Source: Candidatus Altimarinota bacterium (lineage in GTDB: Bacteria; Patescibacteriota; Gracilibacteria; BD1-5; UBA6164). Taken from it: 64,000 nt of DNA. Each line of letters begins with the position of its first letter. Position 1 is the first letter of the stretch. Position numbers and translations under genes: made by a program. The stretch covers positions 4,052 to 68,051 of the forward strand of contig JAMONT010000083.1 of NCBI GenBank assembly GCA_027066455.1, read 5' to 3'. Shown one piece after another: positions 1-64,000 of the stretch. The notes below the pieces were generated by a model. That model had not been told where the DNA came from, made no database searches, and worked only from the letters and a program-made list of their open reading frames with translations.

Positions 1-801
1 TATACTCTTTTGAATCCGGGGGAATATTTGGAAAAAAATCTTTGGGAAAAGTTGGATTCTTGTATTTTGACAAGTGCAACTTTGAAAATATGAAACAATT
101 TTGATTATATAAAAAATATTTTGCATTTAGACAGTTTTGAATTTGAAACTTTTGAGTCAGATTTTGATTATTCAAAACAGGCACTTTTGTTTATTCCAAA
201 TGATTTGTGAGATATTAGAACAAATTTAGATGTTTTAAAAGAATTTTTGTTAAAATTTTTTATAATTGTAAAATGAAAAACACTTGTTTTAACAACAGCT
301 TTTGCAACAATTAGGGAACTTTATGTTTATTCTAACAAAGATTTGAAAGCAAAAAAGATTTCACTTTATGCTCAAGGTTTTTGAGGAAGTAAGCATAAAC
401 TTTTAGAATTTTTTAAGCAAGATTCTAAAAATTCAATTTTAATTTGAACAGATACTTTTTGGGAATGAATAGATATTGCTTGAGAAGATTTGAGTTATTT
501 AATTATTCACAAATTTCCATTTATAGTTCCAAATGATCCAATTTTTATGGCAAGAAGTTCACTTTTCAAAGATGCTTTCAGAGATTATTCTATTCCAAAA
601 ACTATTCTAAAATTAAAGCAAGGTTTTGGAAGATTAATCAGAACAAAAGAGGACAAATGAGTTGCAATTTTACTTGATAATAGAATTATTACAACTGCTT
701 GGTGAGAAGTTTTTTTTGAAGCTTTTCCTGAAAATATTAATATAAAAGTTGGAAGTAGTGAGGATTTTTTGAAAATTATGGAGAAAAAGGTGGGAAAATA
801 A
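1..801 (+). CDS. DinG/Rad3-family ATP-dependent DNA helicase, C-terminal part (5' end outside window)
   Basis: Frame 1 is open from nt 1 to TAA 799-801 with TGA=Gly. Translation ...LTSATLKIGNNFDYIKNIL...ILIGTDTFWEGIDIAGEDLSYLIIHKFPF...LKQGFGRLIRTKEDKGVAILLDNR resembles the C-terminal helicase motifs of DinG-like proteins. Confidence 0.7.
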
Positions 802-826
802 AAACTCTAGTTTTCTAGAGTTTTTG
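802..826 (+). terminator. Rho-independent terminator-like hairpin
   Basis: AAACTCTAG-TTTT-CTAGAGTTT followed by a T run, directly after the helicase stop and between convergent genes. Confidence 0.55.
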
Positions 827-887
827 TTTATAAAGTTTTAGGATTTTTTTCATTTTTTAATAGGTGTTTAGTTTTTTTATAAAAAAT

Positions 888-2777
888 TTAACTTTTCCAT
901 TTATCAACTAATGTTATAGTTTCACTATTAGGTCTATTTTCTTTATTTTCTATTTCTCAAACTTTCATAACTATTGGAATTTGTGCAATTAATCAAGCTA
1001 ATATACAAGTTCAAGTTGCTAAATTAGGAATTGAATCTGCTGAAATTTTATCTAAATATGCAATTGTTTTTTCAACAGCCATTAAATCATTATTATTTAT
1101 CAACCTATGTAAAAAATAATTATGTAATTGTGAAATAATTGTAGAAGAGATATCTGATGGTCTTTGACTTGCAATAGTTAAAAATGTTCAAAATTTTCTT
1201 CCTTCTTTTATTATTTCTTCAAAAACCTCTAATCTATAATCTTTCCATTGTTCACTTTCTCTATCTGAATTTCTTGATAAAATATTATGTGCTTCATCAA
1301 TTATTATATGTAAAGATTTATTTTTATCAGTATTTTTTTTCTTTTCATCATATAATTCTTTTACTAAAAGCATTGGTATCATCTTTCTAATATCTAAGTT
1401 TACATTTCTTAATGAAATTATTGTAAAATTAGAATCAAATCTATCTGAATCATTTTTTAATCTAATTACTTTTTCTAAATCCAAAATTCTTTTTTCTAAT
1501 CTTTTTATTAAAGGTGATAAATGTTCTTTATTTGAAAAACCTCTAATCATTTCATCATAATATTTAATTATTATTACTAATCATATTTTTCTTATACTAT
1601 CTAATCTTGAAATGCAATTTATATCAAATAATCATATTTTTTCCTCAATTTTTATTTTAAATCAAGTTGGATTTTCATTAGCAAATATTCAATCTAATTG
1701 AAAAGAAAATCTTTCTGTTCATCAAACTAACTTATCTCTAAAATATTGAGCAACATTTCTTATACTACTTTCTCACATGAAATTTGCTAATTCATATAAA
1801 AAATCTTCTGTAATTGTTTTATCTACTGCTCCTCCACTTACAGATGTAGCATTAATTATTTTTTCAACTATTAATTGTTTAAATGTAGTAATATTATTCA
1901 ATTTTTCTTCTATAAAAGTATCTTTAATTGCTCTATTTAAAAAAGGCATTTGAGTTTTTTCAGTTGCTTCAAGAAAAATTGACCAAAAAGTAGTATTTTT
2001 AAGAGTTTTTTTATTTATAGGAAATTTATCATCTTCACCTATACCTTCTATTTGTTTATTAGTAGTTAATTCAAAAATATTTTTATATTTTTTTCAATTA
2101 ATTTTTTTTTTGATAATAGCATCTCAAATATATTCTCAATTAAAATCTATAAGACAAAATTTTGCTCTTTCTTGAAAATTTAGATTATCTTTATATTTTT
2201 CAAAAAGTTCTTTATAAATTTTTGCTAAAGTATAAGATTTTCAACTTCAAGTATTTCAAAAAATTCAAACATGACTAGCAAATAATTTATTTACTCATAA
2301 TAAAATATCTTGTCAATCATCATACTCTAATTTTCAAATTTTTATTGGTTCATCCTTATTATCAAGAAAATCATGAATTTTTTCAAATTCTTCTCTAGTT
2401 AATAAATAACAAGTATTATCAATTAATGGTAATTCTTTTATTCATCTTTTAAATTTATCTCACTCAAAAAATCATAAAATTTTTATATTTAAAATTCTAT
2501 ATATTTTTTCTTTATTACTTGAATATTCAGTGTTTTCTTTACTTTCTTTTATAGTTTCTCATTCAATCTTTCAAATCATTACTTCAAATCATTTTTTTAT
2601 TTTTATATAACCTCAAACAGAGATATTTTGAATAATATCTCATTTATATAAAATTGAAGAAGTATTTTTTCAAGTATCAACCTTAACTCTTACAGATTGT
2701 CAAATTATTTCAATAACATCTCATATTTTAAATATTGAATTATCAACTATGTGATTTTCTGTTAATTTATTCATCAT
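888..2777 (-). CDS. herA: HerA-type (DUF87) ATPase, partner of SIR2 in a SIR2-HerA defence operon
   Basis: 630-codon ORF once the many in-frame TGA are read as Gly; in frame with track ORF 1188-1550. Walker A is HVGIFGNTGSGKSYTLA (2235-2267) and Walker B is LHIIIDEAHNIL. The N-terminal part is barrel-like (GDVIEIIGQSVRVKV...). The start ATG overlaps the SIR2 stop by 11 nt. Confidence 0.8.
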
Positions 2778-3855
2778 TTTGGTTATTGTTATTATTTATT
2801 TTTTTTTGTTCATTATATGGAACTATTTTTTCAAAAACTTCTTCTGTTATTGTTTTAAAATTATATCTTTGTTCTCATTCTGGATAAACTATTTCTATAT
2901 TTTTATTTTTTGCTTCTTCTTCCATTTTTACTAATAATTTATCATTAAGACTTTGTTGTCCTACTTCCTTTTTAGGAGAATATTTAAAAATATAAATTTT
3001 TAATGTAGGATTAGAATTAGTAACTCTTAATGTTAAATTTCTAATATGTTCATCTGCAAAAGAAAATCACATTACAAAAAGTAAACTATTTTCTTTTTCT
3101 AATTCATTTGAATAATATCTTAATAAATCATAATAATGCTGATTTAAAACAGTATCTTCAAACTTAGTTTTTTTAGGATTAACTATTGTAAGCTTATCAT
3201 ATCTTTCAACTTCAAAATCTCAATTATCAATTTCTTTTACTAATTCTAAATTTCTATCAAAATAAATTTTCGTATTTTCTGTATCTTGTTTCCAAGATAA
3301 AGAACCATGAATTTTTAAAATATTAAAAATTGGTATCTCTGAAGTATTTTCATAATGAAGACTTTTTTTATAAATTGATTTTTTAAAATTTCATACATCA
3401 AAAATTGGATTAATTTTTCAATGAAATCAATCATTATATTCTAATCAAGTTTCTTCTAATGCTTTTTCAGAAAAAATATCAATATTTGTAGTAAATACAT
3501 TTACTTGCTTTGTTAAAATTGTATTTTCTCTTTTTAAAAGAATATTATTTATTATTTTATAAAAATTTTTATAATATTTTAAAGTATTGTCTTTATTTTC
3601 ATTTTCTACTTCATCAATAATTTTAATATTTCAAACCATACATGTTTCAAAATATTGTTTTTTTAGTTCAATTATTCTAGCTTGTGTTTCATTTGTACTA
3701 TTTTCAGAGTCATTTTTTTCAGCCTCTGTTAAATCAATTTCAATTGTAGTTAATGTTCCTAAAAAATCACTTGATAAGCCTGAACCAAGTAAAAAATTAA
3801 TATTTCAACTATCAATTCATTTTTTTATATTTCTAATTAAATTTATTTTTTCCAT
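2767..3855 (-). CDS. SIR2-family (SIR2_2-like) NAD-dependent effector protein
   Basis: 363-codon ORF with TGA=Gly. Motifs are NFLLGSGLS (GAGxS-like NAD pocket), VFTTNID (TTNYD-like) and LKIHGSLSW (catalytic His). It is translationally coupled to herA. Confidence 0.8.
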
Positions 3856-3880
3856 ATTCTTTATTAAAAATTATTCTTTT

Positions 3881-3948
3881 CCACACTATACCTAAAACCA
3901 AAAAAAATCAAAATCTAATAACTAAAAAAAATCTAGAAAAATTTCTAG
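3881..3948. repeat. Direct repeat copy A (about 68 bp) containing the hairpin CTAGAAAAATTTCTAG
   Basis: ccacactatacctaaaaccaaaaaaaatcaaaatctaataactaaaaaaaatctagaaaaatttctag closely matches 4277-4344. Confidence 0.8.
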
Positions 3949-3969
3949 TCTTTATATAGTCTTATACTC

Positions 3970-4251
3970 TCAATTAGAAAATTTATGAATAATTGAAGCT
4001 AAATATGTTTGATAAGGAAGTCCTTCTTTTATAGCCATTGCTTTTATTTTCAAAATATCTTCTTGAAATAATCTAATATTCAAAGCTTTTTTTCTAGTTT
4101 TCTTTTCAATGGTATTTTTTGCTATAATTTTTGCTTCATTTTTAAATTGTTCTACTTTTTTTTCACTCATAGAATCATAATTTCAATTTTCAATACTTTT
4201 AAAAAAATCTAATTCATCTTTAGAATAAATTTCATTATCTTTTTTTACCAT
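3970..4251 (-). CDS. Ribbon-helix-helix (CopG/BrnA-like) antitoxin-like protein, no adjacent toxin
   Basis: Extends track ORF 3970-4170 upstream through one TGA to ATG at 4251. C-terminal KKALNIRLFQEDILKIKAMAIKEGLPYQTYLASIIHKF is typical of BrnA/CopG-type RHH antitoxins. Confidence 0.55.
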
Positions 4252-4276
4252 AATTTTTATATTAAAAAATATTTCT

Positions 4277-4344
4277 CCACATTATACTCACCACCAAAAA
4301 AAATCCAAATCTAATAACTAAAAAAAATCTAAAAATTTTTCTAG
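4277..4344. repeat. Direct repeat copy B (about 68 bp)
   Basis: ccacattatactcaccaccaaaaaaaatccaaatctaataactaaaaaaaatctaaaaatttttctag. With copy A it brackets the RHH gene. Confidence 0.8.
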
Positions 4345-4509
4345 ATTTTTTGTTTATAAAATTTTAAAATTTTTCTTTTTATTCATTTTCAATGTAAACT
4401 TTCATTAATCATTTACTTTATCTATAAATTCCTCATTTGAATTTATTTATATTTGATTTTTTATGTATTATATTGTATAATAAAAGTAATAATTATAAAA
4501 TAAAAAAAT

Positions 4510-5322
4510 ATGTTTAAAAAATTAACAAAAGTTGAATTAAGATATATTAGATATATTAAAGAAGTATATACACATTTTCCTGTCTATAAATTATTTCTTT
4601 TATCTATAATTTGATGAACAACTACTGCTCTTTGTATCTATTTTGATTATTCATATAATATGAGAATTGTTGTTTCATTTTTCTTTGTATGAATATTTTT
4701 TGTTTTTAGTATAGTTATGAGTTTAATAAGTGAAAGAAGGTTTAAAGCATATGATGAAATTGCCTTAATTAAAGCAAATTTAATTTCTACTTTACAAATT
4801 ATAAAAGTAAAAAAAATTCCTGAAGAAAAAAAGATATTTAAAAATATTTCTAAAATTATGTTTAGAATTCAAGAAAATCTTAGAAATGAAGATGAAGAAA
4901 AGAACTTTGAACTTATGAAAAAAATGGATGATAGTATTAGTTATTTATCTAATGTTGCTGAAATAATGTTAAAAAATTGAGTTTCTAGTTCTGAAACTTC
5001 AAGAATTCAGCAATTTCTAGCTCAAATAAATTTTTCAGTACAAAAATTGATTTATATAAAACAAAAAAGAACACCTAAATTATTAAAATTATTTTTATAC
5101 ACTTCACTTCCTGTTTCAGTAATAATTTTATCACCATGATTTGCAGAATTATGAGTTTTATGAATAATTTCATCAATGATAATTTCTTTTTTACTTTCAA
5201 TGTTACTTATAATTCAAAATAAAATAGAAAAGCCTTTTAGTTGAGAAATTGATGATATTAAACTTAGAAATATTGCAATGTTCACAAAAAGAATAAAAAA
5301 TATTTTTAAAAATAAATTTTAG
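4510..5322 (+). CDS. Hypothetical membrane protein (two N-terminal and two C-terminal hydrophobic helices)
   Basis: ATG 4510 to TAG 5320-5322, same frame as track ORF 4717-4980, read through TGA codons. No family recognised. Confidence 0.55.
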
Positions 5323-5373
5323 AAATAGATTTTTTAGAGTATAATAAAAAAAAATAATTTTTAAATTAAATAA

Positions 5374-7287
5374 ATGGCTGAATTAGTAGACACATATATA
5401 GAAGAAGAATTACAAAAAATAGTTTCAAAAGTTCTAGAAATTCATGGAGAGGATTTTAATTTTTATGAAATAGAAGAAATTTGTCTGGATTTTTTAAATG
5501 AAATTCCAGCTAAAATAAAAGATGTTACTAAAATTAAAAGACTTATAAAATATGTAAATAAAGAGTTTGAATTAGAAAATAAAGTAGGGAATGAAAATTT
5601 TCATTCTTTACAAAATAATTCACAATACAGTTTAGGAAAAATTCCAAAATATTTATTTGAATGAAAAACAAGAATTCAATCATGATTAATTAATATTATA
5701 GATTTAAAAGCAAATATTTGATTAACTGAACTTTTTGACTGACTTAATTTAAAAGTAAATAAAACTGATAAAATAGCTCTAATTTGAAAAAATGGTTGTT
5801 GAAAAACAACTTTATTAAAAATGATTATTTGAAAAAAAATTGATTTAATAGAAAGTGAATGAGAAATAAAACTTGCTCAATGATTAAATATTTGATACTT
5901 ATCACAAGATTTATTTTGGGAATCAGAAAACAATACTTTAGAAGAAGAAATGTTTAAAATTTTTCCAGAAATAACACAAAAAGTTGAAGAATTAGAAAAA
6001 ATCTCCCTTTTACAAAGGGAGTACCCGGAGGGGGAGGGATTTGAATGTGAGTACACAAAAATCCAAGAATTAACAGAATATTTACTAGAAAATGATTGAT
6101 TTAAAAAATATGAATTGCAAAAAAATATTTTGAAATATTTTGGTTTTTCAGATGAAAGAATGAAACAAAATGTTTTAAGTTTATCTGGTTGAGAACAAAC
6201 AAAAGTTCAAATTGCAAAATTTTTAATACAGCAAGTAGATTTATTAATTCTTGATGAACCAACAAATCATTTGGATATTGAATGAATTATTTTTCTTGAA
6301 AAGTTTTGTCAAAATTGGAAAAAAGCAATAATATCAATTTCTCATGATAAAAAATTTATTGATAATTCTAGTGAAAAAATAGTTGAAATTTATAGACATA
6401 AGGCTTTTAATTATGTTTGAAAATACTGTGATTATGAAAAACAAAAACAAGAAAGGTATGATAAAGAACTAAAAGATTTTAAAGACCAGAAAAAAATAAT
6501 TGATGAAGAAGAAGTATATATAAATAGATTTAGAGCAAATTCAGCAAAAGCATCAGCTATTCAATCTAGAATAAAAGCACTTGATAAAGTAGTAAGATTA
6601 AAAGAACCTGAACATGATCAAAAAGCAAGATTTATTTCTATTTCAACAACTAGAAGATTACCAGAAATAATTATAAAATTAAGAAATATTGAAGTTTGAT
6701 ATGATGAAATTTTAATAGAATTGCCAGAAGAAATTAATGTTTTGAAAACAGATAAAATATGAATAATTTGAGCAAATTGAACAGGTAAAACTACACTTTT
6801 AAAAACAATTTTATGAGATTTGAAAGCTTTAAATTGAACAAGTGAAATTAATGAAACTTTAAAAATTGGTTCATTTGCACAAATTCTTGATGAATTAAAT
6901 TTAGAAAATTCAATAATTAATGAATTATCTGAAAGTTTAAATGAGCAACAAGAAGTAAGAAAAATTTTGTGATGACTTTTAATAAAATGAGAAAAAGTTA
7001 ATCAAAAAATAAACTCTCTCTCATGATGAGAAAGAGCAAAAGTATGACTTACAAAAATGCTTTTACAAAAACCAGATATAATAATAATGGATGAACCTAC
7101 AAACCATCTAGATTTGCATTCAAAAGAAATTATCAAAACAATGTTAAAATGATTTGACTGAATGACTCTTATTGTTTCACATGACAGAGATTTACTTGAA
7201 AATGTATCTAATAAAATTTGGTTAATTAGAGATAAAAAAATGGAAATTTTTGATGAAGTTGAAAAATGAATTAGAGAGGTTTATTAA
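5374..7287 (+). CDS. ABC-F family ATPase (tandem ABC domains, EttA/Uup-like) with an N-terminal extension of about 100 aa
   Basis: Two Walker A motifs (GKNGCGKTTLLK, GANGTGKTTLLK), two signatures (LSGGEQTKV, LSGGERAKV) and two Walker B motifs (LLILDEPTNHLD, IIIMDEPTNHLD). 638 codons with TGA=Gly. Confidence 0.85.
6002..6051 (+). repeat. GC-rich palindromic element, variant copy, in-frame inside the ABC-F gene
   Basis: tctcccttttacaaagggag-tacccggagggggaggg-atttgaatgtgag. Translated as SLLQREYPEGEGFECE in the linker of ABC domain 1. Confidence 0.6.
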
Positions 7288-7320
7288 TCTTAAAAAGTAA
7301 AAAGTTCTATTTCATAATTA

Positions 7321-9147
7321 TTATTCTACAGTTACACTTTTTGCTAAATTTTGAGGTTTGTCTACATCTTTTCATAATTCTTTTGCTATTTCTACAGCAA
7401 AACTCCACATTGGAATTAAAGGAATAAAAGGAGCTAAAATATGAGAAACTTCTGGAACTTCTATAATATCATCATATAATTCTTCATTTTTATCTCACTT
7501 TGTAACAACTCATAAAACAGTTGTATTTCTTGCTTTTACTTCTTTTATATTTGAAACTGTTTTACTTTTTAAAACTCATTTCAAATTCAAAGCAATACAA
7601 GGAAAATCTGGTCAAACAAGAGCTAAGGGGCCATGTTTTAATTCTCAAGTTGAATAACATTCACTATGTAAATAAGTCAATTCTTTTAGTTTTAAAGAAC
7701 ATTCTTCAGCTGTTCAATATAATAAATTTCTTCATAAAAAGAAAAAGTTTTTATATTTAGAATATTTTTTTGCTAATTTTTTGATATTTTTTGTATTTCA
7801 AAGTTGAGATTTCATCAAAATATTCAATTCTCAAATTTCTCAAATTATTTCTCTAATTTTAGAAATTTGAAGATTTCTTTTTTTACCAAAACTAAGTGAC
7901 ATAAGTAATAAAACTCATAATTGTCCTATAATATTTTTTGTAGAAGCAACTCAAATTTCTATTCAAGAATGAGTATATAATCAATAATCACACATTCTAG
8001 CAACTGTTGAACCAACAACATTTACAAGCCCAAAAGTAATTCATCATTTTTCTTTTACAATTCTAACAGATTCCCTAACATCTGCTGTTTCTCCTGATTG
8101 ACTAATAAAAACATAAAGAGTTTTTTTATTTGGCAAGAAAGTATCATATAAAAATTCTGAAGAAATTGTTACCAAGCAAGGCATTCAAGCTAATTCTCTA
8201 AACCAGTAAGAACTTGTTACTCAAGCAAAATAAGATGAACCACTTGCAATAATCTCTATTCTTTCAATATCAAGTTCTCAAAGTTCAGCCAAAGTTTCAT
8301 TTGTAATTGTTTTATTTTCAAAATTAATTCTTCATTTTAAACAATTTAGTAAAACTTCTGGTGCTTCATAAATTTCTTTTTCAGTAAAAGTTTCAAAATC
8401 TCACTTTGTAGCTATTTGAAAATCTTCAGTAATTTTCTCAGAATTTCTAAAAATTTCTTTTCATAAACTAAAAATTTTATGTTTTCAATTTTTTAAAACT
8501 ACTATTTCTTTATCTTCTAAAATAAAAAATTCTTTACAATTTTGACTAAGAGCATTTATATCACTAGACAAAAAACAAGCTTGTGTATCAATTCCTAAAA
8601 TCATAGGACTTCAAAATTTTGTTCATATTAAAACATCAGGATTTTCAGTGTCAATAATTCCAAGAGCATAAGCTCAAACAAGTTTTTGAGTAAGTTTTGA
8701 AATAGTTTCTATCAAATTTCAATCAAATAAATCTTCTATTAATTTTGCAATAATTTCAGTATCAGTTTCAGAATAAAATTCATATCATTTTTTTATTAAA
8801 TCTTTTTTAAGTTCAGCATAATTTTCAATAATTCAATTATGAACAACAAAAAATCTTTTATTTGAAGAATAATGAGGATGAGTATTTTTTTCTGTAACTC
8901 CTCAATGAGTAGCCCATCTTGTGTGAGCAATTCCTGAATTATAATCTTTATCTTTATTTTTATTTAGTTCTACTTTTCCTGCCAAATTACTAACTTTTCA
9001 AACAGCTTTTTCTAAAAAAATTTTTCCACCTTTAGTAATTCAAAAAACTCAAGCACTATCATAACCTCTATATTCCAAATTTGTTAATCCTTCAACCAAA
9101 AAAGGTATAGAATTTTTATTTCAATTATAAGCAAATATTCAACACAT
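7321..9147 (-). CDS. glmS: Glutamine--fructose-6-phosphate aminotransferase
   Basis: 609 codons. N-terminal MCGIFAY..., GIAHTRWATHG, SQSGETADV, C-terminal ...DKPQNLAKSVTVE. Dense TGA-Gly codons explain the absence of any track ORF on this strand. Confidence 0.9.
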
Positions 9148-9214
9148 AGTTTTATTTTTAAAAAGTACAAAATAATATTTTTTTTATGGTATTATCAAAA
9201 AAAGTTTTTAGTAT

Positions 9215-10765
9215 TTAAACTTCTTCCTCTTTTTTTCTAAAACTAAGAGCTTCTAAAATATGTTTTGTTTCTATATTTTTTATCTCTTCTAAATCAGCAA
9301 TAGTTCTAGATAATTTTAAAATTCTGTAATAAGCTCTTGCTGATAAATCCATTGAAGCAACAGCTTGTTTTAATATTTTTTCACTTTCTGAATCTAAAAT
9401 ACAAAACTTATTAATTTGTTTTGTTTGCATTTCAGCATTAAAAGTTATTTTAGTATTTTCAAATCTTTTTAATTGCAAAATTCTAGCTTTTTCAACTCTT
9501 GTTTTAATACTTTCACTTGTTTCTCTTCAAGAGTAATCTTCTCAAGTTTTAAATTCTTCTGTTTTCACTTTTGGAACTTCTATAAAAATATCTATTCTAT
9601 CAATTAATGGTCAAGAAAGTCTTGATCTGTAATTAGAAATTTGTCTAATTGAACAAATACATTCTTTATCTGGGTCAGTTAAAAAACCACAAGGGCAAGG
9701 ATTCATTGCTCAAACTAAAATAAAATTAGCAGGATAAGTATAAGTTGCATTTACTCTGTTTACTGTAATCATTCAGTCTTCTAAAGGTTGTCTTAAAACT
9801 TCTAAAACTGATTTTTCAAATTCCAAAATTTCATCTAAAAATAAAACTCATTTATGAGATAAAGAAATTTCTCCAGGTTTAGCATTAGTTCAACCTCAAA
9901 TTATACTTATAGCAGAAGCTGTATGATGAACTGTTCTAAAAGGTCTTTTTGTAATAATTGGATTATCATGAGTTAAAAGTCCAGAAATAGAATAAATTTT
10001 ACTGATTTCTATAGCTTCATTTATACTTAATTCAGGTAAAATTCCAGAAAAACTTTTTGATAACATAGTTTTTCAACTTCAAGGAGGTCATTCCATAATT
10101 ATATTATGTCCTCAAGCTGCTGCTATTTCTAAAGCTCTTTTTGCATGATTTTGACCAATTACATATTTAAAATCAAATTTTGAATTTTCAGAAAACTTAT
10201 TTGCTTTTTTTGAAAAATCTTTGAAATCAAGTTTTGGTGTTATATCTAAAGCAATTTCAGAGTTTAACATTTTTATAACTCAAGTCAAATTTTTTACTCT
10301 AATAATTTCAATTCAAGGAATTATTGAAGCTTCTGGAGAATTTTCATATGGTATAAAAATTCTTTTAAAACCTTTTTCTTTTGCTTTTATAGTTGCTGGT
10401 AAAATAGAATTTACTTTTCTTAAATCTCAGTTTAAAGATAATTCTCAAATAAAAATTGATTCAGAAATTAATTTTTCTTCTATTTCTCCAGAATTAAGTA
10501 AAATTCCTATAGCAATAGGAAAGTCAAAACTAGGCCCAGTTTTTTTAATGTCAGCTGGAGCTAAATTTACAATAATTCTATTGGTTGGAAGTTTTTTTCA
10601 AGAATTTTTCAAAGCAGACCTAATTCTTTCCTTAGATTCTTGAACAGATTGATCAGGAAGTCCAACTATTTTAAAAGCTGGCATTCAATTATTTATATCA
10701 ACTTCTATTTCTATTATTTCTGAATTTAATCAATTTACAGTTATAGAATGTATTTTTGAAATCAT
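9215..10765 (-). CDS. comM: Mg-chelatase-like AAA+ protein ComM/YifB
   Basis: 517 codons. GPPGSGKTML Walker [12 protein letters not shown] Walker B, MNPCPCG motif. The C-terminus equals track ORF 9215-9478. Confidence 0.9.
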
Positions 10766-10825
10766 AATTTTTATTTTTTTTAAGAAAATATTAAGGAAAT
10801 TTTATAAAATAAAAAACCTCATAAT

Positions 10826-10872
10826 GAAGCCTCTTTCCTTTTGACCAAAAGGAGAGAATTCAAGAGAGGAAT
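10826..10872 (+). repeat. GC-rich palindromic element, intergenic copy
   Basis: gaagcctctttccttttgaccaaaaggagagaattcaagagaggaa. Ends about 7 nt from the stop codon (10879-10881) of the minus-strand gene. Confidence 0.75.
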
Positions 10873-10878
10873 ATTATT

Positions 10879-11280
10879 TTATAAACCTAATTGTGCTTTT
10901 ATATCATCAATAGCTCAAGCATCTTGTTGTTCAACTTCTTTTTTTGCTTTTTCAGCAATATAAACTTCTCCTAATTGAATCCATTCTTTTTTTTGTTTTG
11001 TTAATAACTTTTTTATATCTTCTGGATGTTTTCCAGCTAATTCTCTGAATTTTTGTCTTTCTTCAACAAAAACTTTTGTAAGTTCATCAAATTGAAATTG
11101 AGAAAGTCCAGGTTGTTCATCATTTTTAGCAACTGCATCAATAACTCTTTTTTTCTCATCAGTATTCAAAGAAAGAGAATGTTTTAATAAATCACAAAAT
11201 TCTTCCACATTAACAACAACATCATCTCTATGATTTTTTAATAATGCTAATATTATTTCATTAACTTCTATATCTGTCAT
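10879..11280 (-). CDS. Hypothetical protein
   Basis: Track ORF 10915-11280 extended through one TGA to TAA at 10879-10881 (adds GAIDDIKAQLGL). Confidence 0.6.
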
Positions 11281-11363
11281 AATTTTACTTGATTAAAAAA
11301 TATTTTATACCTTTTTATAATATGAAAAAAAGCTAAATAGTCAAAAAAATTTTAAAAAAAAAA

Positions 11364-11410
11364 TTCCCCACTTGAATTCTCCCCTTTTGTAAAAAAAGGG
11401 AAGAGGCACA
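11364..11410 (-). repeat. GC-rich palindromic element, intergenic copy in reverse orientation
   Basis: The reverse complement reads tgtgcctcttccctttttttacaaaaggggagaattcaagtggggaa. Confidence 0.7.
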
Positions 11411-11427
11411 TAATTAATTACAATAAT

Positions 11428-11475
11428 TTGTAGCCCCCTTCCTTTTGACCAAAAGGAAGGGATTCAGGGAAGGAA
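11428..11475 (+). repeat. GC-rich palindromic element, intergenic copy
   Basis: tttgtagcccccttccttttgaccaaaaggaagggattcagggaaggaa. Ends 4 nt from the stop codon 11480-11482 of the beta-propeller gene. Confidence 0.8.
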
Positions 11476-11479
11476 TTTT

Positions 11480-13876
11480 TTATTTCATTTCAACATCAGA
11501 AATTTTTTCAAAAGTTTCCATATTATTTTCAAGTATTTTTTTATTTGAAATAGAATAAATATTATCTCAAATATATAAAGCTCTATTTATAAAAGAATCT
11601 CTTAATTGCCATCTTTTATTTGCTATATAAGTTCAAATACCAGAATCTTGATAACAATATTCAGGAATATAATTACTTTTTTGTGGACAATATTCTCTTC
11701 AATCAAGCAAAATTCTACATCTTTCTTTTTCTTCTTTTTGTTTTATAAAATCATCACATTTTACTTTTCTTTCATTTTCTAAAGCTTTATAATCAATATG
11801 ACTAATTCTTCATAATTTTTTTATTCCATAATCTTTATCTATTTTAATAGAATATAATCCTGCAAAAAAATCTATATTTTTATAAGAATCTTTATTTTCA
11901 TTTTTTGTAATTTCTACAGGTAAAAGTAAAGTTTTTTTATCTTTATTAAAAATAAACATTCTTGGATTATTGGTAGCTTCACTTCTACTTCCAGCATCTC
12001 ACATTGTCAAAGTGTGTAATTGTTTTACTTCTATAAAACCTTTTTTATCAGATTTTGAATTTTTAGGATTTTCACATTTTTGTACACATTGCATTGTGCA
12101 AATATCAGCTCAAGAAGGACAAGCAGAAGCACATTCATTTTTTACACAAGAACTAGGACAACTGTTAAAAGAAAATTGACTACATTCTTGACTTACACTA
12201 TTTGTTAATTTATCATAATTTATTTGGTATAAATCTAATTTTAATCATCATTGTCTAGTTCTTCAATTAGTTTCAAAAGTATCATAACCTAATCAAATTA
12301 TATGATTTTTATCATAAGGATGAAGATAACTTGAATAACCAGGAATTTTTAATTCTCAAATAACTTTTGGTTTAGATTCATCTTTTAAATCAATTACATA
12401 AAATGGGTCTATATCCATAAAAGTAACCAAAAATAATTTATCTCACATAAATCTAGAAGATTTGAAATTTTCATCTTTTCAAAGTCCTCAAAGACTTCAA
12501 AATAATTTCAGATTTTTATCTAAAATATAAACTCCTGTTTCTCTTTCAGGATATCTTTTTTGTGTAATAATTCTGAAATTATCTCATCTTTCATCCATAG
12601 AATATTGAGTCAAAGGATTTCAAGGAATAATTGTAGAAGTTTGATATTTTATATTATTTTTAGAAATATTCAATTTATGAATTAAAGAATTTTCTCAAGC
12701 CTCAAAATAAGGCATTATACAACGAGCAAAAGGTGGACAACTTACTTGATTATTATTGTAAAGTCTGTCTGTAATATAAAGATTTTTTAAACTCATATAA
12801 ATTTCTGTAGTATTTCAAACAACAACTTTTGTTTTAACAGGAGCATCAGAAATTTCTGTATCTACAACTGAAATAATATTATAACTTGGAGAAAAATCAT
12901 ATTTTTTTAAAGTATCTTTTGTTGGCAAAGAATATTCTATTTCACTACAATTGGCAACATTTCAAGAACTTATATTAAAAGGAAATTTTTTTCATTTTAA
13001 AACTAAATTTTGTTTAGAAGAATTTTTTGTTCAATTTACTTCAATTTTTCTAGGAATTATTCCATCTCTAGGAATTATTATATCATCAACATTTTTAAAA
13101 TTATGAAAAGGAATATTAAAAGAATTAGAAGAAATTACATAAAGATATTTTCCTATTTTTCTTGATTTTGCTAATCTTCCATCAACAACATAAAGTTTTA
13201 ATAATTTTGGTTTTACAATATTTGTAGTATCAAAAACTATAACATAAGTTTTATCTTGATAACTTCTCCAATAATTATTTTTTATTTTATTATATCTAGA
13301 ATATCAACTTGATAAAATAGTTAATCTATTTTTTCCTAAATATAAAACTGGAGAATTAAAATTTTTTGGAATTTTTATTTTTTTAATAATTTTTAGTTTA
13401 TTTGAAACAGAAGTTATATAAACAGCTTTATTTTTAGAATTATAATAATAAATATATTTTCCATCAGTTTTTACTATTTCAGATTCATCAACTCAATCTA
13501 CTTGAGTATTTGTTCTTGAAAAATTTCAATCACTAGTTCTAGAAGCAGAAGTAGGAACAGCATTTCAAGTAGATTCAAGTTGTAGAAGAGTTTCACTAAA
13601 ATCATCAGATGCTATAGTATCTATCATTCTATGTTTATAATTATATGAATATTTATTTTTATTTAATTTCCAGTAAGTTTTTATATATTTTTCCATTACT
13701 GATTCTAGATTTTCACAAGATTTGAAAGTTTGCAATTTAAAACTTTCTGAAATTTCAGAATTTTCTTGTTTATCTAAAGCATCAATGATTTGATTATCAT
13801 CAATTTGAGCAAAACTTGTAGAACTAATTATAAATAAAGCCAAAGCACCCAAAAAAACTTTTTTGATATTTGCCAT
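11480..13876 (-). CDS. Secreted beta-propeller domain protein (PF09826-like)
   Basis: Signal peptide MANIKKVFLGALALFIISSTSFAQ. Motifs TNTQVDGVDESEIVKTDGKYIYY and SSRFMGDKLFLVTFMDIDPFYVIDLKDESKPKVIGELKIPGYSSYLHPY. In frame with track ORF 13565-13909. ATG 13876 is preferred over the track TTG start. Confidence 0.75.
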
Positions 13877-13908
13877 AATTTTTTTAATTAAAAAATAAGA
13901 TATTCTCA

Positions 13909-13970
13909 ATTATAAGAATATCTTTTTTTAAAGCAAATTTTTAATGTGAAGATTTTGTGAAGAAATTTTT
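13909..13970 (-). promoter_or_regulatory. Conserved promoter cassette, copy 1
   Basis: Minus-strand reading: TTCACA-aaatc-TTCACA, then TTGCTT (-35), a 16 nt spacer, and TATAAT (-10, 13909-13914). About 33 nt upstream of ATG 13876. Confidence 0.6.
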
Positions 13971-13984
13971 TAGCAAATTTTAAA

Positions 13985-14869
13985 TTATTCTCAAGGAATT
14001 TCAAAGTCTCATTTTGCAATAATATATCAATTTCAACTTTTTATATAAAATTTATATTTTCAATTTTTTTCAATTTTTATACTATTTTCTCATAAAAGAA
14101 CAGAATGAAAAATTATTTTATCTTTTAATTTATAGGAAAGTATTTTTTTAGGTGTATTTACATTATAATAATAAAATATTCTATTATTTTCATCATAATC
14201 AGTCATACACATAAGATTTTTAATTGTATAATTTAATAAAAGATTTTTTCAATTAATTTCAAAAGTATATTTTAACATTGAATAAGGTTCTAATTGTCAA
14301 CATAAAATTTTAATATCATCAACACCTGAATTTGCAGCAATTTCAAAAACAAAACCTCTAGTAGCTAAAGCATCATAATCAGTAAATTTTTTAACATCTC
14401 ATTTTTTTTCAACTGCAAAATTTACAACTTGTTCTTGCCAAGTTTCTTTTTTTGTAGAATCATAAGAATATTTATCACCATAACTGGCTTTTACAATCAT
14501 TGCAACTGCTTCTGCTTTTGTTATATTTTTTTCAGGATTAAATTTTTTATTTTTGGCTATTAAATTATTATCTATTAAAGCTTCTATTGTATAACAAGCC
14601 CAAGAATTTGGATTTGTAGCAGAAACATCTGTAAATAAATTATCACATTTTTCCTTTTTTTCTATTCAAGCAAGTCATCTAGCCACAACAGCTATTTCTT
14701 GTCTTAAAACAAAATCATCAAGTTTATATTTTTCAGGATTTTCTAAATGGTTATTTATTATATTTTTTTCAGCTAAAAAATTGGCAGAAAGAATTTCTGA
14801 TTTAGTATATGCATTTGTATTATTTATAATAAATAAAGAAAAAATTATAAATAAAAATATTTTTCTCAT
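13985..14869 (-). CDS. Secreted protein with N-terminal SLH-like (S-layer homology) repeats
   Basis: Signal peptide MRKIFLFIIFSLFIINNTNA, then LSANFLAEKNIINNHLENPEKYKLDDFVLRQEIAVVA and a second ...ITKAEAVAMIVKA segment. 295 codons, in frame with track ORF 14675-14869. Confidence 0.55.
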
Positions 14870-14905
14870 AAAAATTTTAAAATTAAAAAAATAAATTACT
14901 TAATT

Positions 14906-14967
14906 ATTATAAGTAATTTATTTTTTTAGCAAATTTTTAATGTGAAGATTTTGTGAAGAAATTTTTT
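14906..14967 (-). promoter_or_regulatory. Conserved promoter cassette, copy 2
   Basis: Same TTCACAaaatcTTCACAttaaaaaTTTGCT core (14928-14967). -10 TATAAT at 14906-14911. About 37 nt upstream of ATG 14869. Confidence 0.6.
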
Positions 14968-14980
14968 AAAAAATTTATTT

Positions 14981-17662
14981 CTACATTCATATAAGTAAAA
15001 AAATAACTTCTTCTTCCAATTTTTTATTTAAATATTTAAATAAATTTTCATATTTTTTATGAGTTAAAATCAAAATATTTATTTTTGAAATAATTGATTT
15101 TAATTTAGCTATTTTTTGTTTATTAGTATAATTATATTTATCCATTTTTAAAATAAATTTTTTAATTATAGAATCTATTTTATCTTTTAATTCATTTGTC
15201 ACTTCAATTCCATTTTCTTTTTTCTTTTTACAATCTACAGAATAAGTATCTTTTTCTTTTTCACTACAATAATTATCTATCTTTACACATTTTGAAAAAT
15301 TATCAGTTCATTTAACTTTTACTTTTGCTAAACCTGAAATACAAGATTTATTACTATTTTTAGGAATATAAACAGTTTCTTCTCAATATTCCCTTATTCA
15401 AGTATATTTACAATTTTTAACATTAAAGGAATTCGGTAAGAAATGATTTACTTGTTTTTTTGTTTCAAAATTGTAAGAATAAACAGGATATTCCATACAT
15501 TCATAAGCTCATTTTTGAGTGTTAATAGTTTCTATTTTATCATATCAAATCACACAATTTTTAGAATTATAAATTTTTTTAGTTCAAGAAGGAACATCAT
15601 AGTTTTTACATCATACTTTACAATCTACAGAATTATATTTGTTTTCATTTGTAGAACATTTTCAGTCACCAATTTTTACACACATTTTATCTCATTTTCA
15701 ATCAGAAAGTGCTACTAAAGAATAAGCACATTCTCTTTTTATTGTTAAAGGTAATAAACTATAAAATTTTGTATTTAAACTTCAAAATTCTTTAACTTTT
15801 CAAGTATAATCATTTGAGTAATAAGAAAAAGAATAATTACTGTATTTCATAAATTTTTCAAATTCTTTACTTTCAAAAAAATAATCAAATATTTCTTCTT
15901 TATAAGTATTATTATATTTTTCTAAAAATTTTTTCCAATTTTGTAATTCATAACTAGTAATTTGTCTTTTTAATCAAAATTTATAAAGATTTTTTATAAA
16001 TTGTTCTTTTGAAATATTTTGAGTTAAGACATTATCTTGACTAACAAATAATTCTCAATTTGCTGCATCTTTTAATATGTCTTTTATTATACTGTTTTGT
16101 ATTTGATTTTCAGAATATTTTTTTGATCAAAATATTTTTTTATTTTGATAATAATTTATTTCTGTTAAAGAAGGCATTCTCCACAAAACTTCTTTATAAA
16201 TATAATTTATAAATTTTATATTTTCATCTTTTTCTTCTTTTATATCAGGTTTATTTATTTCTTCAATTAATTTATTATTTGGAGTGAAAACTGTCCAAAA
16301 ATTTCAGTTGTTACATAAACTTCCAGAATAATTTGCTGGATATTTTCAACTTTTTCAACTTCTAAGTTTATTAGTTAATTCTTGTAAACTAGAAGAAATA
16401 TACATTCAATGTTGGTCTTTTAATCATTCATATTTTGTTCAAATAAATTTTGAATTATAACATTTTTTTGGAGAATTTATATAAGAATAATCCATTTTAT
16501 ATAAATCACTTTTAAAAGTTCATAAATTTTTTATAACTTTTTTATTTTTTATTTTCCAATCAATTAAATCAAATTTTATTAAAGAAACTTTATTAGAATT
16601 TGAATTAATAGCTCAAGAAGGGTGAGCAAAACTTAAAGAATATAATCAATATAATTTTATATTATTTACTTTACAAATTTTTTGATAAATATTACAATTT
16701 ACTGAATTAGTTCAGACTTTTTTCATTTCACATCAATTTTCAGCTATTGGTTTTGGTTTACATACTGAATTTTCAACATCAATAAGATTATTGTTAAAAG
16801 TTCATTCAATATAACAATTTACTTTTGTTTTTCACTTAAATTGTTTAACCCATTCATCTGATATTTTTCTTGATAATCATCATACAAAATCTCAATATTT
16901 TCAAGGATTTATATTTTTAGGTGGAAATAAAAATAATTTCATTTTTTTTGTACTTCATTGACAAATTAAATTAAAATTAGTTTGGTTTATGTTAGAGGAA
17001 ATTCATCAAATATGACCTCATTGATTTAAAATTCTATAGCTATTTTTTTCCTTACTATAAGGGTTATTATATTCATCATTCAAAACTTTTAATTTTATAT
17101 TAACTCAAGAATTTCAAATAATTATTTCTCAAGAAATTGGTTTTATAGAAGTTTTTATATTTTTATAAAAATCTTCACATTTTCATTTAAACAAAAATTT
17201 TGAATTTTTTCTTTCCATTTCACATTTATTTCAAAAAGTTGTTCTTTCTCAATTATAAATTCAGCAAACAGGTATATATTCTTTTGTACAAGCGTTCAAA
17301 GAATTTTCTAAAACTTTTATTTTTAATTGTTTTGAAGTTTTATACCCATTAGTATCATCACAACTAATTCATAAATTCATACTATTTATTTTAGAAAAAT
17401 TTTTATGTTTAGCTGTTAAAGTATAAACTCAATTTGTTCAAGTTCTAAGAATATCTGTCCAATATTTTCATTCTGAAATTTTAATATGATTTCAAAAAGT
17501 GTAACAATCTTTAAATCATTTTGTTTCCCATTTTACTTGAAATTTATCTCATTCAAAAACTGTTTTAGGTCAAGTAAAATTTAAAATTGTATTTTCAGCA
17601 TAACTATTATTTATACTAAAAAAACTAAAAATTAATATAAATATTAAAAATCTTTTTTTCAT
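14981..17662 (-). CDS. Large secreted cysteine-rich protein with a Kazal-like domain and DUF4214-like segments
   Basis: 894 codons. Signal peptide MKKRFLIFILIFSFFSINNSYA. Kazal-like ACTKEYIPVCGIYNGERTTFGNKCEMERKNSKFLFKGKC (17174-17293). The C-terminus equals track ORF 14987-15202. Confidence 0.65.
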
Positions 17663-17695
17663 AAAAATTTAAAATTAAAAAAATAAATTATTCTC

Positions 17696-17765
17696 ATAAT
17701 AAGAATATCTTTTTTTTAAGCAAATTTTTAATGTGAAGAAATGTATGGGGTTTGTGGAAATTTTT
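17696..17765 (-). promoter_or_regulatory. Conserved promoter cassette, copy 3 (distal box diverged)
   Basis: TTCCACAaaccccatacatttcTTCACAttaaaaaTTTGCTT, 16 nt spacer, TATTAT (17696-17701). About 34 nt upstream of ATG 17662. Confidence 0.5.
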
Positions 17766-17770
17766 AAAAA

Positions 17771-19273
17771 TTATTTTTCAACACTAACAAAATTTTCAAC
17801 TATTTTATCCCACTTTTCTATTAAGTTAATATTGTCTTTATCCTTTAAAATTTTATATAAATATTCTTTATTAGCATACTTTTTATAAATTTCATCATAT
17901 TTATTATGGCCTTTATCTGATTCAGGTCATTTTCATTTAAGATTTCATACAAAAATAAAATCTGTTCAATTTATTTTTTTAATATATATTTTTTGCCACT
18001 TTTCTCCATAACCACCACATCCTCATCATTCTGTAATAATTCAAAACTCAAATTGACTTAAATTATTTTCTTTACTTTCACAGTATACATATTTATTTCA
18101 TTTTATTAGTGGTCAATCACATTTATATGAAATAGTTTTAGGGATTTTATTAGAATATAAACCACAAACATTTTTTATTCAATCTAAAGTTGTGATAAAT
18201 AAATCATTATAAAAATATTTTCATTCTAATCATTCTTCTAATTTATCTTTTTCTAATTTGAATATTTTTCATCAAATTGTTATTTCTTTGAATTTTTCTT
18301 TTATATTTAAAAATATTATTTTTTCTTTTTTTATAAGATTATTTCAAATATTTACTTTTAAAAATAATTTAATTTCTCAATTTTCTAATAATTCATAATT
18401 TTCTAATTTCTCCCATTTTATAGGCAAAACATTATTTCAAAAATCTTCTATTTTAGAATTGTCTTCATATATTTTTTTTATTTCCAAATTATTTGAAATT
18501 TTAAAAAGAGAAATATTTTCTTGTCATCATCAAATAGTAAAATAAATTCAACTTTTTCATTTTTTTATATTTTCTATAATTCAGTTATGTTTTATTTTTT
18601 TTAAAGTATTTGAATTTAAATTATAAATATAATTTGTTGTTTCTGTAAAAAAATTTTCTCAATTAGTAGAAAACAAAAGGATATTTTTATATTTTCAAAG
18701 TATTTTTATTTCAGAAAAAATAAAGTCTCATACTCACATTAATTTTTCAGCAAATTTTTTTTCTAAAATTATATTTTGAGTTTTATTCTTAAAATCATAT
18801 AAAACAAATTTAATTTTTATTTCTTCTATAAAATCTTTTTTATTATTTAAAAATTTTTTAGATAAATCTTCAGTATAAATATACTTATTTTCTCTAGTTC
18901 TATAAAAATTTTTTCCTGTATTCTTCTCAAAAATAATTATTTTATAATCTCAATATTTTTTTTCTTTGACTATATTGAAGCTTAAATCATTTATTTTTAA
19001 AATTTCATTTATATAAAAGTGAATATAATTTAAAATCAATGATTTATTATTATTAGTTTTTTTTCAATTTTTCTCTATATATAAATTTATTTTTTCTAAA
19101 AATAAACTAGTTTTTTTTAATCAATCTGTTTCAATTTTTTTAAAAAAATAATTATTTAATATTTTTTGTATTTTTTCTTGTTTTTCTTTTTGTATTTCAG
19201 CATTAACTTGAAAATTTCAAAAACTAAAAAATAAACTAAAAACTAAAATTAGACTTAATAAAACTTTTTTCAT
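17771..19273 (-). CDS. Hypothetical secreted protein
   Basis: 501 codons with TGA=Gly. Signal peptide MKKVLLSLILVFSLFFSFGNFQVNA. No family recognised. Confidence 0.55.
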
Positions 19274-19309
19274 AAAGATTTTAGGGTTAATGTAAAATAA
19301 GTTAACTAA

Positions 19310-19372
19310 AATATAGTCAACTTATTTTTTAAAGCAAATTTTTAATGTGAAGATTTTGTGAAGAATTTTTTT
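19310..19372 (-). promoter_or_regulatory. Conserved promoter cassette, copy 4
   Basis: TTCACAaaatcTTCACAttaaaaaTTTGCTT, 16 nt spacer, TATATT (19310-19315). About 37 nt upstream of ATG 19273. Confidence 0.6.
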
Positions 19373-19375
19373 AGA

Positions 19376-19568
19376 AAATTTATTTCTACATTCATATAAG
19401 TATAAGTAAAAAAATAACTTCAATTCCATTTTCTTTTTTCTTTTTACAATCTACAGAATTATATTTGTTTTCATTTGTAGAACATTTTCATTCACCAATT
19501 TTCACACACATTTTATCTCATTTTCAATCAGAAAGTGACATTAAAGAATAAGCACATTCTCTTTTTAG
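19376..19568 (-). pseudogene. Deleted remnant copy of the 3' end of the 14981-17662 gene
   Basis: Near-identical to about 14981-15012, 15203-15245 and 15621-15735 joined head to tail. Junctions lie at the short repeats acttc and caatctacagaat. No start codon or signal peptide found. Confidence 0.5.
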
Positions 19569-19656
19569 AGAAATTCACAACTCTTTTAAAAGTCTTTTGA
19601 AATTGTTTTTTATAAATATTTTACTACCATTTTTTATATACTTCCAAATATTTTTT

Positions 19657-20337
19657 TTAAATTTCTTTTATTTCTAAAACATAAAGTTTTTTATAAACTT
19701 CTTTTAAAATAAATTCTGATAATTTTTCAGATTTTTTTGCTGTAATAGTTATATTGATTTCTTGAAAGAAAAATGAAAAAATTTTGCTAGTTAAACTAAG
19801 TAAAAATTTATCTTTTCAATACATTTTTATCAATCTTTCAGTTAAAAGTGAAGAATATTCTATACTCAAAACATCAATAATATCTTCAACCCAAAGATTT
19901 ATTCTATTTTGAATTTCTGTATCAATAGTCAAATCATTAAATTCTTTTAATTCTTCTGAAATATAACTAAAATCTATTAATTCTTTTCATGATTTTATTC
20001 TGATTTTATCACTTATTGGTAAATAAATTAGAGATAAAAGTCAGATTAAAAAGTTGGAAGGATAACTTTCATCTAAACATGCAAAAAGGTCAGTTAATAA
20101 AAAATCATATTTTTTATTTTTTATTATTTTTATCAAAAAACTAGATAATAATAAATCACATTTTTTAGCTTTTGATTCATCTTTAATTGTTCTTTTTATT
20201 CAAGCTGCATCTTTTTTTGCTTTTTCAGAAGCCTTTTCAGATGCTTTTTCAGAAGCAGCATTTATTCAAGAATTAACTTGTCAATCTAGATTATTATCTG
20301 TACTTTCAAAGTTTGATTCTATATCTTCTAATCACAT
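19657..20337 (-). CDS. Hypothetical protein
   Basis: 227 codons, ATG 20337 to TAA 19657-19659 with TGA=Gly. N-terminal SEKASEKASEKAKK repeat. Confidence 0.5.
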
Positions 20338-20404
20338 ATTTTTTAAATTTAATTTATAAAATATTTTTTTTATTATATTTAAATAAATGTTTTTTACAAA
20401 AGTT

Positions 20405-23400
20405 TTAATCTTTTTTTTCAAATTTTATAGTTCAACCTTTTTTTACAAAATTTTCTAAAATACTTATATATTCATTATATTTTTCTTTATCTAAATCAGA
20501 ATGATAATTATTTTTAATATTTTCATAAACTGATTTTAATTCATCTGCTTCAAAATTATCTTTTTTTACTTGAGACAAAATAAGTTTTATAATTTGCATC
20601 AATTTTTTTGATCTCATTCTAGTTTTTACTCCAGTATTATCTTTGAAAACTACCCATTTATAAATACTAACATCAATATTTTTAATTTTTTTATTAACTG
20701 TTTTTTCTTTATCTTTCAAATTATCAAAACTAAATTCTGAAAGTAAATTATCTCAATATTTTTTTGTATATAAAGTAGAAATAATTATTAAAACAACTCA
20801 TAAAATTCAAAAAATAATATATCTTGAAGTTATATCTCAAACTTCCCAAACATCAAATAAAAATATTTTAGAGATAGTTAAAACTAAAAAATATAATCAA
20901 ATAGTTCTAAATTTTTGTAAATCTTTTTGAATTCAATAAATAAGTAAAACTGAAGCAATTAATCACCAATACAAAGTTAAAGAAAAATGTTCTAAATTAT
21001 TTTTAAAAATATCTAATACATAAATATTACTAACTAAAAATGCATAAATTCACAAAATAATTTTTAAAGTTAAATTAATTTTTTTATTTCAAATATTTTC
21101 TTCCTTTTCCAAAGGAAGTCCCGAAGGGGATGGATTATTGCTTTTTTTCCAAATAAAAATATTAAAAACTAAAATTCAAGTTACTAAATATTGCAATATT
21201 TTCAAATATTCTAAATTTCTAACTTCTAATGTAGAAAAAATATTATTTATATCTCAAATATGAAAAATAGAAAATCATAAAATAATTACTACAAAAACAT
21301 ATTTTAAAAAATTTGTATTCAATTTTGAATAAAAAAATCACAAAATTGTTATAAAAATAATTATCCCAAATTTACTCCATCAATTTCCATTACTAGGAAT
21401 TATTTCATATAATAAAATTCACATAATAATCATTCAAATTATATGTAAAATATAATGAATATTTTTTAAAACTATATTTTTTTCTTTTATACTCCTTCCC
21501 TTAGGCTTAAGGGAAGGTTGGGAAGGGTTAATTTCTTTTTCCTCTATAAAAAATAAATTTAAAATAAATGAAGCTAAAATTACTGAAAAACTAACTAAAA
21601 ATAAATAATTTTCTGATTTTACTTCATCAATTAAAATTCAAAATTGTGTTAATCAAATGAAAAATAAAATAGTTGCAGCAATAAATATTTTTTTAGAATT
21701 ATTTCTAGAGAAAATATAATACAAAATAGTTGCTTCAAAAAGCCAAACAGTTGTAATAATTTCTGGATATTTTGAAAATACAAAAACCATAGAAACAGAA
21801 AAAATTGAAATACTAATTCAAGCAAAAGTATAAAAAATATTTTTCAAACTTTCATCTTTTTTTACATTTTCTATTCAAATTTTTTGTATAAAAAAGTAAG
21901 CTTGTAAAAAATAAACAATTGCTAAAGCTAAAAAAGCAAATCATTCTATAACTCAAGGAAAATAAATTTCTCAATAATTATAAATTTGAAAAGAAATAAA
22001 TAATGCCGAAGCTACTACTCAAATAATTAAATTATAAAGATTTTGTTTTTCAAATAATCTTTTGTTTATAAAAGGTAAAACAAAATTAGAAATTGCAAAA
22101 ATAATTATTGCTATAATTGAAACTAAAAATAAAATTGAATTATTATTAGAAATTACTAAATATGGTGCAAAAGTTATTATTGTTCAAATTGTTCAAATAG
22201 GGAAGAGTGTAGATAAATCTTTTTTTGTTGAATAATAATAAGAAAAAAATAAAAATATAAAACTAGAAAATAAAATAGTAAAAAATTCTAAATTATTAAC
22301 ATTATTTAAATTTCAGATAATATTTAATTCTAAATTAAATAAAAATATAAAAAATCATAAAAATATAAAAAGAAAATATTTATAATAATTAGAAATATTT
22401 TTTTCTATAACTGAAAATCAAAGTAAAAATAATATTAAAAAAAGTGTTAAAGTGAAAGAAGAAAAAATTAAATCTCAAGAAAATAAAATTAAAATAATTA
22501 TTACAAAAGGAATAATAAATATAGAAAAAATTCCAGATTCCTTATCTTTTACAAAATTTTTCAAAAAATAAATACTAAAAGCAAATAATCATATCAAAGC
22601 AATATTATAAGCTAAAAAACTAAAAGTTTCAGATAAAAATCAAGAAGAATTAAATAAATTTAAAATTATAAAAAAATAAGTTCATAAAAAAATATATAAA
22701 ATATTTCAGCTAATATTATCTTTAGAAAAATTGTATGCTATTTTTATTGAAATAATACTTAAAATAATAGTAAAAATAATTTTTACACTCCAGCCAATTG
22801 AATCAGAAAAAGGTGCTGCAAAAAATAATAAATTTCAAAAAATAAAACTAATAATTAAAAGAGTTAAATTATTTTGTTTGTTAGCTAAGAATAAAGCTCA
22901 CAAACTTACAATAAAACTATATCAAACCAGAGTATAAGGTTCAGTTCCAGAAGTTCAAATTATAAAAGGATTTATGTATGCAAAAATAAATGAAAAAATT
23001 AAAAGAGTTTTTGATTTATAAATTAAAGAAGTTAAAATTCAAAGAATTGTATTTAAAATCAAAAATAAAAATGTTGTAGTTTCAGCAAAAAATATTTTAT
23101 TTCATCATATTAATAATTCATTTCATCATACTAAATGTCTTCAAGCTAAGATAACAGCATAATTTATCAAAATCCCTGTTCACATCAAAATAAGTCATTC
23201 TTGTTTATATTTTTTATGTAATTTTATTCAAGAAAAATAAATAATAAAACCAATAATTATTCAAATAACAACTCTTCAAATAGGTCAAATAATTTCCCAA
23301 ACATTTATTGCAAGTCATTTTAAAAAATATACAACCATTAAAAAAAGTAAAATTCATCATATTTTAGCTAAAATATTTGTAGAAAAAAAATTTTTTATAT

Positions 23401-23974
23401 ATGTTCAAAGTTTTTCAAAAAATATTTCAGTAGGACTTGATTCATAAAGTATTTTTTCTTTTGAAATTATTGTAGCCCCTTTCTCCCTATAAGGGAGAGA
23501 GGATTCAGGAGAGAGGGGATTTTCTTTTTTTATAGTTTCAAATCATTCATCTGGTAAATCATTAATTCCAATTTTTTCTTCTTCCAAAGATTTTGTTCAA
23601 AAACCAATTTTATCTAATTTAGTTTCAATATTTTCTTTTAATTCCAAAGATTTATATTTTATATCTTCATTTTTTAATTCATCTACTTTACTTTTTATTT
23701 TATCAATTTCTATATTTTCTTTTTTTTCATTTTTTACAAAACTATCATTATTTTTAGTTTTTTTATTTTCAATTGCATTTGCAAAAAATTCTAATCTTTC
23801 TTTTATAAAAGTACTAGAAAATAAACTTTTTTTTATAATTAAAATAAGAAAAATAGTAGTTATGAAAAAAATAAATTCTCATAAAAAATAAAAAAATCAT
23901 GAAAAAAATCCAATAATAACTATTCAAAGTATTATTGATATAACCCAAGCAAATCTATTTAGTAATTTAAACAT
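20405..23974 (-). CDS. DUF2339-like polytopic membrane protein (about 1190 codons)
   Basis: N-terminal TM helix plus coiled coil, then several dozen hydrophobic helices. The C-terminal soluble domain equals track ORF 20432-20719 plus GTIKFEKKD. Length is divisible by 3 and no TAA/TAG was met in manual translation. Confidence 0.65.
21100..21136 (+). repeat. GC-rich palindromic element, variant copy, in-frame in the DUF2339-like gene
   Basis: cttccttttccaaaggaag-tcccgaagggga-tggatt. Read on the minus strand as NNPSPSGLPLEKEE. Confidence 0.6.
21492..21529 (+). repeat. GC-rich palindromic element, diverged copy, in-frame in the DUF2339-like gene
   Basis: ctccttcccttaggcttaagggaaggttgggaagggtt. 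Read on the minus strand as NPSQPSLKPKGRS. Confidence 0.6.
23470..23519 (+). repeat. GC-rich palindromic element, consensus-like copy, in-frame in the DUF2339-like gene
   Basis: ttgtagcccctttctccctataagggagagaggattcaggagagagggga. Read on the minus strand as ENPLSPESSLPYREKGATII. Confidence 0.85.
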
Positions 23975-24019
23975 ATTTTTTTTATTAAGAATTATTTTAT
24001 AATTAAACTTTCCCTTTTT

Positions 24020-24067
24020 TGTAGCCTCTTTCTCCCCACAAGGGAGAGAGAATTCAAGAGAGAGGGA
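24020..24067 (+). repeat. GC-rich palindromic element, intergenic copy
   Basis: tgtagcctctttctccccacaagggagagagaattcaagagagaggga. Abuts the stop codon 24070-24072 of the TSP3-repeat gene. Confidence 0.8.
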
Positions 24068-24069
24068 AA

Positions 24070-25731
24070 TTATTTCAATTTTACAGCCATTTTGAATATT
24101 GCAATTCAGAAAAACACTATAACTAAAGACAAAAGTATCATAAAAATATTTTTATTTGATTCAAAAAATCTATCATCTTTTTTATCACAAACATCTCAAA
24201 TTCAATCCAAATCAATATCACTTTGAAGAGGATTATAATCATAAGGACAATTATCATTTTTTGCTAAAATTTTATCTAAATCAGAATCTTCACAAGCATC
24301 TCAAATCCCATTATTATCCGAATCTTTTTGAAGAGGATTATAAATATTTATACAATTATCTTTTATTCAACTTATTCAATCAGAGTCAGAATCTTCACAA
24401 ATATCTCAAACTCAATTTTTATTTTCATCAAGTTGATCAGAATTTTGAATATTTTTACAATTATCACAAACATCTCAAATTCCATCTTTATCAAAATCCT
24501 CTTGCTTAGGATTAGCCATTTCTTCACAATTATCTTGAGAATTAATTATTTTATCTCAATCTTTGTCATTTTCTTTTAAAAATTTTTCTTTTTCCTCAGT
24601 AACATCTCCAATTCAATTATTATTTTTATCTAATTGTCTTGGATTATAATAAATTGAATTATCACATTTATTTCAAATATTATCCAAATCATCATCTTTT
24701 TGAAGAGGGTTAGCAATATTTATACAATTGTCTAATTGATCAAAAATTCAATCAGAATCCTTATCAAATTCACATTTATCTCATACTCAATTTCTGTTTA
24801 TATCTTCTTGCTTAGGATTATAAACATTTATACAATTATCTTTTTTTCAAATTATAGAGTCTCAATCATCATCACTACACAAATCTCCAATTCAATCAGC
24901 ATTTTTATCAAATTGTTTTGGGTTAGCTATTTTTGGACAATTATCTTCTGAATCAGGAATTTTATCTAGGTCAAAATCTTCTACTTTATTTGGATTAAAA
25001 TTTGGATTTTCTTTTAATTCTAAAAAAATAGTTTTTGTATTTTTATTTAAATTATATTCTCAATAATTATTTTTTAAATTTATATAATTATTTTTACAAA
25101 TATTTTTAGCATAAGCTTTTATTTCTCAAATAGTTTTTACTAAATAAATATAATTTTTTGAAATAAATTTTAGTTCAAAAATTTTAATTTTTTCAGGAGG
25201 AGTAATATGTTTTACTGTTGTATTAAAAGAAATTTTTAAAAATTTGAAATCATAAGTGTTTAATTTTTTTTCTGGAACAAAAAAATATTTTTCTCAATCT
25301 TTAGAAATTTCAATATGAGCATTTCTATAATTTGCTTTATATTCAAAATTAAAATCAAAACTTCAAGCTTTTAATATTTTATCAAATTCTAAAAATATAG
25401 AATTTTTATTTTTTTCCTCATCATAAATTAAAAAAGTTTTATAATTTTCATCACTCAAATATTCTAAATTTCAAAATAAATTTTTTATTTTAAAATCCAA
25501 AATTCATCAATAATTTTTATATAATTTATGAGGAATAATTTTATTATCAGAAATAAAAGTATCTATTTTTTTTGTAGAATTTATTTTTAAAGTTCATTTT
25601 TCTTGTTTTAGAATTCAAAAAAATTCATAACAATTTTCTTTAAAATTTTCAGGAATTTTTTTGAATTCTTGTGCAAAACTAGAATTTATAAATAAAAAAA
25701 ATATTGAAATTAGAACTATTAATTTTTTCAT
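24070..25731 (-). CDS. Secreted thrombospondin type-3 (calcium-binding) repeat protein with C-terminal TM anchor
   Basis: 554 codons. Signal peptide MKKLIVLISIFFLFINSSFA. About eight DNCxxxxNPxQxDxDxDGIGDxCD repeats. C-terminal IFMILLSLVIVFFGIAIF helix. Confidence 0.8.
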
Positions 25732-25816
25732 AAAAAATATCTTTAAAAAATAATTATTTTAAGTATAATAGAAAATGTATTAAAATGCAAATTTTAAAAA
25801 AATATTAATAAAAAAA

Positions 25817-26470
25817 ATGAAAACACATATAATAACTATTTTTCCAGAAAGTTTTGAATCTTATTTTGGAACTTCAATTATAAAAAATTCTATAAATAAA
25901 AAATTATTTTTCCCAGTTTTTTATAAATTAAATGATTTTTCTACAAAAAATACTAGAAGGGTTGATTCAAAAGCTTATGGAATGCACGGACAAGTTATAG
26001 AAGCTGAACCTTTGAGTAAAGCTATAGAATTTATTTTTAAAAAAGTTTGAAAAAAAATTCCTGTTATTTATTTTTCTCCAGATTGAAATTTGTTAAAACA
26101 AAAAAAAGTAGAAAAATTTAGTGAAGAATTAAAAGAATTTATTATAATTTGTGGACATTATGAAGGAATTGATCAAAGAATTAGGGATTTGTATGTAACT
26201 CAAGAAATTAGTATTTGAGAATATATTATTTCTAGTTGAGAATTAGCAGCAATGGTTTTTTTAGATTCTTTAGTTAGAAATATTCCCTTAGTTTTAGGAA
26301 ATAAAAAAAGTTTAGAGGAAGATAGTTTTTCTGAAATTTTTGAATGAAAAAAGGAATATCCAATTTATACTAAGCCAAAAATTTTTAAAAATTTGCAAGT
26401 TCCAGAAGTTTTATTTTCTTGAAATCATAAACAAATAGAAATTTGGAAGAAAAAAAACTTGAAAAATTAA
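25817..26470 (+). CDS. trmD: tRNA (guanine37-N1)-methyltransferase
   Basis: Track ORF 25817-26050 continued through TGA codons. ...[14 protein letters not shown]...[24 protein letters not shown]...[11 protein letters not shown]. Confidence 0.9.
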
Positions 26471-26529
26471 CTATTTCTGTTATATATAATAACAAGAAAA
26501 TTTTTATAAAATTATTTAGCTAAAAAATT

Positions 26530-27357
26530 ATGAAAGAAACTTTTTTTGAATATCTTGATATTATTCAAGTATTTTTTCAAAATATTATTAACAATATTTT
26601 GAATTTTGATTATGTTACATTTTTTATTGATTATTTTGAAAATTTTTGAATGGAAGATTTTTTCAAAATAATAGTAGTTTACTGATTTTTATTATGGGTA
26701 GCAATAATAATTTGGGTTACTAGAGATATTTTAGCAAGAAGTAATAGTATTTTATTACAACTTTTTTCTATCTTATTAGTAGTTTTTTTAACTCCTATTT
26801 TTGGTTTAATAATTTATTTTATAATAAGACCAGCTCATAAAAAATACGATGAGTATGATGATGAATATGAAGAAGTTTATGAGGAAGTTTCAGAAGAAAA
26901 TCCTGAAAATTTAGAAAATTTTGAAAAAAATATTAATCAAAAAATAAAACAAGAAAAAGAAATTGTAAAAACAGATATTTTTTTAGAAAAAGTAACTTGT
27001 TATAATTGTCATTATCACATAGAAGAGGATTTCAAGTTTTGTCCAAATTGTGAAAGTCAATTACTTGATAATTGTAAACAATGTTCTAAACAAATAAAAT
27101 CTAACTGGAAAATTTGTCCTTATTGTGCTTTAAAAATCACAAAAGAAGAAAAAAATATTGAAGAAGAAGAAAAAGAAGAGGAGTTAGAAGAAGAAAAAAA
27201 GGAAGAAAAACCATGATTTTTTTCTAATTTATTTTCTTGAAAAGAAGAGCAAATAAAAAAAGTAGAAGAAAAACCTATAAAAATAAAAGTTGAAAAAGAG
27301 GCTCCAGTGATTTCTGAAAAAGGGAAAAATTATAAAAAAAATGTAGCTAAGAAATAA
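26530..27357 (+). CDS. Membrane protein with PLD-nuclease-N-like TM domain and a double zinc ribbon
   Basis: WVAIIIWVTRDIL...LTPIFGLIIYFIIRP, then CYNCHYHIEEDFKFCPNCESQLLDNCKQCSKQIKSNWKICPYCA. 276 codons. Confidence 0.6.
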
Positions 27358-27399
27358 TTTTTCAAAAAATTTTTATACAGAAATTTAAACAACAAAAAA

Positions 27400-27436
27400 A
27401 AATTTAACTAAAATTAATTTTAGTTAAATTTTTTTG
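27400..27436. terminator. Bidirectional terminator-like perfect palindrome
   Basis: aaatttaactaaaatt/aattttagttaaattt flanked by A and T runs, between convergent genes. Confidence 0.6.
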
Positions 27437-27483
27437 TAAAGGAGTAATTAGTTAGTATTTTATTCTCTACTTTGTGAACTATT

Positions 27484-30276
27484 TTAAGTAGTACTATCAG
27501 TGCTAGCTCAAGAATTTTCAGTTTCATTTACAGGAGTAGTAGTATTATTTCAAGCTTCAGTTTTTAAAAAATCTGTTCAAGTTCAATCTACTGCCTTTAT
27601 ATTTCAATTGTTATTTTTATTTATAATAGGTTTTCAACTATCATCTTTTTTTACATATTTCTTCATTCTTTTTATTATTTCTTGTTGTTCTGTAGTTTGT
27701 TTTATTTCAAAATCATTGTCTAATATTTTTTTAAATTTACTTTCTTCCATTTCTCATAATAATCATTGTTTTTCCATATATTGAACCATTTGTTTTATAT
27801 CACTTTCTTTTTCTATTTTATTGTCTTTTACAACAATATTATATGCTCAAATTCTAACATTAAATTTACCATCTTCAGCTTCTAATGGTACAGCATTAAA
27901 CCCTCAACCACCACTTCAAGGATTAGAAGAAGAAGTTTTTTCTACCCAATTAGTATTTCAAGTTCAAGTTGCAGTTTCATTATATACTAATTTTCATTTT
28001 TCATCTGTTTTAAGATGTTTTCATAATGCTTTCATTTCTTTACCTATTTCTTTTTCATCTATTTTTAAAGAAAGTAATACATCTTTAATTTCTCATTCTT
28101 TTGTAATTCATTCTTGTTCTAAGTATTTTGCTATAAGTGGTATATCATTATTTTGAAGATTATTATCATTGTTTTCATATCTATTATTAAGCTTAATATC
28201 ATTTCATTTATTACCTCTCAAAGAAGTTGGTCATTTTTCAGTGTTTTTAATATATTTAGAAGTTGAAATAGAGTCAGAATCAGAATTATCAATTGTAGAT
28301 TTTATTAATTCAGACATTGATGAATTTTCTCATTCTCCTCCATCAGCATTAAACATAGCTATTTTAACTTTAGCATTAGTAGTAGGTGCAGTTGCAACAT
28401 CTCTCCAAGTAGTATCAAGTTGACTTTCAGTTGTAACATTTTGTAATTTTTTAATTTGTTCTTCTGAAAATCACATTTTATTTCATAACATTTCCATAGT
28501 TTTATCAAAAGCATTTGACTTTATAAATTCATTAGCATTCTTGAATTTTCATCATCTTACAACCTCTTTTATTAATAAATTAATTTGATTTGATATTACT
28601 TTGTTATCACCACCTTTAACAGCACTTTCTATAGCTTTTAATCTTTCATCTGTTTTACCACTTAATAAAACTCTCATTGCTCAATCACTTTGTATTCACA
28701 TAGCTTTAGAAGCATAATCTCAAATAGCTTGTCAAAGAGCAGCTCATTTATATGCTGCATTTCATTCTATTGTTGCTTTTGTTTTTTCAGCAGCATTTTG
28801 TAGTGAAGTTAATGTGTGTCATTTTGTAAAAGGTAAAGGTATATATTTCGGTGCATTCATCATCAGACTTCAGGCAGATTTTCAGAGTTCACTTATTGGA
28901 GCAATAATACTTCCTGTAATTTTGGAAGCTGATAGCGCGGTTATAACTCAAAGCCATAAAATTATTAATCAAAATAAATCTAAAATTATTATTCATACAG
29001 CTCAAAGTCATGTTGAAAATAACTGATTTACAGAATCAGCTGCTTGTATATTTGCACTATTAGAAAAAGCTAAATCAAAAGTATGTTCATATGTACCTAA
29101 AATTTCAAGAGTAGAAGTCTTATCTGTATTTTTCTTTATATTTATAATATTTGTAGTTGGAGATGTTGCTAATCAGTTTCATACTATACTTAAAAAAAGT
29201 AATCAAAATGCTAAAGCTCAGGAAACATATACAGGAACCATTGCTAAAGCTACTAATTCTTTTATAGAAAATTTTTCATTAAAACCACTCCAACCTTTTC
29301 AGAAAAATATAAATATTCAAAAAACAGGAGAAAAAATCATATATATCCATAAAGCAACTCACCTTACAAATAAAGCAAATCAGAGAGCTATTACAAGTAT
29401 AAAATATATTATTATAAATACAATATCAAAACCAATTTTTATTATTAAGTCAAAAAGAGTACTTACTTTATCACTTATTGATTCTGAATATAATACCATT
29501 GTTTCATCTAAAGCAAAAACTCAATAAGTATAAATATTTAATATTCAATATGCTGAACGAGGTCAGTATAATAAAGTACTTATAAGCACTTTATCTTCTT
29601 CACTTCTACATTTTGTAGTACTAACTTGGTCACCAACTACAGAAATTGTAGTACCATCAGCTTCAACAGAGCTTTCTATTTCGTCTCATTTTTTCTTTTC
29701 ACTTGTTGTTGTCACAGGATGTGTACAGATTTTTTTTGCTAAAAATTCTTTTACGGCTGGTTGATTTTGAAAGGTATCAAAAGGGAGAGTTAAAATAGAA
29801 GCTGCAAGCATAGAAGAAATACTTATTAATCATGCTATTAAAACCCAAGATAAGGGAACCATTAATACTCAAAGTAAAAGTTTTGGAAGTGCTTGTTTTA
29901 GTTCAAAGGTTCAGTCTCATTTTCAAATAATATTCATAAATGCTATTGCTATAAGCAAAAATATAAATATAAGATATACTACATTTGAAACCAAAATCCA
30001 TAATTCATGAATATAATTAGTCATTCAAAAAACTTCTCAACTAGTCCAAGCAGGATGTAAGAATAATCACACAAATTGTGTTACAATTCAAATTAATGTT
30101 GATAATAAAATAAAAATACCATTTATTTTTTCTATTAAATCAGCTTTTTCATCTGTTGCATTTTTAACATTATTAGCAAAACTTAAGTCTGAAAAATAGA
30201 AAATTATAAAAATTCCTAAAAATATTAGGATTGTTTTTCTATTATTTGTAATATAGTTTAATATTTTTTTAAACAT
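27484..30276 (-). CDS. Large polytopic membrane protein with long hydrophilic C-terminal half (possibly TrbL/VirB6-like)
   Basis: 931 codons, in frame with track ORF 30088-30276. About 8 hydrophobic helices in the first 470 aa. The family assignment is tentative and based on architecture only. Confidence 0.55.
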
Positions 30277-30572
30277 TTTTTTGTTATAATTATTATATAT
30301 TTTCTCTAGATACTTTTATATTTATCTTATCTTAACATTATTTTTAAAGTTTGACAATTTTTTTTACTTGCTTTTTCTATAAATTAGTATTTTAATAACT
30401 TTTTTTAAAAAGCAAGAGATTTTTTATTTTATTTTTTATTTCATTTTTTTCTTACAATTTGGTCTTTTTTTAATATTTACTAATTTTAAAATTGATTTTT
30501 TATAATTATCTATACAATAATAAAAAAATATTTTATCTTAATTATTAAATTTTGAATTTACAATTTTTTTAT

Positions 30573-30619
30573 TGTAGCCCCTTTCCCTTTGGCTAAAGGG
30601 AAAGGATTCAGGATAGGGA
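30573..30619 (+). repeat. GC-rich palindromic element, intergenic copy
   Basis: tgtagcccctttccctttggctaaagggaaaggattcaggataggga, in the divergent intergenic region 24 nt upstream of ATG 30644. Confidence 0.8.
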
Positions 30620-30643
30620 TAATATTAAATTAAAAAACTACTT

Positions 30644-32050
30644 ATGAAATACATTGTTGCAATATTTTTCTTTTTATTACCATTTCATGCTTTTTTGGTA
30701 ACTTTTTTAAAATGTAAAATTGGCTTAAATACTAATTTTTTAAGATTTTGGAAAGAAATTTTTTTGCTTAGTTTTTTTATTTATACTATTTTTTATGTTT
30801 TAAAAAGATATAAATATAAACTTTCAAAAATTTATGAAAATAATTATATATTGTGAACAATTACAACTTTTTCTTTGATTTCATTATTTTTTATATTTTT
30901 TCCTTTTAATTTTTTTGATTATTGGTGAGCTTTACAAAAAGGTGAAAATGGTTTTTTAGTTATTACAAAAGAATTTTTATCTTCTGATAATATGAAAGCT
31001 GCTTTTTTAGGTTTTAAATATGATGTTTTTTTCTTACTTGCAATAATTATTTGATTTTATTTACCTGTTTTTAGAAAAAATATTTCACTTTATTTAGCTT
31101 CAGTTTTTTCAGCTATTTTTATTATATTAATTATTTTTATTCCAGTTTATTTTTCTTGATATATTTTAGAATTTTATAGCTTTTTTGGTTATTCAACAGA
31201 AGTTTCAACTTATAAAGCAAATACTTGTTTAGCTTATTCTCAAAATGTAGAATGAGGACATAATAGATTTCAAGCAACTTTTTGAGGGCCTATTAGGTTT
31301 TCAGTTTTTTTAGTTGTCTTTTACCTATTATATATAGCTTTTATTTTTCAAAAAAATATTAAAAATTTGAAGTTAAAGTATTTACTTATTATTTTTCCAA
31401 GTATTTTATTTTTTATAGCATTATTTTCAGCATATACAAAAACAGCTATTTTATGATTTTTTGTTTGAGCTTCTGTTTTTGCTTATTTGGTTTATAGAGT
31501 AAAATTTTCTAAAACTATTTCAAAAACTTATTTAACTTTTGCTTGAATTTTAGCTTCAATACCAATTATTACTTTACTTTATATTAAAAGAGATTTATTT
31601 TTGCATCTTTGAGCTATTATAAATAGATTTGAAAATTTGAAAATTTCTTTTGAAATGCTTGGGTATAATATGTTTGGTCATTGACTTGGAATTGCTGGTC
31701 CTGCTAGTCAAGTTGGAAATTTAATAAATTATGATGCACCAGAACAATCTATTTATTTTTCAGGAAAAATTCATAAATTTCTTCCAGAAAATTGGTATGT
31801 ACAAATACTTTTAGAACAATGAATTTTGTGATTTTCATTTTTTATTTGAATAATTCTTATGTTATGAGTTTATCTTTATAGGATTGTAAAAAATAGAAGA
31901 GATTATTTAAGTATTTGATTTTTTTCAGCTTTTATAGCACTTATTTTTATGGCCAATTTTACTCACTCTTTTGAAGAATCAGCAACAAGTTATTTATTTT
32001 TTCTTTTGATTTGAGCTTATTTATGAGGAAAAATAATCAGAAGTAAATAG
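30644..32050 (+). CDS. O-antigen ligase/polymerase-like (Wzy_C family) membrane protein
   Basis: 469 codons with at least 10 hydrophobic helices. Loop with ...NRFQATFGGPIRF... and ...GHGLGIAGPASQVG... typical of O-antigen ligase-like proteins. Confidence 0.7.
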
Positions 32051-32157
32051 TATGCAAATAAAAATTTAAAAAAACTAAAAAAAAAATTTGCATAATAAAA
32101 AAAATTTTATATAATGCCTGAGCTTTATTTTTAGAAAATAAAGTTTTTCAGAAAAAT

Positions 32158-32235
32158 GGATGTGTAGCTCAGTTGGTTTAGAGCACTGCACTGTCACTGC
32201 AGGGGTCGCGAGTTCGAGTCTCGTCATATCCGCCA
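32158..32235 (+). tRNA. tRNA-Asp (GTC)
   Basis: Cloverleaf GGATGTG/CATATCC acceptor, anticodon loop CTGTCAC, TTCGAGT T-loop, encoded CCA. Confidence 0.9.
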
Positions 32236-32326
32236 TTTAAAAATTGGTAAAAAAGTTATTTAAAATTATAAATTTGTATTAAAATTTGCAAAAATATAAT
32301 TTTAATACAAATTTTTTATTGTTTCT

Positions 32327-32403
32327 GGGGAATTAGCTCAGTTGGCTAGAGCGCCTGCCTTGCACGCAGGAGGTCAGGAGTTCGACTCTCCTATTCTCCA
32401 CCA
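32327..32403 (+). tRNA. tRNA-Ala (TGC)
   Basis: Acceptor GGGGAAT/ATTCTCC with G3:U70, anticodon loop CTTGCAC, encoded CCA. Confidence 0.9.
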
Positions 32404-32427
32404 TTATATTTATTTAATTTCCAAAAA

Positions 32428-32637
32428 ATGCCAGCAAATAAAAGACCAAGAAAATTAAACTATGCTGTAAATCAAAAAGGTAAAATAACTTGAAGTAAAG
32501 TTGGTAATGCTATTAAGGCATATAAAAAACTTAAAACAAGAGAAGATTTTGAATGAAAAACTAAATGGCTGGAAAAAGCTTTTGAATTTTCTAAAGCTAA
32601 GTTAAAGAAATATTGAATAAATCCTAACAAAATTTAG
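32428..32637 (+). CDS. Small basic hypothetical protein (69 aa)
   Basis: ATG 32428 to TAG 32635-32637 through three TGA codons. MPANKRPRKLNYAVNQKGKITGSKVGN... No family recognised. Confidence 0.35.
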
Positions 32638-32787
32638 TTATGTATAGATTAAGAACACAAGCTCGTAAAAAAATACAAAGAGCATTAAGAACTATTGAAA
32701 AAAAAGTTAAAAAGAAACAAAGATAATTTTTCTTTTTTAACTGTATTAAAAAATTATTTAAATTTTATTTTTATTATTATATATATT

Positions 32788-33987
32788 ATGGCTTACGATA
32801 GAAGCAAACCACATATGAATATTGGTACTATTGGTCATGTTGATCATGGTAAAACTACTACTACTGCTGCAATTTCAGCTGTATTAAGTGCTAAATATAA
32901 TCCTGATGCAGTAATCAAAGATTTTGCTGCAATTGATAATGCTCCTGAAGAAAGAGCTAGAGGTATTACTATTAATACTTCTCATATTGAATATGAAACT
33001 GCTAATAGACACTATGCTCATGTTGATTGTCCAGGACATGCTGATTATGTTAAAAACATGATTACAGGTGCTGCACAAATGGATGCTGCAATATTAATTG
33101 TTGCTGCAACTGATGGTCCTATGGCACAAACTAGAGAACATATTTTATTATCTAGACAAGTATGAGTTCCTTATATTGTTGTTTATATGAATAAATGTGA
33201 TATGGTTGATGATGAAGAAATGATTGAATTAGTTGAAATGGAAATTAGAGATTTATTAACTAAATATGAATTTCCTGGTGATGATACTCCAGTTATTAAA
33301 GGTTCAGGTTTAGTTGCTCTTGAAAATCCTACTGATATGGATAAAGAATATGGAGCAAAAACTATTATAGAATTATTTGAAGCTATAGAAGAATTTGTTC
33401 CTGTTCCTGATAGACCTACTGATAAAGATTTTCTAATGCCTATTGAAGATGTATTTTCAATTAAAGGTAGAGGTACTGTTGTTACAGGTAAAATTGAAAC
33501 TTGAATTATTAAAGTTGGTGAAGAAGTTGAAATTGTTGGTATAAAAGAAACTACAAAAACTACTGTTACTGGAGTTGAAATGTTCCACAAATTATTAGAT
33601 GAAGGACAAGCTTGAGATAATGCTGGTTTACTAATAAGAGGTGTAGAAAGAGAAGATGTTGAAAGAGGTCAAGTTCTTGCTAAACCTGGAACAATCAAAC
33701 CACATACTGATTTTGAAGCTACTGTATATATACTTTCTAAAGATGAAGGTGGTAGACATACTCCATTTTTCAAAGGTTATAAACCTCAATTTTACTTCAG
33801 AACTACTGATGTAACTGGTGATATTGAATTACCAGAAGGAGTTGAAATGGTTATGCCTGGTGATAATATTGATTTCAAAGTTAAATTACAACAAGCTATT
33901 GCAATGACTGATGGTCTAAAATTTGCAATAAGAGAAGGTGGTAGAACTGTTGGTTCATGAGTTGTTTCTAAAATTATTACTGTATAA
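32788..33987 (+). CDS. tuf: Elongation factor Tu
   Basis: [24 protein letters not shown]...DCPGHADY...NKCDM. In-frame TGA at 33163-33165 (LLSRQV-G-VPYIVV), at 33502-33504 (GKIET-G-IIKVGEE), and at two further conserved Gly positions (GQA-G-DNAG, VGS-G-VVSK). Confidence 0.97.
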
Positions 33988-34082
33988 TTTTACATAGAAA
34001 TAAAAAAATATCATTTGATAAACTAACTATTATAAAAATTATAATAGTTAGTAATTAAGTTATATTTGTTATTTAAAATAAA

Positions 34083-34406
34083 ATGGCTACAAAAAAAGCA
34101 GAAGGAAGAATTAGAATTACAGTTAAAGCTTTTGATCATAGATTATTAGACTGAGCTGTTAAAAATATTATTTTAGTTGCTAAAGACTCTGGTGCTAGCA
34201 TTGCTGGTCCAATACCTCTTCCAACTAAAATTGATAAAATTACTGTTAATAGATCTACATTTGTAAATAAAGATGCTAGAGAACAGTTTGAAATTAGAAG
34301 ACACAAGAGATTGATTGATATTAAAGAATCAACTCCTAAAACTTTGGAATTATTACAAAAACTTAATATTCCAAATGGTATAGGTGTTTCTATAAAAGTT
34401 GGGTAG
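34083..34406 (+). CDS. rpsJ: 30S ribosomal protein S10
   Basis: MATKKAEGRIRITVKAFDHRLLDGAVKNII...GPIPLPTKIDKITVNRSTFVNKDAREQFEIRRHKRLIDI. Confidence 0.95.
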
Positions 34407-34443
34407 CCAACAATTAAAAATTTATTTAGTTAAAAATTAAAAG

Positions 34444-34641
34444 ATGTCTAGAGTATGTCAAGTAACTTGAAAAAAAACAAGTTTCTGAAATAATAGAAGT
34501 AAATCTTTAAGGGCTACTAAAAGAACTTTTAAACCAAATCTTTTTTACAAGAAAATAAAAGATCCTGAAACTGGTTTAGTTTTTAGAATTAGAGTTTCTG
34601 CTAAAGGTATTAGGACTTTAAGAAAACATTGAGTTATATAA
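34444..34641 (+). CDS. rpmB: 50S ribosomal protein L28
   Basis: [33 protein letters not shown]...VSAKGIRTLRKHG. Confidence 0.9.
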
Positions 34642-34707
34642 AAAATTATATAAATTCCCTTTAACCTCCTCTTTTTTGAGGAGGAAAAAATAAAGGAAAC
34701 TACTTTT

Positions 34708-34792
34708 GCCCGGATGGTGGAATTGGTAGACACGCAAGACTTAAAATCTTGTTTCTTCGGAAGTCCGGGTTCAATTCCCGGTCCGGGCACCA
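34708..34792 (+). tRNA. tRNA-Leu (TAA)
   Basis: Acceptor GCCCGGA/TCCGGGC, anticodon loop CTTAAAA, long variable arm, encoded CCA. Confidence 0.9.
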
Positions 34793-34832
34793 TTTAAAAA
34801 AATTAAAAAAATAATTTATAAAAAATAGAATA

Positions 34833-35072
34833 ATGTTAAAAATAAGATTATCAAGAGCAGGTAAAAGAAATATGCCGTTTTTTAAAATAGTATTAACTGA
34901 ACATACTAAAGCTGCTAAACACGGTTATAAAAAAGTATTAGGTTTTTTTAATCCTATATCTAAAGAATTTAAAATAAAAGATGTTGAAGAAGTTAAAAAA
35001 TATATTTCTAATTGAGCTCAATTTTCTCCTAGAATGAAAAAATTACTTGAAATGAATAATGTTACTATTTAG
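34833..35072 (+). CDS. rpsP: 30S ribosomal protein S16
   Basis: MLKIRLSRAGKRNMPFFKIVLTEHTKAAKHGYKKVLGFFNP... Track ORF extended through one TGA. Confidence 0.93.
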
Positions 35073-35141
35073 TAAATATTTTTAAGTACCTTCTTTAAAA
35101 AACATTTAAAGAAGGTTTTTTACCTTTTTAAATATAATATT

Positions 35142-35381
35142 ATGAATAATGAAGTAGAATTTTTACAATATGTTGTTGAAAATTTGGTAGAACATAAAGA
35201 TGATATACAAATAGAAAGAAAAGAAGATGAAATGTGAATTTTATTAACTTTAAAAGTAAATGAAGAAGATATGAAATATGTTATATGAAAGGCTGGAAAT
35301 GTAGTTAATTCTATAAGAAATTTGTTAAAAATTTTAGGTTTAAAAGCCCAAAAAAGAATTAATTTAAAAGTTGAATGATAG
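35142..35381 (+). CDS. KH-domain RNA-binding protein (YlqC/KhpA-like)
   Basis: ...ILLTLKVNEEDMKYVIGKAGNVVNSIRNLLKIL... with the GxxG motif. Follows rpsP, as is typical for this family. Confidence 0.8.
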
Positions 35382-35487
35382 TAAAAAAATATTTATATTA
35401 TCCAATATAATAAAAATTAAAATATAATATTTGATTTTTATTATTTTATCAATATAATATTTTTATTATTTTAATAAAAAAGAAAAT

Positions 35488-35940
35488 ATGTTTATAGAAA
35501 CAGTATCAGCATTATATCAAAATAGTGATGCTGAAGGTTGAGTTTTTGCATGAGCTATGGATTTTTGAGAGTTTATATTATTATGAATTTCTGTAGTTGT
35601 ATTTTTGTGATTTTTATTATCTGTAATTTTTATATTATGGTGAGGTTTACTTTTGATTTTATCAGGAGGTAAAGAAGAAAAAACAAAACCAGCTATTAAT
35701 ACTATAAGGTATGCAATTTTGTGAATTTTTATTACAGTTGGTGCTATTTTTATAGCTCCTATACTTTGAAATTTACTTTGAATGCCAGAAATTGCTAAGA
35801 AATATTTTAGTCCAACAGCAATTTATGAAAATATTAGAGCTTTAGGTGATAAAATGTTTAATTGAAATAATACAGCTCCTTGAAGTTCAGATATTTATGA
35901 TTGAAATGATAGGTCTAGTTTAAAAGATTTAGATTTCTAA
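35488..35940 (+). CDS. Small two-helix membrane protein (possibly T4SS pilin-like, TrbC/VirB2-type)
   Basis: Two hydrophobic helices separated by the charged loop SGGKEEKTKPAINTIRYA. 151 codons. The assignment is tentative. Confidence 0.45.
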
Positions 35941-36055
35941 AAAATCTAAAAAATTAATTTTTAAAGAAAAAAAGTAAAAAAAAAGTTTGACTTTTTAAAG
36001 ATAAAATATAAAATCCTTCTTGCTTATTTAAAAATATAAATAAGTAAGAAAATGT

Positions 36056-36130
36056 TCCTCCGTAGCTCAGTGGTAGAGTAGATGACTGTTAATCATTTGG
36101 TCCCTGGTTCGAATCCAGGTGGGGGAGCCA
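36056..36130 (+). tRNA. tRNA-Asn (GTT)
   Basis: Anticodon loop CTGTTAA, T-loop TTCGAAT, encoded CCA. Confidence 0.85.
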
Positions 36131-36201
36131 TAAAAAAATATATAAGGACTTATAACTTAGAAAAATAGAATTTCTATAATTTAAGTTACAAGTCCTTTTT
36201 T

Positions 36202-36290
36202 TGGAGAGATGGCTGAGTGGTCGAAAGCAACGGTCTTGAAAACCGTCGTATCGCAAGATACCCAGGGTTCGAATCCCTGTTTCTCCGCCA
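36202..36290 (+). tRNA. tRNA-Ser (TGA)
   Basis: Acceptor GGAGAGA/TTTCTCC, anticodon loop CTTGAAA, long variable arm, encoded CCA. Confidence 0.9.
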
Positions 36291-36331
36291 TTTTTAAAAA
36301 TTGGCTAAAATTTAAAAAATTAAAAAATATT

Positions 36332-36421
36332 GGAAAGGTGCCAGAGTGGTTGAACGGGCTCCCCTGCTAAGGGAGTGAACCTTTACGGGTTCCGTGGGTT
36401 CAAATCCCATCCTTTCCGCCA
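36332..36421 (+). tRNA. tRNA-Ser (GCT)
   Basis: Acceptor GGAAAGG/CCTTTCC, anticodon loop CTGCTAA, long variable arm, encoded CCA. Confidence 0.9.
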
Positions 36422-36442
36422 TTAAAAATTTTTCTTTTTTAA

Positions 36443-36518
36443 GGGCCTGTAGCTCAGGGGTTAGAGCAGTTGGCTCATAACCAATTGGTCGTTGGTTCAA
36501 TTCCAACCAGGCCCACCA
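36443..36518 (+). tRNA. tRNA with CAT anticodon (elongator Met or lysidine-modified Ile2; not initiator-like)
   Basis: Acceptor GGGCCTG/CAGGCCC with a paired 1:72, anticodon loop CTCATAA, no GGG/CCC anticodon stem, encoded CCA. Confidence 0.85.
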
Positions 36519-36531
36519 TAAAAAAAAACAA

Positions 36532-36565
36532 AAAAGCACTTAAAATTTTTTTTAAGTGCTTTTTA
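36532..36565 (+). terminator. Rho-independent terminator after the tRNA cluster
   Basis: AAAGCACTTAAAA-ttt-TTTTAAGTGCTTT followed by a T run. Confidence 0.65.
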
Positions 36566-36604
36566 TAATATTATTTTTTAGTATTATTTATCTAATTTTT
36601 TCCT

Positions 36605-37360
36605 ATGAAATCAGTATTTATATTAACTATTATTTGAAATGTAATTATTGCTACTTGAATTATATGAGTTGTTCTTGTAACAAAATTTTTTTTCAATAAA
36701 ATATCAAAATATTTAGAATATATTACAGCTCTTACAGTTTGATTATTATTTTGAATAATTTTTTTAGGTTTTATACCAAAACTTACTAATTCAAAAATAA
36801 CTTGAGAAGAATTAGGAGCTTTTATTTTAGTTTGAATATTTTTCTTTTATTTACTTGAATTATTTTTACATTGGCATCATTGTAAAGACTTAGAGCATAA
36901 ACAAACTTGTCATTCACATCATACAAATGAACATAAAAATTGATTTTTGATGTTTATATGAACTATAATACATAATTTTTTTCACTCTATAATTTTATTT
37001 TCAGCTTTTGCAGTTGATACTAGTTTTTGAATTGCTACAACGCTAGCTATTTTATTGCACTCTATTCCACAAAATATTGTTAATTACATAATGAATCATA
37101 ACAATATAAAATATGCTTATTATGCAGCATTTTGATGAATTTTATGAGCATTAGTAATTTATCCTTTTTCAGATTTTTTAGTAAATAACAAATTTTATAT
37201 TTTAGCAATTATTACTTGATGATTATTATATACTGCTTTAGCTGATATTTTCCCAGAATTTAAATGAAAATGAAGCTTTTTGAATAAAATTTCATATTTT
37301 GTTCTTATTATTTTTTGAGTTTTTATATTTTTATTATTTGAAAAAATATCACATATTTAA
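36605..37360 (+). CDS. ZIP-family divalent metal transporter
   Basis: 252 codons, multi-TM. His-rich loop HWHHCKDLEHKQTCHSHHTNEH, then IIHNFFHS and LLHSIPQN motifs. Confidence 0.75.
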
Positions 37361-37437
37361 AAAATATAAACAAAATTTTTGCAAAATAAAATATAGTGTG
37401 TTATTATTAATGTAATTATTTACTAATTACACAAAAA

Positions 37438-38139
37438 ATGGCTACTTTAAATAAAAACTATATATCTAGTAATAGATGAATTTACTTTGCTATTTTTTTA
37501 TTTATGATAATCATACTTTTTACAACTTGGTTATATTATCAAAATAATATTTTAGAAGAAAAAGCAAAATTTTTAAATAAAGAAATAAAAGATCGAGAAA
37601 TAATTTTAAAAACATTAAAGCAAAATGATGTTTTACAAGTATTCTCTCTATTAAAATCTAATATAAATACTTTTAAAAAACAAGAAAAATTATCTAATAT
37701 TCCTGTTTTAATTAATAAAATAAAAGAATTAGAAAGTGAATATAATTTAATTTTTACAAATTTTTCTTATTCTAAATGAATAGTTAATTTAAAAGTTGAA
37801 TCTGATCAACAGGACTTATGAGATGATCTAGCATCACAAAAGGTAACAAATTTTATTTGAGATTTTAGAACAAAAATAATTAAAGAAGAATCAGGAGAAA
37901 AAAGAACAATAAAAGCTCAAAAAGAAGAATTTGAACTAGATTTTATAAAAAGTTTTTCTTGAAATAAAAAAATTGGTTTTAATATTATCTTAAAAATAAA
38001 TCTTTCTAAATATGAATTAGAAAAAAAAGAAAAGATAGAAGAAATATTAGGAGTAAAAACAGTTACCTCTATAGAAGAAAAAATAAAAGCTCAAAATGAA
38101 AAAATAAAAGAAAATAAAGTAGAAGAAATAAAAAAATAA
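37438..38139 (+). CDS. PilN-like type IV pilus assembly protein (architecture-based)
   Basis: Short cytoplasmic N-terminus, single TM (IYFAIFLFMIIILFTTWLYY), coiled coil, then an alpha/beta region. Lies upstream of a PilO-like gene and pilC. Confidence 0.4.
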
Positions 38140-38249
38140 AAAATCTTTAGATGTTTTCCTTTGAAAGATAGGAAAATAAAAATAATTAGGAGTGTAAAGA
38201 AATTTTTAATTTCTAAATAGCTCAAACTTTATTTAATAAAAATTAAAAA

Positions 38250-38804
38250 ATGGAATTAGGATCAAAAAATATACTTACTTATTTTACATTACTTTTATGA
38301 CTTTTTATTTTGTTATTTTTTACAAAAAATTACTTTTTTGATTATGAACAAAATAAAAATAATTTGACAGAATTAAATACAGAAAATAATAAATTAGAAA
38401 GTGAAATTAATTCATTAAATAAAAATTTGAATGATTTAGAAAAAAATAAAAATGAAACTATAAAAAAAGAAGATTTAGATAAATATATTATTAATTTTAC
38501 TGAAAACAATTTTGTAGAGTATTTTTATTCTATATGAGAAGATTTTGAAATAGAAAAATTGGATATAGATAAATGAAAATTAGATAAAAATGGATTCATT
38601 AAGTGAAATATAAATATTTCTTTACAATTTTTAAATGAAGAAGAAATGAAAGAATTCTTGAATAGATTAATTGATAATGATAGTAAATATAAGTTTTATA
38701 TAGAAAACTTTGAATTTCCAATGTGAAAAATGTGAAATTGAAATAAAACAAAAATAAATATTTCTATGTATATTTATTATAAAAATAAAAGTATAAAAAA
38801 ATAA
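38250..38804 (+). CDS. PilO-like type IV pilus assembly protein (architecture-based)
   Basis: Single N-terminal TM, coiled coil (LTELNTENNKLESEINSLNKNLNDLEKN), C-terminal globular part. 185 codons. Confidence 0.4.
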
Positions 38805-38891
38805 TTTCCACTCCTTAAAAACCCTTTTTAGTAAGGAACAGAAAGAAATTTTTAATTTTAAAGGAGGTCTTAAAATATTTAAAAAAAAATT

Positions 38892-39989
38892 ATGTGAGAA
38901 AACAATAATAAAAAATCTGAAAAAAAACAATATTATTTGTCTAAAAAAGTATCAAATTTAGATAAATATATTTTTTATGAATATCTATCAATTATGCTTG
39001 ATTGATGAGTTTGAATTAATGAATCTTTAAAATCTGCCTGAAGAAGGTGAAAAAATCTCTACTTTAGGGAACAATTAGAAAGTCTATCAGTTTTTTTAAT
39101 GAGTTGAGATAGCTTAAATAAAGCAATGAGAAAATTACCAAGAATTTTTTCAAAATTTGAATATTCTTTAACAGAAGCTTGAGAAAGTTCTGGTACTTTA
39201 GTAAAATCTTTAGAAAATTTAGCTTATATTTATCAAAAAAAATATTTACTAAGAAAAAAATTAGTTTGAGCCTTGACTTATCCATTTATCATTTTTTTAG
39301 TTTTAGTTTCAGCTATTTTAGTTGTTATGGTTATGGTTATTCCTAAAATAAAATGACTTTTTGAAGAAGCTTGAATAGATTTTCCAATTTCAACTCAAAT
39401 GCTTATTTGAACAAGTGACTTTATTTCAGCTAATTTTATATATATAATATTTTTCTTTTTAGTTATTTGGTTTTTTATTTATTCATATAAATCAACATCT
39501 AGATGAAAATATGATTTTGAAATGTTACTTTTTTCAACTCCTTTAGTTTGAGAAGTTTATGTAAATTATGTATTAACCTGAATTTCCTCTAATTTGTGAA
39601 ATTTATTATCAAGTTGAGTTCCTATTATGAAAACCTTAAATTTGGTTTGAAAAGCTACAAATTCTATAGTTTATGAAGAGCTATTTGAAAAAATTACAAA
39701 AAAAGTTTCTCTTTGAGATAAAATAGTAGATTCTATGAGGGAAGTTGATAAAGAAGAAAAATTTTTTCCAAGTGATTTTTTACAAATGTTACAAGTTGGG
39801 GAAAAAACAGCTTCAATGTGAAAGATTTCAAGAAAAATGACAAACCAATATGAAAGAGAGGTAGATTTTTCTTTAGAAAATTTAACAAAATGGATAGAAC
39901 CAATTATGATTATGCTAGCTTGAACTTTTGTATTATGGTTTGCTTTTGCTATATTTTGAGCAATTTTAAAAATAACTGATACAGTATAA
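38892..39989 (+). CDS. pilC: Type IV pilus platform protein PilC (GspF family)
   Basis: 366 codons. ...YEYLSIMLDGGVGINESL... and ...NLLSSGVPIMKTLNLV...FPSDFLQMLQVGEKTASMGKI... are duplicated GspF-domain signatures with 3 TM segments. Confidence 0.85.
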
Positions 39990-40000
39990 AAAAATCAAAA

Positions 40001-40033
40001 AAAATATTTTACAATTTGTAAAATATTTTTTTT
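40001..40033. terminator. Bidirectional terminator-like palindrome
   Basis: AAAATATTTTACAA/TTTGTAAAATATTTT plus a T run, between convergent pilC and the 40055-40837 gene. Confidence 0.6.
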
Positions 40034-40054
40034 ATTAGTTTTTTAGATTTTTTT

Positions 40055-40837
40055 TTAAATCATAATACTTCCAGATTCCATTAATTTATATAAAATAGAA
40101 TTAGTATTTTTATAATTTCAGATAAAAAGTTTTCTTGCTTCTATAGTTTCAGCTTTTGAAATATTTCCAGAATGTCTTTTACTTCAAAGTAATTCAGATT
40201 TATTTAATTTTTCAAAATTTTTATAAAAATTATTAGAACTAAGTAAATATGAAATATCATCATACTTTCTTAAATATTTTTTAAAAAACTCTACATAATC
40301 TCATCAACTTCATCATTCATTTACTATTTTCATAAGTGCAAAAAGTCTTCAAGCACTTAAAATATATCATTTATTTACAACTAAATGTAAGGCTTTTTCA
40401 AGAGGTTCATTTATTCTAAGAATTGTTTGACCTTCTTTTTTTGCAAATTTTCTAAAATTTTTTGTGATAATATTTTCTATAAATAAATCAAGAATTTTGT
40501 GATAACCTCAAACTACAGAAAATCAATCTAAATCCATTTTTATAACATTTGCATAATTTATTTCACTTGTTATAAGAGCTTCAATAGTTCCATTTGGAGC
40601 ATTTAAAAGTAAAATTTCTCAAAAATATTCTATAATATTATCTTTTATATTTTCTTCCAAATTTTTATTTTTGTCTAATCATTCAACTTTTTCAATTGCA
40701 ATTTGGTCAATTTTATTTTTTACCTCTTTATGCATCCAGCTTTCAGCTACTTTTATTTTTTTTTCTAATATTCTTATTTTTTGCATTTCTGCTAAAAGCT
40801 TTTTTTTACATAAAGCTATTAATTCTGAATTTTCCAT
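40055..40837 (-). CDS. Hypothetical protein
   Basis: Track ORF 40679-40921 continued through TGA codons to TAA 40055-40057. Internal ATG 40837 (MENSELIAL...) is preferred because the upstream 28 codons are hydrophobic low-complexity sequence. Confidence 0.45.
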
Positions 40838-40972
40838 TTTTTTTTTTATTAAACTAAAGATAATTTCTATGATTTTACCATATTTTAAAAAAAATAACAA
40901 AAAAAATATTATTTTTTTCAAAAAAAGTATATAAATGTATAAAATTATTTATATTTGTGTTAAAAAATTATT

Positions 40973-42652
40973 ATGAAAAATATTTGGTTAAGAATTGTTG
41001 TTATTTTTATACTTGCTATTTGATGAATTGCATATATTGTTCCTTGGACTTCTTTGTGAATTAATCCAGGTTTTCAGACAGAAAATTTTAAATTAGGTTT
41101 AGATTTGAAATGATGAATTGAACTTGATTATAAAATAAATTTAGATCAAGTTAGAGATGATGTAGACTATAATAAGGAAAAAGAAAATTCTATAATTGAG
41201 CAATTAAAATTGATTGTTGATAAAAGAATTTCATCACTTGATATAAATGATTCAGTTATTACAACTGCTACTTATTGAGACCAAAAACATATTATTGTTC
41301 AAATCCCTTTAAAATGAAAAAGTTTGGAAGAAGATAAAGAAAATATAGAAAGAGTAAAAAAAGCTGTTTGAAAAGTAGTAAAAATAATGTTTAAAGAATT
41401 AAGAACAACTGAAATTACTCAAAAAGATTTTGAACAAAGAAAGCAAACAGCTGATAATATTTTAAAAGATTTAAAAATTTCTAAATATAGTTTTTTTGTT
41501 ACAGCTGACCAATACAGAGATTCTACTTATTGAGTTGAAAATTGAAATATTAATTTAACAAAAGAAATTTTAGAAAAAAATTTTTGATTAAAAAAGTTTG
41601 AAGTTTGAATAAAAAATAAAATTTTTACAAAAACAGGAAGTTTAGAAAATTTAGAAATTCCTAAAAAAGAATGATTTTTTATTTTTAATATAAAAAAAAT
41701 TGAAAAAGAAAATGTTAATTTAGATTTTGTTTTTGTAGATAAAACTCCTTCTGAATGGGTTCCAGCAAAAGATAGTGAATGAAATATTTTGGATGATAAA
41801 TATTTTGTAAAATCTTGAGTTTCAAAAACTGAAGCTTGAATTCCTCAAGTAGAATTAATTTTTAATAATAAATGAGGTGAAATTTTTTGAGAATTAACAA
41901 AAAGAGTTTCTAAAAGAGCTCCAGAAAATCAGATAGCAATATTTGTTTGATGAGAACTTTTAACATCTCCAAATGTTTCAGAGCCAATTTTAGGTTGAAG
42001 AGCTGTAATTACAGGAGATTACTCTGAAAAAGAAGCAAATGATTTAGCTAATAATATAAATACTTGAGTTATTCCTGCTCCTATTTATTTAACTTCAGAA
42101 AGAACAATTGATTCAAAATTAGGTTGACTTGCTTTAGAAAGTTTGATAAAAGCTTGAGCAGTTTGACTTGCAATAATATTTATTTTTTTAGTAATAATTT
42201 ATAGATTTGCTTGAATTATGGCTGGTTTATCATTAATTATTTATGTAATTTTTGTACTTGTAGTTATAAAATCTTTTTGAAATATTTTAACTCTAGCTTC
42301 TGTTGCAGGACTTATTTTATCTATTGGTATAGCTATTGATGCTAATATTTTGATTTTTGAAAGAATAAAAGATGAATTAAGAAATAATTTAAAACAAGAT
42401 AGAAAAAAATCTATACAAATCTGATTTGATAATTCTTGGTCAGCTATATGGGATTCTAATATTACAGGACTTATAATTTCTATAATTTTATTTATTTTTT
42501 GAGTAAATATGATTAAATGATTTGGTTTAATGTTAGGTATTTGAATAATTGTAAGTTTAATAACAGCAATGCGGGTAAGTAGAGTTTTGATTTTATCTAT
42601 TTGAAAAGATAAAATATCTACTAGTTCATTTATTGGTTTTAATAAAAAATAA
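40973..42652 (+). CDS. secD: Protein translocase subunit SecD
   Basis: 560 codons. N-terminal TM, periplasmic-type domain with LGLDLKGGIEL, and a C-terminal six-TM block ...[31 protein letters not shown]... No secF follows. Confidence 0.85.
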
Positions 42653-42664
42653 TTTTTATATTTT

Positions 42665-42982
42665 ATGGATAATAAAGAAAAAAAAATAAAAAAAATTTTA
42701 TTTGAAAATTTGGATAATAACAAATATTCTTATTTTTTATTTGGTTCTAGAGTTAAATGAAATTTTAATAAAAATTCTGATTATGATGTTTGAATTTTTT
42801 GAGAGAAAAAATTAGATTTGAGAAAATATGTTAGTTTGAAAAGAAAATTAAATGAACAAATAAATTATAATGTTGATTTAGTAGATTTTAATAGAGTATG
42901 AAATGATTTTAAAAAAATAGCATTTAAAAACATAAAAATATGGAACAATTGAAAAAATATAAAATTATTAGAAAAAAATTAG
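42665..42982 (+). CDS. Minimal nucleotidyltransferase (MNT) of an MNT/HEPN toxin-antitoxin pair
   Basis: LFGSRVKGNFNKNSDYDVGIF matches the GSx(n)DxD NTase motif, and the motif Gly is a TGA codon. With TGA=Gly the ORF runs to TAG 42980-42982 and overlaps the next gene by 43 nt. Confidence 0.7.
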
Positions 42983-43335
42983 TAAAAGCTTTTTCTAGGT
43001 TAGAAAATTCTTTAGAACAAGAATTAAATGAATATATTCAAGATAGTGTTATTCAAAGATTTGAATTTACATTTGAACTTTTATGGAAAACATTGAAAAT
43101 ATATCTTTTAATTCAAGGGTTTGATGAAAAAACTCCAAGATGAGTTTTGAAAAAATCTTTTGAAATATCTTTGATAGAAGATATAGATTTATTTATTGAT
43201 ATGATAGATATAAGAAATCTTACTAGCCATACTTATAATGAAGAATTAGCAGAAGATGTTTATGAATTTATAAAGAAAAACCATAAAGAAATATGAAAAG
43301 TAATAGAAAAATTAGTTAGTGATGATATAGATTAA
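42940..43335 (+). CDS. HEPN-domain protein (HI0074-like nucleotidyltransferase substrate-binding family)
   Basis: ...DSVIQRFEFTFELLWKTLK... and the Rx4-6H motif RNLTSH. Track ORF 42940-43143 extended through TGA. Confidence 0.75.
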
Positions 43336-43382
43336 AAAAAATTTACTTAAAATATTATTAATAAAAAATAATTTAAAAAAAT

Positions 43383-44096
43383 ATGGAAGATTTAAAAGAA
43401 GCAATAGTTAATTTTTTTGTAAATAATTATAACTATATAAACTCAAAAATAGATTTTACAGAAATATTAGAATTTATTTGAATAATAATTCTTTGAGTTG
43501 TTGCAGCAAGATGAATGTATTTATTTATTTTGTATTTATTTAAAAGATTTAGGTTAATAGAACTTATAGATAAATTACAAATAGATGTTTATCAGGAAGA
43601 AGAAGAGGAAAAAGTAGAAAAAAAAGAGAAGAAAAAAATAAGTGACAAAATAAAAATAAATGTTTTAGTTGCAAAAGCTATTTCATATTATATATTTTTA
43701 CTTTTTTTCAGATGGGCAATTCTAATAATTTGAATAACTCAAATAGAAAATTTTTTAAGTGATTTAATTAATTATTTACCAAATTTATTTGTATGAGTTG
43801 TGATTTTATTTTTTTGAATAAGATTTGCAAATTCAGCTTATGATATAGTTTACCACGCTCTTGATTTGGCAAAACAAGAAGATTCTGCTGAAATTGTTGC
43901 CTTTTGAGCAAAAATAACAATATTATTTTTTACTTTCACTTTAGCACTTGGTTATATAAAAATAGTTGATGAATTTATAATTAGAACTTTTTTTGTATGA
44001 TTTGTTTCACTTTTAGCAATAGCTTGAGGACTTGCTTTTTGACTTTGATGAAAAGATATTGCAAAATCACTTTTAGAAAATTTGAAGAAAAAATAA
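43383..44096 (+). CDS. Hypothetical membrane protein (conserved-TM-helix repeat type)
   Basis: 238 codons, four hydrophobic helices. Same frame as track ORF 43515-43733. Confidence 0.5.
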
Positions 44097-44134
44097 TTTA
44101 TTTTTTGAAATAAATTTTTATAAAAATAATATTT

Positions 44135-44842
44135 TTAAATTTTATCAAAACAAATTATATATTCTTCAAATGAAGAATCTCTACAAGCCAAAGGTTTATA
44201 AGTTTTATAGCTTTTAAATCTTTTTTTTATTTCTTTTTGTAAATCTCTAAAATCTTCTCAAACAAAAACTTTTAAAAGCATATTTCATCATTTTTTCAAA
44301 AAATTATCAGAAAATTTACAAATTTCTATATTTAATTCAACAGAAGCATATTGGTCAACATCTTTTCTCCCAGTTGTATTTGGAGCAATATCACTAGTTA
44401 TTAAATCAAATTGTTTTAATTCATATTTTTTTGTAGCCCCTTTCTCCCCAATAGGGAGAGAGGATTCAGGAGAGAGGGCTTTTATTTTTTCTCTTAATTT
44501 TTCAAAATCAAAAATATCACAAACAATAGTTTTTATATTTTTATTTCAAAAACTTTTTATTTCCTTTAAATCAACTCAAATAATAATTTTATTTTTTACA
44601 ATTTGACTAATTAATTGCAAAAAACTACCAGGAGCTGCTCATATATCTATTATATTCATTTCTGGTTTTATAAGTTCAAATCTTTTTTGAATTTCTTCTA
44701 ATTTATAAATACTTCTTGCTCTAAAACCAGCTTTTTGAGCTGCAATTGCATAAGCATCTTTTACAACAAATTGTCACTTTTTTGTATTTCTTTTTCTATG
44801 AAAACCAGTTTTTCCTTTTCCATTTTTTATATTTTTTTTCAT
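44135..44842 (-). CDS. rlmE: 23S rRNA 2'-O-ribose methyltransferase RlmE/FtsJ
   Basis: ...RARSIYKLEEIQKRFELIKPEMNIIDIGAAPGSFLQ...DLITSDIAPNTTGRKDVDQ...NMLLKVFVGEDF... 236 codons including a 17-aa insert encoded by a repeat element. Confidence 0.85.
44432..44478 (+). repeat. GC-rich palindromic element, consensus-like copy, in-frame inside rlmE
   Basis: tgtagcccctttctccccaatagggagagaggattcaggagagaggg. Read on the minus strand as ALSPESSLPIGEKGAT. Confidence 0.85.
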
Positions 44843-44852
44843 TTTTTTACAA

Positions 44853-45569
44853 CTAATAAATAAAAATAGCTCCATCATCATCAGCTAAAAAAATTTTTCA
44901 TTTTTCATCAAAAACTATTCATTCCCAAGAAGCTCAAGATAATTTTTTTGTTTCTATAATTTTTTCATTTTCTAAATCATACTTAAATATACTATCATTT
45001 TTATCTGATAAAATATATAAATTATTTTCATAAAAAGTCATTCAACTCAAATCTTCATAATCCAAATCAAAAACTTTTTCTAATTTTAGATTTTTATTAT
45101 CTTTTTTTATTTTAAATTTTAATAAATTATTTTTTTTATTTTGAGTAGATATATAAAAATATTCTCCTGTGTAAGCTAATCATTCAGCACCAGATTTTTT
45201 ATTAAAATATTTCTTTCTATCTTTTTTATCTAAATCTAAAAGAAAATCTCATACAATTTCCAGATTAGAAGAATTTATTTTTATCAAATTTCAAGAATCT
45301 TCTAAAAGTAAATAAATTTTATTATTTTTTTCATCACAAACAATTCCTTCAAAATCATAATTTCAAATATTTTTTTCTTGTAATTTTTTTCACAACTTAT
45401 CTATTTCATAAACTTTTCATTCATCATTTGCAACAAAAAAACTATTAGTATTTTGCATATAACAAATTCAAGAAGCTTCAGAAATTTTTGCAATTTTTTT
45501 ATATTTATTTGTAACATTATTACAAGAATATAAAAAAAGTACAAATATTAAAAATATTATTTTTTTCAT
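44853..45569 (-). CDS. Lipoprotein, possibly a YjiK/SdiA-regulated-type beta-propeller
   Basis: Lipobox LFLYSC. Recurring ...EASGI..., ...FEGIV..., ...AEGLA..., ...WEGIVF... blade-like segments. 239 codons. Confidence 0.45.
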
Positions 45570-45579
45570 TAAGTTAATT

Positions 45580-46110
45580 TTATCAAAATAACTCTTCTAT
45601 CTCTAAATTTAAAATAGTATTTTCTATATATATACATTCAGATAATTCTAAGTATAATGTATGAAATATTTTTTTTAATTCTTCAAATGTTCATTCTTCA
45701 GAATTTCATTTTTTAATATTTCATACATTATTTGTACTTAATTCAAAAATAAGCTTTTTTAAAGAATACAAATAACTATCTATTTCACTATGCTCTGTTT
45801 TTTGTAAATCTAAAAATTCTTCTATAATTTTTTTGTCTACTTTTTCTTTTTTTTCTAGTTTTATTATTTCAGCATAAAATTTGTTTTCTTCTCTTAATAT
45901 ATGAGTAGAAAGTTCTGATTCAAATTGTTCAAAAAGTTCTTTTATCATTCAAAAGTTTTCAAGATGAAACTTTTCAGGAAAATGTTTTATTTTTTCTAGT
46001 TGAATTTTTATTTCAGGAAGAAGTTTTTTTAAAGGTTCATGATAGGTTTTTATAATAAATTTTATCATTTCCTGAATAGATAATTTAGAAAATTCTACAG
46101 TATTAATCAT
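45580..46110 (-). CDS. Hemerythrin-like (HHE cation-binding) protein
   Basis: ...IKFIIKTYHEPLKKLLPEI...ELSTHILREENKFYAEI...QKTEHSEID... In frame with track ORF 45721-45948. Confidence 0.45.
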
Positions 46111-46224
46111 TTTTTTTAATTATTATATAAATTTTTTAAACTTAAGTTTTATAATTTCTTCTAAAAAAAAGAAATTAATTCAAAATTAATTATAACTCAT
46201 TTAAACTAAAAAATCAATTTTTTA

Positions 46225-47523
46225 TTATTTATAAACAGGAAATTTTTCACATAAAATTAAAACTTCTTTTTTTAATTTTTTTAATTTTTCTAAAAATTCT
46301 TCATTTTCAAAAATTTTCATATCAGATTTATCTTCTATTTTAGTATTAGTTGTTTTATATTCTTTTAATGTATTTAAAGTTTCAAAAAATATTTTTGCAA
46401 TTTCTTTCATTTCAATTTCATTCATTCCTCTAGTTGTAGCTGCTGGAGTTCATATTCTTATTCAACTTGGATCAAGAGGTTTTCTAGGATCATAAGGTAT
46501 CATATTTTTATTTGTTGAAAGACCAACTAATTCTAAAGCTCTTTCTGCTTGCTTTCAAGTTATTCAAAAACTAGAAAAAACATCTACCAAAATTATATGA
46601 TTGTCAGTTCAATTTCAAATAATTTCAAATCAATAATTTATTAATTCAAAAGCTAAAATTTGTGCATTTTTTATTACTTGTTTAGCATAATTTTCAAATT
46701 CTGGTTTTAATGCTTCACCAAATGCAACAGCTTTTGCAGCAATTAAATGTTCATGTGGTCAGCCTTGAACTCAAGGAAAAACAGCTCTTGCTATTTGTTT
46801 TTCATATTTTCACTTTGACATAATCATAGCTCATCTTGGTCATCTGAGAGTTTTGTGAGTTGTTGTAGTTATTACATCACAATAGGGAACTGGATTTTCT
46901 AAAGCTTTTCCAGCAATAAGTCCAGCAATATGTGCTATATCAGCCATTAAAATTGCTCAAACTTTATCAGCTATTCTGCGAAATCTTTTCCAATCAAGAT
47001 TTTTTGAATAAGCTGAAAATCCTGCAATAATCATTTTTGGTTTTTCTCTAAGAGCTATTTCTTCAAGTTCATTCATATCTATTTTTCCTGTTTTTTTATC
47101 AATATTATATGGAATTATTTCATATAATAATCCTGAAAAGTTAAGAGGATGTCAATGTGATAAATGTCATCATTGGTCAAGACTCATTCCTAAAACTTTG
47201 TCTCAAGGTTTTAAAAAAGCCAAATAAACAGCTAAATTTGCTGGACTTCCTGAAAGTGGTTGAACATTTACATATTCTGCTCCAAATAATTCTTTTGCTC
47301 TTGAAATAGCCAAATTTTCTATTTTATCAATTATTTCATTTCAAGCATAATATCTTTTTCAAGGATAACCTTCACTATATTTATTTGTAAGTACACTTCC
47401 TGAAGCTTCCATAACGTCAGCTGAAGCATAATTTTCTGAAGCAATTAATTCTATTTCTTGTTCTTGTCTTTTTGTTTCTGCTCATATTAATTCAGCTAAA
47501 ATGGGATCATTGTTTTTTATCAT
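46225..47523 (-). CDS. glyA: Serine hydroxymethyltransferase
   Basis: ...[34 protein letters not shown]...[13 protein letters not shown]... 433 codons. The C-terminus equals track ORF 46225-46425. Confidence 0.93.
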
Positions 47524-47540
47524 AGTTTTTTTATTAAAAA

Positions 47541-48365
47541 TTAAATTTTATTTATTTTTACTTCTTTATTTAAAAAATCAATAATTAAATTTTTTAAATC
47601 TTTTTTAATTTTTGGCTGAATATATCAAATAACAGCTCAAAGTTTATTTTCTAATTTTTCTAAATCAAACAATCATTCTTTTGTAAAAAAATCTTTAGCA
47701 AAATATTTTTTAGGAATTTCATTTTGCTGCTTATATTCTATTGCTTTTACTCAAAATAATTCTAAATAAATCAAATTTGTCATTTCTCAATAAATACTGG
47801 AATATTCATTTTTCTTTTCCTCTTTCAAAGTTTTCATAAAATCTAATTCTCAAATAGATTTTGTAAATTCATTTCTAGTTTCTATACTTTTTCATTTTCT
47901 AAAAACAAGTCTTAAAAATTCATCTTTTATATCAAAAATAAATCTTCTATACAAATCTCAACTATCTCATTTTGTTAAAACAGCACAATATTCTCAAGCT
48001 CTTAAAGTTAAAATATAATCAATTTTTTTTACTGGCCTTTTTCCCACTTCTCATTTTTGGGAAGTGGTAGACTTGGCTTGTAATTCTATTTTTTCTATTT
48101 TTTCATAATCAATATTTTCTTTAAGTCTTGCAAGGTTTGAAACACTATTCCACCACTTTTCAAATGTTTGTAGTGTTCAACTTTTTGTTAAAGGATTTAA
48201 TAATCTCCATAATCACTTTGCTGAAATTCAAGTTCAAAATCATTCTTCATCTATATCTAAATTATTTAAATAACTAAATAATCAAGATAATTGTTTTACT
48301 TCTTCATCATTATATTTTTTTGTTACTTCAATTGCTTTCACAATCATTTGGTATCATTTTTTCAT
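47541..48365 (-). CDS. Hypothetical protein
   Basis: 275 codons, ATG 48365 to TAA 47541-47543 with TGA=Gly. Contains a diverged repeat element in frame (LQAKSTTSQKGEVGKRPV). Confidence 0.45.
48034..48080 (+). repeat. GC-rich palindromic element, diverged copy, in-frame
   Basis: ggcctttttcccacttctcatttttgggaagtggtagacttggcttg has the same pyrimidine-arm / loop / purine-arm layout. Confidence 0.45.
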
Positions 48366-48414
48366 AAATAAATTTTTTTATTAAAAAATATTAATTGCAT
48401 TATAACTAAAAAAT

Positions 48415-48448
48415 TAAAAAAATCTAGAAAAATTTCTAGATTTTTTTA
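48415..48448. terminator. Terminator-like hairpin (recurring module)
   Basis: aaaaaaATCTAGAAAaATTTCTAGATttttttt. The same hairpin core recurs at 3931-3948 and 4328-4347. Confidence 0.55.
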
Positions 48449-48524
48449 ATAATTTTAATATACTTATAAATATTAATTATTTTATTGAAAGGTGAAATAA
48501 GTATATTTTTTTAAAAAAATAATT

Positions 48525-48980
48525 ATGAAAATAATAGTAGAATATTTTGATTTAACAGGAAAAAAGTATATAGAAATATTTGATAGAATGAGATCAAATG
48601 CTTTTAGTTGTCCATAAACATGTAATTGAAATCCTTGATAAATATCTTTTTTGGATAACTTTTTGAGTTTTAATTCCTAGTTTTTTATATTATTATTCTG
48701 ATAATTTCAAATCAAAGTTGTTGATGAAGTAGGAGAAATTAGAAAAGATGAAGGGGGAAGAACACTTTAATAATAATATGTGATATAATTCCTGAATGTG
48801 ATACAAGATATGTGAATTTTGGCAAATGCTTTGAAATGAGTTGTTTGAGAATATTTAGAAAAAAAATGAATAGAAAATCCTGAAAATATTATTAGTAATG
48901 AAGCTTATAAAAAAGCAGAAGCAAAAAAATATATAAAAAAAATAGAAGTAGAAGAAGGAACTTTGGATTTGAGGTAGAAA
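48525..48980 (+). pseudogene. Decayed coding region (short ORF fragments in all three + frames)
   Basis: ATG 48525 opens a 30-codon ORF ending at TAA. Downstream fragments (VVDEVGEIRKDEGGRTL, CDIIPECDTRYVNFGKCFEMSC..., ...ENPENIISNEAYKKAEAKKYIKKIEVEEG) are interrupted by TAA/TAG even under code 25. Confidence 0.3.
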
Positions 48981-49028
48981 ATAATAGTAAAAATTTTAAC
49001 CATTTAAAAAATAGATATTTAATTATTT

Positions 49029-49814
49029 TTAAATATCTATTTTTTCAGCCTGTTTATAACCTAATTCAATAAATTCATCAACTTTATTAAAATGAATAAT
49101 ATCTAAATTTCAAAATTCAGGTCTTAAAAAAGATATGTTTTTTTCTGGAGTTTTCAAACTATTATCTTCATTAACTTTCATCATCAAAATAACAGACCTT
49201 TTTATTATTTCATAATTATTTTTGAAAAATCAAGTTTTGAAATTAATTCATAAAAATTTATTTTCTTTTATTATTTTTCAAGAATTTATTTTCAAAGCTG
49301 AAATGGCAATAATATTTTTTGGGGATAAAATTTCAATTGGTAAATTCATCATAATTCATCAATCTATATAAGATTCTCAATCAATTTCTTTTGGAACAAA
49401 AATTCAAGGTAAGCTGATACTTGCTCTTATAACATCAACTATTTTTCAAGTTGTAAAAATTTTTATTTGAGAAGTTTCTATATTTGTAGCAACTATTTTT
49501 AAAGGAATTTTACAATCTTCTATTTTTTTATCTCAAAATATTTCTGCTAATTTTTTTTCTATTTTTTTTCATTTTAAAAGTCCTGTTTTGAAATCAAAAT
49601 CAGCTAAACTAAAAAAATTTATAGATTTTGCAAAATTTTTTATTTCTTCTGAATTCATTCAAATTGCAAATAATGATGCAATTATTGCTCACATAGAAGT
49701 TCCTGAAATTTCAGTAATTTCTATATTTTTTTCTTCCAAATATTTTAAAATTCAAATATGAACTAATCATCTAGCAGCTCATCAACCAAGAACAAGACCA
49801 TATTTTTTTTGCAT
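49029..49814 (-). CDS. Patatin-like phospholipase
   Basis: GLVLGGGAARGLVHIGIL (oxyanion GGGxxG), GTSMGAI (GxSxG nucleophile) and YIDGGIMMN (DG catalytic Asp). 262 codons. Confidence 0.85.
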
Positions 49815-49867
49815 ATTTTTTTTAATTATTTTTTATATTTCCTTAAAAATTAAAACTAATTTTTTTC

Positions 49868-49902
49868 CCTCCTTACTAAGGAGAGGATTTTGGATTTTCA
49901 GA
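49868..49902 (+). repeat. GC-rich palindromic element, truncated copy forming the 3' end of a gene
   Basis: ccctccttactaaggagaggattttggattttcag. On the minus strand it encodes ...SENPKSSP followed by TAG, which lies in the hairpin loop. Confidence 0.5.
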
Positions 49903-50538
49903 AATTGTTTTACTAATTATTTTTTTAATTATTTTCTTTTTAATAATTTTTGGAGGATTTTTTTCTAAAGTTTCAAGTAAAACTTTTAAATAAATATATA
50001 AAACTTCTGTTCTTAATTGGTCAATACTTATATTACAAGTTTCTTTATCAACCAAATAAATATTTTTATTTTGCATATCTATTTTCCCACAATGCTCTAC
50101 TTTTGATAATAAAGTTTTGAATTCTCTCAATTTTTCTCACAAAATTTCTTCAGCATCATCTGGTAACTTTACTGTAAAATTTAATTCATCAACATCATTT
50201 TCATCATAAAAATCATAGTTTTCATCTTCAGAATCAAAAACTTCCAATTCTTCATCAGAAAAAAAATATCTATTATGAATTTCTTCTAATTTTACAATTT
50301 TTTTATTTATTTCCATTATTTCATCTATTTTTGCTGATTGTTCTAATTTTATTATTCTTCTATTTCTTATTTTTTCTAATTTTTCTTCATAAACTTTTAT
50401 AATTTTTGCAATAAATTTTTCTAATTCTGCTCATTTTTGTTTGAAATAATCAGCAAAAGATTTTTCTTTAAATTTGTCTAAATTACTAGAATCAAAAGTT
50501 TCTTTAAAAATATCTTTTATTTTTTTTACAATATCCAT
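49876..50538 (-). CDS. Hypothetical protein (acidic central region)
   Basis: Track ORF 49876-50130 extended upstream through TGA to ATG 50538. 221 codons. Confidence 0.5.
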
Positions 50539-50624
50539 TTTTTATTTTTATTAAATATATTTTTTTACATTTCTTTAGTTTTTTATATATTAACACATTT
50601 TTTTTTTAAAATCTAATTTTTTTT

Positions 50625-52508
50625 TTATTTTGTAAGTAAATTATAATATCACATAAATTTATAACCAACTTTTTCCATTTCTATTCAAACAACTTGAGCA
50701 TAAAAACAAGTTAAATTATTATCACAAATAGTCACAATTTCTACATCTTTTGGAATTTGTTTAATAGATTCTGCCCATTTATTTTTTGACAAATAAACCA
50801 AAGGAATATTAAAACTTCATTTTAAATGAGAATTATCAAAAACTTCTTTTTTTCTAACATCAATTAAATAAATTCAATTTTTGTATTTTTTTTCTAAAAT
50901 ATTTTTTGAAAATTTGTATTTATATCTAGGTTTTTTATAAACTTTAAAAACATCTTTTTCTCACTTATAGTTTCATTTTTCTTTTATCCATCAACTTACT
51001 CAATTTTCTAAAAATCTCACATCAAATCATTTTGTTTTCAAAAATTCAGCAACTTCTATTGATTTTGTTTTTTCCCAAGTATAAACAACTATAATTTTCT
51101 TTTTATCCAATTTATCATATCCACCATTTATTAAATCAGCAAATCTGATAAACACACTTCCATCAATATAACCAGCCTTTCTTTCTATATTTTCTCTTGC
51201 ATCTAAAAGTAAATATTTTTTATTTTTTGTTTTTAAAATATTTTTTAATTCTATATTTTTAATTGATTTTATATTTATTTTTTTATTTATTTTTTTATTT
51301 TCTTCTTTTTTTTCTAAAGGAGTAATTTTTATAGTTTTACTTGTTTTTATCTTAAATTTTCAATTTTTTAATTTAATTAATTCTTTCAAAACTAAATAAT
51401 TTTTTAGTCAATTTTTATCATAAATTTCTAAATCAATAAAATAATTATTTTTAGTATTTTTCTTTAAGTAAACTTTATTTACAACTATTTTTTTTACATC
51501 TTTATACCAATTTTTATACTTTTCAAAACTAGTTTTTTTAGCTGAATTTTCATAAGCTTTTTTTAATTCTTTTTTTACTATACTATTATAATGATTTCTA
51601 AAAAATTTTTCCTCACTACTTTGCTTTACAGCCCCTTTTTCCACACCCAGGAGAGAGGATTCAGGAGAGAGGGTTTTTTTGGTTTCTGCTTTTTTTCACT
51701 TCACCAAAATTATTTTTCTTTTACTTTTTGCAAGCTCTTTTTTATAATTTTCTAGTTCTTTTTTATAATCTTGTTTTTCTTTTTTAGATAATGATTTTTC
51801 ATTTTCTATTCAAAAAAAATCATCTTCTTCATCTTCAATATTAATAGAAAAAATATCTGTTTTAGTATTTGTTTTAGCTTTTTCTAATTCTAATTCTCTT
51901 AATCTTTTTCTATTTTTTAATTTTTGAGAAATACTATATTCTTCAACTAAATTTTCAGAAAAATCTCAAGAATTTACTTTATTAATGCTTTTATCAATAT
52001 TAATTAAATCTTGTTGTAATCTTTTTATATTTGTTTGAATTTCATTACTTTTCAAAATATTTTCATTTGTACTAAAAGTGTCTTTTTCTATTTTTTTAGA
52101 ATTTTCTATTTTTTCTTCAAGTAATTTAAATTTAGAAGTTTGTTTTTCTAATTCTATTTGTAAAAGTTTTCTTCTAGCTTTTTCACTATTAAACTTTATT
52201 TTTATTGAAGTTGTTCACTTTTTTTCTTCATTTTTCAAATTTAATATTTGATTTTTTTGAAAATTTAAATCAAGTAAAAATGAAAATCATAATGAAATCA
52301 AAATAATAACAGAAAAGAAAAAGTTTTTTTTATTTCTTTCTATATATTTTGTTTTTGTATAAAAGTGAAAAGTAATTCATATAAAAAAAGTCAAAGCAAT
52401 AAAATATAACCAAAAATTTGATTTTGGTTCAAAATTATTTATATTTTCTGCATTAGAAAAGGAAATAAATAAAAAGAATATTAAAAATATTTTTATTAAT
52501 TTAATCAT
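50625..52508 (-). CDS. Membrane-anchored coiled-coil protein with two C-terminal rhodanese-like domains
   Basis: 628 codons. Start, stop and track ORF 51408-51644 share one frame. ...LLLDARENIERKAGYIDGSVFI... and ...YLIDVRKKEVFDNSHLKGSFNIP...ICDNNLTCFYA... are rhodanese signatures. Confidence 0.6.
51629..51674 (+). repeat. GC-rich palindromic element, consensus-like copy inside the rhodanese-protein gene
   Basis: acagcccctttttccacacccaggagagaggattcaggagagaggg. The track ORF start (MEKGAV...) lies inside it. Confidence 0.8.
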
Positions 52509-52644
52509 TTTTTATGATTATAAATTATTTTTTTATCATTATATTGTTTTTAAGAAAAATTTCAATTTTTTGTTTATAGTTTTTTTGCTTTAAAAATAAT
52601 AATATGATATTATTATAATAATTTAAATAATAATTTAATTTTTT

Positions 52645-55600
52645 ATGACTAAAAAGAAATTTAAACAAGCTTTCACATTAATAGAATTAATTGTAGTTAT
52701 TGTAATTTTAGCTATTTTATGAACTATTGCTTATATTTATATGAGTAATTATAGTACTGACTCAAGAGATACAGTTAGAATTACTGATTTAAAAAACATT
52801 CAAAAAACACTAGATATTTATTTTGCTAAAGAATCACAATATCCAGAACCAAGTGATACAATTAATATCACTTATAGTTGAGCAACTGTATGGCTTCAAT
52901 GAGTTTTTTGAAATAAAACAAGAAAAGATTTATGAATTATATCAACAATTCCTTTAGATCCTATAACTAGAAATCCTTATTCATACTCAATAACAAATCA
53001 AAAAATGGAGTATCAGCTGTGAGCTGCATTAGAGTGAGATAATCCAGCAAAATCAGATTTAGAATGAATGCTAATAAATAAAGTTTATGCTTCACAAGAA
53101 ACATTAAATACATATATTATTTGAAATTATAATTGAAAAATAGTAAAATTCTCAACTTGATGATTAGACTATATTATCACAACACCAACAATTATAGCCT
53201 CTGATTTATCTAATACTGATATTTTAGATGTTATTGAAAATAAAAAATTATCTTTTAATACTTTTTCAAATCTACCAAATTCATATTCTTGAGTAATATT
53301 AGATAATAATAATTTTGATTTTAGTTGATGAGATAATATTGTTTTTAAATGAAGCTTTGAAAAATTATATTCAAGCAAAAATGAAAAAATGAAATTATAT
53401 GAAAAAATTGCAAAAAGATACAATTTTTCTTTTTTAGAATGAAAATGAAAATATAAAATTTTTTCTGATACTTATTCTGATTCTTTAAATCCTACTACAC
53501 AATATATTGACCATACTTGTCTAATAATATGAGATTTGATAAAAGATAATAATAATAGAAAATGTTTAGAAAACAAAGATGATATATTAAAATGAGAAGC
53601 TTATACTTGAGTGTTACTTCCAAACTGAGAAACAAATTATGTATGACAATGGCCTCTTTGAGATGTTTATAATTATTGACAATGAATTCAAACTGCTAAT
53701 CATGATAGATCTAATTTATGATTAAAATGATGATTAAATAAAACAATTTGAGTAAAATGGAAATTATTTACAAAAAACAAAAATGCAACAAATTATTTTT
53801 GATGAGAAGATATTAATTGAGACTCTAAAGAAAATATGCTTTATTGATTTTGATGAAAACTTATTTTATGAGATACTACTAATTGAAAAATAGTATGGCA
53901 AACTAAAGTTTTATGAATAAAAAAAGTTTTATGAATAGAAGATATAATGTGAGATTGAAGTAAATCTATAATAGTAGCTTTATGAGAAGATTGGTGGATA
54001 TGAGTTATTAATTGAAAAACTTGAGAATTAGATTGGATATCAAATAAAGTTTCTTGAACTGAAAAAAAAGTAAAAGTATGATGGCCATGACTTAATTATA
54101 AAACATTTGATATAAACTGAGATTGAATTAAAGAATATCATTTTAAACAATGGTACAAAAAATATCATTCAATGAAATTTTTTAAATCTTGAAATAAAGT
54201 AATATGAGAAACATTATGGTCTTCAGAATGATTTTGAAATTATAATGAAAATGTAACTGATTGATATCAACCTTATGTTTGGTCAATGTGAAAAATAAAT
54301 AATAAGTTAGTAATTTGAGCTAAATGAGCAAATCAATTTAGTTTTTATTCAAATGATGTAGATTCTAGCTTACCTCTACCAAATAAATTTAAAATGCCAG
54401 CATTTGCTAAATTAAATAATTGATGAAATACTTATAATTGACGGAGTAGAAGTATATGATATTTTTATGATATAAATTGAGATTGAAATGATGAATATAT
54501 AGCAAGAATTGATAAAGAATTAAATAATAATAAAAAATCAAGAATAATTGTCTCTTGACTTGATCCTTTAGATTCTAAAATGAAACAATTTATGTCTCTT
54601 TCTTCTTTTAATAATTCAGCTATAAACTATCATAAACCAATAGTTTTAAAAAATAATTCTAGCCCTGAAAATTCATACATTTTGACCTACTGAGAAGACC
54701 CTGTAACAAAAGCTAATAAATGGATGTTATTAAAGTACAATTGACAAAATAGTTTTAGTTATAAAAAAGATTCAGCTGAAAATGAATCATTTAATTATAA
54801 AATAGAATATGATAAATTTGACTCTAATTATAGTCCTGTTTGAATTTATAATAATTGAACTAAAGATTATATAGTTTTAAGAAAATGAACTTATTATTAC
54901 TTTTATACTTTTAATTGAGTTGATACATTCAAAGCCCCATTAACTGAAAGTTCTTTAAAAATTTCTTGAAGTTTTTTTGGAAACACTCTTTTTGATAATG
55001 GTTATGATGAAAATAGAGAAAAAGGGAAAGATTCTTGAATATTTTTAGCTTCTTATGATACAAATTGAAATTGAAAAAAAGAATTTGTAGTTTCAGAATG
55101 ATGATGATTTAAACTATATGAAGTAGAAGACTCTTGAACAACTTTAATAAAAACTTTTAATTGATATGGTAGTGTCCCTAGTAGACAAAAATATTGATTA
55201 ACTAAGGATAATAAGGATATGTATATTATTTCTTATAATTCCTCAAAAAATACTGTAAATTATTATAGAACAGATTTTGATAATTGAATTACTAATTTTA
55301 TTAAAAAAACAAATGATACACTTTATTCTTGAGGTGAAACTAATGATATGATTATTTCAAAATTATGACAAGGAAATAATAAATATAATAGATTAATGAT
55401 AAAATCTACTTGAATGTTTGATGCCAGAAATGCAACTCCTATTAATTCCCCAACAAAAATATCAAATGAATTTTTTTATTCATATGATATGAATAGAGAT
55501 GGAGAAAATGAAATTTTTCAAAACTGAAAAGCTTATACTTATAATTGACCTTGAAATTATACATTAAAATATAACTGAGAATGATGGCAATGAGATATAG

Positions 55601-56856
55601 ATTGAGACTGAATTTTAGATAATAGTTGGTCTTATTGTTCTGCTAGTGCAAATTTTTCTAGAAATTTATTTTACACAATAAGAAGTTGAAAAGATAATAG
55701 TGAAATAATTCCTAAATTAGATTGGGGAAATTGAAATTGATGGTGTGCATGATGAGATAAATATTCAGCTGTTTCAGAAGACTTTGATTCTGATTGAAAA
55801 GATGATTTTGTAATTTGAACTCAAGCAAGAGCACATAGAATATTATCTTTAAGTTGAAGTATAGCAAGTTGATTTTCAATAAATGAATGAAATCAAGCTA
55901 TTAGAAATGCTAGTAAACTTTTATCAGCCTTTGATTTTGATTGAGATTGAAAAAAAGAAATTTTAAGAGGTTATGATGATGATTTAAAAATATGGAAAAT
56001 TGATGAAAATGATAAAACAAAGCTAAATTTATTATTTGAAATAACTACAAAACAAATTAAAAAAACTCATCGGCAAGATATATGAATTCCTTCTTTATAT
56101 AAAGATGAAGACACTTGAAAAGTATATATTGCTATTAGATGAATAGATTGAGAAATTGCTTTGTATACTTGGGAAAAAGATGAATGATTAAAATATTTAT
56201 GGAAAAATTATTATATATATGCAAAAAAATATAGTTCTGATATATCTGCATTAAACAATAATTTAATTCCTATAGCAACAGCTGATGTTTTATTATGAGA
56301 TTTTATGAATGAATGAAAACCACAAGTATTGGTATGATCATGAGATTGATATGTTTATTTAATATGAATCAATTGAGATATTAAAAGATGATTTTATATA
56401 TGAAGTTCTATAAAAAGAATGATAATATGAGATACAAATGAAGATTTGTTATTAGATATTTTAGTTTGAGCTGAAGATTGATATGTTTATCAAATTTCTA
56501 GTTCTAGACTTGATCCTCCTGCATTAGTTAAAGATTGATTAAGTTGAGATTATAACAAACAAACAGAAGAACAAAAAAGTGCAGTTAATTTTAAAAAGGT
56601 AAAAGAAGCAAATTGATATTATGTGCAATTGTATAATTATACTAAAAAACAAGCTGTATTTGATTTTGTAAATATTTGAAATAAAACAAGTACTTGTGTT
56701 GTATCAAATAATTATTCTTGAAATATTTGAAATTGTATAAAAGTTAACAAAAATTTTAGTTTAGAAAAAAATGTTATATATGTTTGGAGAGTTCAAGCAT
56801 ATAACAATGAAATGTCTTCTCCTGAAGCTATTTCTGATTGATTTTATATTGAATAA
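52645..56856 (+). CDS. Giant pilin-headed protein: prepilin-type N-terminal methylation/cleavage motif fused to FG-GAP-like repeats
   Basis: 1404 codons. MTKKKFKQAFTLIELIVVIVILAIL... Repeated DINGDG, DTNGNGKKE, DIDGDGILD, DFDSDGKDD and DFDGDGKKE calcium-loop motifs. Well over 100 TGA-Gly codons, so the track has no + strand ORF anywhere in this 4.2 kb. Confidence 0.75.
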
Positions 56857-56865
56857 AAAAATATT

Positions 56866-57921
56866 ATGTTTGAATATTACTTAGACTTATTAAAAAACAA
56901 TTTTTTTATAATAGTAATTCCTATATTTATAATTATAGGATGACTTTGATATTATTATTTTACAAATTATAAAAATATTGATGTAAAAGAAATGTGAAAT
57001 AATAATATAAATATAAAAGTTGATAAAACTAAAAATGAAATAAAACTTGTTAATAAATTAAAAGATAGTACAAAAAAAGATATTAATAAATATAATTATC
57101 AAGTTCAAATTTTTTTAAATAAATTTGAATTATCTTGTAATTGAGAAAAAAATATTTGTGAAAAAATTCTAAAAAATAAAGAAAAATTAAATAATTTTAT
57201 TTTATGAAATTATTCTTGAGAACTAAAAACTTTGGATAATTTTAATTTAAATATAGATAATTTTTTTGATAAAACTTTTAATGAAGACAATTTTAAATTT
57301 AATATTATAGATTTTTTATATACTTTTCAAAATAATTTTATAAAAGAAACTAATATAAAAAATACTTGATTTGAAAAATATTTTGAATTTAAATCTTGAG
57401 AAAATATTATTTTAAATAATATGGAAATTCAATGTGCATCAGAAATAAAGATGTCTATAATACCATGAACTTTTGAAGAAGATAAAATAATTTCTGAAAA
57501 AGTTGAAGAAAATTGTAAAAATTTATGATGAGAAGTTTTTTTAACATTAGAAAATAATGAAAAAAATCAAATAAAAAATAATGAAATTAATTTAGAATTA
57601 AAAATACAAAAATTAGAAGTAAAATATATTTTTTTTGAAAAAAAGGATTGAAAATTTTTAGAAATTGATTCTAAAAAAACATTAATAGATTATGAAAAAA
57701 ATTATATTCTTAAGAAAGAAAAAGAAAAAGAATCTAATATTAAACAAGAAAAAAGTCAAGAAAAAACAGAAAAAAAGGGGGAAAAAATAATAGAATATGT
57801 TAATAAAGATAATAATTTAAATAAACAAAAAAATTATAGAAAAAAAATTAATGATATTTTAAAAGAAAAATATAGAAAAAAAATAAATAATATTTTACTT
57901 GAAAAATATAGAAAAAAATAA
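56866..57921 (+). CDS. Hypothetical N-terminally anchored protein, Lys/Glu-rich C-terminus
   Basis: 352 codons. TM IIVIPIFIIIGGLGYYYF. Starts 10 nt after the giant pilin-like gene. Confidence 0.45.
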
Positions 57922-57985
57922 AAATTTTGTTTTAAATTTTTTTTATATATAATTATAAAAAAATAATTTAATAAAAAATAAAAAT

Positions 57986-59362
57986 ATGGAAATAAATACT
58001 ATTTTTATGCAACTTTGAATTGCATTATTTGCTTGAGCATTTATAGGATTACAAAGAGAAATGCATTTTAATAAAAGCGAAGAAAAAATAAAATTTTTAT
58101 GAATAAGAACAAATATTTTTTTAGCAATATTATGAGTAGTATCAACTTTTTTTAGTACAATGCCATATATGCCAATTATATTTTTCTTTTCAATTTTAGT
58201 ACTTTTGGCTATTTCTCATATTTCTGGTAGTTTTAGATTAAATAGAATTTGAATAACAGCTGAACTATGAGCTTTTTTAGTTTTTTGGATTTGAGTTTTA
58301 ATAGGTTTTTGACAAGAAATTATAGCAATTATTTTGACTATTATTATTGCTTTAGTGAATACTTTTAGATATCAAATAGATAATTTTGCTGAAATTCTAA
58401 ATCATAAAGAATGGTTAGCTTGACTGCAACTTTTAGTTTTTTCTTGAGCAATTTTACCAATTTTACCAAATATTCCTATTAGTGAATTACTTGTTTGAAC
58501 TAATTTTGAATTAAGTAAAAATTCTTTAGTTTTTGCTATTTTTTCAGATATAAATTTATTCAAAGTTTGGTTATTTGTTTTATTTATTTCTGGTATTTGA
58601 TTTGTTTGATATTTTCTTTCAAAATTTATTTGAGCAAAATGATGAATTCCTATTTCAGCTTTTTTATGATGATTATCTAGTTCAACAGCTGTAACTATTT
58701 CACTTGCTTCTCAAGAAAAACAAGCTCAATCTAGAAAACATTCAGATTTAATTTCTTTAGTTTTTGCATGATGAATTTTGATTTGAATTTCAACAATGAT
58801 GCTTAGAGTAATATTATGAATTTTTGTAATTTGATGATTAAGTCTTGGTTATAAAATTTTTTATATTCCTTTATCTATGTCTATTTTTGCTGCAATTTTG
58901 GCTATTTATTGTATGAAAAAATATCACAAAGAATCAAAAAAAGCTTGAAATGAAAAAGCTGATATAAAATTATCAAGTCCATTTGAAATTTGGCCTGCTA
59001 TACAATTTTGAGGTTTTTATGTTATGATTTCAGTTTTGATGAATACAGCTCTTTATTATCAAGATTTTTTAAAACAACAAGTTAGTTGGTTAAGTGAAAA
59101 TATGCCTATTTATATAATTTCATTTATTTCTGGTTTTGCTGATGTTGATGCAATTTATATAAAAGTTTCTTGACTAGTTTCTGATGAAAAAATGTTAGCT
59201 TCTGTTTGAGTAATTACAATTACAATTGCTGTTATTATGAATACTTTGGTTAAAATTCTTTATGTAAAAATAAGTGCTTCAGATTATTTAGCAAAATTGA
59301 TGTTTTATTTAGTTTCTTCAGTTTGTGTAGTTTGAGCTTTTGTTACTTATTTTATTGTTTAA
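57986..59362 (+). CDS. MgtC/SapB-family plus DUF4010 membrane protein
   Basis: 459 codons. ...GAFIGLQREMH...FLGIRTNIFLAILG... then a multi-TM DUF4010-like half. Confidence 0.65.
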
Positions 59363-59428
59363 ATATTTTTTTAGCTTTTTTTTGGTTTTTGAGTATATTT
59401 ACTCTAGTTTAGAAATAATTTTAAAAAT

Positions 59429-60313
59429 ATGAACAAATCACAAAATATAATTATTTACAAAAAAGAAAACTGACAAATTTCAGTTGATATTTTGATTGAA
59501 AATGAAACTTTTTGGATGACTAATTTACAAATTAGCCAGCTTTTTTGAAAATCAAAATGAACAATTAGTGAACATATTAAGAATATTTATGATGAATGAG
59601 AATTCGAAAAAAAAGCAACTGTTTGGTTTTTCCAAACAGTTCAAAAAGAATGAAATAGAGAAGTTAATAGGGAGTTAGAATATTATAATCTTGATATAAT
59701 TTTTGCAGTTTGATATAGAGTAAAATCAAAACAATGAGTGCAATTCAGAAAATGGGCAACTACTAAATTAAAAGAATATTTGATAAATTGATTTACAATT
59801 AATGAAGAAAAAATAAAATCTTGAAAAACAACTCAGTATTTTGACAAACTTCAAAATAAATTAAGAGAAATTAGATTATCAGAAAAAATATTTTATCAAA
59901 AAATTAAAGATATTTATACTACAAGTATTGATTATAATCCAAAAGATGATAAAACAATTAAATTTTTTACAACAGTCCAAAATAAATTATTATGGGCAAT
60001 TAGCAGGAAAACAGCAGCAGAATTAGTTTATAATAGAATTGATATTTCAAAACCTCTACTTTGAATGCAATCTTTTAGTAAAGAATGAGAAAATAAAATA
60101 ACTAAAAAAGATGTAATTATTGCAAAAAATTATTTAGATGAAAAGGAAATAAAAACACTCTGACTTTTAGTTGAACAATTTTTAGCATTTGCAGAATCTA
60201 TGGCAGAATCAAAAATAATTATGAAAATGTCAGATTGGATAGAAAGATTAGATTTAATTTTAAAAATGAATTGAAAAGAAATTTTAGAAAGTTATTGAAA
60301 AATTTCTCAATAA
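59429..60313 (+). CDS. RhuM-family protein (3' end apparently truncated by a frameshift)
   Basis: ...FWMTNLQISQLFGKSKGTISEHIKNIYDEGE...EYYNLDIIFAVGYRVKSKQGVQFRKWATTKLKEYLINGF...IAKNYLDEKEI... Ends GKISQ-TAA. Confidence 0.8.
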
Positions 60314-60499
60314 ATTAGCAGAAGAAAAATCAAAAATTATTTATAATAAATTCAAAGAAAAAAATAAAGAAATAGAAAAAGAAGAAAGTTTAACTCAACT
60401 TGAAAAAGATTTTAAAAATTTTAGTAAAAATAAATAAAAAAAATATGTTTTTTAATGATAAACTATGATAAAAAGAATTTTTTTAGCCAAAAATTTTTT

Positions 60500-61201
60500 T
60501 TATTCATTAAGCTTTTTTAAATCAATTCTTGTAACTTTTTTTTCAGATTTATTTTCTTTTGGTTCTTCAGATACTATTATTCTAGCTTTTTCTTCATCTC
60601 TTAATTCCTTTATTCTTCTTGCAAAACCTATAACTAATATAAAAAATATATATAATATAATCCTATAAAAAATTATAAAAAATAGAAAATAATAAATCAA
60701 ATAATCATATTGTTTTATTAATATAAAAATATTAGAATCACTTAAAAATCAAGCAATATATGCAAATAAAGAATTCATTTTAATTCAATATTTTTCTAAA
60801 ATAAATAATGTTCAAAATAAAAATATTAAAAGAAAAAATCATAAAATAAAAGAAAAAATAGAACTAAGTAAAGAATTTTTATTATTTGTAAAAAAAATAG
60901 AATTATTAAATAACATTCAAAACATAAAAAACACTACAAATAAACTTCAATAATCTTGTATTAAAACTTTTTTATTTAAAATAATTTCTTCAAAACTATT
61001 CAAATTCATTCAAAATTTCAAGCCAACAACTTCACTTTGTAATCACAAAACCATTGCAATTAAAAAACCTAAAAAAAGTCAAAAATACATTTTATATACT
61101 TTATCTAAACCTATAAAAAATAATAAAACTCAAATAGCAAAACTAAGAAAAATTAATCAATAATCTTGAGTATTAAGGGAAAAAGAATTTATTTCTAGCA
61201 T
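60500..61201 (-). CDS. Hypothetical polytopic membrane protein
   Basis: 234 codons. The C-terminus equals track ORF 60500-60700 (stop is TAA). Extended upstream through TGA codons to ATG 61201. Confidence 0.5.
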
Positions 61202-61296
61202 TTGTTTTATAAAAAAATTGTAAATTATAATAAATTGATTATAAATAGAATATAAAATAATGCTAGTTTTTTTTAGTTTTTTAATAAATTTTCCAA

Positions 61297-62403
61297 ATGT
61301 TTTTAGAACTTTTTACTTTATTTATAGCTTCTATATTGCTATCTTTAGGTCTAATTTTACTTATAAAAAAAATATTTTTTAAGTTAAATATTTTAGATAA
61401 TCCTGAAAAATATAATTTAAAAAGAAAAGCAATTCCATACAGTATGTGAATAGTTTTTTTTATATGATTTTTTATTTTAAGTTATTTTTCTATTTTTTCT
61501 AATTTACTTTGAGAAAATCCTGAACTTACTTCAAAATTATTTTTACTTTGGTGATTTTGATTTTTGATTACAGTTGTGAGTTTTTTAGATGATTTGTTAA
61601 ATGTTAGTCCAAAAATTAGACTTTTAATGCAAATAATTATTTGAGCAATTATCTGAATAACTTCAATAAAAATCGGATACATAAGTAATATTTTTAATTG
61701 AATTTTTGACTTATTTGGGAATGATAAAACTATTGATTTACATATTTATTCTACTAATTTTTTTGGCTTAGAAATTTTTTTAATTCCACTTATTTTTACA
61801 ATTATTTGGTATGTTTTTATTTTTAATGCAATTAATTGGAGTGATGGAATTAGAGGGAATACTACAGGACTTTCAATAATTTCTTTTGGAGTTTTATTTC
61901 TTTTATGAATTATTTTATTTAATTGAGATGAATATACTTGAGGAGTTGAAAATGCTTATTTTGTAATGAAAATTTCTCTTATTTTAGTATGACTTATTTT
62001 ACCATTTTGGTATTTTGATATAAAAAATAAACTGCTTATGTGAGACTCTGGAACAATGTTTTTAGGTTTTATGTTAGCTTCTTTAGCTATAATTGCTTGA
62101 GGAAAAATTGCCACAGTTTTGGTAGTTTTTGGGATTTATAGTGTTGATGCTATTTATGTAATTTTGAAAAGATTACAAAATAAAAAAAGTCCTATGACAT
62201 GAGACTTTACACATCTTCATCACAGACTTTTAAAGGTTTGATTTACAGAAAAACAAGTTTTAACTTTTGTTTATAGTTTATCTTTAATTTTTTGAATAAG
62301 TGCATTATTTTTAGATAAAGTATGAAAAATAATAGTTTTTATATTAATTATTGTAATTGTTGTTTTTATAAATAGAATAAAATTAGTAAAATTTAAAAAA
62401 TAA
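61297..62403 (+). CDS. Glycosyltransferase family 4 polyprenyl-phosphate sugar-1-phosphate transferase (MraY/WecA family)
   Basis: 369 codons. FLDDLLNVSPKIRLL, FNAINWSDGIRG and MGDSGTMFLGF motifs with about 10 TM segments. Confidence 0.8.
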
Positions 62404-62474
62404 TTTTTCCCTATTTTGAGGGGGGAAGGTAATTTTTTTTAAATTAGTTTTAAATATTAATCATTCATATTTTT

Positions 62475-63527
62475 TTAAATTACTTCCCATTGTTCAAATT
62501 CTAAAATTTCTCAACTGTCTAAAAAAATTTTTCTATCTTCAAATTTTTCCAAAATTCAATTCTTTTTTTCTCTTGAATAAATATTTTCTAAACAAATTTT
62601 TTTTCAAATATTTTTTTCTAAAATTTCAGTTTGTTTTCCTATCATAAAAATAATTTTATCTGTATATTTTTGACCTAAATTAGCATTTTCTCAAAAATAT
62701 TTTGCTGAACTTTCTATATTTTTTATAAAAGAATTTTCATCTTTTTGTTCAACAAATTCATTGAATTTTTTTGTAGATTTCATAAATTCTTTATGAACAT
62801 TCAAAACTTCAGAATTATACATTTGTATATCTCCATAAAGTTTTGGATTTTGCCCAACATATCTACCAACTGAACTAATCATTATTTTATAAATTGGTGA
62901 AACAAAAGAAAAAGATTTTTTTATATCAAACTCTAAATTTTTCATTGTATCAGCTAAAACAAACATATTAAAATGTGTCAAACCTTGAACTACAGCCATC
63001 ATTTTGTCGTGTTCTTCTGGAGTTTCTTCTACAACTTTTGCTCAAGAATTTTCTAAAAAATTCTTTAAAAAAATATATCTTTCATCATTTTTATCATTTT
63101 TATTTAAAGGAGTTAAAACAAAAATTTGTCCAGCAATTGTTGAAATAAATGGCCCAAACATTGGGTGAGTTGGTAATATAAAAACATCTTCTGGAGAATA
63201 TTTTTTCAAAGCTTTTGCAGGTCATTTTTTTATAGAACAAACATCTAAAACAATTGAATCTTTTTTCAAAAATGGTGCAACTTTTTCTATAATTTCATTC
63301 ATAAAAGCAATTGGAACAGCAAATACAGTTATATCAGAATCTTTTACTGAAGCTATATTATCTACAGAAAATAAACAATTTAATTCTTTAGCAACTTTTT
63401 TTAATTTTTCTTCATTTCTTCAAGTAATTGTAAGTTCAACTTTTTCTTTGAAATTTTTTAAAATAAATTTTGCTAACCATAAACCAAAACCATCACTTGC
63501 TCATATAATTGTTATTTTTTTTATCAT
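62475..63527 (-). CDS. tyrA: Prephenate dehydrogenase
   Basis: MIKKITIIGASDGFGLWLA (NAD fold) ...THPMFGP...EEHDKMMAVVQGLTHF... In frame with track ORF 62691-63002 and extended through TGA to TAA 62475-62477. Confidence 0.8.
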
Positions 63528-63571
63528 TTTTTATAATGTTAATTTTATTTTTTTCAAAATTTCAATATTTT

Positions 63572-63620
63572 TGTAGCCCCTTTCTCCCTATCAGGGAGAG
63601 AGGATTCAGGTGAGAGGGAG
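63572..63620 (+). repeat. GC-rich palindromic element, consensus-like intergenic copy
   Basis: tgtagcccctttctccctatcagggagagaggattcaggtgagagggag. Ends 1 nt from the stop codon 63622-63624 of the tex fragment. Confidence 0.85.
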
Positions 63621-63621
63621 T

Positions 63622-64000
63622 TTATTTTTCTTTCATACTAAGTTGTACTTTTCCTTTTTCTTCATCAATACTTAGAATTCTTACCTTAACTTTTTGTCCA
63701 ACTTCTACAAAATCATTTGGATCTTTTACAAAACTATCAGCTAGGTGTGAAATATGTACAAGTCAATCACTTTTTAATCAAATATCTACAAAAGCTCAAA
63801 ATGCCAAAACATTTCTAACAACTCATTCTAAAACATCTCAAACTTGCACTGAATCAATAGTTATTGGTTGTTTTGCTTTTTGATGAGAAGAATTAATTCT
63901 CTTTTCTTTTCCTAATTGTTCATAAGAATCTAGTATAAAATTAATTGTATTTATTGTAGTTTCTGGATATAATTCTTTTAATTTTTCTTCATTTTTTTCG
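63622..64000 (-). CDS. tex: Tex-like transcription accessory protein, C-terminal S1 domain (5' part outside window)
   Basis: ...VGDVLEGVVRNVLAFGAFVDIGLKSDGLVHISHLADSFVKDPNDFVEVGQKVKVRILSIDEEKGKVQLSMKEK-stop. Confidence 0.7.

What the first reader, a model, noticed from the sequence alone, without database searches (positions are those of the whole stretch)
888..3855. Complete SIR2-HerA anti-phage operon in a recoded CPR genome
A 363-codon SIR2-family gene carries the GAGxS-like, TTNYD-like and KIHGS catalytic-His motifs. Its stop overlaps by 11 nt the start of a 630-codon HerA/DUF87 ATPase with Walker A/B motifs and a barrel-like N-terminus. This two-gene architecture is the published SIR2-HerA (Nezha-type) NAD-depleting abortive-infection system. 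Neither gene appears as such in the standard-code track. It is flanked by a convergent helicase gene and by an orphan antitoxin-like gene bracketed by repeats, which gives an island-like context. Defence systems in UGA-recoded episymbiotic bacteria are little explored, and recoding itself is thought to interact with phage infection.
Basis: partly seen in the sequence, partly recalled or inferred. Interest (0 to 1): 0.7.

Follow-up and report, generated by a model that had tools for sequence, protein, structure and literature searches.

The report
SIR2-HerA phage-defence pair in Gracilibacteria
Two overlapping genes in a bacterium that reads the stop codon TGA as glycine encode an intact copy of the known SIR2-HerA anti-phage system. 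It is a real but ordinary new member of that family, invisible unless the right genetic code is used.

Summary
Read with TGA = Gly (code 25), the minus strand holds a 362-aa SIR2 gene (2767-3855) whose end overlaps by 11 nt a 629-aa HerA gene (888-2777). Under the standard code only fragments of 120 aa or less appear.

- **Profiles:** both proteins match PADLOC's SIR2-HerA models over their full length (8e-62 and 6e-171).
- **Solved structures:** the best sequence match and the best fold match for each protein are the two chains of the S. aureus SIR2-HerA complex, 8YHX.
- **Active sites:** the SIR2 catalytic Asn/Asp/His (N124, D126, H183) and the HerA Walker A and B motifs are present and invariant across homologues.
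- **Gene pairing:** a SIR2 gene sits directly upstream of all 37 full-length HerA relatives found in reference genomes.
- **Host:** a Gracilibacteria chromosome with 21% GC. The pair's composition and TGA usage match the rest of the window, so it is long resident and not a recent island.

The "antitoxin-like" label for the neighbouring 99-aa gene is only weakly supported. The repeats bracketing that gene are real: they are duplicated terminator-plus-5'-region modules.

Verdict: a new member of a known system, in a divergent short-SIR2 subfamily with no experimentally tested close relative that I could identify. NAD+ depletion and phage protection are inferred, not shown.

The parts
2767..3855 (-). 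SIR2-family NADase gene of the HerA-associated type. It is 362 aa under code 25 and contains 10 in-frame TGA (Gly) codons.
   Evidence: ORF under code 25. PADLOC SIR2 PDLC04080 at 8.2e-62, covering residues 11-337 of 362. Pfam SIR2_2 at 3.9e-12. PDB SaSir2 8yhx_G at 7.9e-16, with N226/H287 aligned to N124/H183 (PMC11514289). The structure model matches SIR2 chains of SIR2-HerA complexes.
888..2777 (-). HerA-family ATPase gene. It is 629 aa under code 25 and contains 32 in-frame TGA (Gly) codons, four of them inside the Walker A loop.
   Evidence: PADLOC HerA PDLC04097 at 6.3e-171, covering residues 14-628. Pfam DUF87 at 6.8e-17. PDB SaHerA 8yho_A at 1.1e-34. Walker A 174-181, Walker B 491-497 and SQRPS 537-541 are invariant in homologues. 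The fold match is 8yhx_A at 1e-17.
2767..2777 (-). 11-nt overlap (ATGATGAATAA) between the SIR2 stop and the HerA start. Translational coupling is likely.
   Evidence: Read directly from the sequence. Recoded relatives keep an overlap of 11 or 8 nt (L003, L046, L047). An E. coli plasmid homologue overlaps by 4 nt.
800..830 (.). AT-rich perfect palindrome flanked by A and T runs. It looks like a bidirectional terminator between the convergent DinG-like gene and HerA.
   Evidence: Folds at -16.5 kcal/mol (+ strand, z = -6.6) and -11.6 kcal/mol (- strand, z = -4.2).
3841..3953 (-). 5' region of SIR2, repeat copy A. It holds a weak hairpin plus T8, a conserved promoter-like stretch ending in TATAGT, the 5'UTR and the first 15 nt of the SIR2 coding sequence.
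   Evidence: Direct repeat family D1, 113 nt at 79% identity. Alignment in gene orientation. The hairpin folds at only -5.8 kcal/mol, z = -0.8. The promoter assignment is an inference; the consensus scan was uninformative.
3952..4251 (-). 99-aa gene upstream of SIR2 on the same strand. It may be a ribbon-helix-helix (CopG/BrnA-like) DNA-binding protein. Whether it belongs to the system is uncertain.
   Evidence: Pfam CopG_antitoxin E = 0.0079 and BrnA_antitoxin E = 0.04, both below cut-off. No PADLOC, NCBIfam or PDB match. Not found next to SIR2-HerA in any other locus.
4237..4349 (-). Repeat copy B. It carries the same hairpin, promoter-like stretch and 5'UTR module, here upstream of the 99-aa gene.
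   Evidence: The hairpin folds at -9.2 kcal/mol, z = -3.5.

Best explanation
This is an intact two-gene SIR2-HerA (Nezha-type) anti-phage system on the chromosome of a Gracilibacteria bacterium that translates TGA as glycine.

By analogy with characterised members, the likely mechanism is as follows. HerA forms a hexameric RecA-like ATPase ring. Its N-terminal beta-barrel domains dock a ring of SIR2 subunits. Assembly and a phage-derived trigger, with relief of inhibition by ATP, switch on the SIR2 NADase. The NADase cleaves NAD+ to ADP-ribose and nicotinamide, so the infected cell stops growing and the phage cannot replicate (abortive infection).

The two genes are probably translated as a coupled pair from a promoter in the repeated 5' region.

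**Shown here:** the gene structure, the genetic code, family and fold membership, conservation of catalytic and ATP-binding residues, and conserved gene pairing.

**Inferred from published homologues:** complex formation, NADase activity, the trigger, and phage protection.
For: - **Gene structure and code:** two intact ORFs under code 25 with an 11-nt overlap. TGA = Gly is shown by homologue alignment.
- **Profiles:** full-length PADLOC hits to SIR2 (8.2e-62) and HerA (6.3e-171) models. NCBIfam's best hits are SIR2_antiphage (2.4e-24) and HerA_antiphage (1.6e-39).
- **Solved structures:** the best PDB sequence match for both proteins is the same complex, S. aureus SIR2-HerA 8YHX/8YHO. Foldseek on the AlphaFold models returns SIR2-HerA complexes first for both.
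- **SIR2 active site:** N124, D126 and H183 align with SaSir2 N226/H287 (H287 mutation abolishes NADase; PMC11514289) and with PsSIR2 N163/D165/H212 (PMC11472057). They are invariant in 62 homologues.
- **HerA ATPase site:** Walker A K180 and Walker B D494/E495 are invariant.
- **Gene pairing:** SIR2 lies directly upstream of HerA in 37 of 37 full-length reference-genome relatives and in the recoded relatives L003, L046 and L047.
- **Defence context of relatives:** they sit among other defence or toxin genes, including Zeta toxin, SMODS, methylase plus HNH, a type I RM S subunit and RhuM.
- **Published mechanism:** PMC11514289, PMC11472057, PMC13434337.
Against: - There is no expression, biochemical or phage-challenge evidence for this locus or for any member of its subfamily that I could identify.
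- Identity to the solved or tested systems is low, about 18-20% in structural alignments.
- The scores are far below NCBIfam's equivalog cut-offs: 86 against 500 bits and 136 against 800 bits.
- Published systems differ among themselves. SaHerA has no ATPase activity; SIR2 rings have 12 or 14 subunits; some systems use a nickase and others a helicase/nuclease. The details therefore cannot be transferred safely.
- The structure models had to be built on database versions carrying Trp at the TGA positions. The HerA model is only moderate (pLDDT 71), with low confidence in the N- and C-terminal parts.
Confidence: 0.88

Rival explanations
1. The pair is a housekeeping module: a sirtuin-type protein deacetylase plus a HerA/FtsK-like DNA translocase used for DNA repair or segregation, not for defence.
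For: HerA-family ATPases also act in DNA end resection with NurA. NCBIfam's repair-type HerA models give weak hits, 2.8e-20 and 1.3e-19. The immediate neighbours are housekeeping genes.
Against: - Pfam finds SIR2_2 (PF13289), not the deacetylase SIR2 family.
- The protein has a single Cys, so it has no Zn-binding Cys4 module.
- No NurA gene is adjacent.
- Anti-phage HerA and SIR2 models score far better.
- Both best structural matches are defence complexes.
- The pair is patchily distributed across unrelated phyla at 50-72% HerA identity. It also occurs on conjugative plasmids and predicted viral contigs, and as decayed remnants. This pattern is typical of mobile defence genes.
Confidence: 0.04
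2. The locus is a three-gene unit. The upstream 99-aa ribbon-helix-helix-like protein would be a dedicated transcriptional regulator. It would bind the duplicated 5' regions and control both itself and SIR2-HerA.
For: - The 99-aa gene is on the same strand, 96 nt upstream of SIR2.
- Both genes are preceded by the same roughly 113-nt module, 79% identical with a 52-nt core at 92%. That module occurs nowhere else in the 64-kb window apart from its generic hairpin.
- The hairpin between the 99-aa gene and SIR2 is weak, at -5.8 kcal/mol and z = -0.8, so read-through is plausible.
- There are weak CopG/BrnA (DNA-binding RHH) matches.
- Some relatives carry a small XRE-type HTH gene just upstream of SIR2: L046 with a Pfam HTH_3 hit, and L014 and L040 by inspection.
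Against: - The RHH assignment is below every family cut-off.
- The 99-aa protein is not found beside SIR2-HerA in any of about 45 other loci.
- The genes upstream of SIR2 are heterogeneous across relatives.
- Characterised SIR2-HerA systems work as two genes.
Confidence: 0.15
3. The genes are intact in sequence but non-functional or silent: a relic on its way to decay, as seen in other genomes.
For: C-terminal HerA remnants without SIR2 exist in another Gracilibacteria genome (L042) and in two other genomes. This shows that the system is lost recurrently. No expression data exist for this locus.
Against: - Both ORFs are full length with no frameshift.
- Every invariant family residue checked is retained.
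- Codon usage is fully adapted to the host.
- The coupled overlap is conserved in relatives.
Confidence: 0.07

Closest known systems
Staphylococcus aureus SaSir2-HerA (PDB 8YHX/8YHO; PMC11514289)
   Same: It is the best PDB match for both proteins by sequence (7.9e-16 and 1.1e-34) and by fold. The catalytic N226/H287 correspond to N124/H183 here. The Walker A GNTGSGKS and the SQRPS motif are identical. The architecture is the same two-gene arrangement.
   Different: Identity is only about 18-20% in structural alignment. SaSir2 is 428 aa against 362 aa here. SaHerA was reported to lack ATPase activity. The SaSir2 beta4-beta5 hairpin and the helix-to-loop activation switch were not checked here.
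E. coli Nezha / EcSIR2-HerA (PDB 8J4U, 8SU9, 8SUB, 8UAE)
   Same: A SIR2 plus HerA pair that forms a SIR2 dodecamer bound to a HerA hexamer. It acts by NAD+ depletion and abortive infection, with inhibition by ATP. The fold match has TM about 0.65-0.70. The FTTNxD and HGS motifs align.
   Different: The sequence match is more distant (6.7e-12 and 3.6e-19). EcSIR2 is 415 aa and has a C-terminal oligomerisation helix (PMC11514289). Whether the 362-aa protein has an equivalent helix is unknown.
Paenibacillus sp. 453MF PsSIR2-HerA (PDB 8W9L, 8WLD; PMC11472057)
   Same: The putative catalytic N163/D165/H212 align with N124/D126/H183. PsSIR2's N-terminal alpha-1 helix docks between HerA beta-barrels. 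The model here also has a confident N-terminal helix, residues 2-16.
   Different: PsHerA is 696 aa with a C-terminal arm domain. PsSIR2 forms a tetradecamer in the complex. The sequence matches are weak (5.4e-10 and 9.1e-24).
Unnamed short-SIR2/HerA subfamily (PADLOC PDLC04080 + PDLC04097), e.g. E. coli IncF plasmid pRHB04-C01_2 (CP058026.1), Rhodococcus and Pantoea plasmids, many Patescibacteria, Bacteroidota and Acidobacteriota genomes
   Same: The protein lengths match (SIR2 about 340-365 aa, HerA about 600-645 aa) and the genes overlap or abut. Identity is 34% (SIR2) and 37% (HerA) to the E. coli plasmid pair, and 50-72% (HerA) to environmental relatives.
   Different: Those copies use the standard code. 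I could not establish whether any member of this subfamily has been tested. It may or may not be one of the E. coli types I-III of PMC13434337, because no accessions were available.
DUF4297-HerA defence systems (PDB 9C1M, 8XAU, 8ZIQ)
   Same: The HerA scaffold has a similar fold and sequence (1.3e-29).
   Different: The effector partner here is SIR2, not a DUF4297 nuclease.

Membership tests
SIR2-HerA (Nezha-type) anti-phage system | Adjacent, co-oriented SIR2-domain gene and HerA-family ATPase gene | tested here: met
   2767..3855(-) and 888..2777(-), with an 11-nt overlap.
SIR2-HerA (Nezha-type) anti-phage system | The SIR2 protein matches SIR2-HerA-type SIR2 profiles over its full length | tested here: met
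   PADLOC PDLC04080 at 8.2e-62, residues 11-337 against model positions 18-336 of 347. Pfam SIR2_2 at 3.9e-12, above its gathering score.
SIR2-HerA (Nezha-type) anti-phage system | SIR2 NADase catalytic residues (Asn, Asp and His of the FTTNxD and HGS motifs) and the Gly-rich NAD-binding loop | tested here: met
   N124, D126 and H183 align with SaSir2 N226/H287 and PsSIR2 N163/D165/H212 (PMC11514289, PMC11472057). G24, G26, S28, N124, D126 and H183 are invariant in 62 homologues.
SIR2-HerA (Nezha-type) anti-phage system | SIR2 fold closest to HerA-associated SIR2 proteins | tested here: met
   The model has pLDDT 81 and pTM 0.84. Its top 39 Foldseek PDB matches are all SIR2 chains from SIR2-HerA entries (8YHX, 8SU9/8SUB/8UAE/8SXX/8J4U, 8WLD/8W9L), at E = 6e-14 to 3e-8. 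ThsA, KomC and DSR2 appear only at 1e-6 or weaker. Caveat: the model was built on the database version that has Trp at 10 Gly positions.
SIR2-HerA (Nezha-type) anti-phage system | HerA-family ATPase with Walker A and Walker B motifs | tested here: met
   PADLOC PDLC04097 at 6.3e-171, residues 14-628. GNTGSGKS 174-181 and IIIDEAH 491-497 are invariant.
SIR2-HerA (Nezha-type) anti-phage system | N-terminal beta-barrel domain of HerA, the SIR2 docking site | tested here: inconclusive
   The model shows an all-beta region at residues 16-110, but with pLDDT only 43-69. Profile and PDB alignments do cover the N-terminal region. A barrel topology was not verified.
SIR2-HerA (Nezha-type) anti-phage system | The SIR2-HerA pairing is conserved in relatives | tested here: met
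   SIR2 lies directly upstream in 37 of 37 full-length HerA relatives from reference genomes. The 3 exceptions are C-terminal HerA remnants. The same holds in recoded relatives.
SIR2-HerA (Nezha-type) anti-phage system | Supramolecular SIR2-HerA complex, HerA-dependent NADase activity, and phage protection with NAD+ depletion | not testable with these tools
   This needs biochemistry and phage challenge of the recoded genes. No complex predictor was available.
NCBIfam equivalogs SIR2_antiphage (NF042942) and HerA_antiphage (NF042943/NF042944) | Score above the curated equivalog cut-off | tested here: not met
   86 bits against a cut-off of 500, and 136 or 123 bits against cut-offs of 800 or 850. 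These are the best-scoring families, but the pair lies outside those narrow equivalog groups. This is why public records name its relatives only 'SIR2 family protein' and 'ATP-binding protein'.
Sirtuin protein deacetylases (CobB/Sir2, PF02146) | Match to the deacetylase SIR2 family and a Zn-binding Cys4 module | tested here: not met
   No PF02146 hit at E <= 1. The protein contains a single Cys.
HerA-NurA DNA end-resection machinery | An adjacent NurA nuclease partner and a repair-type HerA | tested here: not met
   No NurA gene in the flanks. NCBIfam helicase_HerA scores 72 bits against a cut-off of 970.
Thoeris ThsA, DSR and other SIR2-effector systems | SIR2 fused to SLOG or a long C-terminal sensor, or paired with a TIR (ThsB) or Argonaute gene | tested here: not met
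   The protein is 362 aa and consists of the SIR2 domain only. Its partner is HerA. ThsA and DSR2 match only the SIR2 domain at E = 1e-6 to 1e-4, and PADLOC Aga_SIR2 scores 1.4e-12 against 8e-62.
Genetic code 25 (TGA = Gly; Gracilibacteria/Absconditabacteria) | In-frame TGA codons at positions that are conserved Gly in standard-code homologues | tested here: met
   HerA: 22 of 32 TGA columns have a Gly majority and none has a Trp majority. SIR2: 4 of 10 columns are Gly and none is Trp. Every named close GlmS relative is listed as Candidatus Gracilibacteria.
BrnA/CopG-type antitoxin (99-aa gene) | A significant match to the antitoxin family and an adjacent toxin gene | tested here: inconclusive
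   E = 0.0079 and 0.04, below the gathering scores. There are no NCBIfam, PADLOC or PDB hits and no toxin ORF adjacent.

The most novel reading that the evidence does not exclude
The pair may belong to a SIR2-HerA sublineage confined to TGA-recoded bacteria and kept there for a long time. Three observations point this way:
- Its five nearest HerA relatives and nine nearest SIR2 relatives all come from recoded genomes.
- TGA encodes 82% of HerA's Gly codons, the same as the host average.
- Four of those TGA codons lie inside the Walker A loop, so the genes cannot function in a standard-code cell.

This would make code 25 a one-way valve for defence genes: import is possible, export is not. It would also show NAD+-depletion suicide immunity operating in an obligate episymbiont. 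In this genome the system may additionally have gained a dedicated small RHH regulator acting through a duplicated promoter module.
Probability: 0.2. Interest if true: 0.45.

Novelty: new member of a known kind. Interest (0 to 1): 0.3.

Why it matters
The system itself is well known, so the biological novelty is modest. The value is mostly practical and ecological.

- **Hidden from surveys:** under the standard code the genes shatter into fragments of 120 aa or less. The public protein collection holds them translated with code 4, with Trp at every TGA. There the HerA has no Pfam hit on record and no name. Defence-system surveys that do not call genes with table 25 will therefore under-count immunity in Gracilibacteria and Absconditabacteria.
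- **Abortive infection in a minimal cell:** a tiny-genome, host-dependent bacterium keeps an abortive-infection system whose codon usage is fully adapted to its own genome.
- **Literature:** I found no paper in the searchable library that links SIR2-HerA with CPR bacteria or Gracilibacteria.

Tried and rejected
- **Promoter and terminator scan.** It was uninformative at 21% GC: 31 promoter-like sites against 36.5 expected. It found no terminators because it demands at least 3 G-C pairs. I folded the AT-rich hairpins directly instead.
- **Structure prediction with the true code-25 proteins.** I used the database versions P0122 and P0001, which carry Trp at the TGA positions. This probably lowered confidence, especially for HerA.
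- **Finding the window's own genome in reference genomes.** It is not among the 40 loci returned. The organism name therefore rests on GlmS relatives.
- **Defining island boundaries by synteny.** The closest GlmS relatives (84% and 78% identical) have a different neighbourhood. No insertion boundaries could be defined.
- **Compositional test for recent transfer.** The result was negative.
- **Survey for a conserved small regulator upstream of SIR2 in about 40 loci.** The upstream genes are heterogeneous. Only 3 loci have small XRE-type HTH genes, and none has a homologue of the 99-aa protein.
- **Assigning the pair to E. coli Sir2-HerA types I-III (PMC13434337).** This was not possible: no accessions in the text and no supplements held.
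- **Phage-genome search.** It gave only terminase-like partial hits. IMG/VR viral contigs hold only distant relatives at 30-40% identity.
- **Rejected readings.** TGA = Trp (code 4). A sirtuin deacetylase, HerA-NurA repair, Thoeris/DSR and DUF4297-HerA; see the membership rows.
Full report
**1. What is in the sequence**

The window has 21.4% GC. Under the standard code, the region 888-3855 contains only ORFs of 120 aa or less. Treating TGA as a sense codon gives two long minus-strand ORFs: 2767..3855 (362 aa, 10 TGA codons) and 888..2777 (629 aa, 32 TGA codons). They share 11 nt, ATGATGAATAA.

**2. Genetic code and organism**

I aligned both proteins with homologues taken from standard-code genomes.
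- In HerA, Gly is the majority residue in 22 of the 32 TGA columns and Trp is the majority in none. In SIR2, 4 of 10 TGA columns are Gly and none is Trp.
- Genuine TGG codons align with Trp in 99 of 102 cells.
- Four TGA codons lie inside the HerA Walker A loop, G-I-F-G-N-T-G-S-G-K-S.

The code is therefore 25 (TGA = Gly), not 4.

The adjacent GlmS has close relatives, and every one that carries a name is listed as Candidatus Gracilibacteria. The window also carries tRNAs, EF-Tu, GlmS, an ABC-F protein and a DinG-like helicase. It is a piece of a Gracilibacteria chromosome.

The public protein collection holds this contig (71,218 bp; also ENA ERZ27262665 and Logan SRR8439171). There its proteins are translated with Trp at every TGA and carry no name. 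In that form HerA has no Pfam hit on record, and its PADLOC score drops from 568 to 483 bits.

**3. Identity of the two proteins**

*SIR2*
- Pfam SIR2_2 scores 3.9e-12, above its gathering score.
- PADLOC SIR2 model PDLC04080 scores 8.2e-62 and covers residues 11-337.
- NCBIfam's best hit is SIR2_antiphage at 2.4e-24.
- Only three distinct PDB sequences match, and all are SIR2 subunits of SIR2-HerA systems: S. aureus 8YHX (7.9e-16), E. coli Nezha 8J4U/8SU9 (6.7e-12) and Paenibacillus 8W9L (5.4e-10).
- In those alignments, N124 and H183 fall on SaSir2 N226 and H287. The published work calls these the catalytic dyad, and a mutation at H287 abolished NADase activity (PMC11514289). N124, D126 and H183 also fall on PsSIR2 N163, D165 and H212 (PMC11472057).
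- G24, G26, S28, F121, T122, N124, D126, H183, G184 and S185 are invariant in 62 homologues.
- An AlphaFold model has pLDDT 81.4 and pTM 0.84. Its top 39 PDB matches are all SIR2 chains from S. aureus, E. coli or Paenibacillus SIR2-HerA entries, with TM up to 0.70. ThsA, KomC and DSR2 follow five or more orders of magnitude behind.

*HerA*
- Pfam DUF87 scores 6.8e-17.
- PADLOC HerA model PDLC04097 scores 6.3e-171 and covers residues 14-628.
- NCBIfam HerA_antiphage scores 1.6e-39, ahead of the DNA-repair HerA model at 2.8e-20.
- The best PDB match is SaHerA, 8YHO/8YHX, at 1.1e-34. That is the partner of the best SIR2 match.
- Walker A (174-181), Walker B (491-497) and the SQRPS motif (537-541) are invariant among homologues.
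- The AlphaFold model is only moderate, with pLDDT 70.9. It shows a beta-rich N-terminal region (residues 16-110), a RecA-like core and a helical insertion. Its best fold match is again 8yhx_A, at 1e-17.

**4. Gene pairing in relatives**

A scan of one genome per species found 40 loci with a HerA relative.
- In all 37 loci with a full-length HerA, a SIR2 homologue (39-60% identical) lies immediately upstream on the same strand.
- The three exceptions (L041-L043) hold only C-terminal HerA remnants of 165-223 aa. They are decayed copies. One of them is in another Gracilibacteria genome.
- Close relatives from other recoded genomes keep the pair and the 8- or 11-nt overlap. They sit among defence or toxin genes: Zeta toxin, SMODS, methylase plus HNH in L003; a type I RM S subunit and RhuM in L046.
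- Full-length relatives at 37-45% identity occur on 380 plasmid records, many of them conjugative. One is an E. coli IncF plasmid where the pair is annotated 'SIR2 family protein' and 'ATP-binding protein'.
- More distant relatives occur on predicted viral contigs.

This is the distribution of a mobile defence module, not of a housekeeping gene.

**5. Residence in this genome**

The pair is compositionally indistinguishable from the rest of the window. Its GC is 0.195-0.205 and its GC3 about 0.05. TGA makes up 67-82% of its Gly codons, against 74.5% (835 of 1121) elsewhere.

The nearest relatives are all Trp-rich, Gly-poor database entries, which marks them as recoded genomes read with code 4. 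This holds for the nine nearest SIR2 relatives. In a neighbour-joining tree, the window's HerA sits in a clade of five such sequences. That tree has no support values, and other Gracilibacteria HerAs (P0040, P0054) fall outside the clade.

The system has therefore been in code-25 lineages for a long time. I could not test it by synteny, because the neighbourhood of the closest relatives differs.

**6. Flanks and repeats**

Downstream, an AT-rich perfect palindrome at 800-830 folds strongly on both strands, at -16.5 and -11.6 kcal/mol. It separates HerA from the convergent DinG-like gene.

Upstream, the 99-aa gene (3952..4251, minus strand) is bracketed by two copies of a roughly 113-nt module, 79% identical with a 52-nt core at 92%. 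In gene orientation each copy contains four parts:
- a CTAGAAA..TTTCTAG hairpin plus T8;
- a conserved AGTTATTAGATTT(T/G)GATTTTTTTTGGT stretch;
- a TATA(G/A)T box;
- the 5'UTR and the first codons of the downstream gene.

The module is thus a duplicated terminator-promoter-leader unit placed in front of both the 99-aa gene and SIR2. Only its hairpin recurs elsewhere in the window, at 48416-48439. The hairpin between the 99-aa gene and SIR2 is weak (-5.8 kcal/mol, z = -0.8), so read-through into SIR2-HerA is possible.

The 99-aa protein resembles CopG/BrnA ribbon-helix-helix proteins only weakly, at E = 0.008-0.04 and below the family cut-offs. It has no other database match, no adjacent toxin, and no homologue next to SIR2-HerA elsewhere. 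Calling it an orphan antitoxin is a guess. A role as a local regulator is an untested possibility.

**7. Mechanism (inferred from published systems)**

In the characterised systems, HerA forms a hexamer whose N-terminal beta-barrels engage a 12- or 14-subunit SIR2 ring. SIR2 alone is auto-inhibited, and complex formation activates the NADase. In some systems complex formation also activates ATPase, helicase and nuclease or nickase activities. ATP restrains these activities. Phage proteins such as single-stranded-DNA-binding proteins can act as triggers. NAD+ collapse then causes abortive infection (PMC11514289, PMC11472057, PMC13434337).

All sequence determinants that I could check for this scheme are present here. 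The assembly state, the trigger and the protective effect are not shown.

**8. Comparison and novelty**

The pair belongs to a short-SIR2 subfamily, with SIR2 of about 340-365 aa, matched by PADLOC models PDLC04080 and PDLC04097. This subfamily is very widespread and strongly conserved: HerA is 50-72% identical across Patescibacteria, Bacteroidota, Acidobacteriota, Pseudomonadota and cyanobacteria.

It is distant from the solved systems, at about 18-20% structural-alignment identity. It falls below NCBIfam's equivalog cut-offs. I could not find a tested member.

Gracilibacteria homologues are already in GenBank as 'ATP-binding protein' (MFA7277780.1, MBP7773840.1). No paper in the searchable library links SIR2-HerA with CPR bacteria or Gracilibacteria.

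The finding is correct. It is a new member of a known kind. The useful side lesson is that the wrong genetic code hides such systems from surveys.

Noticed in passing
window 32695-33987 (+), EF-Tu: The EF-Tu gene uses TGA for only 4 of its 36 Gly codons, against 74.5% in the rest of the window. Its GC is also higher, at 30%. A highly expressed gene seems to avoid the reassigned codon.
   Followed up: partly
window 52645-56856 (+): A 1403-aa ORF starts with a type IV pilin-like N-terminus (KQAFTLIELIVVIVILAILG), judged by eye. It may be a giant pilin-like surface protein, which could matter for an episymbiont lifestyle.
   Followed up: no
window 24070-25731 (-): A 553-aa ORF has a signal-peptide-like start and many Asp-rich repeats resembling thrombospondin type 3 calcium-binding repeats (DxDxDGxGDxCD), judged by eye.
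   Followed up: no
window 800-830, 3925-3950, 4320-4350, 48416-48439: The same AT-rich palindrome (CTAGAAA..TTTCTAG, flanked by A and T runs) recurs at gene ends. It is likely this genome's generic intrinsic-terminator shape. The standard terminator scan misses it because it has fewer than 3 G-C pairs.
   Followed up: partly
public records of this contig (P0001, P0122, P0242; L001, L002): The public protein collection stores this genome's proteins translated with code 4, with Trp instead of Gly at every TGA. HerA then has no Pfam domain on record and no name.
   Followed up: yes
L042 4860-5411 (Gracilibacteria McBI.71); L041; L043: Only C-terminal remnants of this HerA remain (ORFs of 165-223 aa), with no SIR2 beside them. 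These are decayed copies and show that the system is lost recurrently.
   Followed up: partly
L046 822-1085; L003 5890-15265: Recoded close relatives carry the pair inside clear defence neighbourhoods. L046 has an 87-aa HTH_3 gene 4 nt upstream of SIR2, with a type I RM S subunit and RhuM downstream. L003 has Zeta toxin, SMODS, and a DNA methylase plus HNH nearby.
   Followed up: partly
window 4510-5322 (+): A 270-aa predicted membrane protein lies divergent from the 99-aa gene. It has no significant family match; the best is Bestrophin_2 at E = 0.003, below cut-off.
   Followed up: no

Follow-up and report, generated by a model that had tools for sequence, protein, structure and literature searches.

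A family of repeat units of about 48 nt is dispersed through the 64-kb window, which is the whole stretch of DNA analysed, both in spacers and in frame within open reading frames. This supports the original prediction of dispersed palindromic elements. Its description of paired hairpin arms is correct but incomplete, because a mirror-related third tract gives the unit a three-part architecture compatible with a triplex. The repeats are probably selfish elements of the REP/MITE kind that have expanded in some Gracilibacteria, and whose single-strand triplex fold would be the target of a DUF559 nuclease.

Read along one strand, the unit consists of a TGTAGCC head that contains the GTAG tag of REPs, a pyrimidine arm of 10-11 nt, a short loop, a purine arm complementary to the pyrimidine arm, the linker ATTCA and a third tract of G, A and T; the consensus first given for the plus strand is confirmed. 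The third tract is a mirror of the purine arm and co-varies with it. A reading of this second GA-rich tract as a direct repeat was rejected: in the first copy set the mirror rule accounts for 94% of the cells, compared with at most 67% for the direct-repeat model. Watson-Crick pairing between segments 1 and 3 has a mean of only 5.4 bp. In over 100 distinct copies, drawn from some 20 species of Gracilibacteria, nearly every triad is C-G·G, T-A·A, T-A·T or T·G·G. The 1460 cells of 146 unique copies contain 573 CGG, 373 TAA, 315 TAT, 56 TGG and 44 CGA, although related copies share descent, so that fewer independent events took place than these cells suggest. The third strand never has C at C-G pairs in these 146 copies.

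The hairpin is paired in 95.7% of the cells with co-variation at all 10 pairs, and 208 cells are compensatory compared with 62±7 in shuffles (0/500). The third-strand rule holds in 90.3% of the cells, compared with 64.3±1.1% in shuffles (0/500) and 21-48% when the strand is slid, a signal that comes mostly from G positions since both A and T are allowed opposite A-T pairs. The first copy set has 47 distinct arm types. At T·G wobbles the third strand tracks the purine arm (39 G, 8 A and 6 T), and T·G wobbles outnumber C·A by 70 to 20, which indicates that the folding strand is the head strand. Families with other heads and linkers follow the three-segment rule too.

These triad rules match those of the class II purine-motif intrastrand triplex repeats PIT, BoxC and TM_ECO (Hoyne & Maher 2000, 2002; Holder et al. 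2015, PMC4666352). The strand order of those repeats is likewise pyrimidine, purine and reverse-Hoogsteen domain, and they are also multi-copy, mainly intergenic, often arranged in inverted pairs and patchily distributed among relatives. The arms and second loop of TM_ECO type A are nearly identical to those of a second Gracilibacteria family, CCCTCTCCT-cta-AGGAGAGGG-TTA-GGGTGAGGT. The window family differs from these repeats in its GTAG-containing head, its ATTCA second loop, its 10-11 triads mixing A/T and G/C and its residence in a code-25 CPR genome of 21% GC. TM_ECO copies are near-identical and always intergenic, whereas the arms of the window family come in dozens of versions, with compensatory triple changes, and some of its copies are intragenic and in frame. 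Its dimers have the pyrimidine arms inward, in contrast to the third strands in E. coli. TM_ECO adopts a stable triplex fold in vitro as single-stranded DNA, RNA reportedly does not form purine-motif triplexes, and DMS footprinting of TM_ECO in vivo did not reveal a stable triplex (PMC4666352). For the window family, a triplex would presumably form in vivo with single-stranded DNA as the folded species.

The GC content of the window is 21%, and an unbiased scan for GC-rich islands of 40 nt returns little else than these elements and tRNAs, apart from two short genic stretches. A covariance model trained on copies from other genomes only gives exactly nine full-length matches in the window (E 2e-14 to 4.5e-6), with 10822-10875, 11426-11479, 23468-23520, 24017-24069, 30570-30623, 44429-44481, 51624-51676 and 63569-63621 on the plus strand and 11360-11413 on the minus strand. 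Three variants, first placed at 6002, 21100 and 21492, have neither the TGTAGCC head nor the ATTCA linker, yet follow the three-segment rule perfectly. The model and the rule uphold 12 of the 14 copies originally proposed, nine canonical and three variant. The copy proposed at 48034 is an ordinary 7-bp hairpin that breaks the rule, has no model match and is not a member. Membership is doubtful for 49868 (49864-49900, plus strand), at best a decayed remnant, which overlaps the stop of 49876-50538(-), scores 6/7+6/7 and is matched by the model in its hairpin portion only, with E about 2. As predicted, all upheld copies but one (11/12) are on the plus strand, the density is about one per 5 kb and six copies are intergenic; the number within open reading frames is six and not eight. 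A scan for the architecture only, over 1.29 Mb, gave 223 matches compared with 2 in Markov controls, which places the family beyond chance. The use of code 25 was also correct: TGA has a Gly-like frequency, and four of four TGA codons in EF-Tu align to Gly of E. coli EF-Tu.

The canonical element at 10825-10873(+), with the head TGAAGCC (model E 3.4e-12; 10/10 pairs and 10/10 mirror positions), is intergenic with its tail 6 nt from the stop of 10879-11280(-) and its head 59 nt from the comM start. The canonical elements at 11360-11413(-) (E 1.8e-8) and 11429-11477(+) (E 3e-13) form a heads-inward doublet, with the tail of the latter 3 nt away from the 11480-13876(-) stop. The same distance separates the canonical element 24020-24067(+) (E 2.1e-11) from the stop of gene 24070-25731(-); an element with a different arm type is found at the orthologous position in L111. 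Canonical element 30573-30621(+) (E 2.1e-14) occupies a divergent spacer and precedes the start of 30644-32050(+) by 23 nt. The intergenic canonical element 63572-63619(+) (E 4e-11) lies with its tail about 3 nt away from a stop (63622-63624), that of a minus-strand S1-domain gene, while 44 nt separate its head from the 62475-63527(-) start.

Three copies are in frame and antisense in the membrane-protein gene 20405-23974(-): the canonical element 23471-23518(+) (E 3e-11), which encodes the peptide PLSPESSLPYREKGAT, a variant with the mini-hairpin linker tCCCgaaGGG at 21100-21136(+) (8/8+8/8) and a variant with the short linker TTG at 21494-21529(+) (9/9+9/9), also picked up by the architecture scan. 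The L111 ortholog has a 17-aa gap exactly at the first of these, and gaps at the other two. The RlmE/FtsJ methyltransferase gene 44135-44881(-) (Pfam FtsJ, E 7.6e-47) contains the canonical element 44432-44479(+) (E 1.6e-11), again in frame and antisense and encoding LSPESSLPIGEKGAT; this insert is missing in 14 of the 14 closest homologs, one of them 80% identical. The diverged canonical element 51627-51674(+), with the head TACAGCC (E 4.5e-6), is in frame and antisense in the rhodanese-domain gene 50625-52508(-), judging by the continuous ORF and Pfam, and encodes TLSPESSLLGVEKGAV. The variant 6003-6041(+) (8/8 pairs, 8/8 mirror positions) is in frame and sense in the ABC-F ATPase gene 5374-7287(+) (Pfam ABC_tran), with the layout CTCCCTTT-tac-AAAGGGAG-taCCCggaGGGg-GAGGGATT in which taCCCggaGGGg forms a mini-hairpin linker, and the L086 ortholog has a 10-aa gap at this element. 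Rickettsia palindromic elements (RPE) are likewise palindromic and in frame in protein genes of a small AT-rich genome, where they encode short hydrophilic loop peptides. They are unrelated in sequence and taxon, measure roughly 100-150 nt compared with 48 nt and, unlike the window family, have no described triplex-compatible third segment.

The elements are gained and lost over time. Filled and empty orthologous sites both occur, as had been suggested for comparison, with a doublet in L066 where L050 has only 'TAAA', and one orthologous spacer can carry different subtypes in different relatives. The insertions in RlmE, the ABC-F ATPase and the membrane protein are clean and in frame, and identical copies with unrelated flanks are found within one MAG. 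The same sequence does not recur at orthologous positions in distant lineages; orthologous sites are empty or hold other subtypes. The density of 1.6 per 10 kb here is approximately eight times that of unselected sister loci (0.2 per 10 kb), and the closest relative has no canonical copies. As in MITEs and free-standing homing endonuclease genes, there are short non-autonomous units and longer nuclease-carrying units with the same inverted ends. The proposed Correia/MITE analogy is not supported: terminal inverted repeats with a target duplication were not observed on single units, neither a target-site duplication nor a precise footprint of excision could be defined, and no transposase of a known class was found.

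The analogy with REPs and RPE is good, given the GTAG tag, inverted dimers, positions downstream of ORFs and in-frame intragenic copies. GTAG REPs form REPtrons together with RAYT transposases (Di Nocera et al. 2013, PMC3733652; Nunvar 2010; Messing 2012). At least 84% of the copies are intergenic, 17 of 17 dimers are heads-inward and the median distance from tail to stop codon is 17 nt, habits that match GTAG REPs (PMC3733652). Both groups have GTAG at one end of a short imperfect palindrome, high copy number, hetero-dimers among the inverted dimers, a location between unidirectional or convergent genes, and a presumed source in a gene bracketed by inverted repeats. The window family differs in its extra 15-nt third segment, which co-varies with the stem, and in that the bracketed gene encodes a DUF559 PD-(D/E)xK nuclease and not an HUH tyrosine transposase; a search of 1.4 Mb of loci detected no homolog of Y1/RAYT. 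A search of the literature found no description of such repeats in code-25 bacteria, in agreement with the original prediction.

Tails lie within 25 nt of the stop codons of convergent genes in 35 of 52 cases, and orientation tracks the local gene (62% antisense, p=0.018), a bias that could mean a role at the host level. The elements might then serve the host as RNA at mRNA 3' ends, the complement being transcribed just after the stop codon, with a GC-rich hairpin that stabilises or terminates the mRNA and an upstream pyrimidine tract forming an ENE-like class IV pyrimidine-motif RNA triple helix. Pyrimidine-type intrastrand triplexes are possible in RNA (PMC4666352), REPs are often held to act as RNA (PMC3733652), and L070 has an ordinary A-run/hairpin/T-run terminator at the site orthologous to 11429-11477, where the window has the doublet. 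This explanation is nevertheless unlikely. Same-orientation copies within RlmE, and three within one large gene, cannot act as strong terminators. Nor are the elements canonical terminators: the mRNA strand has no U-tract behind the hairpin, and a generic terminator scan flags none of them. On the mRNA strand the third strand has A in 46% of A-U triads, T·G wobbles become A·C mismatches, and protonated C would be required in more than half of the triads, often in runs. Moreover, PIT elements in E. coli have no promoter or terminator activity, and orthologous gene ends in sister species lack elements.

A host function at the DNA level, in duplex or extruded form (H-DNA or cruciform), is improbable; roles of this kind suggested for REPs are to buffer supercoiling, to bind nucleoid proteins or to separate transcription units as a barrier. 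REPs bind gyrase and IHF, the elements are placed between transcription units, and a mirror repeat with an inverted repeat could extrude under negative supercoiling. However, the distribution is patchy and lineage-specific with empty orthologous sites, copies occur inside ORFs, and H-DNA requires a mirror repeat alone; the presence of all three segments on one strand points to a single-strand fold.

The units are very unlikely to be DNA uptake sequences, which would favour self DNA in natural transformation. Uptake sequences are often inverted pairs after genes, the head and linker are conserved, and genes for ComM and for parts of type IV pili are present in the window, but a fixed short word would suffice for uptake. 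Variable, co-varying arms and a third strand would be superfluous, families with different heads and linkers coexist, and sister species also carry comM yet have a far lower element density.

The preferred reading, a selfish repeat targeted by a nuclease, draws on the association with DUF559. ORFs for DUF559 (Pfam E 1e-22 to 5e-34) are located between inward-facing elements at no fewer than nine of 11 loci, and the spacer that separates inward heads has a bimodal length, either 7-18 nt or 353-465 nt. Strict two-sided flanking is found for 3 of 8 DUF559 ORFs compared with 1 of 713 other ORFs. A search started from DUF559 proteins alone found triplex motifs within about 80 nt of the gene in seven of seven independent genomic contexts sampled, those with a named source being from Gracilibacteria, Bacteroidaceae and Desulfomicrobium. 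In E. coli, TM_ECO #9 is 168 nt downstream of ycjD (DUF559), with an estimated chance of about 0.002. The geometry varies, with heads inward in Gracilibacteria and third strands inward in Bacteroidaceae and in the doublets of E. coli, and the 64-kb window has no DUF559 gene. DUF559, a Vsr-like PD-(D/E)xK nuclease, may act on the elements.

The nuclease gene might instead be a free-standing parasite resembling a homing endonuclease, which invades already existing heads-inward doublets at their palindromic centres and targets the repeats without mobilising them, while these spread by another route. This is possible but rather doubtful. The fold group of DUF559 includes a group I intron homing endonuclease (PMC3424549), with a weak match to 3R3P, and a cassette equals a doublet plus the ORF. 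Cassettes sit inside the sufC/sufBD and ilvB/ilvN operons and, as an in-frame insertion, inside RecG, and tandem DUF559 arrays occur. Doublet spacers and cassette junctions have no sequence in common, so the doublets could be homing targets and not deletion derivatives. Homing would leave the spread of single units and in-ORF copies unexplained, however, the Bacteroidaceae DUF559 gene is at one fixed site after ruvB, and no pair of empty and filled doublets was found at any one orthologous site.

In the mechanism that we favour, the head strand, when single-stranded, would double back on itself two times to give a class II purine-motif triple helix, built of C-G·G, T-A·A and T-A·T triads. This would put the invariant head and ATTCA side by side at one end of the rod, probably the site recognised by an enzyme that processes or mobilises the element. 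The DUF559 protein is the best candidate for this enzyme, as its gene is bracketed by two heads-inward elements; the abundant heads-inward doublets and the single units would be non-autonomous relatives of such cassettes. Copies would survive at places where they do little harm, such as the first few nucleotides behind a stop codon, spacers between genes and, with the frame kept, loops of proteins that tolerate them. The bracketing by these elements provides a new lead on DUF559, a nuclease gene of unknown function.

The repeated element has a fixed layout on one strand. Aligned without gaps from two anchors, it consists of TGTAGCC, a pyrimidine segment 1, a loop, a purine segment 2, ATTCA, a segment 3 and a T-A-T-T tail, and this pyrimidine, purine, reverse-Hoogsteen order was anchored gap-free in 146 unique copies. 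The only invariant blocks are a 7-mer and a 5-mer, and the arms are variable; a DNA uptake sequence would be an invariant 9-12-mer that suffices by itself and biases uptake. In copies preselected for at most one mismatch in the head, the G, T, A and G of TGTAGCC are conserved to 99%, 88%, 100% and 99%. Segments 1 and 2 are paired in 95.7% of cells with double-sided changes at all ten pairs, giving 208 compensatory cells compared with 62±7 in column shuffles (0/500), and pairing in slid registers is 46-74%. Segment 3 is the mirror of segment 2 and not a direct copy: G faces G, and either A or T faces A. The commonest triads among the 1460 cells of the unique copies are CGG (573), TAA (373), TAT (315), TGG (56) and CGA (44), and a third-strand C is never found opposite a C-G pair. 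This third-strand rule holds in 90-94% of cells, compared with 64.3±1.1% in column shuffles (0/500) and 21-50% in slid registers. All nine canonical copies in the window score at least 9/10 on both the pairing and the mirror relation.

The antiparallel purine motif has exactly these triad rules (G·G-C, A·A-T, T·A-T). The third base tracks the purine arm at T·G wobbles (39 G, 8 A, 6 T), and T·G wobbles outnumber C·A (70 versus 20), which indicates that the strand carrying TGTAG is the folding strand. In the triplex fold, the invariant head and ATTCA would meet at the same end of the rod. In the ITxF definition, class II allows only the triads C-G·G, T-A·A and T-A·T, with no more than one mismatch in a stem of 8 or longer and with loops of 1-6 nt. 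In order, triads and loops the elements conform to this class and are triplex-compatible by design, apart from the variants with a mini-hairpin linker, where the loop is beyond the 1-6 nt limit. ATTCA makes a second loop of 5 nt, and the hairpin loop extends about 2-8 nt past the ten counted pairs, mostly 4-6.

Other explanations of segment 3 describe the copies less well. A direct repeat accounts for at most 67% of cells, far below the mirror rule, and attenuator-like Watson-Crick pairing between segments 1 and 3 reaches a mean of only 5.4 bp. In thermodynamic folding with ViennaRNA, which is restricted to Watson-Crick and G·T pairs, segment 3 is paired in the self-mirror GAGAG subtype alone. 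A G-quadruplex was dismissed by reasoning only: many arm types are without four G-tracts, and segment 1 and the per-position triads would be left unexplained.

The original prediction listed 14 palindromic copies as GC-rich islands, and the 40-nt GC-rich stretches of the window are indeed essentially the listed elements and the tRNAs. A covariance model trained on 79 copies from other genomes, with the window copies excluded, recovers nine of the listed copies at full length (E 2e-14 to 4.5e-6) and otherwise only noise. Three variants (6002, 21100 and 21492) are also genuine; they are devoid of head and linker and obey the three-segment rule perfectly. The copy at 49868 is marginal on this rule and the one at 48034 fails it. 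The observation of a repeat family largely stands. A pattern scan of contigs from one genome per species matched at least 111 loci, and about 95% of the matches listed are from Gracilibacteria, in roughly 20 or more MAGs, the remainder being chance matches in high-GC taxa. When neither head nor linker was required, a scan for the architecture alone gave 223 matches versus 2 in Markov controls and revealed further families with the linkers TTA, GYTAG or a mini-hairpin. Rfam has no family matching the elements at the gathering threshold or at E<=10, and 2.9 million viral contigs contained no copies.

The class II intrastrand triplex motif has already been described as PIT (Hoyne and Maher), BoxC and TM_ECO (Holder et al. 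2015, PMC4666352). TM_ECO has the consensus CCCTCNCCC-N3-6-GGGNGAGGG-N3-GGGNGAGGG, forms a stable triplex in vitro as ssDNA, and is always intergenic and often found in inverted pairs (PMC4666352). DMS protection in vivo and promoter or terminator activity were absent, and purine-motif triplexes reportedly do not form in RNA (PMC4666352). The window copies differ from TM_ECO and BoxC in that their arms contain A/T and their second loop is 5 nt, and they do not match the consensus. A second triplex-type family in Gracilibacteria, CCCTCTCCT-cta-AGGAGAGGG-TTA-GGGTGAGGT, was found by the architecture scan in three comparison loci (in plus-strand coordinates, L043:441-474, L104:5950-5983 and L106:3416-3449) and is also present in L062, L086, L088, L087 and L005; in L087 it forms a mixed dimer with the TGTAGCC family. 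This TTA-linker family is near-identical to TM_ECO type A in arms, second loop and the position of the third-strand T, a likeness due either to convergence or to cross-phylum transfer. No description of such repeats was found in the literature on Gracilibacteria or CPR. By its sequence features, the family belongs to the described class II triplex kind in a Gracilibacteria form that is, as far as the literature found, previously undescribed.

The elements also resemble GTAG-tagged REPs in having GTAG as the end tag of an imperfect palindrome (20-40 nt in such REPs), in being mostly intergenic and downstream of ORFs, and in forming frequent inverted dimers. GTAG-tagged REPs have the head tag and the dimers as well, lie 3' of ORFs and are occasionally in frame within genes (PMC3733652). 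A phmmer search with E. coli RayT against six-frame translations of the loci studied gave no match at E<=10. Like Rickettsia palindromic elements, the window elements lie in frame within ORFs that are not disrupted; the Rickettsia elements differ from them in size and taxon. The analogy with REPs and Rickettsia elements drawn earlier was sound with respect to the GTAG tag, dimers and in-frame copies but overlooked both the triplex design and the relatives already described for it.

Most copies are intergenic (119 of 141; at least 84% by crude ORF calls). All 17 dimers have their heads inward, with a spacing of 2-14 nt and one of 107 nt. When the tail faces the 3' end of a gene it lies at a median of 17 nt from the stop codon (35/52 within 25 nt), and a head facing a 3' end within 25 nt is rare (6/40). 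Relative to the local gene, 62% of copies are antisense (p=0.018). A strand bias linked to replication was rejected since only 47% are antisense to the regional gene majority; orientation follows the local gene instead. Apart from DUF559 ORFs, clustering found no protein family over-represented beside the elements.

The elements do not qualify as canonical intrinsic (Rho-independent) terminators. Six of them lie within 9000-26000, and a terminator scan of that stretch flagged none. CUACA and A-rich sequence come after the hairpin on the mRNA strand, in place of a U-run within 0-2 nt. The elements cannot terminate strongly, because copies in the same orientation lie inside essential-type genes. 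A weaker role at the RNA level is possible, since one ortholog has an ordinary terminator at the site of a doublet (two elements with heads inward) in the window. Near-identical AT-rich hairpins between an A-run and a T-run (AAAAAAATCTAGAAAAATTTCTAGATTTTTT) are present at 3915-3955, 4311-4351 and 48406-48446; from their sequence they look like the ordinary bidirectional terminators of the organism, distinct from the GC-rich elements.

The window has other repeats. A conserved stretch, about 80-120 nt long (...AAGCAAATTTTTAATGTGAAGATTTTGTGAAGAA...), recurs 5' of several minus-strand genes for signal-peptide proteins (13881-14004, 14877-15000, 17668-17739 and 19326-19405) and may be a shared promoter or leader; an AT-rich hairpin resembling a bidirectional terminator comes before it. 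There is also a 125-nt repeat with 96% identity (15617-15741 and 19443-19567). In gene 24070-25731, the D-x-D-x-D-G-type motifs encoded by seven diverged 105-nt tandem repeats (24176-24979) have the look of calcium-binding, thrombospondin-type-3-like repeats.

The family is dynamic, with copies gained, lost and replaced. ORF 20405-23974 is a single genuine gene in which the three copies correspond to gaps in its ortholog at L111. The copy at 44432 lengthens an RlmE/FtsJ enzyme (Pfam E 7.6e-47) by 14-16 residues (LSPESSLPIGEKGAT), an insert missing from 14/14 of the closest homologs, and the 6002 variant matches a 10-aa gap in an ABC-F ortholog. The comparison of empty and filled sites proposed earlier yielded a pair, in that the genes separated by 'TAAA' in L050 have a doublet between them in L066. 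L117 was dropped as an empty site for the copy at 63572 because the genes on its right-hand side are not orthologs. The subtype in an orthologous spacer can differ (the window versus L111; L105 versus L035), and single MAGs hold identical copies with unrelated flanks. No canonical copy was found in 31 ComM-orthologous loci of sister species or in the 20.7 kb examined from the closest relative, and density is 1.6 per 10 kb here versus 0.2 per 10 kb in unselected sister loci.

The in-frame copies are read in a genome for which the assignment of code 25 is supported. Window GC is 21%, and the share of the window in ORFs of 150 aa or more is 5% with table 11 and about 100% with table 4 or 25. The code is correct because TGA has a Gly-like frequency in the window genes and aligns with Gly: 4/4 TGA codons of EF-Tu align with Gly of E. 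coli EF-Tu, and RlmE homologs in the database, translated with table 4, have W at invariant Gly positions. Conserved proteins assign the window to Gracilibacteria, and the best protein matches to it are RlmE (80% identity) and ComM (71% identity).

The protein family associated with the elements is DUF559, a Vsr-like PD-(D/E)xK nuclease family. The 64-kb window has no DUF559 ORF; in other loci (L006, L013, L056, L079, L113, L174 and others) one is found between two inverted triplex-type elements, an arrangement here called a cassette. These homologs are ORFs of 127-148 aa at 11 loci (PF04480 in Pfam, E 1e-22 to 5e-34); among structures 3HRL is the nearest, and an endonuclease domain from a mobile intron is matched weakly. 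At least 9/11 of the loci have the layout [tail-head] ORF [head-tail] with gaps of 7-21 nt, and the flanks of the L113 cassette belong to the GYTAG family. In L013:416-2983 (minus strand), a RecG-like ORF has an in-frame insert of about 155 aa, which is a DUF559 domain between two element-encoded peptides, and the bracketing elements face inward. Strict two-sided flanking was found for 3/8 DUF559 ORFs versus 1/713 other ORFs. The distance from one inward head to the other is bimodal, 7-18 nt in doublets or 353-465 nt in cassettes. Doublet spacers and cassette junctions have no common sequence, and doublets may be deletion derivatives of cassettes or homing targets.

The association was also examined in reverse, with the DUF559 protein as starting point and the gene flanks scanned for class II motifs. 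Such motifs were found within about 80 nt of the DUF559 gene in 7/7 independent contexts: between sufC and sufBD in Gracilibacteria, between ilvB and ilvN in the MAG nearest the window organism, after ruvB in Bacteroidaceae (with a mini-hairpin linker as in the 6002 and 21100 variants), in a second context after ruvB, in Desulfomicrobium, in a context with an upstream doublet, and in a large genome with tandem DUF559 arrays. The element geometry varies between lineages. Identical DUF559 genes are arranged in tandem in L179-L182 (2-3 copies, 702-nt period, two assemblies with 3.3-Mb and 7.4-Mb contigs) with a triplex-type motif between the copies, and L045:4890-5092 has three direct-tandem elements with a 77-nt period adjoining a DUF559 ORF.

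Escherichia coli K-12 has a similar arrangement. The ycjD gene (L161:16408-16761) encodes a DUF559 protein, and its end lies within a degenerate motif, CCCTCTCCC...GAGGGGG. Next come a partly duplicated 3' end of ycjD and, after that, TM_ECO #9 (L161:16205-16240). This copy, numbered as in Holder's table, is 168 nt downstream of ycjD on the same strand; with 23 copies in 4.6 Mb, the chance of a TM_ECO that near is estimated at about 0.002. There is no mention of ycjD by Holder et al. (PMC4666352), surveys of the nuclease superfamily give DUF559 no function, and no paper linking DUF559 with triplex repeats was found in the literature. Salmonella reportedly lacks TM_ECO, and the copy number in E. 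coli strains can be as different as 1 and 29. About 2,000 of 5,426 E. coli genomes have an interruption in the sapF-ycjD-TM_ECO-fabI interval. In the one such genome inspected (APEC E19019, L183), genes for a TetR regulator and an RND efflux adaptor adjoin fabI, which may be an example of rearrangement at the TM_ECO locus. With this efflux-pump region beside fabI, the polymorphism is uninformative about loss of ycjD.

The best-supported interpretation is a REP/MITE-like selfish repeat with a putative single-strand triplex fold that is required for propagation or processing, and with DUF559 as the likely enzyme. Every amplified subtype is triplex-compatible, which puts the constraint on copying and not on individual loci. 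A broader proposal is made tentatively, as a minority possibility: that class II triplex repeats, including BoxC/PIT/TM_ECO of E. coli, are the cis ends or satellites of a widespread selfish DUF559 module that recognises the triplex. The stem has a conserved mismatch, which is T·G in the main subtype of Gracilibacteria and G·A in the majority of TM_ECO copies, and speculatively this is the site read by a DUF559 enzyme of the mismatch-nicking type.

To our knowledge, the origin and role of BoxC/PIT/TM_ECO have been open since the 1990s. Bacterial intrastrand triplex repeats are abundant, yet we know of no function, origin or partner protein for them, and of no evidence so far for the importance of the triplex in vivo. 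The three-way compensatory variation means that the triplex-compatible design itself is maintained. If the DUF559-module proposal is true, the covariation in Gracilibacteria would amount to comparative evidence for selection on an intrastrand DNA triplex. The recurrent adjacency of DUF559, in every context sampled and at ycjD, makes a long-standing puzzle testable in E. coli and gives the family an interest well beyond the window genome. The elements also affect the annotation of code-25 genomes, because they add 12-16 residues to real proteins (RlmE, ABC-F), and they affect studies of genome plasticity in CPR.

What the first reader, a model, noticed from the sequence alone, without database searches (positions are those of the whole stretch)
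13909..19372. One promoter cassette with a TTCACA-N5-TTCACA direct repeat drives four consecutive secreted-protein genes
A nearly identical module of about 60 bp precedes each of four minus-strand genes, with start codons at 13876, 14869, 17662 and 19273. Read on the minus strand it is AAAAATTTC-TTCACA-aaatc-TTCACA-TTAAAAA-TTTGCTT (-35), a 15-16 nt spacer, and TATAAT/TATTAT/TATATT (-10). The -10 lies 33-37 nt before the ATG. The hexamer direct repeat has an 11 bp period just upstream of the -35. This is the classic geometry of OmpR/PhoB-family response-regulator boxes, and the Bacillus PhoP box is TT(A/T/C)ACA-N5-TT(A/T/C)ACA. Copy 3 retains only the proximal box. The arrangement implies a co-regulated surface-protein regulon in an organism that presumably lives attached to a host cell.
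Basis: partly seen in the sequence, partly recalled or inferred. Interest (0 to 1): 0.7.

Follow-up and report, generated by a model that had tools for sequence, protein, structure and literature searches.

The report
Shared regulator-box promoter for surface-protein genes
Four neighbouring secreted-protein genes of an uncultured Gracilibacteria genome each carry the same control cassette, and relatives have the same paired boxes in front of a lone sensor-kinase gene, so this is probably a small sensor-controlled gene set of a familiar type.

Summary
Four exact copies of TTCACATTAAAAATTTGCT lie upstream of four minus-strand secreted-protein genes and nowhere else in the window. Three copies carry TTCACA-N5-TTCACA; the fourth keeps only the proximal box.

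The layout is fixed: boxes, 7 nt, TTTGCT (-35), 16-17 nt, TATAAT-like -10, then 32-36 nt to the ATG. The same boxes and -35 precede orthologous genes in two related genomes. They also precede an orphan OmpR-partner-type sensor histidine kinase gene in four other Gracilibacteria lineages (GC 25-37%). This supports a response-regulator operator and a small regulon.

Each -10 sits in the loop of a 12-19 bp hairpin flanked by an A-run and a T-run. The stems covary, and wobble pairs favour the sense RNA. The hairpin appears only behind co-directional genes. It is most likely the upstream gene's terminator overlapping the promoter.

The regulator itself was not found, and no transcription start is mapped. 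The boxes match Firmicutes PhoP-type PHO boxes, but only two of the usual four are present.

Verdict: a new member of a known kind, of moderate interest.

The parts
13877..13975 (-). Cassette copy 1, upstream of g1. It lies between the stop of g2 (13985) and the ATG at 13876.
13945..13961 (-). Copy 1 direct repeat TTCACA-aaatc-TTCACA, the putative response-regulator operator.
   Evidence: conserved in L069, L105, L017
13932..13944 (-). Copy 1 TTAAAAA tract plus the -35-like TTTGCT (13937-13932).
   Evidence: TAAAAATTT is invariant in 11 aligned instances
13897..13924 (-). Copy 1 hairpin: AAGATATTCTTA / taat / TGAGAATATCTT. A-run and T-run flanks extend it. The -10 TATAAT (13914-13909) is at the apex.
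   Evidence: (-14.5 kcal/mol, z -3.4)
14870..14971 (-). Cassette copy 2, upstream of g2. Direct repeat 14957-14941, -35 14933-14928, -10 TATAAT 14911-14906.
14889..14923 (-). Copy 2 hairpin: AAATAAATTACTTA / taataat / TAAGTAATTTATTT. It reaches 19 bp with the A/T runs, and its stem sequence differs from copy 1.
   Evidence: (-17.0 kcal/mol, z -5.4)
17663..17770 (-). Cassette copy 3, upstream of g3. Only the proximal box is kept (17737-17732), with a relic distal TTCCACA at 17759-17753 after a 7-nt insertion. -35 17724-17719, -10 TATTAT 17701-17696.
17685..17712 (-). Copy 3 hairpin, a decayed version of the copy 1 stem with one A.A mismatch and G.U pairs.
   Evidence: (-11.6 kcal/mol, z -2.4)
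19274..19376 (-). Cassette copy 4, upstream of g4. Direct repeat 19362-19346, -35 19338-19333, -10 TATATT 19315-19310.
19294..19328 (-). Copy 4 hairpin: AAAATAAGTTGACTA / tattt / TAGTTAACTTATTTT, with one G.U pair.
   Evidence: (-15.1 kcal/mol, z -5.0)
19377..19567 (-). Non-coding remnant of the 3' end of g3, duplicated upstream of copy 4. 19443-19567 matches 15617-15741 at 96%; 19417-19476 matches 15201-15260 at 88%; 19365-19405 matches 14960-15000.
11480..13876 (-). g1: secreted beta-propeller-domain protein, 798 aa (TGA=Gly).
   Evidence: (PF09826, E 4.8e-114)
13985..14869 (-). g2: secreted protein with an SLH domain, 294 aa. It is absent from the close relative L069.
14981..17662 (-). g3: secreted Cys-rich protein with DUF4214, 893 aa. 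Only its C-terminal half is alignable with the L069 counterpart.
17771..19273 (-). g4: secreted protein, 500 aa, no Pfam match. It is absent from L069.
11354..11485 (.). G+C-rich inverted repeats just downstream of the g1 stop. They probably mark the end of the array and belong to a dispersed repeat family.
   Evidence: (I6)

Best explanation
Each cassette is a compact terminator-promoter junction.

(a) TTTGCT-N16/17-TATAAT is a sigma-70-type promoter for the gene downstream.

(b) The two 11-bp-phased TTCACA boxes end 7 nt upstream of the -35, roughly at -59 to -43. They are the operator of an OmpR/PhoB-family response regulator. That regulator is probably the partner of the conserved orphan sensor kinase found next to gltX in Gracilibacteria, whose own promoter carries the same boxes. 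It would co-activate the kinase gene and a variable array of secreted or surface proteins.

(c) The A-run/stem/loop/stem/T-run hairpin enclosing the -10 works as RNA. It is the intrinsic terminator of the co-directional upstream gene, so each gene becomes a separately controlled unit.

Shown: the sequence conservation, the fixed geometry, the hairpin covariation and the link to the kinase promoter.

Inferred: regulator binding, activation, the transcription start about 7 nt after the loop, and termination in the T-run.
For: - There are four exact 19-mers, only upstream of these genes. A sequence model built from 11 instances finds no further copy in the window or in about 150 kb of related loci.
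- The full cassette lies upstream of the g1 and g3 counterparts in L069 and upstream of the g1 orthologue in L105.
- Boxes plus WTAAAAATTTGC lie upstream of the kinase gene in L017 (GC 32%), L110 and L111-113 (GC 25%) and L074 (GC 37%). L076 has CTCACA-N5-TTCACA there.
- In three of these loci (L017, L075, L076) the kinase gene is divergent from gltX, so the boxes there cannot be a 3'-UTR element.
- The box-to-(-35) distance (7 nt) and the -35/-10 spacing (16-17 nt) are constant, while the -10-to-ATG distance varies from 7 to 36 nt. The element is therefore anchored to the promoter, not to the start codon.
- The kinase's best family similarities are all kinases that pair with OmpR-family regulators: BaeS, PnpS, WalK, PhoR.
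- Hairpin: 10 of 10 cassette-type promoters behind a co-directional gene fold to -8 to -20 kcal/mol, with different stem sequences. All wobble pairs favour the sense RNA, which is more stable in 8 of 10 cases and by 2-6.5 kcal/mol wherever wobbles occur.
- The kinase promoters lack such a hairpin (-2.7 to -5.9 kcal/mol).
- Other terminators in this 21% GC genome have the same A-run/AT-stem/T-run look.
- Loops contain TATAAT, TATACT, TATTAT or TATATT at the correct distance from the -35, even where the -35 is TTGAAT.
Against: - No response-regulator gene was found in the window or in the related loci held, and the kinase is never next to one.
- No transcription start or 3'-end data exist.
- L069 is so close to the window (intergenic DNA 96% identical) that its copies add little independent weight.
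- The AT-rich stems have no G+C-rich core, unlike textbook terminators, and the tool's terminator scan did not call them.
- Promoter-like hexamers are barely above chance in this DNA (167 found against 145 expected).
- Distant g1 orthologues (L070, L072, L073) keep the promoter and hairpin but not the boxes.
- Only the window lineage shows the boxes on surface-protein genes.
Confidence: 0.55

Rival explanations
1. The boxes are true PHO boxes. A PhoP/PhoR-type system would switch on the surface-protein genes and the kinase gene under phosphate limitation.
For: - TTCACA-N5-TTCACA fits TT(A/T/C)ACA with a 5-bp spacer (own knowledge of the Bacillus PhoP consensus).
- The EMSA-tested pstS PHO boxes of Lacticaseibacillus paracasei read tttacaCAATCtttaca, the same frame and spacer as TTCACAcAATCTTCACA in L069 and L105 (PMC11870197).
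- PnpS and PhoR models are among the kinase's best hits.
- All three allowed third-base variants of the repeat are enriched in phage genomes.
Against: - There are two boxes, not the four described for Firmicutes PHO promoters.
- A -35-like hexamer is retained.
- No pst, pho or phosphatase genes were recognised among the regulated genes or in the window (by inspection).
- All kinase hits are far below the curated cut-offs, and BaeS and WalK score as well as PhoR.
Confidence: 0.2
2. The hairpin acts on the promoter itself rather than as a terminator. It could be a DNA cruciform that exposes or hides the -10 as supercoiling changes. Alternatively it could be a 5'-leader stem-loop that stabilises or attenuates the mRNA made from a start site further upstream.
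For: The -10 hexamer is consistently at the apex of a perfect AT-rich palindrome. The pilin-like gene at 52645, whose neighbour is divergent, also has TTTGCTTTAAAAA followed by a palindrome centred on TATGAT.
Against: - Wobble pairs are tolerated only in the sense-RNA orientation, which argues against a DNA cruciform.
- No acceptable -35/-10 pair lies upstream of the hairpin, by inspection.
- The hairpin is absent from the kinase promoters, which have the same boxes and -35.
- A T-run follows every stem.
Confidence: 0.12
3. The repeats are recombination or duplication scars, or a small mobile cassette boundary, copied along with shuffled surface-protein genes and having no regulatory role of their own.
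For: - Copies 2 and 4 share about 45 nt of extra flank and fragments of the 3' end of g3.
- g2 and g4, each with its own cassette, are missing from the close relative L069.
- The upstream genes differ between L069, L070 and L105.
Against: - The boxes are identical while the adjoining hairpin stems have diverged with compensating changes.
- The same boxes sit upstream of a single-copy, syntenic kinase gene in lineages of 25-37% GC.
- Orientation relative to the downstream gene is the same in all 12 instances.
- There are no terminal inverted repeats and no other copies.
Confidence: 0.06
4. The repeat is bound by some other widely conserved factor rather than a two-component regulator, for example DnaA acting as a transcription factor, or a nucleoid protein.
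For: The same 19-mer frame is enriched in many unrelated phage genomes. ATCTTCACA shares TNCACA with the DnaA box TTATCCACA.
Against: It has two or three mismatches to the DnaA box. The dnaA upstream regions held (L075, L076) show no cluster of either motif. Direct 11-bp phasing is the hallmark of winged-helix regulator dimers (PMC4832192).
Confidence: 0.05

Closest known systems
Firmicutes PhoP PHO boxes (Bacillus subtilis; Lacticaseibacillus paracasei pstS)
   Same: Hexamer TT(A/T/C)ACA, an 11-bp period and even the spacer cAATC (tttacaCAATCtttaca; PMC11870197). They lie just upstream of the core promoter, and the two-component genes themselves are in the regulon.
   Different: Here there are two boxes rather than four, a -35-like TTTGCT and an invariant TAAAAATTT tract are retained, the regulated genes are surface proteins of unknown function, and no PhoP or PhoR orthology was established.
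Mycobacterium tuberculosis PhoP / MtrA direct-repeat operators
   Same: A TCACA-containing 7-bp motif repeated with a 4-bp spacer (11-bp period), bound by a tandem winged-helix dimer (PMC4832192).
   Different: The flanking bases differ (TCACAGC against TCTTCACA), the host is high-GC, and there is no link to a terminator hairpin.
WalR (YycF) boxes TGTWAH-N5-TGTWAH controlling cell-wall and secreted proteins
   Same: A direct repeat with a 5-nt spacer. The regulon consists of secreted or cell-surface proteins, and WalK is among the kinase's best family hits.
   Different: The reverse complement here is TGTGAA, so position 4 is G rather than A/T. The WalR consensus is recalled from memory and was not tested.
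Intrinsic (Rho-independent) terminators overlapping a downstream promoter in compact genomes
   Same: A stem-loop plus T-run directly after a co-directional gene. The look matches other terminators in this window.
   Different: The -10 hexamer is placed in the loop and the 5' arm fills the -35/-10 spacer. The stems are almost pure A/T.

Membership tests
OmpR/PhoB-family response-regulator operator | Two or more similar 6-7 bp motifs in direct orientation with a 10-11 bp centre-to-centre distance | tested here: met
   TTCACA-N5-TTCACA is exact in 3 window copies, and the 11-bp period holds in 10 of 11 aligned instances; window copy 3 keeps only the proximal box.
OmpR/PhoB-family response-regulator operator | Fixed register relative to the core promoter | tested here: met
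   The proximal box ends 7 nt before TTTGC in the window, L069, L105, L017, L110 and L111. The distance to the ATG varies from 7 to 36 nt after the -10.
OmpR/PhoB-family response-regulator operator | Operator present at the promoter of the system's own genes (autoregulation) | tested here: met
   The same boxes lie upstream of the orphan HisKA/HATPase kinase in L017, L110, L111-113 and L074, with a variant in L076. They are not seen in L075.
OmpR/PhoB-family response-regulator operator | A regulator with receiver and winged-helix domains encoded in the genome | tested here: inconclusive
   tblastn with E. coli PhoB (sequence recalled from memory) found nothing in the window or in 10 related loci. 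Whole genomes were not available.
OmpR/PhoB-family response-regulator operator | Demonstrated binding and regulation | not testable with these tools
   Needs EMSA or DAP-seq and expression data.
Bacillus-type PHO box (PhoP regulon) | TT(A/T/C)ACA hexamers with a 5 +/- 2 bp spacer | tested here: met
   TTCACA, spacer 5. Compare PMC11870197.
Bacillus-type PHO box (PhoP regulon) | Four phased hexamers (two dimers) in the core binding region | tested here: not met
   Only two boxes are present. The positions 11 bp further on either side do not match, by inspection.
Bacillus-type PHO box (PhoP regulon) | Association with phosphate-scavenging genes (pst, phoA/D, phn) | tested here: not met
   The regulated genes are Beta_propel, SLH, DUF4214 and an unknown. 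No pst or pho genes were recognised in the window (by inspection). pstS promoters of these genomes were not examined.
Sigma-70-type promoter | -35-like and -10-like hexamers 16-18 nt apart, at a plausible distance from the start codon | tested here: met
   TTTGCT-N16/17-TATAAT, TATTAT or TATATT. Other genes of the window have a -10 about 30-35 nt before the ATG. The geometry is kept in L070, L072 and L073.
Sigma-70-type promoter | Mapped transcription start | not testable with these tools
   No RNA data.
Intrinsic terminator | Stable stem-loop followed by a T-run, just downstream of a co-directional gene | tested here: met
   10 of 10 instances, -8.4 to -19.7 kcal/mol. The hairpin is absent where the cassette is not preceded closely by a co-directional gene.
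Intrinsic terminator | G+C-rich stem | tested here: not met
   The stems are almost entirely A/T and were not called by the consensus scan. Other likely terminators of this 21% GC window are equally AT-rich.
Known RNA family (Rfam) | Match to a curated covariance model | tested here: not met
   No relevant hit at E <= 1 in 10000-26000.
Mobile element / integron-like cassette site | Terminal inverted repeats, dispersed copies, or a recombinase nearby | tested here: not met
   There are only four copies, all in one orientation upstream of genes. No recombinase gene was called in the array itself; the wider window was read by inspection only.

The most novel reading that the evidence does not exclude
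A two-component regulon conserved across Gracilibacteria, with an orphan sensor kinase and an unlinked regulator. Its PHO-box-like operator (TCTTCACA-nAA-TCTTCACA-WTAAAAATTTGC) would drive a rapidly diversifying, cassette-like array of surface proteins used in the episymbiotic lifestyle. Each cassette would fuse the terminator of the previous gene with the next promoter, placing the -10 in the terminator loop, so that genes could be gained, lost or swapped as insulated plug-in units. The same operator word is over-represented in many unrelated phage genomes, which suggests that phages tap the same class of host signal.
Probability: 0.25. Interest if true: 0.6.

Novelty: new member of a known kind. 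Interest (0 to 1): 0.45.

Why it matters
Almost nothing is known about gene regulation in candidate-phyla-radiation bacteria, because they are uncultured and use an altered genetic code.

This cassette gives a concrete and testable cis-element. It links one conserved sensor kinase to a hypervariable set of secreted proteins that probably mediate contact with the host or prey cell. It can be used to scan Gracilibacteria genomes for the regulon and to pick the regulator for binding assays.

The mechanism itself is conventional: a winged-helix direct-repeat operator, a sigma-70 promoter and an intrinsic terminator. The value therefore lies in the organism and in the compact terminator-in-promoter layout, not in a new principle.

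Tried and rejected
- Exact 18-mer scans of genome contigs and metagenome contigs gave 22 and 46 single hits. All but L017 are chance: several lie in the coding sequence VHIKNLR of OmpR-family regulator genes, and L027 is unrelated.
- Rfam found nothing relevant.
- The consensus promoter/terminator scan is uninformative in 21% GC DNA.
- tblastn for a response regulator or kinase in the window was negative.
- The DnaA-box idea found no supporting clusters.
- Alternative promoter readings were rejected. Using TTCACA as the -35, or TAAAAA as the -10, does not give acceptable spacing in most copies (inspection).
- A palindromic repressor operator was rejected because the palindrome sequence differs between copies within one genome.
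- Literature searches for Gracilibacteria promoters, regulators or kinases found nothing on this element.

Full report
**Organism and genes.** The window has 21% G+C, and long reading frames appear only if TGA is read as a sense codon. TGA falls at invariant glycines: the GlmS N-terminus reads MCGI and the patatin motif reads GGGxxRG. This points to code 25. The best protein matches are named Candidatus Gracilibacteria. On the minus strand lie four consecutive genes whose products have signal-peptide-like N-termini:
- g1, 11480-13876, Beta_propel (PF09826), 798 aa
- g2, 13985-14869, SLH domain, 294 aa
- g3, 14981-17662, DUF4214, 893 aa
- g4, 17771-19273, no family match, 500 aa

They are not paralogues of one another.

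**The observation.** TTCACATTAAAAATTTGCT occurs exactly four times, once upstream of each gene. It has no other match in the window even with three mismatches. Copies 1, 2 and 4 carry TTCACAAAATCTTCACA. Copy 3 keeps the proximal box and has a relic TTCCACA 21 nt upstream, after a 7-nt insertion. The layout is: boxes, TTAAAAA, TTTGCT, 16-17 nt, TATAAT/TATTAT/TATATT, then 32-36 nt to the ATG. Other genes of the window also have a -10-like hexamer about 30-35 nt before the ATG.

In every copy the -10 hexamer lies in or at the apical loop of a hairpin whose arms are preceded by an A-run and followed by a T-run. Folding energies are -11.6 to -17 kcal/mol, with z-scores of -2.4 to -5.4 against shuffles. 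The stems differ in sequence between copies:
- copy 1: AAGATATTCT
- copy 2: AAATAAATTACTTA
- copy 4: AAAATAAGTTGAC

The box region, by contrast, is identical in all copies, so the stem is constrained as a structure and the boxes as a sequence.

**Relatives of the surface-protein genes.** Orthologues of g1 are common in Gracilibacteria.
- L069 (GCA_054003655.1) has the full cassette upstream of the g3-like gene and of g1.
- L105 (GCA_054037935.1; g1 67% identical) has it upstream of g1, with a new compensated stem AAGATACTT/AAGTATCTT.
- L070 keeps TTTGCT, the A-run, a hairpin with yet another stem (AAGATAGT/ACTATCTT) and a TATAAT loop, but has no boxes.
- L072 and L073 (g1 about 52-54% identical) have TTGAAT-N16-TATACT, with the TATACT again at the apex of a different hairpin followed by a T-run.
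- L071 has neither a hairpin nor boxes, and only a 50-nt gap to the upstream gene.

The promoter-in-hairpin layout is therefore older than the boxes, and the -35/-10 spacing is kept even when both hexamers change. L069 is a very close relative: the g1-g0 intergenic DNA is 96% identical and ComM is 91% identical. Its copies are thus weak independent evidence.

**The kinase link.** The only meaningful hit of the public 18-mer scans was L017, a Gracilibacteria genome of 32% G+C. There TTTCTTCACAtAATCTTCACATTAAAAATTTGCa lies 30 nt upstream of a sensor histidine kinase gene and is divergent from gltX. This kinase is conserved and syntenic: it sits divergently beside gltX in three loci (L017, L075, L076), with gltX a few kb away in L074, is followed by a roughly 300-aa secreted protein in most of them, and is never next to a response regulator. 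Its upstream region carries:
- TTCACCcaaaaTTCACAATAAAAATTTGCA in L110
- TTCACTcaaaaCTCACAATAAAAATTTGCA in L111-113 (both GC 25%)
- GTCACGaaaaaATCACAATAAAAATTTTGG in L074 (GC 37%)
- CTCACAaacaaTTCACA in L076 (GC 40%)

In an alignment of 11 instances, TCAC of box 1, CACA of box 2 and TAAAAATTT are invariant. Each kinase promoter has a -10-like hexamer 16-17 nt after TTTGC(A), while the distance to the start codon ranges from 7 to 20 nt. None has a strong hairpin (-2.7 to -5.9 kcal/mol). The kinase's best family similarities are all kinases that pair with OmpR-family regulators, though all are below the curated cut-offs. A sequence model of the element finds no further copies in the window or in the roughly 150 kb of related loci held. 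It is therefore a specific operator, not the general promoter of these genomes.

**Interpretation of the hairpin.** It is present in all ten cassette-type promoters that closely follow a co-directional gene, and absent from the kinase promoters. Its non-Watson-Crick pairs are G.U or U.G in the sense orientation. As a result the sense RNA is more stable than the antisense RNA in 8 of 10 cases, by 2-6.5 kcal/mol where wobbles occur. Likely terminators elsewhere in the window (27396-27435, 39996-40034, 48413-48450) have the same A-run/AT-stem/T-run form. The simplest reading is that the hairpin terminates the upstream gene, and that the next promoter has been packed into it: the 5' arm in the spacer, the -10 in the loop, and the start site in the 3' arm or T-run. 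Termination and the start site are inferred, not shown.

**Which regulator family.** The 11-bp direct repeat is the signature of winged-helix tandem dimers (PMC4832192). The hexamer and even the spacer match Firmicutes PHO boxes; the pstS site of L. paracasei reads tttacaCAATCtttaca (PMC11870197). But only two boxes are present, a -35 is retained, and none of the regulated genes has a recognisable phosphate function. I therefore file the element as an OmpR/PhoB-type operator and leave the PhoP assignment as a rival at about 0.2. No regulator gene was found in the sequence available.

**Evolution of the array.** Copy 4 and its 5' flank duplicate copy 2 together with two fragments of the 3' end of g3. 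g2 and g4 are absent from L069. Only the C-terminal half of g3 aligns with its L069 counterpart. g1 is 73% identical, although the flanking DNA is 96% identical. The genes upstream of g1 differ in L070 and L105. The cassettes therefore bound a fast-changing set of surface-protein genes. Recombination between identical cassettes may help the turnover, but the conservation of the boxes at the single-copy kinase gene argues that they are functional and not scars.

**Verdict.** The promoter-plus-regulator-box reading is supported by comparative evidence but remains unproven. This is a new member of a known kind in a poorly known phylum, of moderate interest.

Noticed in passing
IMG/VR loci L077-L104, L114-L190 (e.g. 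L081:10899-10917, L083:1403-1421, L090 both ends): The exact frame TCTT[C/T/A]ACA-nAA-TCTT[C/T/A]ACA occurs in 28, 39 and 38 phage contigs. Composition-matched shuffled-unit controls give 1, 3 and 6. For the 28 TTCACA-variant contigs (the only set checked for this), the matches lie almost always outside long ORFs. In L081 and L083 they lie 8-9 nt upstream of a canonical -35/-10 pair, and L081 also has a LexA box next to them. L090 carries 3-4 units in both inverted termini. This looks like a widespread operator word, possibly PHO-type, used by phages.
   Followed up: partly
window 10830-10870, 11350-11395, 11435-11480, 24025-24065, 30580-30620, 63577-63620; inside genes at 23475-23520, 44436-44480, 51631-51675 (approximate; core matches): A family of G+C-rich palindromic elements of about 45 nt (gcccctttctccc...gggagagaggattcaggagagaggg) occurs in this 21% GC genome. 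Some copies are intergenic. At least three are inserted in frame in coding regions, where they read ...SPESSLP..EKGA.. in the products. This is reminiscent of Rickettsia palindromic elements.
   Followed up: partly
window 11480-19273 versus L069:1407-7374: The surface-protein genes diverge far faster than their surroundings. g1 is 73% identical in protein, yet the adjacent intergenic DNA is 96% identical and ComM is 91% identical. The N-terminal half of g3 is unalignable, and g2 and g4 are absent from the relative.
   Followed up: partly
window 19377-19567: A non-coding remnant of the 3' end of g3 (two fragments, 88-96% identical to 15201-15260 and 15617-15741) lies upstream of cassette copy 4.
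   Followed up: yes
window 13964-13981: An extra partial copy of the -35 region (AAAATTTGCTAAAAAA) lies just upstream of cassette copy 1, straight after the g2 stop. It was picked up weakly by the sequence model (13.1 bits).
   Followed up: no
window 52570-52644 and 25732-25816: Two other surface-protein genes have TTTGC-type -35 regions resembling the cassette but without TTCACA boxes. The 1403-aa pilin-like gene at 52645 has TTTGCTTTAAAAA followed by a palindrome centred on TATGAT. The thrombospondin-repeat gene at 24070-25731 has AAAATTTGCA.
   Followed up: no
L017:4700-6085, L074:135-1493, L075:10001-11389, L076:10001-11374, L110:4239-5597: There is a conserved orphan sensor histidine kinase in Gracilibacteria, often divergent from gltX and in most loci followed by a roughly 300-aa secreted protein of unknown family. 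No response regulator lies within 10 kb in any of five lineages. In L017 and L074 the -10 lies only 7 nt before the start codon, which suggests a leaderless mRNA.
   Followed up: partly
loci L011, L012, L024, L040, L063, L065, L068: Several chance hits of the 18-mer TTCACATTAAAAATTTGC in unrelated genomes appear to fall in the winged-helix coding region of OmpR-family regulator genes, where it would encode (V)HIKNLR. This is a coincidence worth knowing when scanning for the motif.
   Followed up: no

What the first reader, a model, noticed from the sequence alone, without database searches (positions are those of the whole stretch)
21100..23519. Three element copies are translated in-frame inside one membrane-protein gene
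The 1190-codon DUF2339-like ORF (20405-23974, minus strand) stays open across copies at 23470, 21492 and 21100. These are read as ENPLSPESSLPYREKGAT, NPSQPSLKPKGRS and NNPSPSGLPLEKEE. All are read from the strand opposite to the consensus orientation, in the one frame that lacks stop codons. All fall in predicted hydrophilic segments between hydrophobic helices. This is the behaviour described for Rickettsia palindromic elements, which are tolerated as peptide insertions in loops.
Basis: partly seen in the sequence, partly recalled or inferred. Interest (0 to 1): 0.75.

Follow-up and report, generated by a model that had tools for sequence, protein, structure and literature searches.

The report
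Triplex-forming repeats translated inside genes
Three short GC-rich repeat elements sit in frame inside a membrane-protein gene of a Gracilibacteria genome and add extra loops to the protein; they belong to a widespread repeat family built like a DNA triple helix, not a simple hairpin.

Summary
The 1189-codon DUF2339 gene (20405-23974, minus strand) is open. Against 60 homologues, the segments at residues 816-828 and 946-959 are lineage-specific insertions in 4-5-residue loops between helices. The segment at 151-168 lies in a disordered linker.

The three copies belong to three subfamilies with one architecture. Each has a pyrimidine arm, a loop, a complementary purine arm, a spacer and a second purine arm that mirrors the first. 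In 106 unique variants from over 20 Gracilibacteria genomes, 86.5% of base triads follow the purine-motif triplex code (about 60% in permutations). This is the class II intrastrand-triplex design of E. coli BoxC/PIT/TMECO repeats, which are strictly intergenic.

In this lineage about half the copies lie inside genes. All 41 are antisense to the host gene, and 32 of 40 use one frame. Length variants that would shift the frame are nearly absent from genes.

Its claim that only one frame lacks stops is wrong: 3-5 of 6 frames are open. Translation, triplex folding and the means of spread remain inferred.

The parts
20405..23974 (-). Host gene: DUF2339 (PF10101) polytopic membrane protein, 1189 codons under code 25, with 60 TGA = Gly codons
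   Evidence: start codon and N-terminus match homologue P0001
23471..23518 (+). Type A element (48-nt unit), read antisense as (N)PLSPESSLPYREKGAT, residues 151-168. Head GTAGCC 23472-23477; pyrimidine arm 23478-23487; loop TATAA 23488-23492; purine arm 23493-23502; spacer ATTCA 23503-23507; mirror purine arm 23508-23517
   Evidence: lies in the disordered N-terminal linker
21491..21530 (+). Type C element, read antisense as NPSQPSLKPKGRS, residues 816-828. Pyrimidine arm 21494-21503; loop GGCT 21504-21507; purine arm 21508-21517; spacer TTG 21518-21520; mirror arm 21521-21530
   Evidence: A 91%-identical copy in another gene of another organism (L027 2649-2685) is read as NPSQPSLKTKGRS. The window copy expands a 5-residue inter-helix loop
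21098..21139 (+). Type B-like element, read antisense as NNPSPSGLPLEKEE, residues 946-959. Pyrimidine arm 21100-21107; loop 21108-21110; purine arm 21111-21118; mini-hairpin spacer 21119-21130; mirror arm GATGGATT 21129-21136
   Evidence: Clean insertion of about 16 residues against 58 of 60 homologues in a 4-residue inter-helix loop. It is the most diverged of the three, and no close copy was found elsewhere
24021..24066 (+). Type A copy (T/A subfamily), intergenic, 47-92 nt upstream of the DUF2339 start codon
44432..44479 (+). Type A copy inside the RlmE/FtsJ methyltransferase gene (44135-44842, minus strand), read as ALSPESSLPIGEKGAT
   Evidence: absent from 120 of 120 homologues, including one at 79% identity
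51628..51673 (+). Type A copy with a decayed pyrimidine arm, inside the rhodanese-domain protein gene (50625-52508, minus strand), read as LSPESSLLGVEKGAV
63573..63618 (+). Type A copy, intergenic, upstream of the minus-strand gene 62475-63527
6001..6043 (+). Type B copy inside the ABC-F ATPase gene (5374-7287, plus strand). It is read in the SENSE orientation as ISLLQREYPEGEGF
10832..10873 (+). ATTCA-spacer variant with different arms (AAAGGAGAGA / AGAGAGGAA), intergenic
11362..11477 (.). Inverted pair of ATTCA-spacer variants: 11362-11404 on the minus strand and 11436-11477 on the plus strand, intergenic
30580..30621 (+). ATTCA-spacer variant (AAAGGGAAAGG / GGATAGGGA), in a divergent intergenic region

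Best explanation
The three segments are insertions of small, non-coding, probably selfish repeat elements into permissive parts of the DUF2339 gene: two short loops between helices and one disordered linker.

The elements belong to a family found across Gracilibacteria. On one strand each has a T/GTAGCC head, a pyrimidine arm, a 3-6-nt loop and a complementary purine arm. A short spacer follows (ATTCA in the main family), then a second purine arm that is the mirror image of the first. As single-stranded DNA this can fold into a class II purine-motif intrastrand triplex with C-G*G, T-A*A and T-A*T triads, like E. coli BoxC/PIT/TMECO.

Three properties let an insertion survive as a P/S/L + G/E/K/R-rich peptide loop:
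- The elements are GC-rich in a genome of about 20% GC.
- TGA is a sense codon here, so most frames lack stops.
- The main unit is 48 nt, or 16 codons.

Purifying selection then removes copies that shift the frame or hit structured regions.

Shown:
- repeat identity and three-way covariation;
- lineage-specific presence;
- location in loops;
- frame and length filtering.

Inferred:
- actual translation;
- triplex folding in vivo;
- the means of spread (no transposase found);
- the cause of the antisense bias.

My preferred guess for the bias is this. When the pyrimidine-purine-purine strand is the non-template strand, it is exposed during transcription. It could then fold into the triplex and block RNA polymerase, so sense-oriented copies are lost.
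For: Repeat family:
- The core occurs 5 times in the window against 0 in shuffles.
- There are 87 near-identical copies in the window plus metagenome loci.
- There are 90 or more stretches in over 20 Gracilibacteria genomes.

Insertion:
- The segment at residues 946-959 is absent from 58 of 60 homologues. The one at 816-828 is absent from most, and no homologue has the sequence at 151-168.
- Orthologues carry other triplex-type elements at the same loops, all antisense.
- The RlmE insert is absent from 120 of 120 homologues.

Loops:
- In an AlphaFold model of homologue P0013 (mean pLDDT 73.9), residues 816-828 map to loop 784-788.
- Residues 946-959 map to loop 897-900.
- Residues 151-168 map to a linker with pLDDT below 50.

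Triplex design:
- Copies were selected only on the head and spacer. Of 1060 triads, 917 (86.5%) are canonical, against about 60% (maximum 65%) in 1000 permutations.
- T.G wobbles number 53 and C.A mismatches 11.
- Several positions switch between C-G*G and T-A*(A/T).
- The same design in E. coli forms a triplex in vitro (PMC4666352).

Frame filter:
- The 46-nt core length is found in 35 of 40 genic copies but only 16 of 33 intergenic ones.
- The 47-nt variant is found in 1 of 40 genic and 12 of 33 intergenic copies (Fisher p = 3e-4).
- Frame use is 32/7/1.

Orientation:
- Genic copies are 41 antisense and 0 sense.
- Intergenic copies are 23 to 1.
- Seven host genes lie on the minority strand of their locus.
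Against: - No proteomic or transcript evidence shows that the segments are translated.
- No empty-site allele or target-site duplication was found, so each insertion event is inferred from homologues at 79% identity or less.
- No transposase was found, but the test was weak.
- Residues 151-168 lie in a poorly alignable linker, so an insertion cannot be delimited there.
- Genic copies keep arms as perfect as intergenic ones. This fits recent insertion, but equally fits selection for a host function.
- The antisense bias is absent in other Gracilibacteria (16 antisense to 17 sense), and arm G-content does not separate orientations there. The transcription-block explanation therefore rests on one lineage.
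- Some metagenome loci are strain duplicates, so copy counts are slightly inflated.
Confidence: 0.8

Rival explanations
1. The elements are host-beneficial structured DNA, kept by selection for a function. Possible functions are pause or barrier sites for polymerases, recombination hot spots or binding sites for a nucleoid protein. The peptide is a side effect.
For: Genic and intergenic copies keep equally perfect arms (9.88 of 10 pairs and 10 of 10 mirror positions). Three-way compensatory change persists across more than 20 genomes. The orientation bias extends to intergenic copies. In E. coli, TMECO loci are linked to genome rearrangement (PMC4666352).
Against: Positions are not conserved between orthologues: different subfamilies occupy the same loops and most sites are lineage-specific. 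Host genes are unrelated in function. Copy number and orientation rules differ between lineages. One copy (51628-51673) has lost its hairpin without being removed.
Confidence: 0.15
2. The elements are REP/REPIN-type sequences mobilised by a RAYT (a Y1 HUH transposase). Such an enzyme would recognise the GTAG head and the hairpin.
For: A conserved T-GTAGCC head lies directly 5' of the hairpin in nearly all copies. There is one inverted doublet at 11362-11477. The REP GTAG head is from my own knowledge of the REP/RAYT literature.
Against: phmmer with two Y1-transposase sequences recalled from memory found nothing in about 570 kb of element-rich DNA. The mirror purine arm has no role in the REP/RAYT model. 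REPs are extragenic. No mobility gene is known for the analogous E. coli BoxC.
Confidence: 0.15
3. The elements are not translated. They are skipped by the ribosome or removed from the mRNA, like the GC-rich bypass elements of Magnusiomyces mitochondria.
For: They are GC-rich structured inserts in coding regions of an AT-rich genome, which resembles that system (my own knowledge). There are no proteomic data here.
Against: The inserts keep the frame and lack stops in the frame used. Frame-shifting length variants are depleted in genes. One frame dominates, 32 of 40. Skipped elements would need none of this.
Confidence: 0.03
4. The segments are native low-complexity loops, or a selected peptide module such as a sorting or modification signal, rather than inserted DNA repeats.
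For: The peptide LSPESSLPxxEKGAT recurs in many proteins.
Against: About half of the copies are intergenic with the same nucleotide sequence. Other genomes read the family in other frames and in the opposite orientation. What is conserved is nucleic-acid pairing, not the peptide.
Confidence: 0.02

Closest known systems
Rickettsia palindromic elements (RPE; Ogata et al. 2000, as summarised in PMC10969869)
   Same: Both are dispersed palindrome-containing repeats found between and inside genes. Genic copies keep the frame, are mostly read in one frame as a conserved peptide, and sit where the protein fold tolerates them.
   Different: The Gracilibacteria units are 39-48 nt rather than about 100-150 bp, and they carry an added mirror-repeat arm (triplex design). 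The host is a candidate-phyla-radiation bacterium using code 25. In one lineage genic copies show absolute antisense orientation. There is no sign of common descent.
E. coli BoxC / PIT / TMECO class II intrastrand-triplex repeats (Holder et al. 2015, PMC4666352)
   Same: The order is the same: pyrimidine arm, loop, purine arm, short second loop, then a reverse-Hoogsteen purine arm with A-to-T substitutions. An example is CCCTCTCCC-TTGA-GGGAGAGGG-TTA-GGGTGAGGG. Both are G/C-rich with 9-11 triads, occur as inverted pairs, and have no known mobility gene. Some Gracilibacteria copies even use a TTA second loop.
   Different: TMECO is always intergenic and shows no strand bias. Here 30-48% of copies are inside genes and read in frame. 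The main family has a GTAGCC head and an ATTCA second loop, and the arm sequences are much more diverse.
REP/REPIN elements with RAYT transposases
   Same: Both have a GTAG-type head 5' of a GC-rich hairpin, occur in many copies and form occasional inverted doublets.
   Different: REPs are extragenic. No RAYT was found here, and the third (mirror) arm is not part of a REP.
Mitochondrial GC clusters and translational bypass elements of yeasts (own knowledge)
   Same: Both are GC-rich structured mobile inserts inside coding regions of very AT-rich genomes.
   Different: Bypass elements break the frame and are skipped. These elements keep the frame and show a frame and length filter.

Membership tests
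Rickettsia palindromic elements (RPE) | Dispersed palindromic repeat present both between genes and inside ORFs | tested here: met
Rickettsia palindromic elements (RPE) | Genic copies keep the host frame and give a recurrent peptide | tested here: met
   32 of 40 copies in one frame (LSPESSLPxxEKGAT)
Rickettsia palindromic elements (RPE) | Insertion sites compatible with the protein fold (loops or surface) | tested here: met
   The DUF2339 segments at residues 816-828 and 946-959 lie in 4-5-residue loops, and 151-168 in a disordered linker. The RlmE insert lies between a helix and the strand before DxAPN
Rickettsia palindromic elements (RPE) | Size (about 100-150 bp) and sequence families RPE-1 to RPE-10 of Rickettsia | tested here: not met
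   Units are 39-48 nt with a different architecture. No sequence comparison with RPE consensus sequences was run
Class II purine-motif intrastrand triplex repeats (BoxC/PIT/TMECO) | Order on one strand: pyrimidine domain, loop, purine domain, loop, reverse-Hoogsteen domain | tested here: met
   definition from PMC4666352
Class II purine-motif intrastrand triplex repeats (BoxC/PIT/TMECO) | Triads follow C-G*G, T-A*A and T-A*T | tested here: met
   917 of 1060 triads (86.5%) against about 60% in permutations. The G-to-G mirror match is 93.5%, against 68% or less in shifted or direct registers
Class II purine-motif intrastrand triplex repeats (BoxC/PIT/TMECO) | The triplex actually forms (CD, NMR, footprinting) | not testable with these tools
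   Only the Watson-Crick hairpins can be folded in silico
Class II purine-motif intrastrand triplex repeats (BoxC/PIT/TMECO) | Strictly intergenic, with no strand bias (as for TMECO in E. coli) | tested here: not met
   41 genic copies, all antisense, in this lineage; 33 genic copies in other genomes
REP/REPIN-RAYT | Conserved GTAG-type head 5' of the hairpin | tested here: met
   GYAGCC preceded by T in all 73 type A copies of this lineage profiled
REP/REPIN-RAYT | Cognate Y1 (HUH) transposase gene | tested here: inconclusive
   No phmmer hit in about 570 kb, but the query sequences were recalled from memory and whole genomes were not available
REP/REPIN-RAYT | Extragenic location | tested here: not met
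Translational bypass elements | The insert breaks the frame or carries stops and must be skipped | tested here: not met
   The frame is kept and the used frame has no stops. Frame-shifting lengths are depleted
DUF2339 (PF10101) host protein | Pfam match above the gathering score, with full-length homologues | tested here: met
   108.6 bits against a cut-off of 33.6; 120 homologues listed of 122 significant hits, those that carry a source name being Candidatus Gracilibacteria apart from one Candidatus Vampirococcus protein
Genetic code 25 (TGA = Gly) | TGA at universally conserved glycine positions, with GGN depleted | tested here: met
   Walker A, LSGGE, MCGI and DxGxxPG glycines are TGA; 911 TGA against 335 GGN codons

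The most novel reading that the evidence does not exclude
Gracilibacteria may carry a new kind of non-autonomous mobile DNA whose recognition structure is an intrastrand purine-motif triplex. Its insertion or survival would be coupled to the direction of transcription. It would routinely add 13-18-residue loops to proteins, and so be a major lineage-specific source of protein sequence novelty in these reduced, recoded genomes. Its natural arm diversity would also amount to in vivo evidence that DNA triplexes form and matter in bacteria.
Probability: 0.25. Interest if true: 0.85.

Novelty: new variant of a known kind. Interest (0 to 1): 0.72.

Why it matters
- It would be an independent case of selfish DNA living inside protein-coding genes, the behaviour best known from Rickettsia. 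Here it occurs in candidate-phyla-radiation bacteria with a recoded stop codon.
- It joins two separate literatures: in-frame palindromic elements and bacterial intrastrand-triplex repeats, which were thought to be intergenic only.
- The 100 or more naturally varied arms give strong comparative evidence that the three-stranded pairing is under selection. That has been hard to show in vivo.
- The lineage-specific antisense rule gives a testable link between triplex potential and transcription.
- On the practical side, these inserts and the TGA = Trp mistranslations common in public protein sets affect annotation, alignment and structure prediction for Gracilibacteria.

Tried and rejected
- Table 11 ORF calling gives almost no ORFs. 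I replaced it with code 25.
- The exact 23-nt core was absent from the GTDB representative genomes. A generalised pattern then found the family there.
- No match was found in IMG/VR viral contigs, so there is no sign of a phage vector.
- The metagenome loci do not overlap the window, so no empty-site or strain comparison was possible. A target-site duplication could not be determined, and the flank profiles show only a T-rich 5' flank.
- The search for a Y1/RAYT transposase with sequences recalled from memory found nothing. This is a weak test.
- The intrinsic-terminator idea failed: no terminator-like site lies in 20300-24300, and the 3' flanks are not consistently T-rich.
- Rfam finds only tRNAs in the window.
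I used homologue P0013 instead.
- A fuzzy-regex search timed out and was replaced by blastn-short.
- I tested whether G-rich arms explain orientation in other genomes. They do not.
- The position of the ABC-F insert could not be fixed against solved structures, because the alignment breaks in that region.
Full report
**1. The observation**

The window has about 20% G+C. Under the standard bacterial code it has almost no long ORFs.

The minus-strand frame 20405-23974 contains 60 TGA codons and a single TAA at its end. It has only 15 GGN and 9 TGG codons. Across the window's ORFs there are 911 TGA, 335 GGN and 118 TGG codons. TGA occupies glycines that are conserved in all homologues:
- the Walker A and LSGGE motifs of the ABC-F protein;
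- MCGI of the GlmS-like protein;
- DxGxxPG of RlmE.

So TGA is glycine (code 25). All 120 listed homologues of the protein (of 122 significant hits) that carry a source name come from Candidatus Gracilibacteria, apart from one Candidatus Vampirococcus protein.

Read this way, the ORF is an open 1189-codon DUF2339 protein (PF10101, E = 5e-31). These are window positions 23471-23524, 21491-21529 and 21098-21139. Each coincides with an island of more than 50% G+C in a gene of about 18% G+C.

**2. The repeat family**

The copy at 23471 belongs to a well-defined family, TTTTGYAGCCYCTTTCTCCC-(loop)-GGGAGAGAGRATTCARGWGAGAGGG.
- Its 23-nt core occurs five times in the window and never in 100 shuffles.
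- It was absent from the GTDB representative genomes.
- It occurs in 66 metagenome stretches, about 60 of them from one sample with about 21% G+C. None overlaps the window.

The copies at 21491 and 21098 belong to two other subfamilies.
- Type C has a 91%-identical copy in an unrelated gene of the metagenome organism. That copy is read in the same frame as NPSQPSLKTKGRS.
- Type B has ten or more copies elsewhere. One lies in the window's ABC-F gene at 6001-6043 and is read in the sense orientation.
- The copy at 21098 is a diverged relative of type B.

**3. What the element is**

All subfamilies share one design:
- a pyrimidine arm;
- a 3-6-nt loop;
- a complementary purine arm;
- a short spacer (ATTCA, TTG/TTA or a mini-hairpin);
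- a second purine arm that is the reverse, not the reverse complement, of the first.

The stretches come from more than 20 Gracilibacteria genomes, including the complete genome CP042461.1.

I selected copies only by the head and the spacer, which gave 106 unique arm sets and 1060 triads.
- C-G*G occurs 441 times, T-A*A 284 times and T-A*T 192 times.
- Together these are 86.5% of triads, against about 60% (maximum 65%) when either outer arm is permuted among elements.
- At several positions the whole triad switches between C-G*G and T-A*(A/T).
- In a second selection, G in the purine arm is matched by G in the mirror arm in 93.5% of cases. The figure is 68% or less for any shifted or direct-repeat register.
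- T.G wobbles (53) far outnumber C.A mismatches (11). The selected structure is therefore on the pyrimidine-purine-purine strand.

This is the triad code of a class II purine-motif intrastrand triplex. It is also the design of the E. coli BoxC/PIT/TMECO repeats, for example CCCTCTCCC-TTGA-GGGAGAGGG-TTA-GGGTGAGGG. Those repeats form a triplex in vitro. They are always intergenic, show no strand bias and have no known mobility gene (PMC4666352). That paper also states that purine-motif triplexes do not form in RNA, so the selected structure is most likely single-stranded DNA.

Ordinary folding confirms the Watson-Crick hairpins. Rfam has no matching family.

**4. Are the three segments insertions in loops?**

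I aligned the protein with 60 homologues.
- Residues 946-959 are a clean insertion of about 16 residues. They are absent from 58 homologues.
- Residues 816-828 lie in a segment of about 18-20 residues that is absent from most homologues.
- Residues 151-168 lie in a hydrophilic linker of variable length, and no homologue has that sequence.

The few homologues with extra residues at these two loops carry other triplex-type elements there, all antisense:
- P0001 at the loop of residues 816-828;
- P0005 and P0023 at the loop of residues 946-959;
- further copies in the N-terminal linkers of P0001 and P0023.

The same permissive places have therefore been colonised repeatedly and independently.

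The window protein could not be submitted for structure prediction. An AlphaFold model of homologue P0013 (mean pLDDT 73.9) was used instead.
- Residues 816-828 map to a 5-residue loop between helices 765-783 and 789-813.
- Residues 946-959 map to a 4-residue loop between helices 877-896 and 901-931.
- Residues 151-168 map to a linker with pLDDT below 50.

Homology continues in the same frame on both sides of every insert.

The same holds for a conserved enzyme. The type A copy in RlmE is absent from 120 of 120 homologues, including one at 79% identity. It lies between a helix and the strand that precedes the DxAPN catalytic motif.

**5. Frame, length and orientation**

The three copies have 3, 4 and 5 stop-free frames out of 6.

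In the window plus the related metagenome organism:
- Genic type A copies use one antisense frame in 32 of 40 cases, a second (PLSGILS, which reads TGA as Gly) in 7, and the third in 1.
- The length from GYAGCC to GGG is 46 nt in 35 of 40 genic copies but in only 16 of 33 intergenic ones.
- The 47-nt variant is common between genes (12 of 33) and almost absent inside them (1 of 40; Fisher p = 3e-4).
- Copies in the main frame are 46 or 49 nt only.
- With one flanking base on each side the unit is 48 nt, or 16 codons.

This length filter is the best available evidence that genic copies are translated.

All 41 genic copies in this lineage are antisense to their host gene. Intergenic copies between co-directional genes are antisense 23 times to 1. 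The bias follows the gene, not replication:
- gene strand switches at 30% of adjacent gene pairs;
- two loci carry genic copies in both orientations;
- seven host genes lie on the minority strand of their locus.

In the other Gracilibacteria genomes there is no bias: 16 antisense to 17 sense inside genes, and 18 to 19 between genes. There the family is also read in sense frames within ORFs of more than 1000 codons. The peptide is therefore not the conserved feature, and the bias is specific to one lineage or subfamily.

**6. Mechanism**

The best-supported reading is a selfish or at least dispensable repeat. It lands in many places and survives where it does no harm. About half of the window's 12 copies are intergenic, although only about 12% of the window is.

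Inside genes, survival requires three things:
- an open frame, which is easy here because the element is GC-rich and TGA is a sense codon;
- a 3n length;
- a tolerant loop.

How the element spreads is unknown.
- A weak search for a Y1 transposase found nothing.
- No copy is on viral contigs.
- It is not a simple terminator.

For the antisense rule I favour, with low confidence, selection against copies whose triplex-forming strand is the non-template strand exposed during transcription. The biased subfamily has more C-G*G triads (6, plus one T.G*G) than the unbiased genomes (about 4). Within those unbiased genomes, however, arm G-content does not predict orientation.

**7. Novelty**

In the paper library I found no description of these elements in Gracilibacteria. 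The paper on the closed genome CP042461.1 does not mention them.

In-frame palindromic elements (RPE) and intrastrand-triplex repeats (BoxC/PIT/TMECO) are each known. The following appear to be new:
- the combination of the two;
- the host group;
- the density inside genes;
- the orientation rule.

**Caveats**
- Translation and triplex folding are both inferred.
- Some metagenome loci are strain duplicates.
- Gene calls are simple stop-to-stop ORFs of 120-150 codons or more.

Noticed in passing
whole window: The genome uses TGA as glycine (code 25). TGA is the main Gly codon: 911 TGA against 335 GGN. Inside the repeat elements Gly is encoded by GGN instead.
   Followed up: yes
proteins P0001-P0120: Many public homologues carry W where this protein, and the NCBI entries translated with code 25, have G. 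For example, HIIWMII against HIIGMII. These Gracilibacteria genes were apparently translated with TGA = Trp (code 4), which mistranslates dozens of residues per protein.
   Followed up: partly
window 6001-6043: A type B element lies in the sense orientation inside the ABC-F ATPase gene. It is read as ISLLQREYPEGEGF, between the Q-loop region and the first LSGGE signature. Alignment to solved ABC-F structures breaks there, so an insertion could not be delimited.
   Followed up: partly
window 11362-11477 and 10832-10873: Two ATTCA-type elements with different arms form an inverted pair in one intergenic region. A third lies 500 nt away. E. coli TMECO repeats also occur as inverted pairs.
   Followed up: partly
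window 51628-51673: The genic copy in the rhodanese-domain protein has lost hairpin complementarity in its pyrimidine arm but keeps both purine arms. It looks like a decaying copy that is still in frame.
   Followed up: no
L018 and L059 (metagenome contigs Ga0102810_1017734 and Ga0102812_10159628): Two contigs with 37-38% G+C, so from a different organism, carry a full type A element. It is in the sense orientation inside an ORF of 266-370 codons and is read as LLSPSGRENSRERDE. This may be a transfer outside the low-GC lineage.
   Followed up: no
window 24070-25731 and loci L067, L159, L160: A thrombospondin type 3 repeat (PF02412) protein gene sits directly upstream of the DUF2339 gene in the three related genomes. 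The window's upstream ORF, not scanned against Pfam here, is similarly rich in aspartate repeats, so the gene pair appears to be conserved.
   Followed up: no
L160 (P0023 gene), residues 66, 757 and 938: One DUF2339 orthologue carries three copies of a TTA-spacer element. The element is very close in design to E. coli TMECO type A (CCTCTCCC-TTG-GGGGGAGG-TTA-GGAGGGGG). All three are antisense and in frame.
   Followed up: partly
window 32158-36518: There is a cluster of seven tRNA genes (Asp, Ala, Leu, Asn, Ser, Ser, Met) around tuf and ribosomal protein genes. No tRNA-Gly(UCA) lies in this window.
   Followed up: no
window 24156-24509 (+): The only 'ORF' that table 11 reports near the finding is a repetitive H/Y/N/K-rich frame. 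It is antisense to the aspartate-repeat protein gene upstream of DUF2339 (24070-25731) and is almost certainly not a gene.
   Followed up: no

What the first reader, a model, noticed from the sequence alone, without database searches (positions are those of the whole stretch)
23470..23519. Each element encodes two mutually exclusive hairpins, and all three arms covary between copies
In the 23470 copy, the pyrimidine arm CCTTTCTCCCT (23478-23488) pairs with AGGGAGAGAGG (23492-23502). Alternatively, CCCCTTTCTCC (23476-23486) pairs with GGAGAGAGGGG (23508-23518) beyond the ATTCA spacer. Diverged copies change all three segments together:

- 11428 copy: CCCTTCCTTTTG / CAAAAGGAAGGG / GGGAAGGAA.
- 30573 copy: CCTTTCCCTTT / AAAGGGAAAGG / GGATAGGGA.
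- 10826 copy: CTCTTTCCTTTTG / CAAAAGGAGAG / AGAGAGGAA.

Loops differ freely (TATA, CACA, AATA, GACC, GGCT). Three-way covariation suggests selection on structure (a two-state RNA or DNA switch) or a copy mechanism that regenerates the arms. It is not explained by sequence drift alone. On the + strand the long alternative hairpin is followed by a T-rich run, which makes it terminator-like.
Basis: seen in the sequence. Interest (0 to 1): 0.8.

Follow-up and report, generated by a model that had tools for sequence, protein, structure and literature searches.

The report
Triple-helix-forming dispersed DNA repeat
The three covarying arms are real, but the third arm is a mirror image of the second, so this 48-base repeat looks built to fold one DNA strand into a triple helix (as E. 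coli BoxC does) rather than to switch between two hairpins; it is scattered through TGA-recoded Gracilibacteria genomes and even sits in frame inside genes.

Summary
The sequence at 23470-23519 is as described, and three arms do covary. The geometry was misread. The element is 5'-TTGTAGCC, pyrimidine arm Y, variable loop, purine arm R, ATTCA, third arm H.

- **Mirror code.** H is the mirror image of R, not a direct repeat. In 180 unique copies, H follows the purine-motif triplex code (G opposite G, A or T opposite A) at 96.4% of positions. Permuted arms give 69.6±1.1%.
- **Alternative hairpin.** Y:H pairing is no better than permuted (68.1% vs 67.4%). It is strong only where the arm is (GA)n, as at 23470.
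- **T content.** H carries 250 T of 1480 bases, always opposite A. R carries 2.
- **Closest known.** This is the class II intrastrand DNA triplex architecture of E. coli BoxC/PIT/TM_ECO, in a different sequence family.
- **Abundance.** The window has 10 perfect motifs, about 0.05 expected.
- **Host range.** True copies were recognised only in Gracilibacteria-type DNA (TGA=Gly).
- **In genes.** About a quarter of copies lie in frame inside genes. Inserts in RlmE and DUF2339 are absent from orthologues.

It is not a terminator or an RNA switch. Function and means of spread are unknown. I infer a structure-dependent, single-strand-DNA-based selfish repeat.

The parts
23470..23477 (+). Conserved single-stranded 5' anchor TTGTAGCC of the copy in the finding
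   Evidence: TGTAGCC is exact in 167 of 204 parsed copies. Per-column conservation is 89-100%.
23478..23488 (+). Pyrimidine arm Y (CCTTTCTCCCT), Watson-Crick partner of R
   Evidence: Y:R cells are TA 841, CG 810, TG 111 and CA 15.
23489..23491 (+). Hairpin loop (ATA), free in sequence and length across copies
23492..23502 (+). Purine arm R (AGGGAGAGAGG), central strand of the predicted triplex
   Evidence: R arms hold 2 T in 1480 bases.
23503..23507 (+). Invariant spacer ATTCA, the turn between R and H
   Evidence: ATTCA is exact in 195 of 204 copies.
23508..23518 (+). Third arm H (GGAGAGAGGGG), mirror image of R and predicted reverse-Hoogsteen strand
   Evidence: Per-position R/H tables; mirror statistics.
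10824..10873 (+). Copy (anchor ATGAAGCC): TCTTTCCTTTT-GACC-AAAAGGAGAGA-ATTCA-AGAGAGGAATA. Intergenic, between two minus-strand genes.
11428..11477 (+). Copy: CCCTTCCTTTT-GACC-AAAAGGAAGGG-ATTCA-GGGAAGGAATT. Lies just past the stop of minus-strand ORF 11480-13909.
11362..11412 (-). The only minus-strand copy (anchor TATGTGCC): TCTTCCCTTTT-TTTAC-AAAAGGGGAGA-ATTCA-AGTGGGGAATT
24019..24066 (+). Copy of the T/A variant (GCCTC...GAATTCAAG), just upstream of the DUF2339 start codon
30572..30621 (+). Copy: CCTTTCCCTTT-GGCT-AAAGGGAAAGG-ATTCA-GGATAGGGATA. Has T-for-A in H. Lies in a divergent intergenic region.
44431..44478 (+). Copy inserted in frame (antisense) in the RlmE/FtsJ gene. Translated as ALSPESSLPIGEKGAT.
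51626..51672 (+). Slightly decayed copy (anchor TTACAGCC), in frame (antisense) in a rhodanese-domain protein ORF 50625-52511
63571..63619 (+). Copy with H = GGTGAGAGGGA (T-for-A). Intergenic.
21494..21529 (+). Member of a second triplex-repeat family (no GTAGCC anchor, 3-nt spacer TTG): CCTTCCCTT-AGGCTT-AAGGGAAGG-TTG-GGAAGGGTT. In frame in the DUF2339 gene.
21100..21142 (+). Degenerate hairpin-plus-purine-arm element, in frame in the DUF2339 gene
6005..6050 (+). Degenerate variant (CTCCCTTT-TAC-AAAGGGAG ... GAGGGATT) in frame (sense) inside the first ABC domain of an ABC-F ATPase ORF 5374-7287
20405..23971 (-). Host gene: DUF2339 membrane protein carrying three in-frame elements (21100, 21494, 23470)
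   Evidence: All three inserts are absent from the L197 orthologue.
44135..44884 (-). Host gene: RlmE/FtsJ 23S rRNA methyltransferase. The open frame is given; the start codon is uncertain.
   Evidence: Pfam FtsJ 6.6e-47 in one stretch across the insert. The insert is absent in 15 homologues.

Best explanation
The element is a dispersed DNA repeat of about 48 nt. Its GTAGCC-bearing strand is built as a class II (purine-motif) intrastrand triple helix.

**Predicted fold.** The pyrimidine arm Y and purine arm R form a hairpin of 10-11 bp. After the invariant ATTCA turn, the third arm H folds back antiparallel to R. It reads R through the reverse-Hoogsteen code G.G-C, A.A-T and T.A-T. The unpaired parts that are conserved in sequence (TTGTAGCC and ATTCA) are presumably protein contacts or turn determinants. 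The arms only have to fit one another.

**Shown.**
- The sequence obeys this code across dozens of arm variants.
- The fold is favoured on the GTAGCC strand.
- The family is abundant and was recognised only in TGA=Gly Gracilibacteria-type DNA.
- Copies are gained or lost at orthologous sites.
- About a quarter of copies are carried in frame inside genes.

**Inferred.**
- The fold forms when that strand is transiently single-stranded DNA, during replication, repair or an excised intermediate. RNA is unlikely, because purine-motif triplexes are reported not to form in RNA (PMC4666352).
- Selection for the fold acts at the step that propagates the element. That would make it a selfish, structure-recognised, REP/MITE-like repeat. 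A single-strand-specific enzyme may mobilise it, and the 5' GTAG-plus-hairpin recalls REP/RAYT.
- Whether it has any host function is unknown.
For: - **Per-position triplets (160 copies).** Position 1: AA 94, GG 63, GA/AG 3. Position 9: GG 79, AT 49, AA 29, none discordant. Position 10: AT 96, GG 46.
- **Mirror code.** 96.4% against 69.6±1.1% permuted, and at most 58% when the register is slid by ±1-3. At type level it is 96.8% against 65.4±2.2%. Of 59 single-step arm changes, 51 are tracked by H.
- **T content.** H has 250 T and R has 2, per 1480 bases.
- **Compensatory Y:R changes.** Both-sided changes are abundant (for example position 9: CG 79, TA 78). T.G outnumbers C.A 111 to 15, so the GTAGCC strand is the folding strand.
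- **Abundance.** 10 perfect motifs in the window against about 0.05 simulated. There are 192 in 817 kb of Gracilibacteria-type DNA against 1 in 813 kb of other phyla. These include further families with other spacers that obey the same code.
- **Precedent.** TM_ECO/BoxC (Y9-N3-6-R9-N3-H9, also with T-for-A in H) folds into a stable triplex in vitro, shown by CD and NMR with Tm 70-82 C (PMC4666352).
- **Gain and loss.** The RlmE insert is absent in 15 homologues, including ones 76-80% identical, and there is an empty site in DNA. Three DUF2339 inserts are absent in L197.
- **Other features of dispersal.** Near-identical copies occur within the window. There are head-to-head pairs and tandem arrays. 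Copies are co-oriented within contigs 64:23, and 9 of 10 in the window are on one strand.
- **Structure in ORFs.** In-ORF copies keep the code as well as intergenic ones, 96.9% against 96.7%.
Against: - No physical evidence of folding exists for this sequence. ViennaRNA cannot score triplexes.
- For the E. coli analogue, in vivo DMS footprinting did not detect a stable triplex, and no function was found (PMC4666352).
- These arms are richer in A.A-T and T.A-T than TM_ECO, so they are probably less stable.
- No transposase is linked to the element. The one Y1/RAYT-like gene found (L207) is flanked by a different GTAG-hairpin repeat.
- No target-site duplication or exact boundaries were defined.
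- Copies are related by descent, so cell counts overstate independent events. This is only partly cured by the type-level test.
- The collection pattern pre-selected Y-rich and R-rich arms. It did not constrain H beyond its first two bases.
Confidence: 0.7

Rival explanations
1. One reading: a two-state switch between hairpin Y:R and hairpin Y:H. It would act in RNA or DNA, for example as an attenuator or terminator.
For: In (GA)n-armed copies the two folds are nearly isoenergetic: 23470 at -19.1 against -18.5, 44429 at -16.5 against -17.6, 51619 at -13.4 against -11.9. The DNA-parameter MFE of 23470 mixes both. The 3' flank is T-rich.
Against: Y:H pairing in that register is 68.1% against 67.4% permuted. 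The longest alternative helix averages 5.3 bp in the 94 copies without GAGAGAG. T in H (17%) cannot pair with a pyrimidine arm. The mirror register beats the best direct register, 96% to 81%. There is no terminator call and no Rfam hit. Copies sit inside ORFs in both orientations.
Confidence: 0.04
2. RNA-level function of the complementary strand. In mRNAs that carry the element antisense (the commoner orientation), the transcript reads H'-UGAAU-Y'-loop-R'. It could form a pyrimidine-motif (U.A-U / C+.G-C) RNA triple helix that affects stability or translation.
For: Mirror symmetry automatically gives the complementary strand a class III/IV motif (PMC4666352). Pyrimidine-motif triplexes do form in RNA. 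Elements are antisense to transcription 70:34.
Against: Each T in H becomes an A in the Hoogsteen strand, which is not an allowed triplet; this affects 17% of positions. The 111 T.G wobbles become C.A mismatches on that strand. C+ needs acidic pH. One third of copies are in the other orientation or in divergent intergenic DNA. The orientation bias has a simpler cause: the sense strand would place a UAG and two Shine-Dalgarno-like GGAGG runs in the mRNA (inference).
Confidence: 0.08
3. A host-selected element of double-stranded DNA. The R-ATTCA-H mirror repeat would form H-DNA (with Y:R forming a cruciform) under supercoiling. It would serve as a replication or transcription pause, a recombination hotspot or a nucleoid-protein site.
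For: A homopurine mirror repeat of about 25 bp is the classical H-DNA requirement. TM_ECO loci show raised genomic variability. Copies are strongly co-oriented within contigs.
Against: H-DNA does not need a Y arm in cis, yet Y covaries perfectly. Placement inside unrelated ORFs, in 5 of 6 frames, with presence/absence between orthologues, looks like parasitism rather than function. No positional rule relative to genes was found.
Confidence: 0.13
4. An ordinary REP-like hairpin repeat whose downstream purine tract is low-complexity by-product. There would be no three-strand structure.
For: It has a 5' GTAG followed by an imperfect palindrome, as in REPs. Head-to-head pairs occur as in REPINs/BIMEs. 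A RAYT-like gene exists in one related contig.
Against: H tracks R position by position across 40 arm types (z about 14). Slid registers fail. Independent families with other spacers (TTG, TTA, CTG) obey the same code (L238).
Confidence: 0.03

Closest known systems
E. coli BoxC = PIT element = TM_ECO, a class II intrastrand purine-motif triplex repeat (Hoyne/Maher 2000 as cited in, and Holder et al. 2015 NAR, PMC4666352)
   Same: Same strand order: pyrimidine arm, loop of 3-6 nt, purine arm, short second loop, reverse-Hoogsteen arm. Same triplet code, including T-for-A in the third arm (GGGAGAGGG / GGGTGAGGG). Loops are less conserved than stems. Both are dispersed in tens of copies, with some head-to-head inverted pairs. 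Neither has promoter, terminator or RNA-family features.
   Different: Different sequence family. This one has arms of 10-11 nt (not 9) with about 50% A/T, a 5-nt invariant ATTCA second loop (not TTA/CCG), and a conserved 5' TTGTAGCC. Its hosts are about 20% GC, TGA=Gly Gracilibacteria rather than Proteobacteria. TM_ECO is always intergenic with no strand bias, whereas about 25% of these copies are in frame in ORFs and they are co-oriented. TM_ECO arms are nearly invariant and mirror-symmetric. Here about 40-49 arm variants, many asymmetric, give a natural covariation test.
Rickettsia palindromic elements (RPE), selfish repeats inserted in frame in protein genes (from my own knowledge: Ogata et al. 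2000)
   Same: Short structured repeats are tolerated as in-frame insertions in conserved proteins of a small-genome bacterium. They are absent from orthologues, and other copies are intergenic.
   Different: RPEs are 100-150 bp simple palindromes with no third arm. There is no sequence similarity. The hosts are a different phylum.
REP/REPIN elements mobilised by RAYT (Y1 HUH) transposases (from my own knowledge: Nunvar 2010, Ton-Hoang 2012, Bertels & Rainey 2011)
   Same: A 5' GTAG immediately followed by an imperfect palindrome. High copy number. Inverted doublets. Single-strand hairpin recognition is a plausible mode of action.
   Different: REPs are extragenic and have no mirror-repeat third arm. 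No RAYT was found in the window. The single RAYT-like gene in related contigs is flanked by a different GTAG-hairpin.
H-DNA-forming homopurine mirror repeats
   Same: R-ATTCA-H is a purine mirror repeat of about 25 nt.
   Different: The cis pyrimidine arm makes the triplex self-contained on one strand. T interruptions in one half are frequent.

Membership tests
Class II intrastrand purine-motif triplex motif (ITxF definition, PMC4666352) | [quoted passage not shown] | tested here: met
   All 10 window copies and 192 copies in related DNA have this order.
Class II intrastrand purine-motif triplex motif (ITxF definition, PMC4666352) | Triplets are G.G-C, A.A-T or T.A-T, with the third strand antiparallel to the purine strand. 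Stems are 6-15 nt with at most 1 mismatch. | tested here: met
   Stems of 9-11 perfect triplets in the window. 96.4% of cells obey the code family-wide.
Class II intrastrand purine-motif triplex motif (ITxF definition, PMC4666352) | Loops are 1-6 nt | tested here: met
   The second loop is always 5 nt (ATTCA). The first loop is 3-5 nt in 9 of 10 window copies and 7 nt in the decayed 51626 copy.
Class II intrastrand purine-motif triplex motif (ITxF definition, PMC4666352) | The isolated strand actually folds into a triplex (CD, NMR, DMS protection) | not testable with these tools
   Only Watson-Crick folding could be computed.
TM_ECO / BoxC sequence family | Consensus CCCTCNCCC-N3-6-GGGNGAGGG-N3-GGGNGAGGG | tested here: not met
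   The ATTCA family has different arms, a 5-nt second loop and a GTAGCC anchor. Separate elements in related contigs do match it exactly: L187 1785-1817, L200 1206-1240, L201 1470-1502.
REP / RAYT system | GTAG tetranucleotide 5' of an imperfect palindrome | tested here: met
   TGTAGCC plus a Y:R hairpin of 10-11 bp. G-T/C-A-G is conserved at 89-100%.
REP / RAYT system | A cognate RAYT (Y1_Tnp) gene flanked by the same repeats | tested here: inconclusive
   No hit in the 64-kb window. One Y1_Tnp ORF was found in about 0.8 Mb of related DNA (L207 6526-7014, Pfam 2.9e-08). Its flank carries GTAGGGAACGAA-TATT-TTCGTTCC, not this element. Whole genomes were not available.
REP / RAYT system | Extragenic location | tested here: not met
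   39-46 of about 178 copies lie inside long ORFs.
Intrinsic (rho-independent) terminator | GC-rich stem with a 3-8 nt loop, immediately followed by a U/T run | tested here: not met
   No terminator-like site was called at any of the five copies in 10750-30700. The hairpin is followed by ATTCA plus purines.
Two-state RNA switch / attenuator | Both alternative helices supported by covariation | tested here: not met
   Y:R is supported. Y:H is 68.1% against 67.4% permuted. There is no Rfam match at E<=1.
In-frame selfish repeats (RPE-like behaviour) | Insert lies inside a conserved ORF, keeps the reading frame, and is absent from orthologues | tested here: met
   RlmE. DUF2339 at three sites. 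A variant lies inside an ABC-F ABC domain.

The most novel reading that the evidence does not exclude
This family may give the first natural covariation evidence that an intramolecular DNA triple helix is itself under selection in living cells. Three arms coevolve under the G.G-C / A|T.A-T code across dozens of variants and several unrelated families. The triplex would be the recognition structure of a new kind of single-strand-DNA mobile repeat that colonises coding sequence in recoded CPR bacteria.
Probability: 0.35. Interest if true: 0.8.

Novelty: new variant of a known kind. Interest (0 to 1): 0.62.

Why it matters
Intrastrand DNA triplex repeats (BoxC/PIT/TM_ECO) have been known since 2000. 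Their in vivo relevance is unresolved. The E. coli motif is almost invariant and mirror-symmetric, so its sequence cannot show whether the third arm is selected. In vivo footprinting there was negative (PMC4666352).

The Gracilibacteria family supplies what was missing. It has many asymmetric arm variants in which the third arm tracks the second in mirror register, with the T-for-A freedom specific to reverse-Hoogsteen pairing. That is hard to explain without a three-stranded fold being seen by selection. It gives a defined set of oligonucleotides and compensatory mutants to test.

It also adds a second example of structured repeats carried in frame inside essential genes, after Rickettsia RPEs. 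For annotators of code-25 genomes it flags a recurrent 14-16-residue insert of the type 'LSPESSLPxxEKGAT'.

Tried and rejected
- **First genome contigs pattern was too loose.** TGTAGCC-N18-34-RGRATTCARG gave 119 loci, of which only 8 (all Gracilibacteria MAGs or an 'uncultured bacterium' MAG) held true elements.
- **No close relatives.** Nothing among the fetched loci is at least 85% identical to the window. Exact insertion boundaries and target-site duplications therefore could not be defined.
- **Alternative-hairpin model rejected.** It was tested by register scans, permutation, duplex energies and constrained folds. Duplex energies alone discriminate poorly: Y:H is -10.3 and Y:reversed-H is -10.9, against -7.1 shuffled. 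Any purine arm pairs loosely with a pyrimidine arm.
- **Terminator idea rejected**.
- **Known RNA family: none**.
- **Phage carriage: none in IMG/VR**.
- **Protein-motif explanation rejected.** Copies are intergenic, in both orientations and in several frames.
- **RAYT/IS200 search.** I used query sequences recalled from memory. It gave one Y1_Tnp gene, not linked to the element.
- **G-quadruplex, attC, CRISPR and tRNA-like readings.** I considered these from the sequence and dropped them, because their defining features are lacking.
Full report
**Host and context**

- The window is about 20% G+C.
- With the standard bacterial code it has only 12 ORFs of at least 100 aa. With TGA read as sense, long ORFs cover it.
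- All four TGA codons in the EF-Tu gene (32689-33987) align with glycine in E. coli EF-Tu. The genome therefore uses code 25, which points to Gracilibacteria or Absconditabacteria.
- RlmE homologues are named Candidatus Gracilibacteria by their sources.
- The tRNA genes at 32158-36518 encode CCA.

**The observation**

- A profile built from eight copies finds eight plus-strand copies and one minus-strand copy in the window.
- The anchor-plus-spacer pattern occurs 6 times against 0.00 expected.
- The architecture is T(T)GTAGCC, pyrimidine arm Y (10-11 nt), variable loop, purine arm R, invariant ATTCA, then a third purine-rich arm H.

**More copies**

- A first genome-collection scan was too loose. 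It still showed true elements only in Gracilibacteria MAGs: L002/L052, L010/L059, L044, L091, L095 and L106.
- Profile search over everything gave 224 hits, of which 204 were parsed and 180-187 were unique.
- In 55 of the 56 element-bearing metagenome loci of at least 4 kb, ORF coverage at least doubles when TGA is read as sense. The mean rises from 0.31 to 1.36.
- There is no match in IMG/VR viral contigs.

**The key result: H is a mirror image of R**

Indexing triplets outward from the base of the stem and from the ATTCA spacer, R[-i] and H[+i] are almost always G/G, A/A or A/T.

| Position | Counts |
|---|---|
| 1 | AA 94, GG 63, discordant 3 |
| 4 | GG 86, AT 56, AA 16, AG 2 |
| 9 | GG 79, AT 49, AA 29, discordant 0 |
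| 10 | AT 96, GG 46 |

- Over 180 unique copies the code (G to G, A to A or T) holds at 96.4% of cells. With H arms permuted among copies it holds at 69.6±1.1% (maximum 73.2%). With the register slid by 1-3 it holds at no more than 58%.
- Collapsing to 40 distinct R-arm types gives 96.8% against 65.4±2.2%. Of 59 pairs of types that differ at one R position, 51 show H following at the mirrored position.
- Asymmetric arms make the point directly:
  - AAAGGAAGGG / GGGAAGGAAT
  - AAGGGAAGGA / AGGATGGGTT
  - AAGAGGAAGG / GGATGGAGTT
  - AGGAGAGGGA / AGGGTGAGGG
- R contains 2 T in 1480 bases, because it must pair with Y. H contains 250 T, all opposite A.
- Y:R shows abundant two-sided compensation. 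T.G outnumbers C.A 111 to 15, so the GTAGCC strand is the one whose fold is preserved.

**What this geometry means**

- A hairpin Y:R plus a third purine/T strand running antiparallel to R, with G.G-C, A.A-T and T.A-T, is the definition of a class II intrastrand purine-motif triplex (PMC4666352).
- A mirror repeat cannot be produced by templated copying. The covariation therefore has to come from selection on a fold in which H reads R.
- Purine-motif triplexes are reported not to form in RNA. The T substitutions and T.G wobbles are also unfavourable on the complementary strand. The most likely folded species is therefore the GTAGCC DNA strand when it is single-stranded. This step is an inference.

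**The alternative hairpin**

| Copy | Alternative Y:H fold (kcal/mol) | Main Y:R fold (kcal/mol) |
|---|---|---|
| 23470 | -19.1 | -18.5 |
| 11428 | -9.6 | -16.3 |
| 30573 | -8.0 | -16.3 |
| 10826 | -6.2 | -13.6 |

- These values use RNA parameters. The alternative fold at 23470 is real because GGAGAGAGG is its own mirror image.
- The longest alternative helix averages 8.8 bp in (GA)n copies and 5.3 bp in the other 94.
- The terminator scan calls nothing at the elements. Rfam has no match.

**Abundance and other families**

- A generic perfect-triplet finder gives 10 motifs in the window (9 on the plus strand, 1 on the minus strand) against about 0.05 in Markov simulations.
- It gives 192 motifs in 817 kb of Gracilibacteria-type DNA against 1 in 813 kb of loci from other phyla.
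- Fifty of these lack ATTCA. About 30 form a second family with a TTA or TTG spacer and a 5' (T)AGCTnnT flank.
  - This family includes window 21494-21529.
  - It also includes copies that match the published E. coli TM_ECO consensus exactly.
- L238 carries further variants with other spacers. Several unrelated sequence families thus obey one structural code.

**Genomic behaviour**

About a quarter of copies lie inside long ORFs.

- The RlmE/FtsJ gene (44135-44884, minus strand) has one uninterrupted Pfam match across the insert.
  - Its 14-16-residue insert ALSPESSLPIGEKGAT is absent from 15 homologues, including ones 76-80% identical.
  - A relative's DNA shows conserved flanks with a 42-nt gap.
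- The DUF2339 gene (20405-23971, minus strand) carries three elements in frame. All three are absent from the L197 orthologue, whose flanks are conserved.
- A degenerate variant lies inside an ABC domain of an ABC-F protein.
- Five of the six frames through the element are open, because TGA is sense.
- In-ORF copies keep the triplet code as well as the others, 96.9% against 96.7%.

Orientation is biased but not fixed.

- The GTAGCC strand is antisense to transcription 70:34. The counts are 31:15 inside ORFs and 39:19 between tandem genes.
- Copies on one contig are co-oriented 64:23.
- A simple cause for the antisense excess is that the sense strand would put a UAG and two Shine-Dalgarno-like GGAGG runs into mRNAs. 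This is an inference.
- Head-to-head pairs (7) and tandem arrays (L168: 67 nt x 5.6 and 79 nt x 4) occur.

**Mechanism of spread**

- The mechanism of spread is not established.
- The 5' GTAG plus hairpin recalls REP/RAYT.
- I searched with IS200 TnpA and E. coli YafM sequences recalled from memory. This found one Y1_Tnp ORF (L207 6526-7014; Pfam PF01797, 2.9e-08).
- That ORF's flank carries a different GTAG-hairpin. Nothing was found in the window.

**Comparison with what is known**

- The closest known system is E. coli BoxC/PIT/TM_ECO: CCCTCNCCC-N3-6-GGGNGAGGG-N3-GGGNGAGGG.
  - It is class II and forms a stable triplex in vitro.
  - It also shows T-for-A in the third arm and occasional inverted pairs.
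  - Its function is unknown, it is always intergenic, and no in vivo footprint was detected.
- The present family has the same design but is not a member of that sequence family.
- It adds three things: asymmetric covarying arms, conserved single-stranded GTAGCC and ATTCA motifs, and in-frame residence in genes (an RPE-like behaviour).
- I found no paper describing it in Gracilibacteria.

**Verdict**

- Best explanation: a triplex-folding, probably selfish, dispersed DNA repeat.
- It is a new variant of a known kind.
- Caveats:
  - No physical folding data exist for this sequence.
  - Copies are not phylogenetically independent.
  - The collection pattern pre-selected pyrimidine and purine arms, though it did not constrain H beyond two bases.
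  - The element boundaries and the mobilising activity are unknown.

Noticed in passing
window 32689-33987 (EF-Tu) and whole window: The genome uses genetic code 25 (TGA = Gly). All four in-frame TGA codons of EF-Tu align to E. coli glycines. The standard code gives only 12 ORFs of at least 100 aa in 64 kb. Tools that translate with table 11 fragment every gene here.
   Followed up: yes
window 21494-21529; L128 8157-8195; L180 4374-4412; L187 1785-1817; L200 1206-1240; L201 1470-1502: A second intrastrand-triplex repeat family with a 3-nt spacer (TTA/TTG) and a 5' (T)AGCTnnT flank. Several copies are exact matches to the published E. coli TM_ECO/BoxC consensus (CCCTCTCCC-N3-5-GGGAGAGGG-TTA-GGGTGAGGG), in TGA-recoded low-GC contigs.
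   Followed up: partly
L238 9039-9085 and 10717-10755: A relative that lacks the RlmE insert carries other hairpin-plus-mirror-arm elements. One is CCCCTTCCTTTA-GAC-TTAAGGGAAGGGG-CTG-GGGGATGGGATAG. The other is CCCCTCCTT-ACT-AAGGAGGGG-AGTAA-GGGGTGGTAA, just after the RlmE stop codon.
   Followed up: partly
L168 1511-1882 and 1-314: The element occurs as tandem arrays with a constant spacer: 67-nt period x 5.6 copies, and 79-nt period x 4 copies at 99% identity.
   Followed up: partly
e.g. L195 1048/1057, L159 3037/3043, L173 413/422, L002 2996/3003, L225 10893/10903: Head-to-head inverted pairs of elements whose 5' GTAG ends abut or overlap. They resemble REPIN/BIME doublets and the inverted TM_ECO pairs of E. 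coli.
   Followed up: partly
L207 6526-7014 (-) and 7040-7070: A RAYT-like Y1 transposase ORF (PF01797, 2.9e-08; HUH motif HIHGI; WQKSFYDVIIR). Next to it is a classical REP-like GTAGGGAACGAA-TATT-TTCGTTCC hairpin. The same contig holds one triplex element 2.5 kb away.
   Followed up: partly
window, all copies; loci generally: 9 of 10 window copies are on the plus strand. Across loci, copies are co-oriented 64:23, and the GTAGCC strand is antisense to transcription 70:34. The relation to replication direction could not be determined.
   Followed up: partly
window 24049-24058, 10855-10864 and many loci: Position 1 of the stem switches as a unit between two states. GCC-C...G-ATTCA-G switches to GCC-T...A-ATTCA-A. 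This is a three-way change, and the T/A state creates an EcoRI-type GAATTC site across the spacer.
   Followed up: no
window 32158-32403, 34708-34792 and 36056-36518: Seven tRNA genes (Asp, Ala, Leu, Asn, Ser, Ser, Met), all on the plus strand and all with encoded CCA. They flank the EF-Tu gene (32689-33987).
   Followed up: no
in-ORF copies, e.g. window 23470, 44431, 51626; L233 5339; L163 13026; L143 3067: Antisense in-frame copies add a recurrent peptide of the type (K/N)xLSPESSLPxxEKGAT(K) to unrelated proteins. This could be mistaken for a protein motif in code-25 proteomes.
   Followed up: partly
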